Part shown: piece after piece, positions 1-32,000 of the stretch | How positions within the stretch are numbered: position 1 is the stretch's first letter | How the letters are laid out: every line of letters starts with the position of its first letter | From: Terriglobales bacterium | Lineage (GTDB): Bacteria; Acidobacteriota; Terriglobia; Terriglobales; Acidobacteriaceae | Assembly: GCA_035623255.1 (NCBI GenBank) | Contig: DASPTU010000125.1 | Location: 166,818-198,817 of the forward strand | Direction: 5' to 3' | DNA length: 32,000 bases | The notes under the pieces: generated by a model | Database searches by the model: none | Told to the model about the DNA's origin: nothing | What the model saw: only the letters and a program-made list of their open reading frames with translations | Position numbers and translations under genes: made by a program

Positions 1-80
1 GGATCGTGCTGTTGGCGGCCGCTTACATTATGACTTTCAACGGCGACTGGTCCCAGAGAACCCGCAAAAGCGCAAAATAG
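1..80 (+). CDS. 3' end of an upstream gene (partial), with a hydrophobic C-terminus followed by a basic tail
   Basis: Frame 3 is open from the window edge to TAG at 78-80. It translates as ...IVLLAAAYIMTFNGDWSQRTRKSAK*. Only 26 codons are visible, so no family call is possible. Confidence 0.3.
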   Translation, partial: IVLLAAAYIMTFNGDWSQRTRKSAK

Positions 81-175
81 CATGAGCTATTCAGGGCTCC
101 TCATAACCATCCAAGGGTGGCCCCATCCTGCCTCAGAGCTGAACCTCCGGCTGGTAGAATCTCATCTACTACCAC

Positions 176-1933
176 ATGCTGCCCAAGAGCCTGCGCCCTC
201 TTTATTCCTACCTCAAGAAATACCGTGGCAGCTACCTGATCGGAACGCTCTGCGTTTTCCTGCATAACGGAATCTGGATTCTTTTCCCTCTAGTCATCCG
301 CCGCGCCATAGACGACTTGCACCTCGGGGTCACTCGCCAGAAATTGCTGACTTTTGCCCTGCTCCTGCTCGCGATTGCATGTGCGAAGGGCATCTTTCAA
401 TTTCTTACCCGCTGGATAGTGATTGGTGTGTCGCGCGAAATCGAATTTGATCTACGCAACGATCTTTTCCGCCACCTCGAGAAACTCTCTTACTCGTACT
501 ATCAGCGCACTCGCACGGGTGACATCATGGCCCGTGCAACCAACGACTTGAATGCCGTCCGTATGCTTTTGGGGCCGGCCATCATGTATTCGGCGAACAC
601 AATTGTCTTCACCGCCGGCGCACTTGCGTTCATGCTGTCGATCAGCCCGCGCTTGACTCTGTATGCCTTCCTGCCATTACCTGTCGTCAGCATTACTATC
701 CAGTATTTCGGCCGTCAAATTCATGAGCGCTTCGAAAAAATCCAGGCGATGTTTTCTGATATTTCTGCCCGTGCCCAGGAGAATTTCTCGGGCGTACGAG
801 TGATTCGCGCCTACGTGCAGGAAGAGGCGGAAATCGCCGCTTTTGAAGCCGCCAATCAGGAATACATCGGCCGTAGCCTGAAGCTGGTCCGGTTAATGGG
901 GATGCTCTGGCCGACCCTCGAAATCATGCTGGGATTTGCCATCGTCCTGGTGCTCTGGCTCGGCGGCCGCGAGGTTTTGCAACGGCGCATTACCGTCGGC
1001 GATTTTGTCGCCTTCAACACCTACATGGTACAGCTTACTTGGCCGGTCATCGCGCTGGGCTGGGTCATCAATATTTTCCAGCGAGGAACGGCCTCCATGG
1101 GACGCATCAATCAAATCCTCGTGGAAAAACCGGAAATTGCCGACACCGTTGAACTGAAGTCCTGGAAGGATGTTCCGGTCACCCACATCGAGGGCGAGAT
1201 CCAATTTCGCAATCTGAATTTTGCTTACAACGGCACATCGGTGCTCCACGACGTCAACTTGCGCATTCCGGCGGGTACGAGTCTTGCCATCGTTGGCCCA
1301 ACGGGGTACGGCAAAACCACCTTGGTCAGTTTAATTCCGCGCATCTACGATGCGGCGCCGGGTATGGTCCTCATCGACGGCAGACCGATCCGTGACTATC
1401 CGCTTGAATTCCTTCGAAGGAACATCGGTTTCGTCCCGCAGGAAACTTTCCTGTTCAGCGAGAGTGTGCGCGAGAACATCGCATTCGGTGTGCAAGGTGC
1501 GACCGACTCGGAAGTCCGGGGAGCCGCGCAGGCTGCCAGTATCGCTGATGATATCGAGAGCTTTCCCGAACAGTACAAGACTCTCGTCGGCGAACGTGGC
1601 ATCACGCTCTCCGGCGGGCAAAAGCAGCGCACGGCAATCGCTCGCGCCTTGATCCGCAACCCCAGAATTTTGATCCTCGACGATGCGCTCTCCAGCGTCG
1701 ATACGCATACCGAGGACAAGATTCTCAATCATCTGCGCGAAATCATGGCTGGCCGGACCACGATTTTCATCTCACACCGCGTATCGACTGTTCGCAACGC
1801 AGACATGATCGCAGTTTTACACGGCGGCCGAATCGTTGAACTGGGAACCCACGAGGAACTGCTGGCCAGGAACGGCTACTACACCGATCTCTACAACAAG
1901 CAGCTTTTGGAGGAAGAACTGGCCGAGGTCTGA
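176..1933 (+). CDS. ABC exporter, fused permease and ATPase (MsbA/ABCB-like half transporter)
   Basis: 585-aa ORF with an N-terminal multi-TM exporter domain. The C-terminal NBD has Walker A GPTGYGKTT, signature LSGGQKQR, Walker B ILILDD and H-loop FISHR. Confidence 0.9.
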   Translation: MLPKSLRPLYSYLKKYRGSYLIGTLCVFLHNGIWILFPLVIRRAIDDLHLGVTRQKLLTFALLLLAIACAKGIFQFLTRWIVIGVSREIEFDLRNDLFRHLEKLSYSYYQRTRTGDIMARATNDLNAVRMLLGPAIMYSANTIVFTAGALAFMLSISPRLTLYAFLPLPVVSITIQYFGRQIHERFEKIQAMFSDISARAQENFSGVRVIRAYVQEEAEIAAFEAANQEYIGRSLKLVRLMGMLWPTLEIMLGFAIVLVLWLGGREVLQRRITVGDFVAFNTYMVQLTWPVIALGWVINIFQRGTASMGRINQILVEKPEIADTVELKSWKDVPVTHIEGEIQFRNLNFAYNGTSVLHDVNLRIPAGTSLAIVGPTGYGKTTLVSLIPRIYDAAPGMVLIDGRPIRDYPLEFLRRNIGFVPQETFLFSESVRENIAFGVQGATDSEVRGAAQAASIADDIESFPEQYKTLVGERGITLSGGQKQRTAIARALIRNPRILILDDALSSVDTHTEDKILNHLREIMAGRTTIFISHRVSTVRNADMIAVLHGGRIVELGTHEELLARNGYYTDLYNKQLLEEELAEV

Positions 1934-1966
1934 CACAAAGTCACAAAGAGGCAATCGAAACTTGGC

Positions 1967-1990
1967 AATTGTCAATTTCAGATGACAATT
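1967..1990. promoter_or_regulatory. Perfect 8-bp inverted repeat AATTGTCA-N8-TGACAATT, a candidate operator or weak hairpin
   Basis: Read directly from the sequence: arms at 1967-1974 and 1983-1990. It lies between the ABC exporter stop (1933) and the likely methyltransferase start (2113). The arms are AT-rich within a GC-rich genome. Confidence 0.3.
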
Positions 1991-2112
1991 TGATCCTGAC
2001 GGCTTGGAATACTGGAAGCTGTATACGCGAACGGCGCTTCAGAAGAGTATTGTCGTCCGGCACTGCTGATTATGCAGCCCTGAATATCATCCTTCTGCAA
2101 CAGGAGGAAAAT

Positions 2113-2802
2113 GTGAAACGGTTTTCTGTCCCGGAATTCCTGGACAGCGATGCGGGTACAACTTGCGAAGTGCGGACTGCGTTAACAGACCTGCAGCGCA
2201 TCAACCGTTGGTTCGGCGGCACTGCGACGACTCTAGCCATGCTGGAACGGGTCCTCGATTGTACGAACAAGCACGATCTGTCTTTTCTGGAGGTGGCCTC
2301 GGGCACGGCAGAAGTCCCGGAGATAGCTGCAGGCACTGCATCCAGGCGCGGTATTGTCCTCCGCACCTTCCGTGTGGACCGCGCGGCCTCGCACCTGACG
2401 AATGGCAGCAGAAAAGCGCACGACGCAATTGTCGCAGACGCGCTGCATTTGCCGTTCGCTGACCGGAGCATTGACCTGGTCAGTTGCGGCTTGTTTGCCC
2501 ATCACCTCGACCCGCAGCAACTGATGCGATTTGGGAAGGAAGCATTGCGGGTTGCGCGTGTCGCGTTGCTGGTCAACGACTTGGTACGAAACCCCGCACA
2601 CTGGGCGGCGGCATGGATAGGACGACCGCTGTGGCGCAGCCGACTGACGCGCCACGATAGTGTTGTATCCGTCCGCAGTTCCTACACGCCTGGAGAACTT
2701 CGCTCGTTGCTGCAGCAGGCTGGTGCCGCGGAGGTCGAGATTAGTCGGCATTACTTCTTCCGCATGGGCGCAATTGTCTGGTCGACACCAGCAACGAGTT
2801 GA
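2113..2802 (+). CDS. Class I SAM-dependent methyltransferase
   Basis: Motif I-like LEVASGTAEV is followed by acidic and hydrophobic post-motifs (DLVSCGLFAHHL, LLVNDL). AGGAGG at 2102-2107 sits 5 nt upstream of GTG 2113. The longest ORF starts at ATG 1969, but that start has no SD. Confidence 0.75.
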   Translation: MKRFSVPEFLDSDAGTTCEVRTALTDLQRINRWFGGTATTLAMLERVLDCTNKHDLSFLEVASGTAEVPEIAAGTASRRGIVLRTFRVDRAASHLTNGSRKAHDAIVADALHLPFADRSIDLVSCGLFAHHLDPQQLMRFGKEALRVARVALLVNDLVRNPAHWAAAWIGRPLWRSRLTRHDSVVSVRSSYTPGELRSLLQQAGAAEVEISRHYFFRMGAIVWSTPATS

Positions 2803-2844
2803 CGTCACCCCAAAAAGTCGGCAGAATGTCTCGATTTTCGGAGA

Positions 2845-4254
2845 ATGAACGTGGAGATCACGTTCCCCCCGTGCATGGCCCAACCCTCGCCCATCCCTGC
2901 CGCTCACCCCAGCAAACCGCCCGGACCTCACGGTAATCTGTTGACCGGCAATTTCCGCGAGTTGCGCCAGGACGCACTAAGCTTTCTGACCCGATGCGCT
3001 CAGGAATATGGAGACATCGTGCGCTACCGCCTGGTCACATTTTACGGTTATCTGCTCAACCACCCGGACTACGTCGAGGAGGTGCTCGTTAATAACAGTA
3101 AAAACTTCATCAAGGGACGGGGGCTGCGCGCAAATCGCGCTCTGTTTGGCGAAGGGTTGTTGACCAGCGAGGGCGAAGTCTGGTTGGAGAAGCGCCGCAT
3201 CGCGCAACCCGCGTTTCATCCGCGGCGAATTGACGAGTATGGACAGCTGATATTGCCGCACGTCACGACTGCTCTGAGTGGTTGGCGCGACGGAACAGAA
3301 CGGGACATTGCGGCTGACATGATGAGCGTCACGTTGCAAATCGCTGCCAAGGCGTTTTTCGGCGCAGACCTCGCCGATCAAATTCCCGGTTTCCAACTGG
3401 CGTTCGAGGAGATTTCTCGCCAGAACGCCGGCCGTACTCGCCTGTTCCACCTCCCGGATATGATCCCCACGCCCGCCAACGTTCGATACAACCGCGCAGT
3501 CCACACCCTCGATTCCGTTGTCTACCGCATCATTCGGTGCCGCCGTGCCCAGAGGCGACATAATGACGATCTCCTCTCCATGCTGCTGCAGGCTCACGAC
3601 GAGGCGGGAGGACGGACCAGTGAGCGGCAGTTGCGAGATGACGCCATGACTTTCTTGCTCGCCGGACACGAGACCACTGCTTTAACCCTCTCCTGGGCCT
3701 GGTACTTGCTGGCACAAAATCCCCAAGCCGAACTGCAATTGGTGGAGGAACTCAAGCGCGTGTTGGCGGGACGCATGCCCGCTGTGCAGGACCTTGCATA
3801 CCTGCCCTACACTGAGGCGGTTATCAAGGAGACGATGCGCCTCTATCCGCCCGCCTGGCTTATGGTTCGCCAATCTGTAAACGACTGCCGCATAGGTTGT
3901 TATCGCATTCCGGCTGGATCTTCTGTCGTCTTTAGCCAGTGGGTTTTGCACCGTGATCCTCGGTACTTCGAAGCTCCGCAAGCATTTCGCCCGGAGCGCT
4001 GGCTGGACGGATTGGAAAAAAGATTGCCCCGCTTTGCTTACTTCCCATTTGGCGGCGGTCCCCGGTTATGCATCGGCGCGCCATTTGCCCTCATGGAAGC
4101 TTGCCTGTTGCTGGCCGCCATTGCATCGCAATTCCATTTCGATCTTCTCCCGTGGCCGGTCGTGCCCATGGCAGCTATCACGTTGAGACCGAAATTTGGC
4201 ATCAGAGTTCGTTTGTCCAGGCGGCAGCCAACAAATTCTTTGCGAACCAACTAG
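2845..4254 (+). CDS. Cytochrome P450
   Basis: 469 aa with I-helix AGHETT, K-helix ExxR (ETMRLYPP) and the heme-thiolate loop FPFGGGPRLCIG. The EGEVWLEKRRIAQPAF segment resembles fatty-acid-hydroxylase-type P450s (CYP4/CYP110-like, from memory). Confidence 0.9.
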   Translation: MNVEITFPPCMAQPSPIPAAHPSKPPGPHGNLLTGNFRELRQDALSFLTRCAQEYGDIVRYRLVTFYGYLLNHPDYVEEVLVNNSKNFIKGRGLRANRALFGEGLLTSEGEVWLEKRRIAQPAFHPRRIDEYGQLILPHVTTALSGWRDGTERDIAADMMSVTLQIAAKAFFGADLADQIPGFQLAFEEISRQNAGRTRLFHLPDMIPTPANVRYNRAVHTLDSVVYRIIRCRRAQRRHNDDLLSMLLQAHDEAGGRTSERQLRDDAMTFLLAGHETTALTLSWAWYLLAQNPQAELQLVEELKRVLAGRMPAVQDLAYLPYTEAVIKETMRLYPPAWLMVRQSVNDCRIGCYRIPAGSSVVFSQWVLHRDPRYFEAPQAFRPERWLDGLEKRLPRFAYFPFGGGPRLCIGAPFALMEACLLLAAIASQFHFDLLPWPVVPMAAITLRPKFGIRVRLSRRQPTNSLRTN

Positions 4255-4311
4255 GCTACGAGATTAGAATCTGTGCTTCGGCCGCAATAACGCGGTTGAG
4301 GGCTCAACGCA

Positions 4312-6009
4312 ATGGCTTGCGATATTTTGATTATGGGAGGTGGAGCTACCGGACAACTGGCGGCGGCTTACTTGCGCAAACGCTTTCCGGCTTTGAGCAT
4401 TACAGTGGTAGAGGGCCCTGGCAAGAACCGTCCCATAGTCGGCGAGTCCTTCGTTGAGCTGACCATTGATTTCCTGCTCGAACTCGGCCTCGGCGCCTAC
4501 CTGGTCGAAGAGCATTATCCCAAATACGGGCTCACCTATTACCACAAACTCAATATTGAAAATCCGGCGGACCGCACCTACTTCGTCGACGAGGCCCCCA
4601 CGGTACCGCCTCAGCTGTCGTTCCAGGTGAACCGCTTCACGTTTGACCGGGAAGTGCGCCGTCGCAACTGCCAGAATGGCGTGCAGATGGTGGCCGGCAC
4701 GGTCGTGTCGGTCGAACTCGCTCAGGCCGGCGAACTGCATTGCATCACGGTGGAAGACGCGGCTCGTCAGAAGTCGGCCTTACACGCCCGATGGTTGATC
4801 GATGCCACTGGACGCAATCGCGTCCTCGCTAAGTCGCTGCACCTTCAGCAAACCGTCAAAGAGCAGAAGAACGTTTTCTGGTTTCGTTTGGCCAACTTTG
4901 ATGCCGACATCATGGGACGCATCCATGCGTTGAAGAAAGAGAACCGCGCTTTCGTTCCCTACTTCGCAACCCATCACTTCTTTGGCAAGGGCAATTGGAT
5001 CTGGTGTATTCCCATGCGCTCTCCGGAGGCGCGCTCATTCATCAGCATCGGCATTACCTACCGTACCGACCAGTACCCGTATGGCGAACCCCGCAACCTG
5101 GAGCAGTTCTTGGAGTGCGTAGGGCAGGAGCACCAGGTCATCGTCGAGCTTGTGCGAAGTGGCACCGTCGTAGACTCGAATTTCTATCGCTCCTACATGT
5201 GGGAGTGCCGACAGCGATATTCACCCGATCGCTGGTACATTCTGGGCGATGCCGGCGATACGGTGGACCCGCTCTACAGCGTCGGTATGGCGCTGGCATC
5301 GATGCAGATCCGCCAAATCGGCGCCATCGTCGAACGTGACCTCGCCGGCCGGGACATCGCTGACTTTACTCGCGACCTCGACACTGTCATTGCCACTTTT
5401 CAGCGCAGTGTGACTCGTGATACCACCCGCCTCTACGAGTGCATGGGTGACCCGTATCAGTGCCACTTGCGGGTTCACCTGGTCGTCAGCAAGCTTTTTC
5501 ATTTCGCCGTCCCGCTGCTGATCAACGGCTATGCCTGGGACCCGCTGGGAGCTAAGCTCATCAACCGCTTCGCCAGCCTGCAAAGGCTTGAAGACGACTC
5601 CCGCCTGTTCCACGACTTGATTCGGAAAGTTGCCCAGGATCCTGAGAACTGCCGGCCGGAAAACTTCATCAAGGTGCAGTCCTCGGATTCCATGAATTAC
5701 AAATTTCTGGAGTGCCACCGCGAGCAGGACATTCCCGATTCCTTGGCGCAACTTCTCTTTTCGCTGGCTCGGTTGCGGCTTGGTCTACTGTTAAAACTCC
5801 GATCGCGGGCCTTGACGCAGTGGCCGCAGCATCGCGCGCTCGTCCTTGATGTTGTTCGCGGGCTGGTGCTAAAGGGGTTGTTCTCAGGCGTCAAATTTCG
5901 CGAAAGCCGCCTGGTACGCCGATTCGTTGCCGGAGCTGAGGCCCAGCCCGGCCCGGCACCGGCGGTTGCTGCTGCCTCCACCCAGCCGGTCAAAACTCCA
6001 TTGACTTGA
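4312..6009 (+). CDS. FAD-dependent enzyme with flavin-dependent halogenase signatures
   Basis: N-terminal GxGxxG (IMGGGATGQ) and a VGES motif. A candidate catalytic Lys lies in YPKYGLTYY. WLIDATGRN and GDAGDTVDPLYSVG are present, and WIWCIP (4996-5013) matches the halogenase-diagnostic WxWxIP. The ~150-aa C-terminal extension ends in a low-complexity A/P tail. Confidence 0.65.
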   Translation: MACDILIMGGGATGQLAAAYLRKRFPALSITVVEGPGKNRPIVGESFVELTIDFLLELGLGAYLVEEHYPKYGLTYYHKLNIENPADRTYFVDEAPTVPPQLSFQVNRFTFDREVRRRNCQNGVQMVAGTVVSVELAQAGELHCITVEDAARQKSALHARWLIDATGRNRVLAKSLHLQQTVKEQKNVFWFRLANFDADIMGRIHALKKENRAFVPYFATHHFFGKGNWIWCIPMRSPEARSFISIGITYRTDQYPYGEPRNLEQFLECVGQEHQVIVELVRSGTVVDSNFYRSYMWECRQRYSPDRWYILGDAGDTVDPLYSVGMALASMQIRQIGAIVERDLAGRDIADFTRDLDTVIATFQRSVTRDTTRLYECMGDPYQCHLRVHLVVSKLFHFAVPLLINGYAWDPLGAKLINRFASLQRLEDDSRLFHDLIRKVAQDPENCRPENFIKVQSSDSMNYKFLECHREQDIPDSLAQLLFSLARLRLGLLLKLRSRALTQWPQHRALVLDVVRGLVLKGLFSGVKFRESRLVRRFVAGAEAQPGPAPAVAAASTQPVKTPLT

Positions 6010-7324
6010 TCGTGCCCGTCGCCTGGGCAAAGTCAATATTGGCTTCGGTGCAGTTGAACTCTGCGGCGACACGGTCGTTGAGCGCGTTTTCTACTCGTGT
6101 CTCCGCGTCCAGCACGTCCAGACTTGTCGCCAAGCCTGCGTCATACCGGCGACGTGCGCGGCCCAGCTCGTCCTGCGCCAGGCCCACCGCGCGTTCCGCC
6201 ACCTGCAGCTGGCTCTGGGCAGAGGCCAGGCTGGCCAGCGCCTGGCGGACCTCCAGTTCTACCTGGTTCTTCAAATCTCGCTGCCGGATCTCCTCCTGTC
6301 GCAACAAGGCATTTGCCTGCCCGCGTTCGGCATCGATCCTGCCGCCATCAAACAACGGCACCCGTAATGATGCCCCGGCGGTGTGAGTGACGATGCCGCT
6401 GAGCAAACCGTAATCGGCAAAGCCGACCAGCGACGGGAGACGTTCCGCCCGCGCGGCACTTTGACCAAGGTGCGCGCCCTCCATTCGGCGCCGCTCGGCC
6501 AGGAACTCCGGTCGCGAACGTAATGCCACTTCCATCGCCTCCGCCGGCGTTGACAGCTGCGCTGGAACGCTGCCCAGTTTTCCTCCCAGATGCAAGCTGG
6601 TGTTCCAATCAATATTCAGCGCTTTGATGAGTTCCAGGTTTGCCCGGATGAGCACCGTTTGCGCTGCCAGCAGGCGCTGCTGGTTGCGCGACATGCTCAA
6701 CTCGGCGCGCGTCACATCCAGCGCAGTGGCCTCACCGGCGTTTTGCCGGCGACCGGCTTGGTCGCGCAGTTCTTGCGCGAGAGCTACGTTTGCCTGCGCA
6801 TTGGCGACGTCCGCCTCTGCGCGCAACGAGGCTGCGTAGAGCCGGGCCACCGTGGCCGCAACTTGCTCGCCCACACTCTGCGTGTCCGCCTCCGCTGCGT
6901 GTACGTCGGCGTGCGCAGCCTGGGAATGCCGAATAGTACTCACGTTCAGCAAATTCTGCGTGAAATGCAGGCGTGCGTCGAATGTGTTGAAAGGCCCCAC
7001 CTCGGTGGGAATCGTAAATCCCGATCCCGGAGGCGTGCTGAAACGGATTCCCAGCGCGTGAAGGTTGATGGTCTGGTCTTGCTCCGTCACACTCCCGTCA
7101 AAGTTGGGTAGTAGCCCGGAGCGAGCCTCCGCGTACCGGAAATGCGAGACATTCACCGATTCCTGCGCCAGCCGGACATCGGTATTGCCGTTCTTGGATA
7201 GCGCGATCTCGATGGCTTTCTGGAGGTTAAGCTCCAACGCCCGGTCCGGTCCACCAGCCGTTTGCCCTTGGCAAACGCTTAGGGATAGCAATGCCATCCC
7301 CCACATGATCCTGAAATTTGCCAT
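5990..7324 (-). CDS. TolC-family outer membrane efflux protein
   Basis: 444 aa with the signal peptide MANFRIMWGMALLSLSVCQG. It has OEP-type A/Q/R/L-rich coiled-coil repeats in two halves. It is divergent from the devBCA-like operon, and its 3' end overlaps the halogenase-like gene by 20 bp. Confidence 0.85.
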   Translation of the reverse strand: MANFRIMWGMALLSLSVCQGQTAGGPDRALELNLQKAIEIALSKNGNTDVRLAQESVNVSHFRYAEARSGLLPNFDGSVTEQDQTINLHALGIRFSTPPGSGFTIPTEVGPFNTFDARLHFTQNLLNVSTIRHSQAAHADVHAAEADTQSVGEQVAATVARLYAASLRAEADVANAQANVALAQELRDQAGRRQNAGEATALDVTRAELSMSRNQQRLLAAQTVLIRANLELIKALNIDWNTSLHLGGKLGSVPAQLSTPAEAMEVALRSRPEFLAERRRMEGAHLGQSAARAERLPSLVGFADYGLLSGIVTHTAGASLRVPLFDGGRIDAERGQANALLRQEEIRQRDLKNQVELEVRQALASLASAQSQLQVAERAVGLAQDELGRARRRYDAGLATSLDVLDAETRVENALNDRVAAEFNCTEANIDFAQATGTIKSMEF

Positions 7325-7508
7325 AGTCTGCCCTCAAGACATGGTGTAATATACTCCCCCGATTATCGGATGGGGATTTTGTTGTCAGTTTCTCCCCCGA
7401 CCCGCCGATACACCGTGACATGCCGTCGTGGCGTTTCCGATCAGCCGTGATTGTCGCGTGCTGAACGACGGCCGTCAAACGCTGACTAGAAATTCGCGAG
7501 GGCGAACC

Positions 7509-8948
7509 ATGATGCGCACACAAGTGGCAATCGTTCCCGTGCTGCTGGTTTGCTTTTCCATCGCTCGGGCGGTTGGCCCGTCGGAGCGCTCCAGCCAGGC
7601 ACAGCTCACTGACGTGCAGGTGCTTGATGACGCTCAAGCCCTGCAGTTGACGTTTAGTTCCGCACAGCACGGAGCACCTCAGCCCGCTACGCTCCGCCAT
7701 CCAGATCGCTTGGTCATCGATCTTCCGCAGACTGTGGTGCTGGAGCCGCGCCGTCTCCTGGTGTCCAGCCATGGCATGAAAGCGGTGCGAGTCGCGCAGC
7801 TCTCGTTGCGTCCGCAGGTGGCCCGCGTAGTCGTGGATTTGACCGCTCCTCTCACGTTTCAATTGCTGCCTCAGGGCGATCGCCTGCTGATCAAGCTCTC
7901 TCCCGAGCAGTCGCAGAAAATCGATGCGTCTGCTTCGGCAGGCCACCAGCCCAGTCCAGAGTCGTTCTCGCTGTCCCTGGTTCCGGCGGTCGCCGCGGCT
8001 TCAGTCAAGCCGACCCGCACCACGGCGACGCCGCCTACCAATGGGGTGGGTTGTTTGGGCCGCATTGAACCAGAAGATGGTGTCCTGCAAGTCAACGGCG
8101 GTTACCTGGAGGGGCGTCCCCAGCGCGTGCGCGAATTAAGAGTGAAAGAAAACGAATTTGTGCATGCTGGCCAGCTCTTGGCCGTCCTCGATGGCAAAGA
8201 TCAGCTCGAAACCGCGGTGCAGCTGGCCGAGGCGCGCGTCGAGCTGGCGCGTTCCCGCCTGGCCCAGGTGAACGCGGGTGCCAGTGCCTCCGAGATCGCT
8301 GCCCAGCAAGCTCAGGTCGAGGAAATCAAAGCCGACCTGCAAAATGCGCGCTCCGAGTACAAGCGATATCAGGAGCTTCGGCAGAACACGGATGTGTCGC
8401 CCGCAGAACTGGACGCGCGTAGCTTGGCGGTGAAAACCGCGGAACAGAAGCTGGCGCAAGCGCAGGAGCGTCTTAAGGCCATTTCCGAGGTCCGCCCCAC
8501 CAATGTAGCCGTGGCCGAATCTGAGCTCCGCGTCGCCCAGGCCGAGGCTGACCATGCCACAGCCAAGCTCAGGACCGCCCTCGTCTATTCTCCGGTGAAC
8601 GGTCGGGTATTGACGATTCACGCCTACCCAGGCGAAGAACTCGGTCCTGCGGGCCTGCTCGATCTTGGCAAGACCGACAACATGTACGTGCGCGCCGAGG
8701 TCTACGAAGACGATATTTCTCGCGTGCATACTGGCCAACAGGCTTATATCACCAGCGACCTGTTCCCAGGCCAGATCTCAGGTGTGGTGGACAGAGTCGG
8801 CAGCACCATTTCGAAGAACAACGTCCTCCCGCTTGATCCCGTCTCTTTCGCAGATGCTCGCGTATTCAACGTCCGTATCCACCTGGATCGCGCCAGCGAT
8901 GTGGCCAACTTCATCCATGCCAAGGTCAATGTGGTGATACGCCCATGA
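7509..8948 (+). CDS. DevB/HlyD-family periplasmic adaptor with an N-terminal AMIN domain
   Basis: From ATG 7509 the protein begins with a signal/anchor sequence, MMRTQVAIVPVLLVCFSIARA. The longest ORF starts at GTG 7428. The AMIN-like pattern at 7605-7907 includes RLVIDLP, VRVAQ, ARVVVDL and RLLIKL. A DevB-like core follows (GRIEPEDGVLQV...VKENEFVHAGQLLAVLD, then a long coiled coil). Confidence 0.85.
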   Translation: MMRTQVAIVPVLLVCFSIARAVGPSERSSQAQLTDVQVLDDAQALQLTFSSAQHGAPQPATLRHPDRLVIDLPQTVVLEPRRLLVSSHGMKAVRVAQLSLRPQVARVVVDLTAPLTFQLLPQGDRLLIKLSPEQSQKIDASASAGHQPSPESFSLSLVPAVAAASVKPTRTTATPPTNGVGCLGRIEPEDGVLQVNGGYLEGRPQRVRELRVKENEFVHAGQLLAVLDGKDQLETAVQLAEARVELARSRLAQVNAGASASEIAAQQAQVEEIKADLQNARSEYKRYQELRQNTDVSPAELDARSLAVKTAEQKLAQAQERLKAISEVRPTNVAVAESELRVAQAEADHATAKLRTALVYSPVNGRVLTIHAYPGEELGPAGLLDLGKTDNMYVRAEVYEDDISRVHTGQQAYITSDLFPGQISGVVDRVGSTISKNNVLPLDPVSFADARVFNVRIHLDRASDVANFIHAKVNVVIRP

Positions 8949-10099
8949 GTGCGCAGATCCCTTTGGCATGGCTGCAGCTTATCCGTATGAAAGGTCGGTT
9001 GATCGCAGCTGTGGCGGGCATCGCCTTCGCCGTCATCTTGGCTTTGGTACAGATGGCATTTCAGGACGCGCTCTACGTCAGTATTACGCAGCTGTATTCC
9101 CACTTCACCGCCGACCTGGTGCTTATCAGCCCGCGCTACCAGTGCATCATTGCTCCGGATGATTTTCCCGAGCGACGGCTTTATCAGTCGCTGGCAGTCG
9201 AAGGCGTGCAGTCGATTGCGGCCGTCTATATGGACATGGCGCAGTGGATTAACCCGATCAACCACTACGAGCGCCAGATCTTTGTGATCGGTTTTAAACC
9301 CGCGCCCGGAGTGCTGGACTTGCCATCAGTAAACCGGAACCTCGCGGAGATTGCGCAACCCGACAAAGTTTTATTTGACGAGGGCTCGCGCCCGGAATTC
9401 GGCCCCATCGGCAAGCTGTTTCGTCAGAACGGATCGGTCACATCCGAACTTTCCCATCGCCACGTGCAGGTCGTCGGCTTGTTCCAGGTGGGCGCCAGTT
9501 TTGCTAACGATGGCAACGTCATCACCAGCGACACAAATTTCCTGCGCATCGCTCCCTATCGGCAGCTCGGCATCGTGGACATTGGCCTCATCCGTGTTCA
9601 GCCGGGCACCGATATCGAAGCCGCTCGGAGTAAGCTGGCCGCCATGCTTCCGCGCGATGTCGTCGTGCTCACCAAGCAAGGCTTTCTCGATCGTGAAAAG
9701 AACTACTGGGCTTCGAGTATGCCCATCGGTTTCGTGCTGGGAGTATCGTTGGTCATGGGGTTGGTCGTCGGTGTCGTCATTGTTTACCAGATCCTTTACA
9801 GCGACGTGTCTGAGCACCTCTCCGAATTCGCCACCCTCAAGGCCATTGGCTACTCCGATCGTCGCCTGTTCTGGATCGTGGTGCAGGAGGCGCTCATTTT
9901 GGCGGTGCTGGGGTTCTTTCCGGGCCTGCTGATGGCATTGGGCGTCTACCAGATTGCTCGGTCTGCCACCGTGCTCCCGATTCAGATGACCACCGTCCGT
10001 CTTGTGGTCGTTTTTTTCCTGACGCTTGCGATGTGCGGCATTTCAGGATGTCTGGCAGTGCGTAAATTGCGCTCTGCCGATCCGGCCGAGATTTTCTAG
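8945..10099 (+). CDS. DevC-family ABC exporter permease (FtsX-type)
   Basis: 384 aa. The N-terminus IPLAWLQLIRMKGRLIAAVAGIAFAVIL is typical of DevC, and there is a C-terminal FtsX 3-TM bundle. ATGA start/stop overlap with the adaptor gene implies translational coupling. Confidence 0.85.
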   Translation: MSAQIPLAWLQLIRMKGRLIAAVAGIAFAVILALVQMAFQDALYVSITQLYSHFTADLVLISPRYQCIIAPDDFPERRLYQSLAVEGVQSIAAVYMDMAQWINPINHYERQIFVIGFKPAPGVLDLPSVNRNLAEIAQPDKVLFDEGSRPEFGPIGKLFRQNGSVTSELSHRHVQVVGLFQVGASFANDGNVITSDTNFLRIAPYRQLGIVDIGLIRVQPGTDIEAARSKLAAMLPRDVVVLTKQGFLDREKNYWASSMPIGFVLGVSLVMGLVVGVVIVYQILYSDVSEHLSEFATLKAIGYSDRRLFWIVVQEALILAVLGFFPGLLMALGVYQIARSATVLPIQMTTVRLVVVFFLTLAMCGISGCLAVRKLRSADPAEIF

Positions 10100-10108
10100 G
10101 CTCTGAGT

Positions 10109-11449
10109 ATGGAAACGGTAATCTCTATCCGCGAAGTCAACCACTATTTTGGCACGGGCGATTTGCGCCGCCAGATTCTGTTTGGCGTGTCCACCGACAT
10201 TTCACCGGGTGAGATTGTGATCCTGACAGGCCCTTCGGGATCAGGCAAAAGTACCCTACTCACTTTGGCCGGCGCTTTGCGGTCGGTTCAGGAAGGCAGC
10301 CTGCAGATTTTGGGCCGCCAACTTAAAGGCGCCGATAACCTTGAACTCGTGCGCGTGCGCGCCAATATCGGTTTCATTTTTCAAGCGCACAATCTCCTGG
10401 AAGCTCTTACCAGCCGCCAGAATGTGCAAATGTCACTGGCGCTGACTCCGGAATTGTCCGAGAGCGAAGTGCGTGCGCGTTGCGATGCGATGCTGGAGGC
10501 TGTTGGGCTAGGGCACCGCATCGACGCTTATCCTTCAGAACTATCGGGAGGTCAGCGACAGCGCGTCGCCGTGGCTCGCGCCCTCGTGCATCAGCCCAAA
10601 ATCATCCTTGCCGATGAACCCACCGCCGCTCTCGATCGCAAAACCGGCCGGGAAATCGTGGAGTTGCTGCACTCCCTGGCCAAGCATCAGGGCTGCGCCA
10701 TTCTGATGGTCACTCACGACAACCGTATTCTCGACATCGCTGACCGGGTGTTGACTCTCGAGGATGGTCGCATTACATCCTTTGTGGCCGGCTTCGCCGC
10801 CAACACTGGCCGTATGCTTTCTACCTTTGCTCAGTTGCAGCGCAAGGGAGAATTGCTGCGCCATGTCAGCGGCATGTCCAGCCGCCAGTTCCTCGACGTA
10901 CTCGATCACATGACCTCAGAATTCGACCAGTTTCTGCAGATCGTTGATCTCGGCAACCAGCAAGCCGTGCAGGCCCTTTTCGACCACATGCTGGAAGCAG
11001 TATTGATGAAAATCCGGCAATTGCTGGATGCCGATCGCGGCACGCTCTTCCTCGTGGACCACGACCGCGGGAAACTGTGGTCCAAAGTGGCCGAGACTGA
11101 TGGCGCGGAGCCTCTGAGAATCGAGATACCCAGTAACGTTGGAATCGCAGGCTACGTCGCCCGCACTGGACAGACGCTCAATATCACCGATCCCTATCAA
11201 CATCCCGACTTCAACCCGGAGGTAGACCGCCGGACTGCCTATCGCACAAAGAGCATACTGTGCATGCCGATTTTCGACCGCCAGAGGAATGTGTTTGCGG
11301 TCGCAGAGTTGCTTAACAAGCGCACCGGCCAGCCATTTGCCGCCGCCGACGAGCAGGCTTTTCGCGAGTTCGCCCCGCCTCTGGGCCTGATCCTGGAAAG
11401 CTGCCTGCGCATGACCCAGGAGCGCACCGACTTAGCCTTGGCCGCCTGA
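10109..11449 (+). CDS. DevA-family ABC ATPase fused to a C-terminal GAF domain
   Basis: Residues 1-222 carry Walker A GPSGSGKST, LSGGQRQR, Walker B IILADEPT, and DevA-like motifs NHYFG and LRSVQEGSL. Residues ~286-435 (10964-11413) are GAF-like: DRGTLFLVD...LWSKV...IPSNVGIAGYVARTGQTLNITDPYQHPDFNPEVD...ILCMPIFD...VFAVAELLNK. Confidence 0.85.
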   Translation: METVISIREVNHYFGTGDLRRQILFGVSTDISPGEIVILTGPSGSGKSTLLTLAGALRSVQEGSLQILGRQLKGADNLELVRVRANIGFIFQAHNLLEALTSRQNVQMSLALTPELSESEVRARCDAMLEAVGLGHRIDAYPSELSGGQRQRVAVARALVHQPKIILADEPTAALDRKTGREIVELLHSLAKHQGCAILMVTHDNRILDIADRVLTLEDGRITSFVAGFAANTGRMLSTFAQLQRKGELLRHVSGMSSRQFLDVLDHMTSEFDQFLQIVDLGNQQAVQALFDHMLEAVLMKIRQLLDADRGTLFLVDHDRGKLWSKVAETDGAEPLRIEIPSNVGIAGYVARTGQTLNITDPYQHPDFNPEVDRRTAYRTKSILCMPIFDRQRNVFAVAELLNKRTGQPFAAADEQAFREFAPPLGLILESCLRMTQERTDLALAA

Positions 11450-11457
11450 ACCCGTTG

Positions 11458-12708
11458 TCAGGCCACGTTACGCAGCACCAACGCTGAATTCTTGCTCCCG
11501 AACGCGATGCAATTACACACCGCCCATTCCGGCTGCATGCGGCGGCCGCACTCCGGAACGTAGTCCAGGTCGCACTCCGGATCGGGGCTCTCCAAATTGA
11601 GGGTGGGAGGCAGCACGCCGTCTCGCATCGCCAAAAGCGTGCACGCTACGCCCGCGGCGCCGCAAGCGCCTTGAGGGTGTCCGATGTGACTTTTAACTGA
11701 CGACCCCGCCAGCCGGTAAGCGTGGCCGTTGAATGCGAGTTTGATGGCCCGCGTTTCAATCCGGTCGTTCAGTTCCGTCGAAGTGCCGTGGTAGTGCACG
11801 TATTCGACGGCTGGCGGACTGATTCCCGCATCTTCGATTGCCATCTGGATAGTACGCGCGGGCTCCTCACCACACTCCTGCAAGCGGACCCGATGGTAGG
11901 CCTCGCAGGTCGAAGCGTAGCCTGCCACTTCGCCGTAAATTCGCGCACCCCGCGCCTTGGCCCGTTCCATATCTTCGAGCACGAAAAACCACGCCCCCTC
12001 GCCCAGCACAAAGCCGTCCCGATCGCGGGAAAACGGGCGTGATCCTCGTTCCGGTTGATCGTTCCATCGGGTCGTGAGGATTCGCATCAGGAGAAAACCC
12101 CGAATGATGAGCGGGGCTATGGGAGCATCCACCCCGCCTACCACCATGTAGTCGAGGTTACTCGAACGCATATGTTGGCAGGCATAGCCGATGGCATCGG
12201 TGGAGGAGGTGCAACCCGTCGAGATCACGTGGCTAAGCCCCCGAAATCCGAAATACATCGAGAACTCGCTCGCTAACGTTCCGATGGTGGAGGTGGGAAT
12301 CACATACACACTGCATTGCTTGATTTTGCCCTCGTAGTACAGCCGGTACTGCTCCTCGGTAAAATCCTGGCTGCCTCCGCCTGAACCAATCATCACGCCC
12401 ACGCGCCGCAGCTCGTCGATGCTCATGGACTGGTAGTCGATCCCGGCGTCTTCCAGGGCCTCCTTGATCGCCGCCCGCCCTAGCGGCACCGCCCGTGAAA
12501 CGTGTTGGCGGTTCAGCGGGTCCACATATTGCTCTTCGGGGAAATCCAACACCTCTCCCGCAATCTGCACCTTGAGGTGGTCGGGATTAAAGCGGGAAAT
12601 GCGGTGCACACCGCTGACGCCGCGCCGGGTTGCGCTCCAAAACGCTTCCCGACCTATGCCGTTGGGGCTGACAGCTCCGATTCCAGTTACTACGACCCGC
12701 CTTCTCAT
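11458..12708 (-). CDS. Beta-ketoacyl-ACP synthase (KAS I/II-type condensing enzyme)
   Basis: 416 aa with an intact Cys-His-His triad: STGCTSS, YHGTSTELND and KSHIGHPQG. The TGCTSS context is more like type II PKS KS-alpha than housekeeping FabF (from memory). Confidence 0.9.
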   Translation of the reverse strand: MRRRVVVTGIGAVSPNGIGREAFWSATRRGVSGVHRISRFNPDHLKVQIAGEVLDFPEEQYVDPLNRQHVSRAVPLGRAAIKEALEDAGIDYQSMSIDELRRVGVMIGSGGGSQDFTEEQYRLYYEGKIKQCSVYVIPTSTIGTLASEFSMYFGFRGLSHVISTGCTSSTDAIGYACQHMRSSNLDYMVVGGVDAPIAPLIIRGFLLMRILTTRWNDQPERGSRPFSRDRDGFVLGEGAWFFVLEDMERAKARGARIYGEVAGYASTCEAYHRVRLQECGEEPARTIQMAIEDAGISPPAVEYVHYHGTSTELNDRIETRAIKLAFNGHAYRLAGSSVKSHIGHPQGACGAAGVACTLLAMRDGVLPPTLNLESPDPECDLDYVPECGRRMQPEWAVCNCIAFGSKNSALVLRNVA

Positions 12709-13050
12709 AGAATTCGCACACTATGTAAGCCGCTGTGCTTGATATGCGTTGCCTCCGTCAAATGAAGTAAGTCGTGCGCCGGCAACACGTAGAATCAGGT
12801 GTAGGACCCCAAAGCGCGCAACATTATACTGAACGGGTCAAGAATTGCCAAGCAGTCCCCCGGCAACTACCCGCGAGCACCCAGTCCCATCCCCATCATC
12901 CGTGCCTGCCCCCGGAGGCCACCGGCGGCGTCACGCTGATCTGCCAAAACTGCTGGTGTCGATGCGGCCAATGGGATAAGCTCTGCTTGCGCCCCGCACG
13001 GAGCACTGCAAGCCCGGTGCGGCAGCGAACATCCGAGGGCGGATTACACC

Positions 13051-13308
13051 ATGGACTCTGAAGTGGCGACCAAGGTTCTGGCGATTGTGGCCTCTGTCAA
13101 GCGTGTGGACCCGGCTACCATTTCCCCCGATGCCGCGTTCGAGGAGCTGGGAATTGATTCCCTCGACCGGCTCAACATCCTGTTCGAACTGGAGAACACC
13201 TTCAACATCGATGTACCCGACGACGAGGCGCGGGCGGTGGTCACAGTAAAAGATATGATAGAGCGCCTCGAATCATATCTACAGCGGCGAACCGCACAGG
13301 GAGCCTAG
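13051..13308 (+). CDS. Acyl carrier protein
   Basis: 85 aa with the phosphopantetheine attachment motif LGIDSLDRL. It lies immediately upstream of a KS gene. Confidence 0.9.
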   Translation: MDSEVATKVLAIVASVKRVDPATISPDAAFEELGIDSLDRLNILFELENTFNIDVPDDEARAVVTVKDMIERLESYLQRRTAQGA

Positions 13309-13317
13309 CCGGGACGA

Positions 13318-14541
13318 ATGTCTCGCGTCGCTATTACCGGCCTCGGTGTCGTCTGTGCGCTGGGCAAGAACGTCAGCGAATTTCGCGAGCGCTTGTTTGC
13401 CGGCCGCTCCGCCATCCTTCCAATTACCGGCGTGGATACTTCCTCCTTGCGTTTTCGCCAGGGCGCCGAGGTACAGGATTTCAATCCCTCTGAATATTTC
13501 GACAACACGCAGCGTGAATTACTCGACCGTTTCGCGCAATTCAGTGTTCTGGCCGCCCGTCAGGCTATGGCCGATGCCGGCATCACCATCACTCCCGACC
13601 TTGCACCCCGAACCGCGGTGATCGTAGGCGCCTCGATGGGCGGAAAATCTACGGAAGACGGTGGGTATCAGGAACTGTATCTCCACCGCCGCACACGTCT
13701 GCACCCCCTTATCATTCCCCGTAGCATGGCGAACGCTGGCGCGAGCAACATCTGCATGGAGTTCGGAATCACCGGCCCGGCAATGGCCATCAGCACCGCT
13801 TGTTCGTCCGCCAACCACGCCATGGGGCTGGCCTTCGCGATGGTACGCTCCGGGCAGGTCGATGTGGCGATCACAGGCGGCAGCGAAGCTCCCTTCAGCT
13901 ACGGCATGCTGAAAGCCTGGGAGGCCATGCGCGTCGTGTCTCCTGATACTTGCCGCCCTTTCTCCAGCGACCGTTCCGGCCTTATTCTCGGCGAGGGTGG
14001 GGCCATTTTGGTGTTGGAACCTCTGGAGCGCGCCCGCGAGCGCGGCGCCAATATCTACGGTGAGATCATCGGTTTCGGCATGTCCTCCGACGCTCAGCAC
14101 ATTACTCGACCTTGCCTTGCTGGTCCAGCCCAGGCCATGAAAAATGCGATGGCCGATGCTGCCATCGAGCCCGCTGCCGTGGGATACATTAATGCCCATG
14201 GCACGGGAACCGAGACCAACGATCGGGTCGAAACCCAGGCCATTCGCGCCGTTTTTGCCCGCCATGCGGACCGAGTGCTCGTCAGCTCTACCAAGTCCAT
14301 GCACGGCCACGCGCTGGGAGCGGCCGGCGCAATTGAAGGTGTTGCCACCGTCCTCGCCTTGCGAGAGCGAATGATTCCCCCGACTGCGAACTTCACCTCG
14401 CCCGACCCGGAATGTAACCTTAACCTGGTGGTCAACAAGGGCCAACCCGCCGAGGTAGAGTGCGCCCTATCTAACTCCTTTGCCTTCGGCGGCTTGAATG
14501 CGGTTTTGGCCTTCCGCGCTCCCGCTGCCTTAGGGCTCTGA
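13318..14541 (+). CDS. Beta-ketoacyl-ACP synthase II-like condensing enzyme
   Basis: 407 aa with an intact triad: ISTACSSANHA, NAHGTGTETND and KSMHGHALGAAG. There is a 9-nt gap after the ACP stop. Confidence 0.9.
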   Translation: MSRVAITGLGVVCALGKNVSEFRERLFAGRSAILPITGVDTSSLRFRQGAEVQDFNPSEYFDNTQRELLDRFAQFSVLAARQAMADAGITITPDLAPRTAVIVGASMGGKSTEDGGYQELYLHRRTRLHPLIIPRSMANAGASNICMEFGITGPAMAISTACSSANHAMGLAFAMVRSGQVDVAITGGSEAPFSYGMLKAWEAMRVVSPDTCRPFSSDRSGLILGEGGAILVLEPLERARERGANIYGEIIGFGMSSDAQHITRPCLAGPAQAMKNAMADAAIEPAAVGYINAHGTGTETNDRVETQAIRAVFARHADRVLVSSTKSMHGHALGAAGAIEGVATVLALRERMIPPTANFTSPDPECNLNLVVNKGQPAEVECALSNSFAFGGLNAVLAFRAPAALGL

Positions 14542-14748
14542 CTATTTCCGTGGAGAGGAGTCGGAGTTGTAGTTCGATTGTTCTTTTGTATGTATACTCC
14601 CGGGGCGGGGAAACTTGGCAACGTGCCACCCGTATTTGGGGATACCGCTATGCCAACGCGCATGATGGATAAATCACCCCATCCCGGATTGTGTGCACGC
14701 GTCCCGGTTCTTTCAGCTTTGTAATTGCCAGACCACATCGAGGCCTAT

Positions 14749-16401
14749 ATGCACGTGTCGGAAGTGGGGCTCCGACAACTCGCATCGTCCGGTTGCCCTG
14801 GCCAGGAAGAAGACTTTCCTCCGCTCGGCCGCAACATCAAGGTGCTGATGGTCTGGCCGCGTGTTCCCAAATCATTTTGGGCAACGCCCGACATTCTTCC
14901 CGTAAGCGCCGTGACGGCCCCCTTGGGGCTCATCACCGTGGCCGCTTTATGCCCGCCGTATTGGACCGTCCGGCTCATCGACGAATCGGTCGAAGACGTA
15001 ACCGATGCTGACCTCCGTGATTGCGACTTGGTCATGGTCAGCGGCATGTACGTCCAGAGGAGCGGCATCGAGAGGATCCTCGGACGAGCTCGCGCCCTCG
15101 GGAAACGCACCATGGTAGGTGGCCCGTTCACCAGCAGCGACCCCAACACTGTGCTCCCCCTGGCGGATCATGTCGTGGTGGGTGAACCTGACGCGGAGTT
15201 CCGCCGCATCGCAACCGCGCTCGAAGAGGGCACCGCGGCCCGCCTTTATGTCATCGAGGACAAACCCGATGTAACCTGCACACCTGTGCCCCGATTCGAC
15301 CTGCTGAACATGAATGCTTACGCCAACATGCCGATACAGTTTTCCCGGGGCTGCCCGTTCGAATGCGAGTTCTGCGACATTATTTCGATATATGGACGAA
15401 GGCCTCGCACCAAAACTCCCGCGCAGCTTCTCCGTGAACTCGATCGCTTGTACGAGTTGGGATGGCGAAGGCCCGTCTTCCTGGTCGACGACAATTTCAT
15501 TGGCAATCACAAACTGGCACTTAACCTGACCCGTCAGATGGAGGGATGGTCGCGAGCGCACAACTATCCCTTCGCATTCCTGACCGAGGCTTCCGCTGAC
15601 CTGGCACAGCGACCCTTACTGCTGCAATCCATGGTCGAGGCCAACTTCTTTGCGGTATTCCTTGGCCTTGAAACCCCTTCCAGCGACGCACTCAAGGAAA
15701 CCAGAAAATTTCAGAACTTGCGCGCTGATCCCTTAGCGACGGTCCGTTTTCTTCAGGAAAATGGCCTCTGGATCCTGGGAGGTTTCATCATCGGTTTCGA
15801 CTCCGACACCGCCGGCATTTTTGAGCAGCAACGCGAGTTCATTGAGCGCGCGGCCATTCCCTGGGCCATGCTGGGATTTCTGCAGGCGCTGCCTCAGACG
15901 GGCCTGTACGAGCGCCTCCGCAAGGAGGGTCGGCTCCTCAAAGGTGAGCCGATCGGCAATAACTATGCGCCGCCCAACTTCCGTACTCTTCTGCCCCGCA
16001 CGACCCTGGTCAAAGGCGTCGGGGATACGCTGCGGTCTATCTACTCCCCTGCTGAGTTCTATCGCCGCTGCCTTCGTTCCCTGGAGTACTGGAAAACACG
16101 CGAGCCCCAGCAACCACCCCGGCCCAGATTAGGAGAAGCGATGCTTCTGGTAGTTCGCTGCCTTTGGCACCAGGGCGTGAAATCCAATTACCGCAGAGAA
16201 TGGTGGAAGTTCCTGTTCGCCATTCTGCGCCGCTGGCTTTTTGTGCCCATGAAAATGTGGTGGGGATGGGTATTGTTAATTTCGGCCGATCACTTTTGTC
16301 AGTACGCCGCCCAAGTAGTGGCAGAGCTCAATCGCGAAGCACAGACCCAAAAGAGCGAGCCTTTGCCGACGAGGTCGGAATCCGCAGTTTGCGCTCGGTA
16401 G
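14749..16401 (+). CDS. B12-binding-domain radical SAM enzyme (class B, long C-terminal extension as in the DUF4070 type)
   Basis: The N-terminal cobalamin-binding-like region reads IKVLMVWPRVPKSFW...DLVMVSGM. The radical SAM cluster motif CPFECEFC (CxxxCxxC) is at 15352-15375. Start ATG 14749 is preferred over TTG 14725. Confidence 0.85.
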   Translation: MHVSEVGLRQLASSGCPGQEEDFPPLGRNIKVLMVWPRVPKSFWATPDILPVSAVTAPLGLITVAALCPPYWTVRLIDESVEDVTDADLRDCDLVMVSGMYVQRSGIERILGRARALGKRTMVGGPFTSSDPNTVLPLADHVVVGEPDAEFRRIATALEEGTAARLYVIEDKPDVTCTPVPRFDLLNMNAYANMPIQFSRGCPFECEFCDIISIYGRRPRTKTPAQLLRELDRLYELGWRRPVFLVDDNFIGNHKLALNLTRQMEGWSRAHNYPFAFLTEASADLAQRPLLLQSMVEANFFAVFLGLETPSSDALKETRKFQNLRADPLATVRFLQENGLWILGGFIIGFDSDTAGIFEQQREFIERAAIPWAMLGFLQALPQTGLYERLRKEGRLLKGEPIGNNYAPPNFRTLLPRTTLVKGVGDTLRSIYSPAEFYRRCLRSLEYWKTREPQQPPRPRLGEAMLLVVRCLWHQGVKSNYRREWWKFLFAILRRWLFVPMKMWWGWVLLISADHFCQYAAQVVAELNREAQTQKSEPLPTRSESAVCAR

Positions 16402-16412
16402 AAATCCCTTCG

Positions 16413-17816
16413 TCAGTTCTCTGCGTGCCCCAGGGCTTGAAGGGGGTGGCCTGAGTCGCGTAGTGGCTGCGCGTGCAGCGTCATCATGATTTTTCGGCGC
16501 GGCCGCAAACTGATCCGGGGCTCTGTACCGATCGGCGGACCGGGAACGACATCCAGGCGCCATCGTTGTGCAATCATCGCCAGCACCAGCTCCGCTTCCA
16601 TGCTGGCAAAGCGTTTGCCCAAACAAAGTCGTGGCCCTCCTCCGAAGGGAAAATAAGAGAACGGATGACGTCCTTGCGAGCGGTCGGGCGAAAATCGTTC
16701 TGGGTCGAAGCCTTCCGGGTTTTCCCATGAAGCGGGCCGGCGGTGTGCCGAGTAGGGACTGATCACAAGTACCGACTTCGCCGGTATGTGGTAACCATCG
16801 ATGTTGTCGTCCGCGATTGCCGTCCGAGCAATGGCCCAGGCGGAAGGATAAAGCCGCAGCGTCTCCTGGACGACCATGCGCGTATAAACCATTCGAGGAA
16901 GATCGTGAAACGTCGGCGTGCGCTCTCCCAGCAGGTCGCGCACTTCGTGGTACAGCTTTGTCGCGGCCACCGGGTTTCGGGACAGCAAATACCATGCCCA
17001 GGCGATCGCGTTGGCGGTCGAATCGTATCCCGAATCCACGAGCGTGATCATCGCATCCCGAATGTGCCGGTCATCCAGGCCGGAACCATTGTCTCTGTCG
17101 CCCACCAGCAGGGACAATACGTCCGTCTGCTGCTGGGGGCAGCGCCGCCGCCGCTCGATCAACCCGTAGGCGAAACTGTCGATGGTACGCAGCGCCTTGC
17201 GCAGTCTCAGATTGGCCGGCGTCGGCAAACGGTTCAACAACGGCCGCAACGGATTTAAGCCGGATGCCGGCTTAATCCGCTGTTCCGCCGTCTCCAGGGC
17301 GGGGCACAAACTTGCGCCATGCACCGCCAGTTGCGTGCTGAACAGGGTCCTCAAGAGGATATCCAGCGTGAGATTGCGCATTTGCTCGCGGATGTCGATA
17401 GCCCGGCCGGACTCGCCTGTCTCATCCCATGCGCGCAGCAGATTGAGGGTCGCCTCTACGATGATCCGCGCAAATTCCGGATCGTGATCGCTATAAAACG
17501 CAGGTTGCGTTTGCCGGCGCTGGCGATGCCACTCTTCTCCCTCGGCCGTAACCAGCCCATCACCATGCATTCTTCTCAACTCGTCGTAGAGTGAACCCTT
17601 GCTGTAATTCATGTAATTGTCTTGCAGAATGTGTTTGATGTGCTGAGGGTCGTTCAGCAGGAACACCGGCCGCAGACGCCGGTGGCCGACGCGAACTACA
17701 TCGCCATACTCGCCGAAGAGTTGTAACAACAGGTTGGGCGCATCCTGCAGAAGACTAGGCAGCAGGCGGATAAATTCCAACGTCGAAGGTCCAGGAGCAA
17801 CTCTTGCGATCTTCAT
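16413..17816 (-). CDS. Cytochrome P450, paralogue of the 2845-4254 gene
   Basis: Heme loop FPFGGGPRLCLG and ExxR ETLRLYPS are present. The I-helix is the variant DSGYDSTA, and EGEEWHRQRRQTQPAF is also present. The longest ORF starts at GTG 17906. ATG 17816 (MKIARVAPGP...) gives a typical P450 length. Confidence 0.88.
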   Translation of the reverse strand: MKIARVAPGPSTLEFIRLLPSLLQDAPNLLLQLFGEYGDVVRVGHRRLRPVFLLNDPQHIKHILQDNYMNYSKGSLYDELRRMHGDGLVTAEGEEWHRQRRQTQPAFYSDHDPEFARIIVEATLNLLRAWDETGESGRAIDIREQMRNLTLDILLRTLFSTQLAVHGASLCPALETAEQRIKPASGLNPLRPLLNRLPTPANLRLRKALRTIDSFAYGLIERRRRCPQQQTDVLSLLVGDRDNGSGLDDRHIRDAMITLVDSGYDSTANAIAWAWYLLSRNPVAATKLYHEVRDLLGERTPTFHDLPRMVYTRMVVQETLRLYPSAWAIARTAIADDNIDGYHIPAKSVLVISPYSAHRRPASWENPEGFDPERFSPDRSQGRHPFSYFPFGGGPRLCLGKRFASMEAELVLAMIAQRWRLDVVPGPPIGTEPRISLRPRRKIMMTLHAQPLRDSGHPLQALGHAEN

Positions 17817-18181
17817 GCGGCTGCACACGGTATCGGGCGCCGCCCGATAAGCTGAGGTCATCGCCAATGGGCACCTCCCGTCTGTTGCTCCGGGGGCCGG
17901 AAGCACTGAAGCGAAGTACGTCAGCCCGCCCGGCTCTCCCGATGCCAGCGAAGCACGGTCTTAAATCCGCGACAAGACCGGCACTCGAGAGAAACAGAGC
18001 GTATCCGCATGCCCCGTCCCAGACTCGTCTGACGCGCATCAGCATACGCCCAGCCATTCTGAAGTCAAGTCCGGCGCGGCTTTCTTCACGCCCACTATTG
18101 AGAAAGCCAATCCTTCAGCCGCACGATTATCGCCTGAATCGCCTTCTTCCAGCGGCGCAACTCAACGTTCCACTTTGCACC

Positions 18182-19462
18182 TCAAGAGCGCAAGCGGACA
18201 TCAGACTCATCAGGACTGGACAACTCCAAAACAGCGGGTTCGCAAAATGATTGCCCCGATTTTCTAAAAATCAGGTTCAATAAAGGGTTGGTTGCGGCAG
18301 TTGTGATTATGGTCATTGAGACAAAGATGGTAAAGAGCGCAGCCGAGAACACCCCTGCGTCATAGGCAATCTTTAAAACAACCAACTCAACCAAACCTCG
18401 CGTATTCAGAAGCGTGCCAATCGCGAGCGAGTTTCTCCACGATTGCCCAAAACAGCGGGCCGCAACTGCGGCGCCTCCCATCTTGCCTGCAATTGCCCCT
18501 AGAAGAACAATCATCATCCACAGAGCGACAGCTCGATTAGCGAGCAGGTCAATTCTCGTGTGTATGCCCGTCAGCACGAAAAATAAAGGAAGAAGAAATG
18601 TGGATACGATTGTGTTTAGACTTTTGCGAACTTCCTTCTGCCAATCACGATTTCGAGGTAAACACAAACCGGCTACGAAAGCTCCAAATAAAGGGTGCAC
18701 TCCAATAGCCTCAGTGCAGGCAGCCGACGCGAACACGCCGGCCAGAGTACATCCCCAAACTTCAAGAGACATTACGGGATACCGCATACGTCGCTGCCAG
18801 CTCCAGGCGATCGGTCGAACGACCCTGAACATCACTGCCACGTAAGCGATCAGGCCAAATAGGCGCAACGATAGCAACGCTGGATTGTTGCTCGATCGCT
18901 CTAAAGCAAGCGCGAGTGCCAGTAACGACCATGCAACCACGTCATCCACGGCAGCACAAGAAATCGCTATTGTGCCCAGCGAACTTGCAAGCAGACCCCG
19001 TTCTTCAAGGATCTTAGCTAGCACTGGGAAGGCGGTAATGCTCATCGAAATCCCAACAAATAGAATGAATGTGCTACTAGGAATTTCCCGAGGGGCAAAC
19101 CTGGCTTGAAGGGGATGGGAAATCACAATCGCGATGCAAAAAGGTAGCAGGATGCTGACACTGCTGATTAGAGTTATAGGTATGCGTTGACCGTAGAGCT
19201 GATTGAGATCTATCTCAGTTCCAACGATGAAGAGAAAAAGAATAAGCCCGAGCGTGCTCAAAACCTCGAAAGCCGCCAGCGAACCATTCGGAAAGAATAC
19301 TGCGTACAAGTTTGGAAAAAACCGACCGACAACTGACGGCCCCACCACTATCCCGCCTATGATTTGTCCAATGACGCGCGCCTGTCCCAACTTGGTTGCG
19401 ATCCAGCCACATGTCAAAGTGACTAGCAGGATGACGACGGTTTGGGCCAAAAAGAGGAGCAT
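18182..19462 (-). CDS. Cation:proton antiporter (CPA2, Kef/NapA-type Na+/H+ exchanger family)
   Basis: 426 aa and polytopic. The N-terminus LGQARVIGQIIGGIVVGPSVVG is typical of this family. The gene is visibly more AT-rich than its neighbours. Confidence 0.85.
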   Translation of the reverse strand: MLLFLAQTVVILLVTLTCGWIATKLGQARVIGQIIGGIVVGPSVVGRFFPNLYAVFFPNGSLAAFEVLSTLGLILFLFIVGTEIDLNQLYGQRIPITLISSVSILLPFCIAIVISHPLQARFAPREIPSSTFILFVGISMSITAFPVLAKILEERGLLASSLGTIAISCAAVDDVVAWSLLALALALERSSNNPALLSLRLFGLIAYVAVMFRVVRPIAWSWQRRMRYPVMSLEVWGCTLAGVFASAACTEAIGVHPLFGAFVAGLCLPRNRDWQKEVRKSLNTIVSTFLLPLFFVLTGIHTRIDLLANRAVALWMMIVLLGAIAGKMGGAAVAARCFGQSWRNSLAIGTLLNTRGLVELVVLKIAYDAGVFSAALFTIFVSMTIITTAATNPLLNLIFRKSGQSFCEPAVLELSSPDESDVRLRS

Positions 19463-19722
19463 CGATTGTGGTGATTAGAGTCGATTTTGAGATCGTTCGT
19501 TGGCGCGATGCATGAAATACCAAATTCTGGAAAAGGATGCAAGTGGCGGTCGGCACCGGGGCTGTGATGCCTAGGCAAACACCCACACTGGAATGGGTTG
19601 ACTTAAGGGGGATCTATTCGAGGTCTTGAATGCCCACTCATATTCAGCACAACGGTGCCGCAGTAAATGTATAAAGCAAGGTCTCTCGGACCTATACACT
19701 AAGTAATCGCTGAGCACGCGAC

Positions 19723-20814
19723 ATGTATGACCTGATCGTCATTGGCGGCGGACCGGCAGGCGCCTCCGCGGCCATCACTTCCTGCCGAACCGGTGCTCAC
19801 GTCCTGCTGCTCGAGCGTGGCCGTTTCCCTCGCCACAAAGTTTGCGGCGAGTTCGTCTCGGCTGAGGCACTCGGGTTGCTCGGCTCCTTGCTTGAACTTA
19901 CTTATTCCAGTCTCCCGTACGCAGTCCCAATTCCACGAGCAAGATTTTTTGTCGATGACCGCGTACTAGAGGCAGCAGTTCAACCGGCAGCCGCTAGCAT
20001 AGCCCGTCTAGACCTCGACAGATCCTTGTGGGACTCCGCCGAGCGATGCGGCACCGAAGCCAGGCAGCAGGTCATCGTGCAGAACTTAAGCGGCTCCGGC
20101 CCATTTGTCGTCTGCACTTCGATTGGCGATTTCGAAACCCGTGCTGTCGTGAATGCATCAGGCCGCTGGTCGACTTTGAATGGAGCGCAGTCGCGCAACG
20201 GAAACGGAGGTGCGAAGTGGATCGGTCTCAAGGCTCACTACCTGGAGCCTGCCCCGCCCGCGTCCGTCGACCTTTACTTTTTCGATGGTGGCTATTGCGG
20301 CGTCCAGCCCGTAAACCTGAGTTCCGCTCACGATCAAGCTCGCGTCAACGCCTGCGCCATGGTGCGGGCCGATGTCGCTTCGACCATGCCGGAAACATTT
20401 GAGCTGCATCCGGCACTACGTGAACGGGCGGCCCGATGGACACCCGTCATGAATCCGGTTGGTGTGTCGCCGCTCTTGTTTGGGAAACCTCGGCCTATCG
20501 AGGGGAGCGTCCTATCCGTGGGCGATGCCGCAGGCTTTGTCGACCCCTTCGTCGGGGATGGAATCTCGCTTGCCTTGCGGAGTGGCGCGCTGGCCGCAGA
20601 GTCACTCGCCCCGTTCTTTGCTGGCCAACTTTCGCTGGCCCAGGCAATCAGGCAATATGCTGAAAGCTATCAGCTACATTTCGCTTCTGTCTTCCGGTCA
20701 TCATCCAGGATTCGTCGGATGCTGCGTCTGCCCCGTCCCGTCCGCGCCCCAATTCTGTCACTTCTGGCGCACAGCACGGCCGTTACCGAGTACCTGGTGA
20801 GGCAGACAAGATGA
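19723..20814 (+). CDS. FAD-dependent oxidoreductase (geranylgeranyl-reductase-like fold)
   Basis: 363 aa with the dinucleotide motif DLIVIGGGPAGASAA, HKVCGEFVS, and the second FAD motif GDAAGFVDPFVGDGISLAL. Confidence 0.8.
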   Translation: MYDLIVIGGGPAGASAAITSCRTGAHVLLLERGRFPRHKVCGEFVSAEALGLLGSLLELTYSSLPYAVPIPRARFFVDDRVLEAAVQPAAASIARLDLDRSLWDSAERCGTEARQQVIVQNLSGSGPFVVCTSIGDFETRAVVNASGRWSTLNGAQSRNGNGGAKWIGLKAHYLEPAPPASVDLYFFDGGYCGVQPVNLSSAHDQARVNACAMVRADVASTMPETFELHPALRERAARWTPVMNPVGVSPLLFGKPRPIEGSVLSVGDAAGFVDPFVGDGISLALRSGALAAESLAPFFAGQLSLAQAIRQYAESYQLHFASVFRSSSRIRRMLRLPRPVRAPILSLLAHSTAVTEYLVRQTR

Positions 20815-20871
20815 TGCCTGATGCGCGGGAATCCCAGATTCAGCTTCTTCTGCCGACGTCCTGAACACTAC

Positions 20872-21594
20872 TCAACGCACCACGAGCACTTCTCGGACGT
20901 TATCGCGAGTGAGGAAAAACTTAATGGAAGAAAAATCACGAAACAAATTCTCGATGTGCCGGTTATTGAACACTCGCTGCAGCCGGAAACTTCTTTGTAT
21001 CGCGGTATGCACGGCGCCGGTAGGCCCTTTGCGAACGTCCCGCCGGGCTCCGATCGGCTGCATTTCGAGCGTGTCCGGCCCGACGATATGGTAGCGATAA
21101 CAAGGCGCGTCAGGCCCTGCTTCCCGAGTATGAAAGAACGCCAGCAACATCGCTCCCGGCTTGGTCATGGTCCACAAACGCGCCACCACGGGCTTGACCA
21201 GGCTTTCATCGAGATAATCGGCCAGGTTCCAGCAGAATACGAGATCGAATTGCCCAGCCCCCTGGAGCAGGTTCTCCGCCAGAAATTTTTTTTCGTCCAG
21301 CACCCGTTCTCCCTGCTCGTTCCTGGTGACCAGGGCCGGGTCGGTCGAGGCCTCGAGAAGATCTTCGCTATATATTTTGTGTCCGCGCTCAGTGAGATAG
21401 CGAATGTTGGCGGCGGAGGTGGAACCGATATCCAGAATGCAAAGCGGCTCCTCTGATTTCAACACGCGTGCCAGTTCCGTCAGTCCGCTCGAGCGACGCG
21501 TGAGCCGCTGTTTGGCTTGGTCAGGCTTTTCTCCAGAAGCAGCTTCAGTTGAGCCACGAAATAGTTTCATGACGCTCTGGGTTACTGACGGCAT
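20872..21594 (-). CDS. Class I SAM-dependent methyltransferase
   Basis: 240 aa with motif I ILDIGSTSAAN, acidic loop YSEDL, FDLVFCWNLADYL and PGAMLLAFF. The overlapping + strand ORF (20821-21456) has no recognisable motifs. Confidence 0.75.
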   Translation of the reverse strand: MPSVTQSVMKLFRGSTEAASGEKPDQAKQRLTRRSSGLTELARVLKSEEPLCILDIGSTSAANIRYLTERGHKIYSEDLLEASTDPALVTRNEQGERVLDEKKFLAENLLQGAGQFDLVFCWNLADYLDESLVKPVVARLWTMTKPGAMLLAFFHTREAGPDAPCYRYHIVGPDTLEMQPIGARRDVRKGPTGAVHTAIQRSFRLQRVFNNRHIENLFRDFSSIKFFLTRDNVREVLVVR

Positions 21595-21678
21595 CGAAAG
21601 AACTGCCTAAAAAACCGATAGACAAAAATCGGCGTAATAAATCATAGCGCGGTGCTGGAATAGAGGCCGGGAAAACAT

Positions 21679-22170
21679 CTACGACTTGGTTACTGTCGTG
21701 CTCGATGATGCGGAAGATGCCGCAGCACCGCTTGCCATCTTCGAAGGCGCGGCCGCTGCAGCAGACCCCACTGCGCTCTTGGTCTCAGGCTTTTGGTCGG
21801 CTTTGCTTACCGCGGCGGAAGTCGGTTTTGCCACATCCCGCTGGATATCCACTTTTCCCTTGAAATAAGCTCCATCCTCGATGGCGATACGTTGCGTAAA
21901 GATATCCCCCGTCGCAACGGCTGAGCTTCTCAGCTCCGCACGTTCGTCAGCATGAATGTTGCCTTCCAGCTTTCCTTGTACAACTACCCCTTTGGCGTTC
22001 ACGTTTGCATGAACCTTCCCGTTGGGTCCGATTACCAGGTTATTGCCTTCCAACTCGATCTTACCTTCGACTATGCCATCTACGTACAGGTCCTCGCTCC
22101 CCGACAACTCTCCCTTAATTATTACCGACTTGCCAATATGTGCGAACTCCGGGGTTTTTGCCACGTCCAT
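21679..22170 (-). CDS. Bactofilin (polymer-forming cytoskeletal protein, DUF583)
   Basis: The beta-helical repeat core reads VIIKGELSGSEDLYVDGIVEGKIELEGNNLVIGPNGKVHANVNAKGVVVQGKLEGNIHA...YFKGKVDI, followed by an A/S-rich tail. GGGAGGAG lies upstream of ATG 22170. The longest ORF extends to 22326. Confidence 0.85.
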   Translation of the reverse strand: MDVAKTPEFAHIGKSVIIKGELSGSEDLYVDGIVEGKIELEGNNLVIGPNGKVHANVNAKGVVVQGKLEGNIHADERAELRSSAVATGDIFTQRIAIEDGAYFKGKVDIQRDVAKPTSAAVSKADQKPETKSAVGSAAAAAPSKMASGAAASSASSSTTVTKS

Positions 22171-22381
22171 AGCCGAATCTCCTCCCGCCCTTGCCAAAAT
22201 ATTAAGTGAGACACTGGATTCTAACCCATTTAACCAGTTCCCGCTGTAACCAGACTGAAACATAGACATCGAGGTTAAAATTCTAGGCAGGGATGTTCTT
22301 TCAGATCCGGCATTCGCGCGGGGCAACAGCCTGCTCTATTCGTCGCCTCTAAATTGGATTGCTTACGGGGATCTTATCGTC

Positions 22382-23275
22382 GTGAAGTCTAGGACTGCTT
22401 TCGCCCTATCGGTGTTCCTGCTCACCAGCGTACTTTTGACTTTTGCCGAGGAAACGCCCATGCCGGTCATCGAGCTGGTGCGGCAAACGGTCGAAAACGA
22501 GATCACGTCGAACAACGGAAACGCAAAATTCATGTTTCTCGATCGCAAGAAAACTCCTCGTGGTTCTCAGGTCAAACTAATCCTGGAGACGACGCAGGGT
22601 ACTGCTGGTTTGCTCGTTGCGGTGAACGACAAGCCACTCACCCCCGAGGAGCGGCAGGCCGAAGAGGCACGACTGGAAGAGTTAGCCGCGAATCCAATCG
22701 AACTCAGAAAAAAACAGAAGGCGGAACATGATGACAGTGAGCGAACCAATCGCATCATGAAAGCCTTGCCCGACGCTTTTATTTACCAGCCTGACGGCAC
22801 TGAGACCGGCACCCAGGGAGTCGGTAACCCGGGAGACGAGTTGGTCCGCCTGAGGTTTCGACCCAATCCCAACTACAGCCCACCGACCCATACCGAACAG
22901 GTGCTCACCGGCATGAGTGGTTACATCCTGATAGATGCCAACAGGAAGCGCATTGCCAAGATTGACGGCAGGTTGTTTAAGGAGGTGGCATTTGGTTGGG
23001 GAATTCTCGGACACCTGGACCGGGGTGGCCGGTTTGTCGTTCAACAAGGCGCTGTTGAGAGCAATGATTGGGAAATTACGCGCATGGACTTGGCCTTTAC
23101 TGGCAAGATTCTCGTTTTTAGGAAGATTCTGATTAAGTCTGACGAATGTTTCAGCGATTTCCATCCCGCCCCGTCCAACCTGACATTCGCCCAAGGCGTT
23201 GAATTGCTCAAGAAACACGAAGCCGAGTTGGCTGAAAATCACCAGGCCGGCCCCGCAAACCACGATCAAAGATAG
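22382..23275 (+). CDS. Secreted protein of unknown function
   Basis: 297-aa ORF from GTG 22382 with the signal peptide MKSRTAFALSVFLLTSVLLTFA. It has coding-like composition and no motif I recognise. Confidence 0.6.
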   Translation: MKSRTAFALSVFLLTSVLLTFAEETPMPVIELVRQTVENEITSNNGNAKFMFLDRKKTPRGSQVKLILETTQGTAGLLVAVNDKPLTPEERQAEEARLEELAANPIELRKKQKAEHDDSERTNRIMKALPDAFIYQPDGTETGTQGVGNPGDELVRLRFRPNPNYSPPTHTEQVLTGMSGYILIDANRKRIAKIDGRLFKEVAFGWGILGHLDRGGRFVVQQGAVESNDWEITRMDLAFTGKILVFRKILIKSDECFSDFHPAPSNLTFAQGVELLKKHEAELAENHQAGPANHDQR

Positions 23276-23456
23276 ATTGAGTAAGGTCAATCGTGCTAAA
23301 GGATGAATTAGCTCTGCTCTGTGTCACGCGGGTTTGAGCGGGCCACATATTTTGGCCCGCTTCTGCAGTTCGAACCTGATGTACTCCTCTCCAGCTTTCA
23401 TCATCGCTCGCCTGCGCCGAAACCTCGCGCGTGCTAACCTGCAACGTACAACAGGA

Positions 23457-24401
23457 ATGAGCGTCGCAGGCAAGATTCGCATTGGCACTGCCGGTTGGTC
23501 CTACAAGGATTGGGAAGGAATCTTTTATCCCTCCGGGATGCAGCGCAGAAAGCAGCATCCTCTCGAAATCCTTGCGAGCTGCTTCGATGTGGTTGAAATC
23601 AACACATCATTCTATGGCCACATCAAGCCCGAGCTAGTCAAAATCTGGACCCGCAAAGCGGCTAGCGTGAATCCCAATTTTCTGTTTACTGCCAAGCTGC
23701 ATCGCTCCTTCACGCATTCGCCGCTCGCGGTCATGGAGCCAACCTCCGCCGCAACTATCAAGCCCAACGAAGAAGACCAGAAACTCGCGCGAGAAGGCCT
23801 CGAAGCCTTGGCTGCCACGGGCAAGCTCGGCGCCTTGCTTATTCAGTTTCCGGTGTCTTTCAAAAACACCTTGCTCAATCGCGAATACCTCGAAACTCTA
23901 TTACGCCAGTTCATTGAGTACCCACGCGTTGTCGAGGTTCGCCATTCGAGTTGGGGCAATCGCGAAACCATTCGTGACTTTGAACAAAGAAACGTTTCCT
24001 TCTGCAACATCGATCAGCCACTGATCGGTCGCGCTCTCGATGCCACAGAGCATGTAACCGCTCCCGTCGCCTACGTGCGCCTGCACGGCCGCAATTACGA
24101 TCAGTGGTTCGAAGCCGAGAAGCCCCACGATCGCTACAACTATCTCTATTCAGAAGACGAACTTCGAGGATGGAAAGACAAAATCGAGCGCATGGCTCAC
24201 CAGGCTGAGGTCACCTACGTCATCGCCAACAATCACTTCGAAGCCAAAGCTGGAGTCAACGCGCTGCAAATGAAATACATGCTCGCCGGACATCGGCAAA
24301 AAGCTCCCGGGCCTCTGCTCCGCCACTACCCCGAACTGAGTGCGATTGCCGATCCGCTTCCCGAGGATAGCTCCGACGCAACCCTGCCCTTAATGGCGTA
24401 A
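23457..24401 (+). CDS. DUF72 (YecE/UPF0759) family protein
   Basis: The family-typical N-terminus IRIGTAGWSYKDWEGIFYP follows ATG 23457. The longest ORF starts at 23334. Confidence 0.8.
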   Translation: MSVAGKIRIGTAGWSYKDWEGIFYPSGMQRRKQHPLEILASCFDVVEINTSFYGHIKPELVKIWTRKAASVNPNFLFTAKLHRSFTHSPLAVMEPTSAATIKPNEEDQKLAREGLEALAATGKLGALLIQFPVSFKNTLLNREYLETLLRQFIEYPRVVEVRHSSWGNRETIRDFEQRNVSFCNIDQPLIGRALDATEHVTAPVAYVRLHGRNYDQWFEAEKPHDRYNYLYSEDELRGWKDKIERMAHQAEVTYVIANNHFEAKAGVNALQMKYMLAGHRQKAPGPLLRHYPELSAIADPLPEDSSDATLPLMA

Positions 24402-24492
24402 AAACTCGTACGGACCAAGAACGTCGCCAAACTACGGCAGCGTGGCCTTGTTTGACAATCCCCCGGACCGCTCAGCCTATAATCGCCGGATT

Positions 24493-26913
24493 ATGGAAGC
24501 TCTGCTGCGTGATGTGCGCTTCGCCTTTCGCATGTTCGCCAAGAATCCCGGCCTCATTTTTGCCGCAATTTTCACTCTTGCATTGGCGATTGGCGCCAAC
24601 ACCGCGATGTTCACCGTTACGAGCGCGTTACTGCTGCGGCCATTTCCTTATTCCGACCCACAACAACTCGTGACCATCCAGGTAAAGGACCGGGACGAAG
24701 ACCGCCCCGGCACGCTGCTGCGATATGAGCTCTTGCGCAATCAGGCCAAATCGTTTCAGATCGCGGCCTGGGCTAACGACAATTTCAACCTCACCGGCCG
24801 TGGCGAGCCGATACAAGTACCCGTAGCTCGGGTCTCTTCCAATTTCTTCTCGCTGCTGGGAGTGAAGCCTGACCTCGGCCGCACGTTTACTCAAGATGAG
24901 GGACACCCCGAGAGCAAGCCCGTGGTTATGCTCAGCAATGCGATTTGGCATAGTCGCTTTGGCGGCGACCCTAACATTCTCGGCCAGACGGTCACGCTCG
25001 ATACCACGCCGCATACGATTGTCGGCGTGCTGCCCGCGAACGTTGAGTTTCCCTTTGTGGGCCAGGCGGAGATCTGGACACCACGCTACTTTGAACTCAC
25101 CCTCATGAGTAATCAGCGGTTGCGCATGGGTGTCGGCTATTTAGGATATGTGGCGCGGCTCCGGGATCAAGTGCCTGTTTCCCGTGCACAAGCCGAACTC
25201 GCCATTCTCAATCAACAGTATCGCGACCAGAACCCGAGCGCGCCCGATGCAGATCCCAGCACACTGATGCTAGCCGCCCCGCTGCGGGATCTCGTCGTCG
25301 GCGACGTGCGTGGAAAACTGTTGCTCCTGTCGGGCGCAGTCGTGGTGGTGCTGCTCATCGCCTGTGCTAACGTGGCCAGCCTTTTACTCTCCCGCGCTCT
25401 CGCCCGCAAAAGAGAAATCGCGGTACGTACCGCTTTGGGAGCAACCCGCGGCGCTTTGGTTCGCCAGTTGCTCACCGAAAGCATGTTGCTGGCAATCACG
25501 GCCGGAATTCTCGGCGTCGCGCTGAGCTGGGCAGCCACTCGCGCTCTTCTGGCTTGGGGTGCAAGTCAACTTCCGGCGGAAATGCCGATCGGCGTCGACT
25601 TCCGCGTCTTGCTGTTTGCACTGGTTGTTTCTCTGCTCACCGGAGTCATCTTCGGCGCTATGCCGGCGCTGCAATTCTCCAAGGTTGACGTCGAGTCCGC
25701 TCTGCGTGCAGAAGGTCGCGCGGCTTCCGCCGGCCACAGGAGAACGCGGATGAAGGGCCTTCTCGTCATAGGCCAGGTCGCACTGTCATTGCTTCTCCTT
25801 ATCGCAGCCGGCTTATTGCTGCGCAGCTTCGGACGGCTGGTTCGCACAGATCCCGGCTTCGAACCCCACAACGCTCTTACCCTGAACGTTTCTTTGCCCA
25901 CCGTGAAGTACGCCAAAGCGGAGCAACAAATCGCCTTCTTTGATGAAGTGCTACGCCGCGTTTCATCCCTGCCCGGCGTGCGAAACGCAGCCACGTCTGC
26001 GGCATTGCCGCTGAGTTGGGTGCGATACACTCCCGTCTTGGCCGACGGTCAACCCGATGTCCCTCTTGCCCAACGGCCATTCATCGACATCGAGGCGATT
26101 AGCCCGCAATGGTTTCAAACCCTGCGCGTTCCGATTCGCGCTGGCCGCAGCTTTACTGATGCCGACAATGCGCAAGCGCCCAAAGTGATCGTCGTCAACG
26201 AAAGCTTCGCGCACCGCTTCTGGCCCAATCAGAACCCAATCGGCAAGCACGTCGTGGTCGGCCGCTGGCCCGATCCCGCCGCGGTAGTCGGCGTCGCTGC
26301 CGACATCAAAAACCGCGGTCTTGCCCAGGAGACCCAGGCACAGATCTATCTCCCGTTCCCGCAGTTGCCCTGGGGCAGAATGAATCTCCTGGTGCGCACC
26401 GCCGTTCCGCCGCTCAGCTTGACGTCGGCCATCCGTGGCCAGATTGCGGCCGTCGATCCCGATCAGCCGGTCACCAGCATTGAAACCGTCGACAATCTGG
26501 TCGACGCCTCCCGGGCTCAGGCCCGCTTCATCACCTTCTTGCTCGGCGCCTTCTCGGTAACAGCCCTGATTCTCGCCGTAATCGGAATCTACGGTGTGCT
26601 GTCATATTCGGTGACTCAGCGGCAGCATGAGTTGGGGATTCGCCTCGCGCTCGGAGCGCAGCGCTCCGACGTTTTATTGCTCGTGCTGAAACAGGGACTG
26701 CGGCTCGCCGTTGTGGGAATCGCAATAGGTCTGGTCGCCGCTCTGCTGCTCACAAATCTGATGTCGAGCATGTTGTATCACGTCGGCGCTCGTGACCTCG
26801 CAACTTTCGCTCTAACGCCGCTGATTTTTCTTGCGATTGCTCTGCTTGCCAGTTACCTGCCCGCGCGCCGCACCGCAAAACTGGATCCCATGGATACCCT
26901 TCGTGTGAGCTGA
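24493..26913 (+). CDS. Duplicated FtsX/MacB-type ABC permease (ADOP-like orphan permease)
   Basis: ~806 aa from ATG 24493. The N-terminus LRDVRFAFRMFAKNPGLIFAAIFTLALAIGANTAMFTV is characteristic. Two MacB-periplasmic plus FtsX 4-TM modules are present. No adjacent ATPase gene is visible. Confidence 0.85.
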   Translation: MEALLRDVRFAFRMFAKNPGLIFAAIFTLALAIGANTAMFTVTSALLLRPFPYSDPQQLVTIQVKDRDEDRPGTLLRYELLRNQAKSFQIAAWANDNFNLTGRGEPIQVPVARVSSNFFSLLGVKPDLGRTFTQDEGHPESKPVVMLSNAIWHSRFGGDPNILGQTVTLDTTPHTIVGVLPANVEFPFVGQAEIWTPRYFELTLMSNQRLRMGVGYLGYVARLRDQVPVSRAQAELAILNQQYRDQNPSAPDADPSTLMLAAPLRDLVVGDVRGKLLLLSGAVVVVLLIACANVASLLLSRALARKREIAVRTALGATRGALVRQLLTESMLLAITAGILGVALSWAATRALLAWGASQLPAEMPIGVDFRVLLFALVVSLLTGVIFGAMPALQFSKVDVESALRAEGRAASAGHRRTRMKGLLVIGQVALSLLLLIAAGLLLRSFGRLVRTDPGFEPHNALTLNVSLPTVKYAKAEQQIAFFDEVLRRVSSLPGVRNAATSAALPLSWVRYTPVLADGQPDVPLAQRPFIDIEAISPQWFQTLRVPIRAGRSFTDADNAQAPKVIVVNESFAHRFWPNQNPIGKHVVVGRWPDPAAVVGVAADIKNRGLAQETQAQIYLPFPQLPWGRMNLLVRTAVPPLSLTSAIRGQIAAVDPDQPVTSIETVDNLVDASRAQARFITFLLGAFSVTALILAVIGIYGVLSYSVTQRQHELGIRLALGAQRSDVLLLVLKQGLRLAVVGIAIGLVAALLLTNLMSSMLYHVGARDLATFALTPLIFLAIALLASYLPARRTAKLDPMDTLRVS

Positions 26914-26946
26914 GGCTGTGGGCGCAGGTATAATAGCGCGGCACGC

Positions 26947-29496
26947 ATGGCGCTGACTCCCGGCACAAAACTCGGGCCTTACGAAATTCAATCGCCGGTT
27001 GGCGCTGGAGGAATGGGCGAGGTTTATCGCGCCCGTGACACGCGCCTCAATCGCGATGTCGCTATCAAGGTTCTCCCCGCGCAGTTTTCCCGGGATGCCT
27101 CTCGTGTCTCGCGATTTCGTCAGGAGGCTCAGGCAGCCGCTGCGCTCAACCATCCCAACATTCTGGCGATCCATGATTTCGGAGAACATGATGGATCGGT
27201 CTACATCGTCTCCGAGATGCTGGACGGAGAAACCCTCCGGGACAGGCTCCGCGGCGGGGCTCTGCCGACCCGTAAGGCAATCGATTATGCCGAACAGACC
27301 GCCCGTGGCTTGGCTGCGGCGCATGAAAAGGGTATCGTCCACCGCGATCTGAAACCGGAGAACATTTTCATTACCCGCGATGGCCGGGTGAAGATCCTCG
27401 ATTTCGGCCTCGCCAAGTTGATCCGCTCTGACGGCGTGCCTCCCACCGATGCCGCAACCTTGGCCTCGCAAACCGAGCCTGGCGTCGTCATGGGCACTGT
27501 CGGCTATATGAGTCCCGAGCAGGTGCGAGGCCAGATCGCTGACCAGCGCTCCGATCTGTTCAGCTTCGGCGCCATTCTCTACGAAATGCTTTCGGGAAAA
27601 CGCGCGTTTCATCGCGACAGCTCGGTCGAAACGATGAGCGCGATTCTCAAAGAGGAGCCGCCGGATCTCACCGAGACCAATCGAACGGTGCCGCCCGCCA
27701 TTGAGCGCATCGTCCGCCATTGCCTGGAGAAGAATCGGGAAGAGCGTTTCCAGTCGGCTCATGACGTAGCCTTCGCTCTCCAGAGTCTCTCCGGAAGCGC
27801 AAGCCAACCGGTCCCAGTGGCCGCGGCGATGCCGGAAGCCTCGAATCGAACTCGCATTGCCGCGCTCGCCCTGGTTTCGCTGGCGGCACTGGCGGGAATG
27901 TTCTGGGCAGGTTGGTCGCTCAACACAAAATCCTTGCCCGTTTTCAAGCGGCTGACCTTCCGCCGCGGTACCGTAACCGCTGCACACTTTGCTCCAGACG
28001 GCCAAAACGTTATTTATTCGGCGATATGGGAAGGCAACCCGCATGCCGCGCTGTTCAGCGCCCGCACCGATGGCGTGCTCTCGCGTCCGCTCGATATCAG
28101 CGATGCCGACGTACTTTCCATTTCGCCGCAAGGTGAAATGGCGCTGCTTCAGCATTGGCGCCGCAACTTCGGGTGGCAGAGAAGCGGCATGCTGGCGCGC
28201 ATTCCCCTGAGCGGAGGCGCGCCCAAAGAAGTGCTGGACGGCGTTGAGGACGCCGCTTGGTCGCGCGATGGCAGCAGCATGGTCGTTGTACGCGGTGGCG
28301 GCGAGTACAGAATCGAGTTTCCCTTAGGCCACGTCCTTGCGAGGACCACCACCGGCTGGTTTAGCTACGCTCGGCTCTCCCCCGATCAGCAACACATCGC
28401 ATTCCTCGAGCATCCGCCCGGCGATGATCGGGGCAACGTCTCGCTCGTCGACTTGAATGGCAACAAGCGTGTGCTTTCGGACGGCTGGTCGTCATTGTGG
28501 GGTCTCGCGTGGTCACCTTCAGGACAAGAAATTTGGTTTGCCGGCAGCAATAGCGGGAGTCGCCGTGCCCTCTACGCTGTCACTTTGAGTGGGCGCTTGC
28601 GAACGGTTTTGAATGCTCCCGGTTCTCTCATTCTTTGCGACGTTGCCAGCGACGGGCGCGTCTTGCTTGCGGCCGAAGACGCTCGGCGATTTGTGATCGG
28701 CCTTTCTGCCAACAGCTCCGAGGAGCGAGACCTCTCCTGGCTTGACTGGTCGAACCCTCGCGATCTCACTCCCGATGGCAAATGGCTTGTGTTTGATGAG
28801 CAGGGCGATGGCGGAGGTCCTGCCTACTCGATTTACGTTCGCAACACCGATGGTTCCGCGCCCTTTCGCCTTGCCGATGGCGATACTGGTTCGATCTCCG
28901 ATGATGGCAAATGGGTGCTGGCAACCACCTACGCTGAGGGTGGATCACTGGTCTTGTTGCCGACCGGAGCTGGTGAGCCCCGCCCCATCAAGACCGGCAA
29001 TCTACGAGATGTTTTTGCCAGCTTTTTGCCTGATCGACAACATATCCTGATTTTTCCGCAGGACGGTCGCGTCTACGTGCAGACGCTGGATGATAATTCA
29101 CCGCAGCCAGTCATACCGCCTGGCGTTCTTGCCTCACCAGCATTCACAAGCGATGGAAAGTTTCTTGCTGCCAGAGATCAGTCGAAGAAGTGGGCCTTGT
29201 ATCCGATCGCCGGCGGCCAGCCCATCCCGCTTCCCAAATGGCCATCGAACGATTTCCCCCTCAACCACACCACCGACAATCACAGCTTCTTCGTGGCAAG
29301 TGGTGATCTGCCGGTCAATATCTATCGACTGGATTTCCTCAGCGGTGCCCGCCAGTTCGTGCGCCAGATTCGTCCTGGTGACGCCACCGGCGTGGAGCGC
29401 ATCAGCGCTCTCCTGATGACTCCGGACGGCAAGTATTGCGTCTACGGCGGCGCGCGCCGCCTCAGCACCCTTTACGTCGTCAACGGCTTGAAGTAG
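26947..29496 (+). CDS. Ser/Thr protein kinase with a TM segment and a C-terminal PD40/TolB-like beta-propeller
   Basis: Kinase motifs are GAGGMGEVY, AIKVL, HRDLKPENI, DFGLAK and SPEQ. The TM segment is IAALALVSLAALAGMFWAGW. Repeated (S/T)PDG(K/Q) blades follow: APDGQNV, SPDQQHI, SPSGQEI, TPDGKWL, SDDGKWV, TSDGKFL, TPDGKYC. Confidence 0.9.
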   Translation: MALTPGTKLGPYEIQSPVGAGGMGEVYRARDTRLNRDVAIKVLPAQFSRDASRVSRFRQEAQAAAALNHPNILAIHDFGEHDGSVYIVSEMLDGETLRDRLRGGALPTRKAIDYAEQTARGLAAAHEKGIVHRDLKPENIFITRDGRVKILDFGLAKLIRSDGVPPTDAATLASQTEPGVVMGTVGYMSPEQVRGQIADQRSDLFSFGAILYEMLSGKRAFHRDSSVETMSAILKEEPPDLTETNRTVPPAIERIVRHCLEKNREERFQSAHDVAFALQSLSGSASQPVPVAAAMPEASNRTRIAALALVSLAALAGMFWAGWSLNTKSLPVFKRLTFRRGTVTAAHFAPDGQNVIYSAIWEGNPHAALFSARTDGVLSRPLDISDADVLSISPQGEMALLQHWRRNFGWQRSGMLARIPLSGGAPKEVLDGVEDAAWSRDGSSMVVVRGGGEYRIEFPLGHVLARTTTGWFSYARLSPDQQHIAFLEHPPGDDRGNVSLVDLNGNKRVLSDGWSSLWGLAWSPSGQEIWFAGSNSGSRRALYAVTLSGRLRTVLNAPGSLILCDVASDGRVLLAAEDARRFVIGLSANSSEERDLSWLDWSNPRDLTPDGKWLVFDEQGDGGGPAYSIYVRNTDGSAPFRLADGDTGSISDDGKWVLATTYAEGGSLVLLPTGAGEPRPIKTGNLRDVFASFLPDRQHILIFPQDGRVYVQTLDDNSPQPVIPPGVLASPAFTSDGKFLAARDQSKKWALYPIAGGQPIPLPKWPSNDFPLNHTTDNHSFFVASGDLPVNIYRLDFLSGARQFVRQIRPGDATGVERISALLMTPDGKYCVYGGARRLSTLYVVNGLK

Positions 29497-29505
29497 CTCG
29501 CTACT

Positions 29506-29643
29506 TCACCTCGCCGAGCTCACCAGCACCAGCACCAGCAGCACCGACAACGCGAAGCTCGCAATCAGCGAGAATACCGAGGTCAGCGGATGGGTGTGAA
29601 AATATCCGCCATCATGCGTCTTGAAATGCAGCAAGGTCTTCAT
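29506..29643 (-). CDS. Small (45-aa) His-rich single-pass membrane protein; not in the ORF track (<60 aa)
   Basis: My own translation is MKTLLHFKTHDGGYFHTHPLTSVFSLIASFALSVLLVLVLVSSAR*. AAGGAGG lies 6 nt upstream of the ATG (complement of 29641-29643). The stop is the complement of 29506-29508. Confidence 0.45.
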   Translation of the reverse strand: MKTLLHFKTHDGGYFHTHPLTSVFSLIASFALSVLLVLVLVSSAR

Positions 29644-29724
29644 GTGCCCCTCCTTGCCCACACGCTTGGATAATTAAACACCTTTTTTCTCCCAATTTCA
29701 GTGATAAAAGTTACCGATGGTTGC

Positions 29725-29753
29725 CCCACCCTTCGCGGGTTTCGAAGGGTGGG
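29725..29753. repeat. Perfect 11-bp stem, 7-nt loop GC-rich hairpin (CCCACCCTTCG-cgggttt-CGAAGGGTGGG)
   Basis: Read directly from the sequence. It sits at the left edge of the repeat-rich intergenic region. No U-tract follows on either strand. Confidence 0.6.
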
Positions 29754-29790
29754 AAGGGTCACCCATCCTACTCTGTAACCGACCTCCGCT

Positions 29791-30019
29791 GTCATTCTGA
29801 GCGTCAGCGAAGAATCTACGCATTCCTGCTTTTACTATGGTCACATTCTGACGAAACGCAGAATTCCGCAATGGTTCCATGCCTGCAGGGGTAGGGCACA
29901 ACTTCAACAACCTGCCCTGAGCGAAGCCGAATGGGGCCGATTGGGAGATCACCCTCGACCCACGCGCCATGGCCTGCCCTGAGCGACTCCGAGTAACTAT
30001 GAGGAGGAGTCGAATGGGA
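29791..30019. repeat. Mosaic of short degenerate intergenic repeats of two sequence types
   Basis: Type 1: GTCATTCTGAGCGTCAGCGAAGAATCT (29791-29817) versus GTCACATTCTGACGAAACGCAGAATTCC (29840-29866). Type 2: CCTGCCCTGAGCGAAGCCGAATGGGG (29911-29936) versus CCTGCCCTGAGCGA[24 nt]CGAATGGGA (29973-30019). In the second type 2 copy, the central AGC is replaced by a 7-bp-stem hairpin insert. Confidence 0.6.
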
Positions 30020-30228
30020 GGCGCAAGTGAATCTGCCTTCCAAGTTAGCTCGCAAATCCGCTCGCGGAACCTGGGCCACCGGTCCAACTGCGGATCCCCG
30101 CGCACTGGATGGAATCTCACGGGCGAGGGCGCCCGCGCCACACACGCTGTCGACCTGCGCTCGACCGGACAGCCGGGGGCGGCTGTCCCTACGTGAGAAT
30201 TTATGGGCATCCAAAGTCAGCCCGCGTG

Positions 30229-30246
30229 CAACTAAATATTTAGTTG
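30229..30246. promoter_or_regulatory. Perfect 18-bp palindrome CAACTAAATATTTAGTTG, a candidate BlaI-family operator
   Basis: Read directly from the sequence. It ends 46 bp upstream of the blaI-like GTG (30293). It is AT-rich in a GC-rich context. BlaI/MecI/CopY repressors bind dyads in their own promoters. Confidence 0.5.
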
Positions 30247-30292
30247 ACCTTCGGAGGTCTGCTGCGTCTAATAAGGGAGAAGGAGCCAGAGC

Positions 30293-30688
30293 GTGCCTCC
30301 AACCAAATCCGCGACCCTGACCGAAGCTGAGTTGCGGCTGATGGATGTGCTCTGGGAAAAAGGGCCGTCGACGGTGCAGCAGGTGCTCGAGGCGCTTCCC
30401 AAAAAGCCTGCGCTGGCCTACAACTCCGTGCTCACCACCATTCGCATTCTGGAAAAGAAGGGCTACCTGAAACATATCAAAGACGGCCGCGCCCACGTGT
30501 ACCGGCCGGTGGTAGAGAGGGAAGAGGCCACGCGCTCGGAGATCAGCCACCTGGCCCATCGCTTCTTCCGGAGCTCGCATGAGCTGCTGGCGCTGAACAT
30601 TCTGCAGGACGAAGGAATCGATCAGGAAGAGTTGGGCCGCTTGCGCCAGCTTTTGGCCGATCACGCGCGGAAAGGTAAGCAGCCATGA
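30293..30688 (+). CDS. BlaI/MecI/CopY-family winged-helix transcriptional repressor
   Basis: 131 aa containing LTEAELRLMDVLWEKGPSTVQQVLEAL...AYNSVLTTIRILEKKGYLKH...RAHVYRP. AGGAG lies 7 nt upstream of GTG 30293. Confidence 0.88.
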   Translation: MPPTKSATLTEAELRLMDVLWEKGPSTVQQVLEALPKKPALAYNSVLTTIRILEKKGYLKHIKDGRAHVYRPVVEREEATRSEISHLAHRFFRSSHELLALNILQDEGIDQEELGRLRQLLADHARKGKQP

Positions 30689-32000
30689 CCGGAATGCAAC
30701 TGAACCAGGGTGCCGGCTGGCTGGCTGGACGGCTGTTGAATGGTATCCCGGCGAGCATTGTGATCGCGTGTGCTGCATGGATCCTGCTGCGGCTGGTGGG
30801 CCGGAAGAATTCGAGCATGCGGTTTGCGGTGTGGTTCTCGGCGTTGCTGGCGATCGGGGCCGCGCCCCTGATTGGCGGTTTGAATTTCGGCAATGCGGCG
30901 GTAGCGCGGGCGGCGGCAATTAACGCATCCAGTCTCTGGGCGGATGTTCTGCTGAGCGTGTGGGCGGTGATCGCCGGTGTTGCGATTCTACGGATTGGGG
31001 TGGGGCTGTGGGGATTGGGAAGACTTCGGGCGCGCCATCCGGCGGTCGATCCGGCCACGCTCGATCCCCTCATTCAGCGGACGCTGAGTGAATTTCAGTT
31101 GTCAAGAAAAGTCACCCTTGCGATCTCTGAGGAGTTGCGCGTTCCCACGGCAATCGGTTTCCTGAAGCCGATGGTCATTCTTCCCCAGTGGGCGGTGAGC
31201 GAACTTTCTGCGGAAGAGCTGAACGCGATCCTGATTCATGAACTCGCGCACCTCAAGCGCTGGGACGACATGAGCAATCTTGCGCAAAAGGTCATTCGCG
31301 CCATCTTCTTCTTCAACCCTGCCATCGTGTGGATTGAGGGCCGGCTATCGATCGAGCGGGAGATGGCTTGCGATGAGGTTGTTCTTTCGCGGACGGCGAA
31401 CCCGCTGGCCTACGCCCGGTCTCTGGTGGCAGTCGCCGAAAAGAGTTTTGTACGCCGCGGGCTGGCGCTGGCCCAGGCCGCCGTCGGGCGCTTGCGGCAA
31501 ACCTCGCAGCGAGTGACAAAAATTCTGGATGCACGCCACCCGGCAGCTACGCGAGTGGGAAAATCGGCCTTTGCCGTGATGAGCATGCTTGCGGTGAGCG
31601 CAGCCACTTTGTCGCGCGCTCCGGAGATCATCAGCTTCGAGGAGGCGCCGCAAAGTTACGCACACCTCACAATGACGGCGAGCGTGGAAAGTCCGAATCC
31701 GGGCGGGCTGATTCCGGCCAGCTTCGATCCGCGCCGCATAGAGAGCAAGCCGGTTGTGCATCCTGAGCATTCGTTGACCGCGCGACGCGCTTCGGCGCGG
31801 CGGCCAAGACCGGCAGATTCGAGACCCTTGTTGGCCTCATTGCGCACGCAAAATCGGCTCACGATGCAAACGGTGTTCGTCGTCCTCGAGACGCGTGACG
31901 GCGCGATGGCGCCACAGTGGACGCTCTGCGTCTGGGGTGTAACGTTTGTGAACTCGCAGCCGGCTGTGGTTGCGCCCGCAATTCCGGCGCGATCGATTTA
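30685..32000 (+). CDS. BlaR1-like M56-family membrane metalloprotease/sensor (partial, runs off the window)
   Basis: This gene is absent from the ORF track because it has no stop in the window. By my own translation, frame 1 is open from ATG 30685 (ATGA overlap with the blaI stop) to 32000. It has N-terminal TM helices and the zinc motif HELAH at 31237-31251 (LIHELAHLKRWD). Confidence 0.85.
   Translation, partial: MTGMQLNQGAGWLAGRLLNGIPASIVIACAAWILLRLVGRKNSSMRFAVWFSALLAIGAAPLIGGLNFGNAAVARAAAINASSLWADVLLSVWAVIAGVAILRIGVGLWGLGRLRARHPAVDPATLDPLIQRTLSEFQLSRKVTLAISEELRVPTAIGFLKPMVILPQWAVSELSAEELNAILIHELAHLKRWDDMSNLAQKVIRAIFFFNPAIVWIEGRLSIEREMACDEVVLSRTANPLAYARSLVAVAEKSFVRRGLALAQAAVGRLRQTSQRVTKILDARHPAATRVGKSAFAVMSMLAVSAATLSRAPEIISFEEAPQSYAHLTMTASVESPNPGGLIPASFDPRRIESKPVVHPEHSLTARRASARRPRPADSRPLLASLRTQNRLTMQTVFVVLETRDGAMAPQWTLCVWGVTFVNSQPAVVAPAIPARSI

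What the first reader, a model, noticed from the sequence alone, without database searches (positions are those of the whole stretch)
176..21594. Candidate uncharacterised pathway for an exported, tailored lipid or polyketide, built around a DevBCA-TolC exporter
About 21 kb contains a compact set of biosynthetic and export genes.
- Condensation: two condensing enzymes with intact Cys-His-His triads and their own ACP.
- Tailoring: a class-B (B12) radical SAM enzyme, two paralogous fatty-acid-hydroxylase-like P450s, a flavoenzyme with the WxWxIP halogenase motif, two SAM methyltransferases and a second FAD oxidoreductase.
- Export: a complete tripartite exporter (TolC-like, DevB-like, DevC-like, DevA-like) and an MsbA-like ABC exporter.

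In cyanobacteria, DevBCA-TolC exports heterocyst glycolipids made by an adjacent PKS/FAS-like island, so KS/ACP next to devBCA is a meaningful parallel. The tailoring set here (halogenase-like, B12-rSAM, P450 x2) is different. No AT, KR, DH, ER, TE, PPTase or glycosyltransferase is visible, so the chain would have to borrow FAS II functions or use genes elsewhere. The genes switch strand six times with very tight convergent junctions. That looks like a mosaic cluster, not a single operon.
Basis: partly seen in the sequence, partly recalled or inferred. Interest (0 to 1): 0.85.

Follow-up and report, generated by a model that had tools for sequence, protein, structure and literature searches.

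The report
Acidobacterial lipid-tailoring locus with DevBCA exporter
A soil acidobacterium (Terriglobales) carries a recurring but uncharacterised set of genes that probably lengthens and decorates a fatty-acyl lipid and pumps it to the cell envelope; the product is unknown, and the lipid-building genes, not the pump, are the conserved core.

Summary
All named genes are present with intact catalytic motifs, and DevB, DevC and DevA pass NCBIfam's curated cut-offs.

Comparative data support a functional cluster.
- The minus-strand ketosynthase (KSm) belongs to a monophyletic clade. In six of eight independent lineages it lies beside other window genes, in shuffled orders: MT1, P450s, ACP-KSp, the B12-type radical SAM, the GGR-like flavoprotein, and Hal-OEP-DevBCA.
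- 73 loci holding the sister family, a standalone KS next to rpsA, show none of these partners in 616 kb of flank.
- Sister clusters add a fatty-acid desaturase, a cyclopropane-fatty-acid-synthase-type methyltransferase and a second radical SAM. The chemistry is therefore acyl-lipid tailoring, not polyketide assembly.

The interpretation needs three corrections.
- The conserved core is KSm plus MT1, with or without ACP-KSp, GGR-like and P450. The Hal-OEP-DevBCA block is an accessory module seen in three lineages.
- The MsbA-like exporter is not conserved.
- Each component family also occurs widely, and dispersed, across Terriglobia.

The product, halogenation, cobalamin use and export are all inferred. 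I found no published description in the held library.

Verdict: a new variant of a known kind, namely FAS-like lipid clusters coupled to DevBCA export. Interest is moderate.

The parts
176..1933 (+). ABC exporter half-transporter, MsbA/SmdA-like (585 aa). Membership in the cluster is weak.
   Evidence: Pfam ABC_membrane plus ABC_tran. MsbA-type NCBIfam models score 425-443 bits, below their cut-offs. It is not present next to MT1 in L172 or L009.
1969..2802 (+). Class I SAM methyltransferase MT1. The likely true start is near 2113, giving about 229 aa. It is the most constant partner of KSm.
   Evidence: Pfam Methyltransf_11/25. Orthologues at 41-67% identity lie beside KSm in L009, L010, L095, L098 and L172. 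There is no informative PDB relative.
2845..4254 (+). Cytochrome P450 (P450a)
   Evidence: Pfam p450 283 bits. Heme loop FPFGGGPRLC and I-helix AGHETT. The MT1-P450a pair is conserved in L009 and L172.
4312..6009 (+). Flavin-dependent halogenase-like protein (Hal) with a helical C-terminal extension of about 200 aa
   Evidence: Pfam Trp_halogenase. The best PDB matches by sequence and by fold are the halogenases PltA, ChlB4, PltM, Mpy16, Bmp2, CtcP and CmlS. GxGxxG, K71, WxWxIP and GDA..DP are invariant in 37 homologues. It lies next to OEP/DevBCA in L096 and L172.
5990..7324 (-). TolC-like outer-membrane factor (OEP)
   Evidence: Pfam OEP 170 bits, two repeats. TIGR01844 scores 132 bits, below its 225 cut-off. 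Its position is conserved in L096 and L172.
7428..8948 (+). DevB-family membrane-fusion protein with an N-terminal AMIN domain. The gene call in the identical contig starts at 7509.
   Evidence: TIGR02971 239 bits against a cut-off of 129. Pfam AMIN, HlyD_3 and HlyD_D23. Gene call.
8945..10099 (+). DevC ABC permease (FtsX/MacB type). Its start overlaps the devB stop by 4 bp.
   Evidence: TIGR01185 472 bits against a cut-off of 290. Pfam FtsX plus MacB_PCD.
10109..11449 (+). DevA-family ABC ATPase fused to a C-terminal GAF domain
   Evidence: TIGR02982 349 bits against a cut-off of 296. Pfam GAF 70 bits. The fusion is kept in L004, L096/97 and L172. Full-length fusion relatives exist in about 15 of the top 150 representative clusters.
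11458..12708 (-). FabF-type ketosynthase KSm. It is the marker of the cluster clade.
   Evidence: Pfam ketoacyl-synt N and C domains. Cys-His-His intact. TIGR03150 scores 419, below its 494 cut-off. It falls in a monophyletic cluster-type clade separate from 72 rpsA-adjacent KS.
12823..12851 (-). Near-consensus sigma-70-like promoter (TTGGCA-17-TATAAT) about 115 bp upstream of KSm, in the divergent KSm/ACP intergenic region
   Evidence: This site matches 11 of 12 positions. The scan as a whole is not enriched over shuffles.
13051..13308 (+). Dedicated acyl carrier protein (85 aa)
   Evidence: Pfam PP-binding. DSL serine present. TIGR00517 scores 57.5, below its 70.45 cut-off.
13318..14541 (+). 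FabF-type ketosynthase KSp, 10 bp after the ACP gene
   Evidence: Pfam. Cys-His-His intact. TIGR03150 scores 457, below its 494 cut-off. JGI labels its relatives 'nodulation protein E'.
14749..16401 (+). Class-B-architecture radical SAM enzyme: B12-binding-like Rossmann domain, radical SAM core and DUF4070
   Evidence: Pfam. CxxxCxxC at residue 210. The start comes from the identical protein P0001. The model has pLDDT 82.7, and its best fold matches are AprD4, MgmA/QCMT, OxsB, CysS and TsrM. It is clustered in L004, L093/L172 and L097.
16413..17906 (-). Cytochrome P450 (P450b). The gene call is 482 aa, starting at 17861.
   Evidence: Pfam p450 287 bits. PDB relatives are CYP97A3, CYP170A1, CYP46A1, CYP4B1 and BM3. 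It lies directly upstream of (ACP-KSp-)KSm in L093/L172 and L096/97.
18182..19462 (-). CPA2-family cation/proton antiporter. It recurs next to the cluster, but its role is unknown.
   Evidence: Pfam Na_H_Exchanger. TIGR00932 is below cut-off. A homologue lies beside P450b in L096/L097 and beside the GGR-like gene in L010.
19723..20814 (+). Geranylgeranyl-reductase-family FAD flavoprotein (GGR-like). It has no WxWxIP motif.
   Evidence: TIGR02032 scores 111, below its 159 cut-off. Motifs. Orthologues at 48-49% identity follow MT1 in the L010 and L098 operons.
20872..21594 (-). Second class I SAM methyltransferase (MT2), unrelated to MT1. Its conservation outside the near-identical contigs is not shown.
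   Evidence: Pfam Methyltransf_23/11/25/12, weak hits. No similarity to MT1. Among the related loci fetched it was matched only in L001-L003.

Best explanation
The locus is a multi-operon pathway for a specialised fatty-acyl lipid of the cell envelope. Proposed steps, all inferred from family chemistry:
1. A dedicated ACP and two FabF-type condensing enzymes, KSm and KSp, take an acyl chain from ordinary FAS II. They extend it on the private ACP and borrow FabG, FabZ and FabI for the reductive steps.
2. The chain is then decorated by a small SAM methyltransferase (MT1), one or two P450 hydroxylases and a GGR-type flavin reductase.
3. A class-B-type radical SAM enzyme also acts on the chain, most plausibly by C-methylation or another radical modification of an unactivated carbon.
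4. A PltA/CmlS-type flavin-dependent halogenase acts as well.
5. Sister clusters add a DesA-type desaturase and a CFA-synthase-type methyltransferase, the classical route to mid-chain methyl or cyclopropyl groups.
6. In the lineages that carry the accessory block, the finished lipid is handed to a DevBCA-type ABC exporter that docks to a TolC-like channel. It is delivered to the outer membrane or cell surface, as heterocyst glycolipids and bartolosides are in cyanobacteria. The GAF domain on the ATPase would gate export.

Shown here: gene identities, motifs, family membership of DevBCA, and recurrent co-localisation. Inferred: every chemical step, the substrate, cobalamin use, halogenation and export.
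For: Gene identities and intact catalytic motifs.

Recurrence of the cluster:
- L004 (83-96% identity) keeps DevB-DevC-DevA.GAF-KSm-ACP-KSp-rSAM-P450.
- L172 (65-86%) keeps MT1-P450a-Hal-OEP-DevB-DevC-DevA.GAF-KSm-KSp-ACP-P450b. Here the ACP-KSp pair is inverted, and the rSAM homologue P0006 has a longest contig of the same length, 37,074 bp, in the same sample, so it is probably the same contig.
- In L093, the same lineage as L172 (identical KSm), the rSAM lies a few kb upstream of P450b.
- L096/L097 keep rSAM...P450b-KSm | DevA.GAF-DevC-DevB | OEP | Hal.
- L009 has MT1-P450a-KSm-ACP-KSp.
- L010 has one co-directional operon: unk282(signal peptide)-YceI-KSm-ACP-KSp-MT1-GGR.
- L098 has KSm-MT1-GGR, and L095 has ACP-KSp-KSm-MT1.

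Specificity:
- Cluster-type KSm is monophyletic.
- 8 of 10 loci in that clade, or 6 of 8 independent lineages, have partner genes.
- 0 of 73 loci of the sister rpsA-adjacent KS family have any, over 616 kb of flank.

Functional coherence:
- Relatives add FA_desaturase, a CMAS-family methyltransferase and a small radical SAM/SPASM.
- L010 adds periplasmic YceI and a secreted protein.

Precedents:
- DevBCA-like exporters sit inside cyanobacterial lipid clusters, including the halogenated bartolosides (PMC6836626).
- The anammox candidate cluster combines an ACP, two FabF homologues, an FAD enzyme and a B12 radical SAM (PMC10139942).

No repeats, tRNAs or mobile-element signs were found.
Against: - The three lineages with the full arrangement are fairly close relatives (KSm 84-96% identical). 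Part of the synteny may simply be inherited.
- L094, with a KSm 85% identical, has none of the partners within 10 kb.
- Hal homologues about 70% identical stand alone in L173 and L174, and lie behind an RND pump in L175.
- rSAM homologues 56-59% identical are in unrelated contexts.
- The genes lie in up to eight transcription units with no shown co-regulation.
- No acyltransferase, thioesterase, PPTase or head-group enzyme is present to release or attach the chain.
- The best fold match of the radical SAM is AprD4, which has a B12-like domain but does not use cobalamin.
- No product is known.
Confidence: 0.55

Rival explanations
1. A mosaic of independent modules that are neighbours only by descent. 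Hal-OEP-DevBCA.GAF, and perhaps the MsbA-like exporter, form an efflux or detoxification unit unrelated to lipid synthesis. The KS, ACP, rSAM, P450, methyltransferase and GGR-like genes serve one or more separate functions.
For: - Hal homologues associate with a different pump type (OEP-MFP-RND) in L175 and occur alone in L173 and L174.
- The core KSm-MT1 sets in L009, L010, L095 and L098 lack DevBCA.
- The window has seven strand switches and many separate transcription units.
- Acidobacteria carry many MacB/ADOP-type pumps; one more lies at 24442-26913.
Against: - KSm abuts DevA.GAF tail-to-tail in three lineages even though the ACP-KSp, rSAM and desaturase genes around it are rearranged.
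- Hal is flanked on its other side by MT1-P450a, which in L009 sits directly beside KSm.
- DevBCA-family pumps have documented lipid cargos (PMC6836626).
Confidence: 0.2
2. Core membrane-lipid remodelling, not an exported speciality lipid. The families are parts of a phylum-wide pathway that modifies bulk membrane acyl chains, for example by mid-chain methylation, hydroxylation or chain coupling. The genes are usually dispersed and are only occasionally gathered. The exporter is incidental, or serves outer-membrane lipid homeostasis.
For: - Each family is abundant and highly conserved across Terriglobia. There are thousands of rSAM homologues at 56-64% identity, hundreds of Hal homologues at 66-74%, and KS families at 55-76%.
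- KSm-like genes sit in core-genome synteny next to rpsA/glmM/cdaA.
- ACP-KSp-like pairs sit in argC-argB...rpiB synteny.
- The basal L010 KSm is in an operon with ACP-KSp-MT1-GGR.
- Relatives include a desaturase and a CFA-synthase-type methyltransferase.
- The enzymes that make the signature iso-diabolic acid of aerobic Acidobacteria are unknown (PMC13159169).
Against: - Cluster-type KSm is a separate clade from the rpsA-adjacent KS. It may be a neofunctionalised paralogue, not the core enzyme.
- The cluster is rare among the loci sampled.
- A halogenase and a TolC-coupled exporter are not expected for bulk inner-membrane lipids.
- No lipid data are available.
Confidence: 0.2
3. Housekeeping FAS II. 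Under this reading the KS and ACP genes are the organism's ordinary fabF/acpP, and the rest is unrelated.
For: Both KS pass the broad KAS II subfamily model PRK07314 (436 and 414 bits against a cut-off of 387) and have intact triads.
Against: - Both KS fall below the fabF equivalog cut-off (457 and 419 against 494), and the ACP falls below the AcpP cut-off (57.5 against 70.45).
- There is no fabH, fabD, fabG or plsX nearby.
- The two KS are divergently arranged and only 37% identical to each other.
- KSm belongs to a specialised clade.
Confidence: 0.03

Closest known systems
Cyanobacterial heterocyst-glycolipid island (hglE/hglCD/hetM etc.) with the DevBCA-HgdD(TolC) exporter
   Same: It has a DevB/DevC/DevA-family tripartite ABC exporter plus a TolC-like channel (curated models passed). 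It is encoded beside KS- and ACP-containing lipid-synthesis genes. The cargo is expected to be a long-chain envelope lipid. The heterocyst export role is stated from my own knowledge, and PMC6836626 refers to DevBCA as a glycolipid export system.
   Different: The window has no HglE-type PKS modules, reductase/thioester-reductase or glycosyltransferase. Its tailoring set is different: halogenase-like, radical SAM, P450s and methyltransferases. Its DevA carries a GAF domain and its DevB an AMIN domain. The exporter block is accessory to the conserved core, not central.
Bartoloside (brt) and related cyanobacterial dialkylresorcinol clusters with BrtGHI
   Same: It is a DevBCA-like exporter embedded in a cluster for fatty-acid-derived alkyl lipids that are halogenated on the alkyl chain. 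Related clusters carry desaturases plus DevBCA (PMC6836626).
   Different: The halogenase there is the diiron CylC/BrtJ type, not a flavin-dependent enzyme. The scaffold is made by DarA/DarB-type condensation into a resorcinol and is then glycosylated. None of these genes is present here.
Putative ladderane lipid cluster of anammox bacteria (amxACP, amxFabZ, FabF2, FabF, phytoene-dehydrogenase-like enzyme, B12 radical SAM)
   Same: It has the same logic of a private ACP, two FabF homologues, an FAD oxidoreductase and a class-B radical SAM in a FAS-like cluster. That cluster is also functionally unproven (PMC10139942; PMC13459092).
   Different: The radical SAM here is not a member of that family: TIGR04072 scores 48 bits against a cut-off of 360. 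There is no dedicated FabZ. The flavoprotein is GGR/halogenase-type, not PDH-type. The host is an aerobic soil acidobacterium.
Rhizobial NodF/NodE and AcpXL-FabF1XL-FabF2XL systems (own knowledge; JGI labels KSp relatives 'nodulation protein E')
   Same: A special ACP with one or two FabF-type KS diverts FAS II intermediates into an unusual acyl chain (polyunsaturated or very long) for an envelope or signal lipid. The reductive steps are borrowed from FAS II.
   Different: There is no FabZXL, LpxXL acyltransferase or nod gene here.
Mid-chain methyl-branch or cyclopropane routes: desaturase plus CFA-synthase-family methyltransferase, with or without an FAD reductase such as BfaB/BfaA (own knowledge)
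   Same: Sister clusters L093 and L097 carry a DesA-type desaturase, L097 also carries a CMAS-family methyltransferase, and the core includes an FAD reductase-like protein next to a methyltransferase (L010, L098).
   Different: The window itself has no desaturase or CMAS gene. MT1 is a small generic class I methyltransferase, not CMAS.

Membership tests
DevBCA-type ABC exporter (heterocyst glycolipid exporter family) | DevB-family membrane-fusion protein | tested here: met
   TIGR02971 239.1 bits against a cut-off of 129
DevBCA-type ABC exporter (heterocyst glycolipid exporter family) | DevC permease (FtsX/MacB type, about 385 aa) | tested here: met
   TIGR01185 equivalog 472.4 bits against 290.35, matched over the full length
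DevBCA-type ABC exporter (heterocyst glycolipid exporter family) | DevA-family ATPase | tested here: met
   TIGR02982 349 bits against 295.8 for residues 4-222. The extra GAF domain is not part of the family model.
DevBCA-type ABC exporter (heterocyst glycolipid exporter family) | Partner TolC-type outer-membrane factor | tested here: inconclusive
   An adjacent OEP protein has two OEP repeats, but it is below the TolC and NodT NCBIfam cut-offs (132 against 225, 82 against 210). Physical docking is not testable.
DevBCA-type ABC exporter (heterocyst glycolipid exporter family) | Exports a glycolipid or lipid made by neighbouring genes | not testable with these tools
   This needs mutants and lipid analysis.
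Heterocyst-glycolipid (hgl) synthase island | HglE-type modular PKS, HglC/D, HetM and a glycosyltransferase | tested here: not met
   Only free-standing FabF-type KS and an ACP are present. There is no AT, KR, DH, ER, TE or GT domain in the window.
Flavin-dependent halogenase | GxGxxG FAD motif and GDAxxxxDP motif | tested here: met
   GGGATG at residue 9 and GDAGDTVDP at 312. Both are invariant in the family.
Flavin-dependent halogenase | WxWxIP motif | tested here: met
   WIWCIP at residues 229-234. W229, W231, I233 and P234 are invariant in 37 sequences.
Flavin-dependent halogenase | Catalytic lysine | tested here: inconclusive
   The invariant K71 in 'HYPKYG' aligns with the PltA 'FPKKFG' segment. 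However, the model is of low confidence there (pLDDT below 50 for residues 69-103), and I identified the PltA catalytic Lys from memory.
Flavin-dependent halogenase | Overall sequence and fold closest to known halogenases | tested here: met
   Pfam Trp_halogenase 62.6 bits against 21. The top PDB hits by sequence and by Foldseek are PltA, ChlB4, PltM, Mpy16, Bmp2, CtcP, CmlS and CndH. The top fold hit, 3nix, is an uncharacterised flavoprotein.
Flavin-dependent halogenase | Halogenating activity and a partner flavin reductase | not testable with these tools
   No flavin reductase gene was recognised in the window. Activity needs an assay.
Class B (cobalamin-dependent) radical SAM enzymes | CxxxCxxC radical SAM core | tested here: met
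   CPFECEFC at residue 210 of the 558-aa ORF (C202, C206 and C209 in the numbering of alignment A2), invariant in the family. Pfam Radical_SAM 48.9 bits against 29.5.
Class B (cobalamin-dependent) radical SAM enzymes | N-terminal cobalamin-binding domain that actually binds B12 | tested here: inconclusive
   Pfam B12-binding scores 31.4, below its 32.1 gathering score. A Rossmann-like N-domain is modelled with high confidence. The fold matches MgmA, OxsB, CysS and TsrM, but the best match is AprD4, a cobalamin-free enzyme.
Known lipid-modifying B12 radical SAM families (ladderane-type TIGR04072, HpnR, HpnJ) | Score above the curated model cut-off | tested here: not met
   TIGR04072 48 against 360, HpnR 41.6 against 650, HpnJ 34.7 against 578
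Beta-ketoacyl-ACP synthase II (FabF) | Cys-His-His triad and thiolase-fold KS domains | tested here: met
   Both KS. The subfamily model PRK07314 is passed (436.6 and 414.5 against 387).
Beta-ketoacyl-ACP synthase II (FabF) | Equivalog-level identity with housekeeping FabF, next to canonical acpP in a fab operon | tested here: not met
   TIGR03150 457.3 and 419.3 against 493.75. The ACP scores 57.5 against 70.45 on TIGR00517. There are no fab neighbours.
Membrane-spanning-lipid synthases (Mss/Tes) | Homology of a cluster radical SAM to Mss or Tes | not tested
   No reference sequences were available. The only PDB sequence match of the rSAM was 9CCB, an MCR glutamine C-methyltransferase. PMC13159169 reports no mss homologues in acidobacterial genomes.

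The most novel reading that the evidence does not exclude
The window is a rare 'gathered' version of a phylum-wide acidobacterial pathway whose parts are normally scattered: the rpsA-adjacent KS, the argCB-adjacent ACP-KS, the ubiquitous B12-type radical SAM and the conserved halogenase-like flavoprotein. Under this reading the pathway makes or modifies the signature lipids of Acidobacteria, namely mid-chain-methylated, very long or membrane-spanning acyl chains of the iso-diabolic-acid/brGDGT type. The enzymes for these lipids in aerobic Acidobacteria are unknown. The radical SAM and/or P450s would perform the C-methylation or C-C coupling.
Probability: 0.07. Interest if true: 0.9.

Novelty: new variant of a known kind. 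Interest (0 to 1): 0.55.

Why it matters
Acidobacteria are among the most abundant soil bacteria, yet the genetics of their unusual lipids is largely unknown. Their branched, membrane-spanning lipids underlie widely used palaeoclimate proxies. A 2026 review notes that radical SAM modification of fatty-acyl (ketoacyl) lipids has so far been proposed only for ladderanes and jawsamycin (PMC13459092).

This locus offers a compact, testable gene set: a private ACP, two dedicated ketosynthases, a class-B-type radical SAM, P450s, a conserved halogenase-like flavoprotein and a DevBCA exporter outside cyanobacteria. The minimal L010-type operon (KSm-ACP-KSp-MT1-GGR) is small enough for heterologous expression.

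If the product proves to be an ordinary minor envelope lipid, the result is of specialist interest only.

Tried and rejected
- Rfam scan of the whole window found no riboswitch or RNA family, so no cobalamin or SAM riboswitch.
- Repeat and tRNA scans found no IS ends, integration sites or meaningful repeats.
- The promoter and terminator scan is not enriched over shuffles. Only one near-consensus promoter, upstream of KSm, is worth noting.
- ORF95 (12774-13061) is rejected as a gene. It has no Pfam hit, is not called in the identical contig, and overlaps the KSm promoter-like site.
- PDB searches with MT1, as a single sequence and as a six-sequence profile, and with MT2, gave only generic class I methyltransferases.
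- The AdhE-like 807-aa gene at the edge of L093 is a bona fide AdhE (1036 bits against 951). I do not count it as a cluster member.
- The MsbA-like exporter is rejected as a conserved member because it is absent in L172 and L009.
- The HpnR, HpnJ and ladderane-type identities for the radical SAM are rejected on curated scores.
- rSAM-anchored neighbourhoods at 56-61% identity (L005, L007, L008) do not carry the cluster. L007 and L008 show none of the window genes, while L005 has a KSm-family KS (76%) about 3 kb upstream.
- KSp-anchored GTDB loci (52-65% identity) turned out to be a different, core-syntenic ACP-KS pair, not the cluster.
- Literature searches for a description of this cluster, or of acidobacterial halogenase, KS or DevBCA clusters, found nothing specific. 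The library is limited to open-access papers and preprints.

Full report
**1. What is in the sequence**

The window's proteins match metagenome and MAG proteins labelled Terriglobales and Acidobacteriaceae. ORF listing and Pfam/NCBIfam scans give the following map for 176-21594.
- (+) ABC exporter, methyltransferase MT1, P450a, halogenase-like flavoprotein Hal
- (-) TolC-like OEP
- (+) DevB with an AMIN domain, DevC, DevA fused to GAF
- (-) ketosynthase KSm
- (+) ACP, ketosynthase KSp, B12-type radical SAM with DUF4070
- (-) P450b, and upstream of it on the same strand a CPA2 antiporter
- (+) GGR-family flavoprotein
- (-) methyltransferase MT2

Gene calls in an identical public contig agree, and they shorten a few starts. 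Beyond 21.6 kb lie a bactofilin, an unknown protein, DUF72, an ADOP duplicated permease and a Ser/Thr kinase.

The catalytic motifs are intact.
- Both KS have the Cys-His-His triad.
- The ACP has the DSL serine.
- The radical SAM has CxxxCxxC.
- Both P450s have the heme loop.
- Hal has GxGxxG, WxWxIP and GDA..DP.

DevB, DevC and DevA exceed NCBIfam's curated cut-offs. No AT, KR, DH, ER, TE, PPTase or glycosyltransferase domain is present.
- There are seven strand switches, not six.
- An antiporter gene was overlooked.
- The B12-binding hit is marginal (31.4 against 32.1 bits).
- The P450s resemble the carotenoid, sterol, terpene and fatty-acid hydroxylases CYP97, CYP170, CYP46, CYP4 and CYP102 alike.

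**2. Is the grouping more than chance?**

I anchored neighbourhood searches on four proteins.

*Radical SAM.* There are thousands of homologues at 56-64% identity in Terriglobia.
- The 83% relative, L004, keeps DevB-DevC-DevA.GAF-KSm-ACP-KSp-rSAM-P450.
- Three homologues at 56-61% do not carry the cluster. L007 and L008 are in unrelated contexts. L005 has only a KSm-family KS (76%) about 3 kb upstream.

*KSp.* Close relatives give two informative loci.
- L009 has MT1-P450a-KSm-ACP-KSp.
- L010 has a single co-directional operon: secreted unk282, YceI, KSm, ACP, KSp, MT1, GGR-like, with a CPA2 antiporter next to it.

More distant KSp relatives (52-65%) in GTDB genomes are ACP-KS pairs with none of the other genes.
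- In many of the Terriglobia and Bryobacterales loci they sit in a conserved argC-argB-GNAT-x-ACP-KS-rpiB context.
- They are also non-canonical by NCBIfam scores.

*KSm.* Eighty metagenome loci split cleanly.
- Homologues at 71-77% are a standalone KS, typically immediately downstream of rpsA near glmM, ybbR and cdaA.
- Homologues at 78-96% form a monophyletic clade that carries the window's partners.
- In that clade 8 of 10 loci, or 6 of 8 independent lineages after merging L093 with L172 and L096 with L097, have partners.
- None of the 73 sister-family loci has any partner across 616 kb of flank.
- The two exceptions in the clade are L092, which is too short, and L094, which has no partner within 10 kb.

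*Hal.* There are hundreds of homologues at 66-74% identity.
- L172 carries almost the whole cluster at 65-86% identity, with ACP-KSp inverted: MT1-P450a-Hal-OEP-DevB-DevC-DevA.GAF-KSm-KSp-ACP-P450b.
- The rSAM homologue P0006 comes from the same sample, and its longest contig has the same length as the L172 contig, so it is probably the same contig.
- In L093, the same lineage as L172, the rSAM lies a few kb upstream of P450b.
- Other Hal homologues are solitary (L173, L174) or sit directly behind an OEP-MFP-RND pump (L175).

**3. What the comparison says**

The constant partners of cluster-type KSm are MT1, then ACP-KSp, a P450 and the GGR-like flavoprotein.
- The Hal-OEP-DevBCA.GAF block is present in three lineages and always abuts KSm tail-to-tail.
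- The MsbA-like exporter is not conserved.
- MT2 was matched only in the near-identical contigs L001-L003 among the related loci fetched.

The sister clusters L093/L172 and L096/L097 add further genes between the radical SAM and P450b.
- Both add a DesA-family fatty-acid desaturase.
- Both add a second, small radical SAM/SPASM protein.
- L097 adds a cyclopropane-fatty-acid-synthase-family methyltransferase.

These additions, together with the periplasmic YceI and the secreted protein in L010, point to tailoring of a fatty-acyl chain destined for the envelope, not to a polyketide.

L010's KSm branches below the whole KSm family yet already sits in the KSm-ACP-KSp-MT1-GGR operon. The association may therefore be ancestral, with dispersal in most Terriglobia.

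**4. Individual enzymes**

*Hal.*
- The best sequence and fold matches are carrier-protein- or phenol-directed flavin halogenases: PltA, ChlB4, PltM, Mpy16, Bmp2, CtcP, CmlS and CndH.
- The motifs and a lysine aligned with the PltA 'FPKKFG' segment are invariant in the family.
- The model is poor around that lysine, and the top fold hit is an uncharacterised flavoprotein.
- A halogenase is likely but unproven.

*Radical SAM.*
- A confident model (pLDDT 82.7) has class-B architecture.
- Its relatives are MgmA/QCMT, OxsB, CysS and TsrM. The best match, however, is AprD4, which lacks cobalamin.
- It is not a member of the ladderane-type, HpnR or HpnJ families.
- C-methylation of an unactivated carbon is the most economical guess, but it is only a guess.

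*KS and ACP.* These are FabF-like and ACP-like but fall below the equivalog cut-offs, and no fab genes are nearby. The housekeeping explanation is therefore unlikely. I could not inspect the rest of the genome.

**5. Mechanism proposed**

A private ACP and two elongating KS divert a FAS II acyl chain. Methyltransferase, P450, flavin reductase, radical SAM and halogenase steps decorate it. Where present, DevBCA-TolC carries the product to the outer membrane or surface, with the GAF domain as a possible gate.

Gene identity, motifs and co-localisation are shown. All chemistry and transport are inferred.

The rivals are these.
- Unrelated modules inherited together, with Hal-OEP-DevBCA acting as an efflux or detoxification unit.
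- A core membrane-lipid remodelling pathway that is usually dispersed.
- Plain FAS II.

**6. Comparison with known systems**

The locus works like the cyanobacterial hgl/DevBCA-HgdD system and like the bartoloside cluster, in which a DevBCA-like exporter accompanies halogenated alkyl lipids (PMC6836626). It lacks their synthases and glycosyltransferases.

Its ACP, two FabF homologues, FAD enzyme and B12-type radical SAM mirror the unproven ladderane cluster of anammox bacteria (PMC10139942; PMC13459092). It fails that family's radical SAM model.

NodFE and AcpXL systems are functional analogies recalled from knowledge. They were not tested.

**7. Novelty and verdict**

I found no description of this cluster in the held literature.

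It is best filed as a new variant of a known kind: a FAS-like speciality-lipid cluster coupled to a DevBCA exporter, in Acidobacteria, with an unusual tailoring set. Interest is moderate at 0.55. The cluster is real and testable, but the product is unknown, the exporter link rests on three related lineages, and every component family is common.

The most novel reading not excluded is that these families together underlie the signature branched or membrane-spanning lipids of Acidobacteria, whose enzymes in aerobic members are unknown (PMC13159169). I give this about 7%.

Noticed in passing
window 10109-11449 (also L004, L096/L097, L172): The DevA ABC ATPase carries a C-terminal GAF domain. Full-length relatives of this fusion make up only about 15 of the top 150 representative clusters, against 16,488 hits at E<=1e-30. 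This suggests a small-molecule-gated exporter.
   Followed up: partly
window 7428-8948: The DevB membrane-fusion protein has an N-terminal AMIN domain. The orthologue in L172 is 350 aa and lacks it.
   Followed up: no
L099-L171 (e.g. L113 10001-11242, L121 6308-8020): Many of the 73 Terriglobia metagenome loci carry a standalone FabF-like KS (71-77% identical to KSm) immediately downstream of ribosomal protein S1. It is often near glmM, ybbR and cdaA, which is a core-genome position for a non-canonical ketosynthase.
   Followed up: partly
L014-L063 (e.g. L063 9720-11200): A non-canonical ACP-KS pair (55-64% identical to KSp, below the AcpP and FabF equivalog cut-offs) lies in a conserved argC-argB-GNAT-unknown(323 aa)-ACP-KS-rpiB-PGI-like arrangement in Terriglobia and Bryobacterales.
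   Followed up: partly
L020 9727-13491 (Acidobacteriaceae bacterium ZG23-2, CP085323.1): An ACP-KS pair is followed by a convergent NAD-dependent epimerase/reductase and a class I/II aminotransferase. The aminotransferase could be an alpha-oxoamine synthase, a possibility I did not test. The trio is reminiscent of sphingolipid or capnine-type pathways.
   Followed up: no
L175 4254-11683: A Hal homologue (71% identity) sits directly downstream of an OEP-MFP-RND efflux operon. The conserved halogenase-like flavoprotein is thus linked to two different pump types.
   Followed up: no
L010 6991-7839; also L009, L016, L041, L049, L052: A 282-aa protein with no Pfam family and an N-terminal signal peptide recurs beside ACP-KSp pairs. 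In L016 it is followed by a small radical SAM/SPASM protein 51% identical to the one in L093/L097.
   Followed up: partly
window 18182-19462; L096/L097; L010: A CPA2 cation/proton antiporter without a KTN domain recurs beside the cluster in three arrangements. The window copy lies in a stretch of lower GC (0.52) with strong AT skew.
   Followed up: no
window 24442-26913: An ADOP-family duplicated MacB-type permease (TIGR03434, 931 bits) is encoded without an adjacent ATPase gene.
   Followed up: no
window 12774-13061: This 95-codon ORF in the KSm/ACP divergent intergenic region has no family hit and is not called in the identical contig. It overlaps a near-consensus promoter for KSm and is probably not a gene.
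   Followed up: yes
L005 5797-11689: A KSm-family KS (76%) lies near a HpaB-type flavin monooxygenase, two unknown proteins and an rSAM homologue (58%). This is a different partial grouping of the same families.
   Followed up: no

What the first reader, a model, noticed from the sequence alone, without database searches (positions are those of the whole stretch)
10109..11449. ABC exporter ATPase (DevA-type) with a C-terminal GAF sensor domain, suggesting ligand-gated export
A single uninterrupted 446-aa ORF joins a complete DevA-like NBD (Walker A/B, signature, H-loop; residues 1-222) to a clear GAF fold signature (~286-435; 10964-11413) through a ~60-aa linker. GAF domains bind cyclic nucleotides, tetrapyrroles or other small ligands. 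Canonical DevA/MacB-type ATPases are stand-alone NBDs of about 230-250 aa. A sensor fused to the motor subunit would let an intracellular signal, or the pathway product or precursor, gate export directly. I do not know of a characterised example.
Basis: partly seen in the sequence, partly recalled or inferred. Interest (0 to 1): 0.75.

Follow-up and report, generated by a model that had tools for sequence, protein, structure and literature searches.

The report
DevA export ATPase fused to cNMP-type GAF
The motor subunit of a three-part envelope export pump carries a built-in sensor domain of the kind that binds cAMP or cGMP, so a second messenger probably switches export on or off directly; the fusion is real and widespread but nobody appears to have studied it.

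Summary
ORF 10109-11449 is one uninterrupted 446-aa protein. It joins a DevA-family ABC ATPase (TIGR02982, 349 bits against a cutoff of 295.8) to a GAF domain (Pfam E 3.8e-19). It is the last gene of a devB-devC-devA operon that lies divergent from a TolC-like gene.

It is not an assembly artefact. The identical protein is on record on 5 contigs, and more than 200 protein clusters share the architecture. These come from Acidobacteriota, Elusimicrobia, Verrucomicrobiota, Margulisiibacteriota and Cyanobacteria, including cultured Cyanothece PCC 7425.

The GAF belongs to the cyclic-nucleotide-binding PDE/CyaB clade. It matches CyaB2 at E 7e-54, has an intact NKFDE motif, and keeps the cAMP-contact residues. 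The supposed 60-aa linker is the conserved N-terminal helical extension of CyaB-type GAF-A modules (46% identity over 205 aa).

In Planctomycetota, DevA carries a Crp-type cNMP-binding domain at the same position. This independently points to cyclic-nucleotide control.

Neighbouring genes (FabF-like KS, ACP, B12-radical SAM, P450s) suggest a lipid or polyketide cargo.

No characterised example was found in the literature. I rate it a new variant of a known kind. The mechanism is inferred, not shown.

The parts
5990..7324 (-). TolC-like outer-membrane factor (OEP), divergent from devB; the probable exit duct of the pump
   Evidence: Pfam OEP E 5.8e-50. It hits TIGR01844 (TolC family) at E 3e-38 but below the cutoff. 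The same divergent arrangement is conserved in L001, L002, L082 and L083; in L004 and L009 the TolC-like gene lies upstream on the same strand.
7428..8948 (+). DevB-family membrane-fusion (periplasmic adaptor) protein. The likely true start is ATG 7509, which gives the signal peptide MMRTQVAIVPVLLVCFS. It has an extra N-terminal AMIN domain (about 7614-7895).
   Evidence: TIGR02971 DevB family scores 239 bits against a cutoff of 129. Pfam finds HlyD_3, HlyD_D23 and AMIN (E 1.7e-10). The sequence at 7509 was read. Homologous DevBs align only from residue about 195 onward.
8945..10099 (+). DevC permease (MacB-type, FtsX plus periplasmic core domain). Its start overlaps the devB stop by 4 nt.
   Evidence: TIGR01185 devC scores 472 bits against a cutoff of 290. 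Pfam finds FtsX and MacB_PCD.
10109..10774 (+). DevA nucleotide-binding domain (residues 1-222). Walker A is at 10229-10252, LSGGQ at 10541-10555, Walker B at 10601-10618 and the H-loop at 10715-10717.
   Evidence: In the AF2 model this region has pLDDT about 90. The fold matches type VII ABC NBDs (MacB, YbbA, LolD, FtsE, HrtA) with TM about 0.9 and rmsd about 2 Å.
10775..10978 (+). Conserved helical extension (residues 223-290) joining the NBD to the GAF. It is predicted as three or four helices and is homologous to the N-terminal helices that precede GAF-A in CyaB-type cyclases.
   Evidence: Conserved columns H252, F261, E271 and others. Helices are predicted. The region is part of a 46%-identity alignment over 205 aa with the N-terminus of the GAF-GAF-PAS-cyclase P0124.
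10979..11413 (+). GAF domain of the cyclic-nucleotide-binding (PDE/CyaB) type (residues 291-435). The NKFDE motif N403-K404...F410...D414-E415 is at 11315-11353.
   Evidence: Pfam GAF E 3.8e-19. phmmer against the PDB gives CyaB2 1YKD at 7.4e-54, followed by PDE2A, PDE5A and PDE10A GAFs. The top 39 Foldseek hits are all from cNMP-signalling or HD-GYP proteins, several cNMP-bound. The pocket residues are conserved.
11458..12708 (-). FabF-like ketosynthase, convergent with devA and 8 nt from its stop; part of the putative cargo-biosynthesis cluster
   Evidence: Pfam ketoacyl-synt. NF005589 scores 414 bits against a cutoff of 387. A 75%-identical gene sits in the same position in L001.
13051..16401 (+). 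ACP (13051-13308), second FabF-like KS (13318-14541) and B12-binding radical SAM/DUF4070 enzyme (14725-16401)
   Evidence: A 65%-identical radical SAM enzyme lies beside the devBCA-GAF operon in L082.

Best explanation
This is the ATPase subunit of a DevBCA-TolC tripartite exporter (type VII, MacB-like ABC) from a Terriglobales acidobacterium. A cyclic-nucleotide sensor has been grafted onto the C-terminus of its NBD. The sensor consists of a helical extension plus a GAF domain, taken as one cassette from the N-terminus of a CyaB-type cAMP-sensing protein.

Proposed mechanism (inferred): two DevA subunits sit under a DevC dimer, and their GAF modules dimerise beneath the NBDs. Binding of cAMP (or cGMP) in the conserved pocket closes the GAF and repositions its N-terminal helices. 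This changes how easily the two NBDs can close on ATP. ATPase activity, and therefore export, would then follow the second-messenger level directly, without transcription.

The direction of control is not known; I slightly favour activation, as in CyaB and PDE2/5. The cargo is probably a lipid or polyketide made by the neighbouring KS/ACP/radical-SAM/P450 genes, by analogy with glycolipid export by DevBCA.

Shown here: the architecture, family membership, operon, GAF subtype, pocket conservation, spread of the fusion, and the parallel CNBD fusion. Inferred: ligand identity, allostery and cargo.
For: (1) DevA, DevB and DevC all exceed their curated family cutoffs, and a TolC-like gene is adjacent.

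(2) The GAF's nearest solved relatives are cNMP-binding GAFs: CyaB2 at 7.4e-54, PDE2A GAF-B at 1e-28, then PDE5A and PDE10A. The top 39 Foldseek hits for the module are all from cNMP-signalling or HD-GYP proteins, several cNMP-bound.

(3) The NKFDE motif is fully present. The CyaB2 GAF-B cAMP contacts R291, T293, I308, T309, D356 and N359 (PMC4411481) correspond to R310, T312, V327, A328, D373 and T376. These positions are largely conserved in DevA-GAF proteins from five phyla, and D373, T380, N403, F410 and D414 are invariant.

(4) The module is 46% identical over 205 aa to the N-terminus of a GAF-GAF-PAS-adenylate-cyclase.

(5) Independent convergence: ten planctomycete DevA proteins carry Pfam cNMP_binding (E 1e-19 to 1e-24) at the same C-terminal position, and three of them sit in devB-devC-devC-devA operons.

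(6) The devB-devC-devA/GAF gene order is conserved across phyla, often next to KS, PKS or ACP genes.

(7) There is precedent for sensor domains on ABC NBDs. [quoted passage not shown] MetN, whose C-terminal regulatory domain I know from the literature, aligns topologically with the full-length model.
Against: No binding or activity data exist. The NKFDE motif and a conserved pocket are typical of cNMP-binding GAFs but do not prove binding.

The position that discriminates cGMP from cAMP in PDE2 and PDE5 (Asp) is E329 here and varies across the family, so the ligand cannot be assigned.

No cyclase gene is adjacent in the window or in the five related loci whose genes were inspected.

In all characterised cNMP-GAF proteins the effector lies C-terminal to the GAF. 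Here it lies N-terminal, so the signal path would have to run through the N-terminal helices, which is untested.

AF2 gives low confidence (pLDDT 47-69) for the helices in the monomer and says nothing about the dimer.
Confidence: 0.6

Rival explanations
1. The GAF senses a small molecule other than cAMP or cGMP and gates export accordingly. Candidates are the exported lipid or polyketide or its precursor, another nucleotide, or an ion such as Na+, which from my own recollection has been reported to act on CyaB1/2 GAFs.
For: GAF domains as a superfamily bind many ligands (PMC4411481). The discriminator position is variable. No cyclase is in the neighbourhood. The operon is embedded in a biosynthetic cluster, so product sensing would make physiological sense.
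Against: Sequence and fold place the domain firmly within the cNMP clade, not with bilin, haem, formate or 2-oxoglutarate GAFs. Residues that contact the cyclic phosphate, ribose and base are conserved. The planctomycete counterpart uses a Crp-type cNMP-binding domain, which argues for a shared cyclic-nucleotide signal. The neighbouring clusters differ between lineages while the pocket stays the same.
Confidence: 0.2
2. The GAF module binds no ligand. It serves as a constitutive dimerisation clamp or docking platform that stabilises the DevA dimer or recruits a partner protein.
For: GAF domains commonly dimerise through their flanking helices. The helical extension is highly conserved. Some NKFDE-containing GAFs are not known to bind cNMP (own knowledge).
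Against: Pocket residues that have no role in dimerisation (R310, T312, D373, T376, T380) are conserved over five phyla. Plain DevA proteins of 222-250 aa function without such a clamp (DevBCA genetics reviewed in PMC8277102). The parallel fusion of a CNBD, a dedicated ligand-binding fold, is hard to explain by a need for dimerisation.
Confidence: 0.15
3. The fusion is an artefact: a frameshift, a missed stop or a chimeric assembly joined a devA gene to a separate GAF gene.
For: The window comes from a metagenome-assembled genome. One related locus (L009) has a single in-frame stop, but it lies inside the NBD rather than at the junction.
Against: The identical protein is on 5 contigs from several sources. 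More than 200 clusters from independent assemblies and cultured strains have the same continuous architecture. The junction region is conserved protein sequence. Composition is continuous across the junction.
Confidence: 0.01

Closest known systems
DevBCA-HgdD heterocyst glycolipid exporter of Anabaena sp. PCC 7120 (and its DevBCA-like paralogues)
   Same: All three subunits pass the DevA, DevB and DevC NCBIfam cutoffs. The gene order is devB-devC-devA. A TolC-type partner is present, and the operon neighbours fatty-acid/polyketide-type biosynthesis genes.
   Different: Canonical DevA is a stand-alone NBD; the 59 complete plain cyanobacterial and other DevA ORFs retrieved here are 222-250 aa. 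This protein adds a 224-aa sensor module. The host is an acidobacterium without heterocysts. The cargo is unknown. DevB carries an extra AMIN domain.
MacAB-TolC and other type VII ABC systems (LolCDE, FtsEX, YbbAP, HrtBA)
   Same: The NBD fold matches with TM about 0.9 and rmsd about 2 Å. The permease has FtsX plus the MacB periplasmic core domain. The system is tripartite, with an adaptor and an outer-membrane duct.
   Different: None of the solved members has a sensor domain on the NBD, and no PDB chain combines this NBD with a GAF.
Tandem GAF domains of cyanobacterial adenylate cyclases CyaB1/CyaB2 and of PDE2, PDE5, PDE6, PDE10 and PDE11
   Same: These are the closest sequence and fold relatives of the sensor. 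They share the NKFDE motif, the nucleotide pocket and the N-terminal helical extension.
   Different: Here there is a single GAF (tandem in some cyanobacterial relatives). The regulated domain is an ABC ATPase and lies N-terminal to the GAF, not C-terminal, so the polarity of signalling would be reversed.
ABC ATPases with C-terminal regulatory domains: OpuCA (CBS domains, c-di-AMP), MetN (C2 domain, methionine), ModC and MalK
   Same: The logic is the same: a ligand-binding domain fused to the C-terminus of the NBD controls ATPase activity. For OpuCA the ligand is a cyclic (di)nucleotide second messenger (PMC13508791). MetN aligns topologically with the full-length model.
   Different: Those are importers with CBS or ACT-like/OB-type domains, and the ligand is usually the substrate (trans-inhibition). 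This one is a tripartite exporter with a GAF domain and a presumed cAMP or cGMP signal.
Planctomycete DevA with a C-terminal Crp-type cNMP-binding domain (found here; uncharacterised)
   Same: The NBD belongs to the same DevA family (57-62% identity). The operon type is the same in L028, L064 and L077. The sensor is attached at the same point.
   Different: The sensor fold is unrelated (β-barrel CNBD, about 130 aa, no long helical extension). These proteins form a separate clade in the NBD tree.

Membership tests
DevA family ABC exporter ATP-binding subunit (TIGR02982) | Score above the curated family cutoff over the full NBD model | tested here: met
   349 bits against a cutoff of 295.8; residues 4-222 match model positions 1-219 of 220.
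DevA family ABC exporter ATP-binding subunit (TIGR02982) | Intact ATPase motifs (Walker A, Q-loop, LSGGQ, Walker B with catalytic Glu, H-loop) | tested here: met
   G41-S48, Q92, L145-Q149, D169-E170 and H203 are present and all except S48 (Thr in the family consensus) are conserved in 51 homologues.
DevA family ABC exporter ATP-binding subunit (TIGR02982) | Encoded with DevB (adaptor) and DevC (permease) in one operon | tested here: met
   DevB TIGR02971 scores 239 against 129 and DevC TIGR01185 scores 472 against 290, immediately upstream on the same strand. The devB and devC genes overlap by 4 nt and there is a 9-nt gap before devA.
DevA family ABC exporter ATP-binding subunit (TIGR02982) | Stand-alone NBD of about 220-250 aa | tested here: not met
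   The protein is 446 aa with a 224-aa C-terminal module. The 59 complete plain DevA ORFs retrieved are 222-250 aa. This is a departure in architecture, not in NBD homology.
DevBCA-TolC tripartite exporter | Works with a TolC-type outer-membrane factor | tested here: inconclusive
   An OEP-family gene is adjacent and divergent, and the arrangement is conserved in several relatives. Physical interaction is not testable here.
DevBCA-TolC tripartite exporter | Exports a glycolipid or lipidic product of neighbouring PKS/FAS-type genes | not testable with these tools
   Only association is available: KS, ACP, KS and a B12-radical SAM enzyme in the window, and PKS, KS or ACP genes near relatives.
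Cyclic-nucleotide-binding GAF domains (PDE2/5/6/10/11, CyaB1/2 type) | GAF fold with closest similarity to cNMP-binding members | tested here: met
   Pfam GAF E 3.8e-19. CyaB2 matches at 7.4e-54 and PDE2A GAF-B at 1e-28. The top 39 Foldseek hits are all from cNMP-signalling or HD-GYP proteins, several cNMP-bound; the module model has pLDDT 84.
Cyclic-nucleotide-binding GAF domains (PDE2/5/6/10/11, CyaB1/2 type) | NKFDE motif (N-K-Xn-F-X3-D-E) | tested here: met
   N403-K404-RTGQP-F410-AAA-D414-E415. N, F and D are invariant in all 18 modules compared; K and E each differ in one. The motif definition is from PMC4411481.
Cyclic-nucleotide-binding GAF domains (PDE2/5/6/10/11, CyaB1/2 type) | Conserved nucleotide-contact residues | tested here: met
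   The CyaB2 contacts R291, T293, I308, T309, D356 and N359 correspond to R310, T312, V327, A328, D373 and T376. Of the PDE2A GAF-B contacts (recalled from memory and mapped on the alignment), 9 of 11 are the same or conservative substitutions. Family-wide conservation is shown.
Cyclic-nucleotide-binding GAF domains (PDE2/5/6/10/11, CyaB1/2 type) | Actual binding of cAMP or cGMP, and nucleotide specificity | not testable with these tools
   The discriminator position (Asp in PDE2 and PDE5) is E329 here and varies in the family. Specificity cannot be predicted.
Cyclic-nucleotide-binding GAF domains (PDE2/5/6/10/11, CyaB1/2 type) | Regulated effector domain lies C-terminal to the GAF | tested here: not met
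   The only other domain (the NBD) is N-terminal, and the protein ends about 10 residues after GAF helix α5.

The most novel reading that the evidence does not exclude
DevA-GAF and DevA-CNBD would define a previously unrecognised class of cyclic-nucleotide-gated tripartite ABC exporters that arose at least twice by fusing unrelated cNMP sensors to the same point of the DevA motor. In these proteins cAMP or cGMP would directly and post-translationally switch the export of envelope lipids or natural products. In the GAF version the signal would run 'backwards', through the GAF's N-terminal helices to an upstream effector, a polarity not described for cNMP-GAF proteins.
Probability: 0.5. Interest if true: 0.75.

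Novelty: new variant of a known kind. Interest (0 to 1): 0.6.

Why it matters
Post-translational control of bacterial ABC exporters is poorly understood. For tripartite MacB/DevBCA-type pumps, none of the solved structures searched here or the papers found has a built-in sensor on the ATPase.

A cAMP- or cGMP-gated pump would link second-messenger signalling directly to the delivery of envelope lipids or secondary metabolites. It would also name a concrete effector for the many orphan class III cyclases of soil Acidobacteria and cyanobacteria (their abundance is my own knowledge, not tested here).

The hypothesis is directly testable. The family includes cultured cyanobacteria such as Cyanothece PCC 7425, Leptolyngbyaceae CCMR0082 and Adonisia turfae. 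The sensor's nearest relatives (CyaB2, PDE2/5/10) have well-developed binding and reporter assays. The parallel CNBD fusion offers a natural comparison.

A ligand-switchable exporter module could also be useful for engineering controlled product export.

Tried and rejected
(1) Counting the architecture with the exhaustive representative search, using residues 223-446 as query. The list was dominated by multi-GAF signalling proteins whose summed scores outrank single-GAF proteins, so it gives the size of the GAF subfamily (13,597 hits at E ≤ 1e-3; 510 at E ≤ 1e-30) but no count of NBD-GAF fusions. It did reveal the CyaB-like origin of the module.

(2) Literature. Ten full-text searches were run. 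Those aimed at the fusion (DevA/DevBCA/MacB/ABC with GAF or a cNMP-binding domain) found no paper describing an ABC NBD-GAF or DevA-CNBD protein. Apparent hits were coincidental. The library lacks most subscription journals, so absence is not proof.

(3) Rfam scan of the whole window for a riboswitch or other RNA control of the operon: nothing found.

(4) Promoter and terminator scans over 7200-11700: no more sites than in shuffled sequence.

(5) Neighbour-joining tree of NBDs to count fusion events. The GAF-bearing NBDs fall in three places and the CNBD-bearing ones in a single clade, but the tree has no support values. The linker homology across all GAF forms is equally compatible with a single origin, so no conclusion was drawn.

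(6) Predicting cAMP versus cGMP from the discriminator residue: rejected because the position varies.

(7) Looking for an adjacent cyclase as a guilt-by-association clue: none in the window or in the five loci whose genes were inspected.

(8) The full-length monomer AF2 model gives no reliable placement of the GAF relative to the NBD (pTM 0.54, helices at low pLDDT). A dimer or complex model could not be run with the tools.

(9) The DOI look-up for the CyaB2 structure paper failed. The contact residues were taken from PMC4411481 instead.
Full report
**Observation.** The ORF at 10109-11449 (+) is a single 446-aa frame with no internal stop. Pfam finds ABC_tran at residues 26-173 (E 1.4e-32). 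It also finds GAF at residues 293-423 (PF01590, E 3.8e-19), with GAF_2 and GAF_3 above their cutoffs as well. NCBIfam places residues 4-222 in the DevA family: TIGR02982 scores 349 bits against a curated cutoff of 295.8. All ATPase motifs are present, namely Walker A G41-S48, Q92, LSGGQ 145-149, D169-E170 and H203. All of these positions except S48 (Thr in the family consensus, a standard Walker A alternative) are invariant or nearly invariant in an alignment of 51 homologues.

**Operon and surroundings.** Directly upstream on the same strand lie a DevB-family adaptor and a DevC permease.
- DevB occupies 7428/7509-8948. TIGR02971 scores 239 bits against a cutoff of 129.
- DevC occupies 8945-10099. 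TIGR01185 scores 472 bits against a cutoff of 290.
- devB and devC overlap by 4 nt, and devA starts 9 nt after the devC stop.
- A TolC-like outer-membrane factor is divergently transcribed at 5990-7324.

Together these make a complete DevBCA-TolC tripartite system of the MacB (type VII ABC) kind. The predicted NBD superposes on the MacB, YbbA, LolD, FtsE and HrtA NBDs with TM about 0.9 and rmsd about 2 Å.

The neighbouring genes look biosynthetic:
- an MsbA-like ABC exporter;
- a methyltransferase;
- two P450s;
- a flavin halogenase/monooxygenase-like enzyme;
- two FabF-like ketosynthases;
- an ACP (13051-13308);
- a B12-binding radical SAM/DUF4070 enzyme;
- a geranylgeranyl-reductase-family-like flavoprotein (below the family cutoff).

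**Not an artefact, and not rare.** The identical protein is on record on 5 contigs from NCBI, JGI, ENA and Logan, and NCBI labels it as a Terriglobales MAG protein. All 120 listed relatives (62-100% identity, about 440-475 aa apart from one longer variant) carry both PF00005 and PF01590. A scan of one genome per GTDB species returned full-length NBD+GAF matches in Bryobacteraceae, other Acidobacteriota, Terriglobia, Elusimicrobia, Verrucomicrobiales, an Acaryochloridaceae cyanobacterium and Nostoc.

A second protein search, seeded with the Nostoc protein, listed another 120 clusters, all with the fusion. They include cultured cyanobacteria:
- Cyanothece sp. PCC 7425, named 'Putative phytochrome sensor protein' in UniRef;
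- Leptolyngbyaceae CCMR0082;
- Adonisia turfae;
- Nostoc spp.

The list also includes a Margulisiibacteriota MAG. Some cyanobacterial proteins have two GAFs in tandem and are about 650-670 aa long. The gene order devB-devC-devA/GAF is conserved in most of the related loci examined. The junction region is itself conserved protein sequence, and base composition is continuous across it. Read mapping is not needed to exclude a frameshift.

**What kind of GAF.** Residues 225-446, searched against all PDB sequences, hit the tandem GAF of Anabaena adenylate cyclase CyaB2 best (1YKD, E 7.4e-54, both GAF-A and GAF-B). The next hits are PDE2A GAF-B, PDE5A GAF-A, an HD-GYP GAF (4MCW) and PDE10A GAF-B. 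Haem-binding DevS GAFs appear only at E about 1e-3.

An AF2 model of the module alone (pLDDT 84, pTM 0.80) gives the same picture by fold. The top 39 Foldseek hits are all GAF domains from cyclic-nucleotide-signalling or HD-GYP proteins, several solved with cAMP or cGMP bound (PDE10A, PDE5A, CyaB2, PDE2A, PDE6, Lcd1-cAMP, 4MCW). Bilin and PtsP GAFs come after them.

The NKFDE motif that marks most characterised cNMP-binding GAFs (PMC4411481) is intact: N403-K404-x5-F410-x3-D414-E415.

The CyaB2 GAF-B residues that contact cAMP are R291, T293, I308, T309, D356 and N359 (PMC4411481). On the alignment they correspond to R310, T312, V327, A328, D373 and T376. Eleven PDE2A GAF-B contact residues, which I recalled from memory and whose spacing I checked against the alignment, map to 9 identical or conservative positions.

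Across 16 DevA-GAF modules from five phyla and two cyclase GAFs, these positions are largely conserved, and D373, T380, N403, F410 and D414 are invariant. The one position known to discriminate cGMP from cAMP in PDE2 and PDE5 (an Asp) is E329 here and is variable in the family. I therefore do not assign cAMP or cGMP from sequence. cAMP is the prior guess, because the closest relatives are cAMP sensors and cGMP is uncommon in bacteria; this is inference.

**The 'linker' is part of the sensor.** Residues 223-290 are strongly conserved: H252, F261 and E271 are invariant, and many other positions exceed 90%. They are predicted as three to four helices.

The exhaustive representative search showed that the whole stretch from about residue 232 to 434 also forms the N-terminus of GAF-GAF-PAS-adenylate-cyclases and HD-GYP proteins. 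Against one such cyclase (P0124) the window module is 46% identical over 205 residues, helices included. That is more than its 40% identity to the Nostoc DevA-GAF module.

The fusion therefore joined a DevA NBD to a ready-made cassette of N-terminal helices plus GAF-A, of the CyaB type. In CyaB2, cAMP binding alters the dynamics of both the N-terminal α2 and the C-terminal α5 helices (PMC4411481). A signal path from the pocket through the N-terminal helices to the upstream NBD is thus plausible, although this polarity is opposite to every characterised cNMP-GAF protein.

**An independent line of evidence.** I read out the DevA ORF in all 80 loci from the species-genome scan.
- Of the 69 that lack a GAF, 59 encode plain proteins of 222-250 aa.
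- The other ten, all from Planctomycetota and including the complete genome of Pirellulaceae SH501, encode 354-364-aa proteins.

For the five scanned against Pfam, the C-terminal part is a cNMP_binding domain (PF00027) with E 6e-19 to 6e-24. The other five have very similar C-terminal sequences. Three of the ten lie in devB-devC-devC-devA operons.

So two structurally unrelated cyclic-nucleotide sensors have been attached to the same point of the same motor protein in different phyla. This is difficult to explain unless cyclic-nucleotide control of this pump is what selection favours.

**Mechanism proposed (inferred).** Two DevA subunits dock under the DevC dimer, as in MacB-type transporters. 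The two sensor modules dimerise beneath the NBDs, in the way the C-terminal regulatory domains of MetN, ModC and MalK do. MetN is the full-length topological match.

Nucleotide binding would close the GAF pocket and move the helical levers. That would alter the freedom of the NBDs to form the ATP sandwich, and hence ATPase and mechanotransmission to DevC, DevB and TolC.

A precedent for a second messenger acting on a sensor domain fused to an ABC ATPase is OpuCA. Its CBS domains bind c-di-AMP and inhibit the ATPase (PMC13508791).

The sign of the effect here is unknown. I slightly favour activation, by analogy with CyaB and PDE2/5, but inhibition as in OpuCA or MetN is entirely possible.

**Cargo.** Canonical DevBCA exports heterocyst glycolipids and needs the TolC homologue HgdD. 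Paralogues do other jobs, including drug efflux (PMC8277102), and DevBCA-like pumps are embedded in cyanobacterial lipid and alkylresorcinol clusters (PMC6836626).

The window operon abuts KS, ACP, KS and radical SAM genes, and the relatives show similar company:
- A 75%-identical KS sits in the same position in a Bryobacteraceae locus.
- A 65%-identical radical SAM enzyme, plus UbiA, methyltransferase, flavoprotein and KS-KS genes, flank the operon in another acidobacterium.
- The Cyanothece and Leptolyngbyaceae operons sit next to type I PKS genes.
- Another acidobacterial locus has acyltransferase, KR, two KS and ACP genes.

A lipidic or polyketide cargo is likely, but its identity is unknown and probably differs between lineages.

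**Rivals.**
- *A non-cNMP ligand (0.2).* This is allowed by the versatility of GAF domains and by the biosynthetic setting. The clade placement, the conserved pocket and the CNBD parallel count against it.
- *A ligand-free dimerisation role (0.15).* This does not explain conservation of the pocket residues or the CNBD fusion.
- *An artefact (0.01).* This is excluded.

**Comparison with what is known, and novelty.** The protein is a member of the DevA family by NBD homology and operon context, but it departs from the family's defining stand-alone architecture. Its sensor is a member of the cNMP-GAF clade by sequence, motif, pocket and fold, but the position of the effector is reversed.

Ten full-text searches were run; those aimed at the fusion found no description of an ABC NBD-GAF or DevA-CNBD protein. 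No PDB chain combines the two domains. The library lacks most subscription journals, so an existing report cannot be excluded, and the architecture is visible in public databases under generic names.

I rate it a new variant of a known kind. It is widespread, uncharacterised, and comes with a specific and testable mechanism. Interest is 0.6. It is a good lead for the ABC-transporter and second-messenger fields, but it is built from familiar parts, and sensor domains on ABC ATPases have precedent.

Noticed in passing
L022, L028, L030, L056, L057, L062, L064, L075, L076 (Pirellulaceae SH501, CP197422), L077; match starts as listed: Planctomycete DevA proteins are 354-364 aa long. They carry a C-terminal Crp-type cNMP_binding domain (PF00027) where the window protein has its GAF module. 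L028, L064 and L077 have devB-devC-devC-devA operons.
   Followed up: partly
L010:10001-11959 (Cyanobacteria bacterium SBLK); L084:10001-11956 (Leptolyngbyaceae CCMR0082): Some cyanobacterial DevA proteins carry two GAF domains in tandem (about 650-670 aa), both with the NKFDE motif or a close variant of it. CCMR0082 also has a single-GAF paralogue (P0327).
   Followed up: partly
window 7614-7895 (within devB, 7428/7509-8948): The DevB adaptor has an N-terminal AMIN domain (Pfam E 1.7e-10). The DevB proteins of the related loci compared by tblastn, including the 67%-identical Bryobacteraceae one, align only from residue about 195 onward. AMIN domains usually target proteins to peptidoglycan or septal sites, so this could localise the pump.
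   Followed up: no
L009:10001-11311 (Elusimicrobia REEB4): This otherwise full-length DevA-GAF gene (62% identity) has a single in-frame stop codon just before the LSGGQ signature. It could be a pseudogene, a sequencing error or recoding.
   Followed up: no
L001:12641-13792; L002:11685-12833; L082:11468-12652; L008:7655-9956; L028, L064, L077: Many related operons encode two DevC permeases, either in tandem upstream or with a second copy just downstream of devA. This suggests heterodimeric permeases. The window has only one devC.
   Followed up: no
L083:3694-5622; L084:4588-6699: An ABC1/UbiB-type kinase gene lies a few kb upstream of the devBCA-GAF operon in two unrelated lineages, an acidobacterial contig and Leptolyngbyaceae.
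   Followed up: no
window 176-6009 and 11458-17906: The operon sits inside a biosynthetic-looking cluster. Its genes are an MsbA-like ABC exporter, a methyltransferase, two P450s, a flavin halogenase-like enzyme, two FabF-like KS, an ACP and a B12-radical SAM/DUF4070 enzyme. The radical SAM enzyme and partner genes recur in L082, and the KS, methyltransferase and flavoprotein recur in L001. The product is unknown.
   Followed up: partly
window 24442-29496: An ADOP-family duplicated MacB-type permease (931 bits) is followed immediately by an 849-aa Ser/Thr protein kinase. This is a second MacB-like system in the window, apparently without its own ATPase gene nearby.
   Followed up: no
window 18182-19462 (-), 21679-22326 (-), 31000-32000 (+): Other genes seen here are a Na+/H+ exchanger, a bactofilin and a BlaR1-type M56 peptidase that is cut off by the window end. 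ORFs at 20821-21456, 22382-23275 and 29816-30919 have no Pfam match.
   Followed up: no

What the first reader, a model, noticed from the sequence alone, without database searches (positions are those of the whole stretch)
14749..16401. B12-binding radical SAM enzyme directly downstream of ACP-KS: candidate for chemistry at unactivated lipid carbons
The gene follows the KS after a 207-bp gap and carries an N-terminal cobalamin-binding-type region plus CPFECEFC. Class-B radical SAM enzymes methylate, or form C-C bonds at, unactivated sp3 carbons. Known examples are the hopanoid C-methylases, and several lipid-modifying enzymes have been proposed. Acidobacteria make unusual mid-chain-methylated and membrane-spanning lipids whose enzymology is only partly assigned. 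A KS-linked B12-rSAM is therefore a plausible, unproven candidate for such a step on the product of this cluster.
Basis: inference. Interest (0 to 1): 0.6.

Follow-up and report, generated by a model that had tools for sequence, protein, structure and literature searches.

The report
Orphan B12 radical enzyme, P450-paired
The gene is a real vitamin-B12-type radical SAM enzyme from a large uncharacterised family related to, but distinct from, the hopanoid methylase HpnP; its conserved partner is the neighbouring lipid-type P450, not the ketosynthase, so a role in tailoring a lipid chain is plausible but unproven.

Summary
Window 14749-16401 (+) encodes a 550-aa protein with a B12-binding-type domain, a radical SAM core (CPFECEFC) and DUF4070, 207 bp after an ACP-KS pair.

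- **Family.** This three-domain architecture defines "HpnP and HpnP-like" proteins. This protein is not HpnP: 20 of 26 sampled Terriglobia genomes with a close homologue lack squalene-hopene cyclase. Its clade is also separate from an operationally defined HpnP clade.
- **Context of the wider family.** Members sharing 50-60% identity are nearly always solitary. No neighbour family recurs in more than 4 of 116 loci.
- **KS linkage.** It is seen only here and in one close MAG, where the two proteins have consecutive GenBank accessions.
- **Conserved partner.** In the query's subclade the partner is the convergent P450 (16413-17906). Its few orthologues share a contig with subclade rSAMs in one related genome and, by matching contig lengths and sources, in three metagenome assemblies.
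- **Fatty-acid genes upstream.** Two lineages independently carry such genes just upstream of the rSAM: ACP-KS here, and a desaturase plus cyclopropane-synthase-type methyltransferase cassette in another genome.

Best reading, at moderate confidence: a B12-dependent C-methylase (or other radical modifier) of a long-chain lipid made, oxidised and exported by this island. Function is untested. The scan has noted HpnP-like orphans in other genomes before.

The parts
14749..16401 (+). B12-binding / radical SAM / DUF4070 enzyme (550 aa), 'HpnP-like' family, the subject of the finding
   Evidence: ORF and translation; Pfam; fold match to class-B radical SAM structures; 169 of 172 conserved family positions kept
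14908..15207 (+). N-terminal cobalamin-binding-type Rossmann domain (residues 54-153)
   Evidence: Pfam PF02310, 31.5 bits, E 1.8e-7, just under the gathering score; strand/helix alternation in the model
15352..15375 (+). CPFECEFC: CX3CX2C motif for the radical SAM [4Fe-4S] cluster (Cys202, 206, 209)
   Evidence: Translation; invariant in the 13-sequence alignment
15898..16329 (+). DUF4070 C-terminal domain, ending in Trp/Arg-rich helices (residues about 461-535)
   Evidence: Pfam PF13282, 91.5 bits; helices in the model; composition 7 Trp and 12 Arg/Lys in 80 residues
14542..14748 (+). 207-bp spacer between KS2 and the rSAM gene; no terminator-like site, no Rfam element
16413..17906 (-). Cytochrome P450 ('P450b'), convergent, 11 bp from the rSAM stop; the conserved partner of this rSAM subclade
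   Evidence: Pfam. Only 8 other clusters reach 63% identity or more, then a drop to 45%. One contig shared with a subclade rSAM in G414 directly, and in three metagenome assemblies by matching contig length and sources. Nearest solved P450s act on carotenoids, sterols and fatty acids.
13318..14541 (+). KS2, NodE/FabF-type beta-ketoacyl-ACP synthase
   Evidence: Pfam and NCBIfam; active-site His motifs read; an 88% homologue lies adjacent to the 83% rSAM homologue in one MAG
13051..13308 (+). Dedicated acyl carrier protein; always directly upstream of KS2-type genes
   Evidence: Pfam and NCBIfam; ACP upstream in 18 of 18 KS2-like loci
11458..12708 (-). KS1, second ketosynthase, divergent from ACP-KS2; its 84% orthologue lies next to the P450b orthologue in G414
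5990..11449 (.). TolC-type channel (5990-7324, -) and DevB, DevC, DevA-GAF exporter (7428-11449, +)
   Evidence: NCBIfam DevB, DevC and DevA above cut-off; a 74% DevA-GAF orthologue flanks KS1 in G414
176..2802 (+). ABC exporter (176-1933) and SAM methyltransferase (1969-2802), linked to ACP-KS2 homologues in other genomes
   Evidence: Pfam; L185/L186 exporter 63-66% identical, divergent from ACP; L179 has ACP-KS2-MT (50%)-FAD enzyme (44%)
19723..20814 (+). FAD-dependent oxidoreductase, probable right-hand end of the island
   Evidence: Pfam; a 44% homologue follows ACP-KS2-MT in L179

Best explanation
The gene encodes a functional class-B (cobalamin-type) radical SAM enzyme of the uncharacterised 'HpnP-like' family (B12-binding + radical SAM + DUF4070). 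It is not the hopanoid C-2 methylase itself.

Inferred mechanism, not shown: the [4Fe-4S] cluster on Cys202/206/209 cleaves SAM to a 5'-deoxyadenosyl radical. That radical abstracts a hydrogen from an unactivated sp3 carbon of a lipophilic long-chain substrate. Methylcobalamin, re-methylated by a second SAM, then delivers a methyl group.

In this lineage the enzyme works as a pair with the convergent lipid-type P450. The pair sits in an island that supplies a dedicated ACP and two ketosynthases (NodFE-like chain building with housekeeping Fab enzymes), further tailoring enzymes, and DevBCA-TolC plus ABC export. The most likely product is a methyl-branched, oxygenated long-chain acyl lipid delivered to the cell envelope.

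Shown: enzyme class, family placement, gene linkage. Inferred: cobalamin use, methylation, the nature of the substrate, co-transcription with ACP-KS2.
For: - **Class and intactness.**
- **Conserved pair.** P450b orthologues form a tiny group. In G414 (L067) one lies on the same contig as a subclade rSAM. On the 5469-bp contig the two genes must lie within about 2.4 kb.
- **KS2 adjacency.** It is kept in one MAG: MBV8050724.1 and MBV8050725.1 on the same 10126-bp contig.
- **Two independent recruitments of fatty-acid genes just upstream of the rSAM.** Here it is ACP-KS2. In G414 it is a FA-desaturase plus CMAS-type methyltransferase cassette flanked by a 172-bp direct repeat that includes the rSAM 5' end.
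- **Sporadic fatty-acid neighbours of other family members.** Desaturase in L155, CMAS in L140, KS in L046, L097 and L115.
- **P450b type.** Its nearest solved relatives oxidise carotenoids, sterols and fatty acids.
- **Island coherence.** The methyltransferase, FAD enzyme and ABC exporter of this window sit beside ACP-KS2 homologues in other genomes. DevA-GAF, KS1 and P450b are syntenic in G414.
- **Cofactor.** The genome has B12-dependent MetH, so cobalamin is in use.
- **Spacer.** No terminator-like site in the 207-bp spacer.
Against: - The wider family is solitary: no neighbour family recurs in more than 4 of 116 loci, and the recurring neighbour families are ordinary housekeeping types.
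- The query keeps the family's conserved core. It therefore probably does what the solitary members do, on a substrate that need not come from this island.
- KS2-like pairs and the rSAM family occur without each other in many genomes: f6 and f7 have KS2-like genes but mostly lack the family, while f11 has the family but no KS2-like gene.
- The KS2 adjacency is seen only in two close relatives, which amounts to one evolutionary event.
- The same-genus genome G472 has a subclade copy but no P450b or KS1 orthologue at the thresholds used.
- The B12-binding hit is just below Pfam's cut-off. From my own knowledge, the best structural match, AprD4, has a B12-like domain yet does not use cobalamin.
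- There is no experimental datum of any kind.
Confidence: 0.42

Rival explanations
1. Housekeeping orphan. The enzyme does the same, still unknown, job as the thousands of solitary family members, on a common cellular substrate unrelated to this island. Its position after ACP-KS2 and against the P450 would be local synteny without functional meaning.
For: Solitary context in 116 loci. The conserved core is unchanged. There is no mutual dependence with KS2-like genes across families. The 207-bp spacer allows an independent promoter. G472 carries a subclade copy without P450b or KS1.
Against: P450b orthologues are very few, and at least five of the nine clusters, this window's own included, share a contig with subclade rSAMs, across rSAM identities of only 61-64% to the query. 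Fatty-acid genes were placed directly upstream of the rSAM twice, independently, once inside a duplication of the rSAM's own 5' region.
Confidence: 0.25
2. Isoprenoid modifier. Together with the P450, the enzyme methylates or otherwise modifies a hopanoid or another polyisoprenoid lipid, as its relative HpnP does. The KS and ACP genes would belong to a separate pathway.
For: The architecture is identical to HpnP's (PMC10697835). The genome has squalene-hopene cyclase, as do all 28 sampled genomes of its family. P450b's best NCBIfam and PDB relatives include terpenoid, carotenoid and sterol oxygenases. A distant DUF4070 homologue sits in a cyclase, squalene-epoxidase and P450 cluster (L194).
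Against: 20 of 26 sampled genomes with a close family member lack hopene cyclase, at 90-100% completeness. The family clade is separate from the clade found only in cyclase-positive cyanobacteria. The gene is not on the contig that holds the cyclase (C3). A BLAST survey of acidobacterial genomes found hpnP only in Koribacter (PMC5462960).
Confidence: 0.13
3. Same lipid substrate, different chemistry. The enzyme does not methylate. It performs another class-B reaction on the alkyl chain: ring formation, O2-independent desaturation or C-C coupling, as the archaeal GrsA/B and Ted enzymes do.
For: Class-B enzymes related to methylases carry out cyclisation and desaturation of lipid tails (10.1101/2025.10.20.683597; PMC13459092). 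Sequence alone cannot tell these apart. In G414 a SAM-dependent CMAS-type methyltransferase and a desaturase already sit in the same operon, which could make a second methylase redundant.
Against: Most characterised class-B enzymes are methyltransferases (PMC12931638), including the family's closest named relative, HpnP. No feature here argues for another reaction.
Confidence: 0.15

Closest known systems
HpnP, hopanoid C-2 methylase (Rhodopseudomonas palustris TIE-1; Ca. Koribacter versatilis WP_011523124.1), and the uncharacterised 'HpnP-like' clades of Hoshino et al. 2023 (PMC10697835)
   Same: The same three-domain architecture: B12-binding, radical SAM, DUF4070. Presumed B12-dependent radical methylation of an unactivated carbon of a membrane lipid. 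Often a stand-alone gene.
   Different: It does not depend on hopanoid synthesis: 20 of 26 carrier genomes lack the cyclase. It forms a separate clade from the cyclase-restricted clade. It shares only 34-36% identity with the members of that clade. Its substrate is unknown.
Archaeal lipid-tail class-B radical SAM enzymes: GrsA/GrsB (ring synthases), Gmm/Cgm/Pgm (GDGT methylases), Ted (desaturase)
   Same: B12-type radical SAM enzymes that modify unactivated carbons of membrane-lipid alkyl chains. Their genes are often solitary or loosely clustered.
   Different: No sequence relationship was shown here. DUF4070 is not detected in the Sulfolobus, Methanosarcina or Methanocaldococcus control genomes. 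Their substrates are isoprenoid ethers.
QCMT/MgmA (PDB 9CCB), methyl-coenzyme M reductase glutamine C-methyltransferase
   Same: The nearest solved structure by sequence (E 3.9e-9) and third by fold. A class-B methylase of an sp3 carbon.
   Different: 18% identity. It acts on a protein substrate, is archaeal, and the TIGR04014 score is 49.8 bits against a cut-off of 360.
NodF/NodE, and the AcpXL very-long-chain fatty acid system of rhizobia (compared from my own knowledge)
   Same: A dedicated ACP plus FabF-type KS that divert housekeeping fatty-acid synthesis towards a special acyl chain for an envelope or secreted lipid. JGI names KS2 homologues 'nodulation protein E'.
   Different: No radical SAM enzyme or P450 is part of those systems. 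There are no Nod or LpxXL genes here.
DevBCA-HgdD heterocyst glycolipid export with hgl synthases (Anabaena)
   Same: A DevB/DevC/DevA exporter above NCBIfam cut-offs, plus a TolC-type channel, beside genes that build a long-chain lipid.
   Different: There is no hgl-type multidomain PKS and no glycosyltransferase. DevA carries a GAF domain. The organism is an acidobacterium.

Membership tests
Class B (cobalamin-type) radical SAM enzymes | CX3CX2C radical SAM cluster motif in a partial TIM-barrel core | tested here: met
   CPFECEFC at residues 202-209; PF04055, 48.9 bits; invariant in the family alignment
Class B (cobalamin-type) radical SAM enzymes | N-terminal Rossmann-type cobalamin-binding domain | tested here: met
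   PF02310 E 1.8e-7, 31.5 bits against a gathering score of 32.1. Homologues carry the precomputed PF02310 call. The fold matches OxsB, TsrM, TokK, CysS and MgmA.
Class B (cobalamin-type) radical SAM enzymes | Actual binding and use of cobalamin | not testable with these tools
   From my own knowledge, the top fold hit AprD4 has the domain but uses no cobalamin. The genome has B12-dependent MetH, but CobQ was not found at 88.6% completeness.
HpnP-like proteins (sensu Hoshino et al. 2023) | B12-binding + radical SAM + DUF4070 in one polypeptide | tested here: met
   definition from PMC10697835
HpnP (hopanoid C-2 methylase) proper | Occurs in genomes that make hopanoids (squalene-hopene cyclase present) | tested here: not met
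   Only 6 of 26 class-sample genomes with a close homologue (E at most 1e-182) have TIGR01507 above threshold. The own genome does have it.
HpnP (hopanoid C-2 methylase) proper | Falls inside the HpnP clade in a phylogeny | tested here: not met
   This is an operational test only. A long-stem clade of six cyanobacterial sequences occurs only in cyclase-positive genomes, and the query's clade is separate with 100% SH-aLRT support. No experimentally verified HpnP sequence could be retrieved, so the clade label is inferred.
HpnR / HpnJ / BchE / ladderane B12-rSAM / PhpK / QCMT (NCBIfam equivalogs) | Score at or above the curated cut-off of the family model | tested here: not met
   Scores against cut-offs: TIGR04367 41.7 vs 650; TIGR03471 34.7 vs 578; TIGR02026 42.9 vs 481; TIGR04072 48.1 vs 360; TIGR04479 55.2 vs 600; TIGR04014 49.8 vs 360
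Tes / Mss membrane-spanning lipid synthases | Sequence homology to the confirmed synthases (PSI-BLAST e at most 1e-50 and at least 30% identity in PMC13159169) | not tested
   No reference sequence or model was at hand. DUF4070 does not ring in the Thermotoga, Methanocaldococcus, Methanosarcina or Sulfolobus control genomes. That paper found no mss homologues in Acidobacteria.
Biosynthetic gene cluster tailoring enzyme (functional linkage to the ACP-KS island) | Linkage to the cluster genes conserved beyond close relatives | tested here: inconclusive
   P450b linkage is conserved in G414 and, by matching contig lengths and sources, on three metagenome contigs. KS2 linkage is found only in one close MAG. 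It is absent in 116 loci of the wider family.

The most novel reading that the evidence does not exclude
The large, mostly solitary Terriglobia family to which this gene belongs could be the missing bacterial enzyme that modifies mid-chain carbons of acidobacterial membrane lipids. One example would be the C5/C6 methylation (or ring formation) of iso-diabolic-acid and branched-GDGT chains that underlies soil palaeothermometers. The family has thousands of soil and peat metagenome members and is near-universal in one family of the class. In that case the P450-paired, KS-linked copy in this window would be a version recruited to a specialised exported lipid. Nothing here excludes this. The enzyme for those methylations is still unassigned (PMC10087280). 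The family is independent of hopanoids, keeps a very conserved core, and picks up fatty-acid genes as neighbours when it has any.
Probability: 0.07. Interest if true: 0.9.

Novelty: new variant of a known kind. Interest (0 to 1): 0.45.

Why it matters
B12-type radical SAM enzymes are the main known way to put methyl groups, rings or bonds on unactivated lipid carbons. In bacteria only the hopanoid enzymes are assigned. Soil Acidobacteria make methyl-branched and membrane-spanning lipids that serve as climate proxies, and the enzymes for these are largely unknown.

This work shows that the gene belongs to a very abundant, hopanoid-independent 'HpnP-like' family. It also identifies a small subclade with a fixed P450 partner and repeated recruitment of fatty-acid genes. 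That gives a concrete, small gene set (ACP, KS, rSAM, P450) to express and assay. If the family acts on acyl chains, it would assign a function to thousands of orphan soil genes. If it does not, the KS linkage is a local accident and the family remains an orphan.

Tried and rejected
1. **True HpnP.** Rejected on the cyclase co-occurrence test and the tree.
2. **Family-wide KS linkage.** Rejected. tblastn of all window proteins against 36 genome loci and 80 metagenome loci found no ACP-KS2 orthologue. All-against-all clustering of neighbours found nothing recurrent, and a Pfam tally of 101 neighbours gave ordinary housekeeping families as the recurring ones.
3. **Phylogenetic-profile link between the rSAM family and KS2-like genes.** In the own family, 23 of 27 carriers also have a KS2-like gene. 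Rejected as evidence for three reasons: at class level each occurs widely without the other; the 1e-130 threshold probably catches the housekeeping FabF in family f5; and the genes lie 46-210 kb apart where both are on one contig.
4. **Riboswitch or terminator in the 207-bp spacer.** None found.
5. **A 5'-end duplication like the one in G414, around ACP-KS2 in this window.** None found.
6. **More cluster genes upstream of the window.** The 19 kb upstream are unrelated: a two-component system and transporters.
7. **A transmembrane anchor.** No convincing one. Only Trp/Arg-rich C-terminal helices.
8. **ESM Atlas.** It returned only unnamed DUF4070 clusters.
10. **Verified HpnP, Tes, Mss or Grs sequences.** None could be obtained, so no direct comparison was made.
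Full report
**Observation**

The window has an ORF at 14725-16401 (+). The ATG at 14749 is the likely start. It is preceded by GAGG, and the 83%-identical homologue P0003 begins at the same residues.

Pfam finds DUF4070 (91.5 bits), Radical_SAM (48.9 bits) and B12-binding (31.5 bits, E 1.8e-7, just under the 32.1-bit cut-off). CPFECEFC lies at residues 202-209.

An AlphaFold model built on 13 homologues (pLDDT 69, pTM 0.70) matches class-B radical SAM structures first. The top hits are AprD4, MgmA/QCMT (9CCB), OxsB, TsrM, CysS and TokK, ahead of MiaB and RimO. By sequence the nearest solved chain is 9CCB, identified as QCMT in PMC12931638.

**Surroundings**

The window carries these genes:

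| Coordinates | Strand | Gene |
|---|---|---|
| 176-1933 | + | ABC exporter |
| 1969-2802 | + | SAM methyltransferase |
| 2845-4254 | + | P450 |
| 4312-6009 | + | Halogenase-like flavoenzyme |
| 5990-7324 | - | TolC-type channel |
| 7428-11449 | + | DevB, DevC and DevA-GAF, all above NCBIfam cut-offs |
| 11458-12708 | - | KS1 |
| 13051-13308 | + | ACP |
| 13318-14541 | + | KS2 |
| 14749-16401 | + | The rSAM |
| 16413-17906 | - | Convergent P450 ('P450b'), 11 bp from the rSAM stop |
| 18182-19462 | - | CPA2 antiporter |
| 19723-20814 | + | FAD oxidoreductase |

The 19 kb upstream of the window hold unrelated genes. No multidomain PKS and no KR, DH, ER or AT genes are present. Any chain building by KS1, ACP and KS2 would therefore lean on the housekeeping Fab enzymes, as NodFE does (inference).

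There is no Rfam element in the window and no terminator-like site in the 207-bp spacer.

**The family**

The protein has thousands of relatives sharing 55-64% identity in soil and peat metagenomes and Terriglobia MAGs. All carry the same three domains. It is the only DUF4070 protein in its genome.

In a sample of 201 genomes of its class, 69 have a match. These fall into a close tier (51-63% identity) and a second tier (41-47%). In 401 genomes of its own family only 57 have a match, 28 of them in the close tier. The close tier is therefore patchy in the own family, and it is common in families f2, f5 and f11.

Hoshino et al. define 'HpnP and HpnP-like proteins' by exactly this architecture. 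They state that the HpnP-like clades are uncharacterised (PMC10697835).

**Is it HpnP?**

The genome has a squalene-hopene cyclase on another contig. Yet of the 26 sampled class genomes with a close-tier homologue, only 6 have the cyclase. The other 20, at 90-100% completeness, do not.

In 121 cyanobacterial genomes, 45 carry one to four homologues sharing 39-45% identity, and 18 of those 45 lack the cyclase. A distinct group with the weakest matches to the query (E about 1e-81 to 1e-84 against 1e-113 or better; 34-36% identity by tblastn) is found in six genomes, all of them cyclase-positive.

In a tree, that group forms a long-stem clade together with an acidobacterial homologue that sits in a cluster of a cyclase-like gene, a squalene epoxidase and a P450. 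The Terriglobia close tier is a separate clade with 100% support.

I take the cyclase-restricted clade to be HpnP. This is an inference, because no verified HpnP sequence could be retrieved. A published BLAST survey found hpnP in Koribacter alone among acidobacterial genomes (PMC5462960). HpnR, HpnJ, BchE, the ladderane model, PhpK and QCMT all score far below their cut-offs. The protein is therefore HpnP-like, not HpnP.

**Is the KS linkage conserved?**

I fetched 10 kb on each side, where the contig allowed, for 36 close-tier genes from genomes, and for 80 family members from metagenomes. The 116 loci comprise 76 close-tier and 40 second-tier members.

None has an orthologue of ACP or KS2 nearby. 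Only one (G414) has orthologues of KS1, the P450s or DevBCA. A FabF-level KS (35-37% identity) lies 4-8 kb away in three loci. Clustering all neighbours shows that no family recurs in more than 4 of 116 loci. A Pfam tally of 101 immediate neighbours lists glucanotransferase, RmlD, nucleoside hydrolase and similar families, each two or three times. The family is essentially solitary.

The reverse test gives the same answer. KS2-like genes (53-68% identity) occur in 74 of 400 genomes of the own family. An ACP lies directly upstream in 18 of 18 loci examined. The rSAM is never adjacent. Their commonest partners are a convergent class I/II aminotransferase-fold gene and an SDR gene, in eight and seven of those loci respectively.

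At class level, each of the two gene types occurs widely without the other.

**What is conserved**

In the tree, the query and P0003 sit on a long stem inside a 15-member subclade. This subclade is distinct from the main clade of the own family's copies. Three results bear on it.

- **KS2 adjacency in one MAG.** P0003 is MBV8050724.1, and the 88%-identical KS2 homologue is MBV8050725.1. Both are on a 10126-bp contig of one Acidobacteriaceae MAG. The KS2-rSAM adjacency therefore exists in a second genome, but a closely related one.
- **P450b as the fixed partner.** P450b has only eight other clusters sharing 63-84% identity among 5.8 billion proteins, followed by a drop to 45%.
  - Four of them share contig length and sources with subclade rSAMs: 5469 bp (P0245 with P0005), 31767 bp (P0248 with P0008), 37074 bp (P0249 with P0007) and 14431 bp (P0247 with P0363).
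  - P0363 is the G414 protein.
  - G414 shows the arrangement directly: DevA-GAF (74%), KS1 (84%) and P450b (69%), then an antiporter, then the rSAM 4.3 kb from the P450.
- **A cassette inserted at the rSAM in G414.** There the rSAM is immediately preceded by a fatty-acid desaturase and a CMAS-type methyltransferase, and followed by a second radical SAM gene. That two-gene cassette is flanked by a 172-bp direct repeat (87% identity) that includes the first 109 bp of the rSAM gene. So it was inserted at the rSAM's own 5' end.

Fatty-acid genes have thus been placed directly upstream of this rSAM twice, in two lineages.

P450b's nearest solved relatives are CYP97 carotenoid hydroxylases, CYP170A1, CYP46A1, CYP4B1 and CYP102, all of which act on lipophilic chains. 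Parts of the window's island also travel with ACP-KS2 elsewhere: the methyltransferase and FAD enzyme in L179, and the ABC exporter in L185 and L186.

**Counter-evidence**

- The query keeps 169 of 172 positions that are at least 95% conserved in 88 other family members. The three changes are mild (A92C, Q205E, I307L), no more than in other lineages. It therefore probably performs the family's usual reaction. The family's usual members have no cluster, so the substrate may be a common cell component.
- The same-genus genome G472 has a divergent subclade copy but no P450b or KS1 orthologue at the thresholds used.
- Cobalamin use is inferred. The genome has MetH, but CobQ was not found.

**Mechanism proposed**

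The [4Fe-4S] cluster on Cys202/206/209 reductively cleaves SAM. The resulting 5'-deoxyadenosyl radical abstracts a hydrogen from an unactivated carbon of a long-chain lipid. Methylcobalamin donates the methyl group, and a second SAM reloads the cobalamin.

This follows established class-B chemistry (PMC12931638, PMC13459092) and is an inference for this protein. Cyclisation, desaturation or coupling cannot be excluded (10.1101/2025.10.20.683597). The P450 would oxidise the same chain. The Dev/TolC and ABC systems would export the product.

**Novelty**

Membership of an already noted but uncharacterised HpnP-like group is not new. Four things are new here:

- the family's independence from hopanoid synthesis across Terriglobia;
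- its solitary habit;
- a small subclade with a fixed P450 partner;
- two independent fusions with fatty-acid genes.

The enzyme for the C5/C6 methylation of branched tetraethers is unassigned (PMC10087280). Acidobacteria also lack Mss (PMC13159169). A lipid-chain role for this abundant family would therefore matter. The present evidence for such a role is circumstantial.

**Caveats**

- The tallies include unpublished genomes. G097 is one of the six carriers with the cyclase, and G075 and G106 enter the cyclase and KS2 counts. No locus from them was analysed further.
- Earlier notes of this scan describe other HpnP-like orphans in glycan, phospholipid and peptide-like contexts. These are leads only.

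Noticed in passing
L067 (G414:C267) 5928-6098 and 8529-8700: A 172-bp direct repeat (87% identity) holds about 63 bp of upstream DNA plus the first 109 bp of the rSAM gene. It flanks a fatty-acid desaturase plus CMAS-type methyltransferase cassette. This is the scar of a recent insertion that put the cassette under the rSAM's own 5' region.
   Followed up: partly
L194 (G008:C25:20000-38000): An acidobacterial DUF4070 radical SAM gene (31% identity to the query) lies beside an HlyD/FtsX exporter, a P450, a squalene/oxidosqualene-cyclase-like gene scoring below the hopene cyclase cut-off, and a squalene epoxidase. This looks like a sterol- or triterpenoid-type cluster with its own B12-type enzyme. 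The protein groups with the cyclase-restricted cyanobacterial clade.
   Followed up: partly
L183, L184, L186-L191 (KS2-like loci in the own family): The ACP-KS2 pair is most often convergent with a class I/II aminotransferase-fold gene (in eight loci; possibly an alpha-oxoamine synthase) and an NAD-dependent epimerase/SDR gene (in seven). This layout recalls bacterial sphingoid-base or amino-lipid synthesis. These two genes are not near ACP-KS2 in the window's genome.
   Followed up: partly
L195 (G159:C53) 3814-11958: A distant DUF4070 radical SAM gene (34% identity) lies directly downstream of a 2189-aa ORF, which was not annotated here.
   Followed up: no
window 16413-17906 and 2845-4254: The two P450s of the island share 38% identity. 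P450b belongs to a very small orthologous group, only 9 clusters in the large protein collection. One JGI annotation calls a member 'enediyne biosynthesis protein E7', which is probably just a best-KO label.
   Followed up: partly
cyanobacterial genomes G589, G658, G580, G673: Single cyanobacterial genomes carry up to four paralogues of the HpnP-like family, including genomes without squalene-hopene cyclase. So the family has expanded in Cyanobacteria independently of hopanoids.
   Followed up: partly
window 18182-19462: The CPA2 antiporter gene next to P450b also lies next to the P450b orthologue in G414 (41% identity, opposite orientation). It is therefore a recurrent neighbour of the module, not a random insertion.
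   Followed up: no
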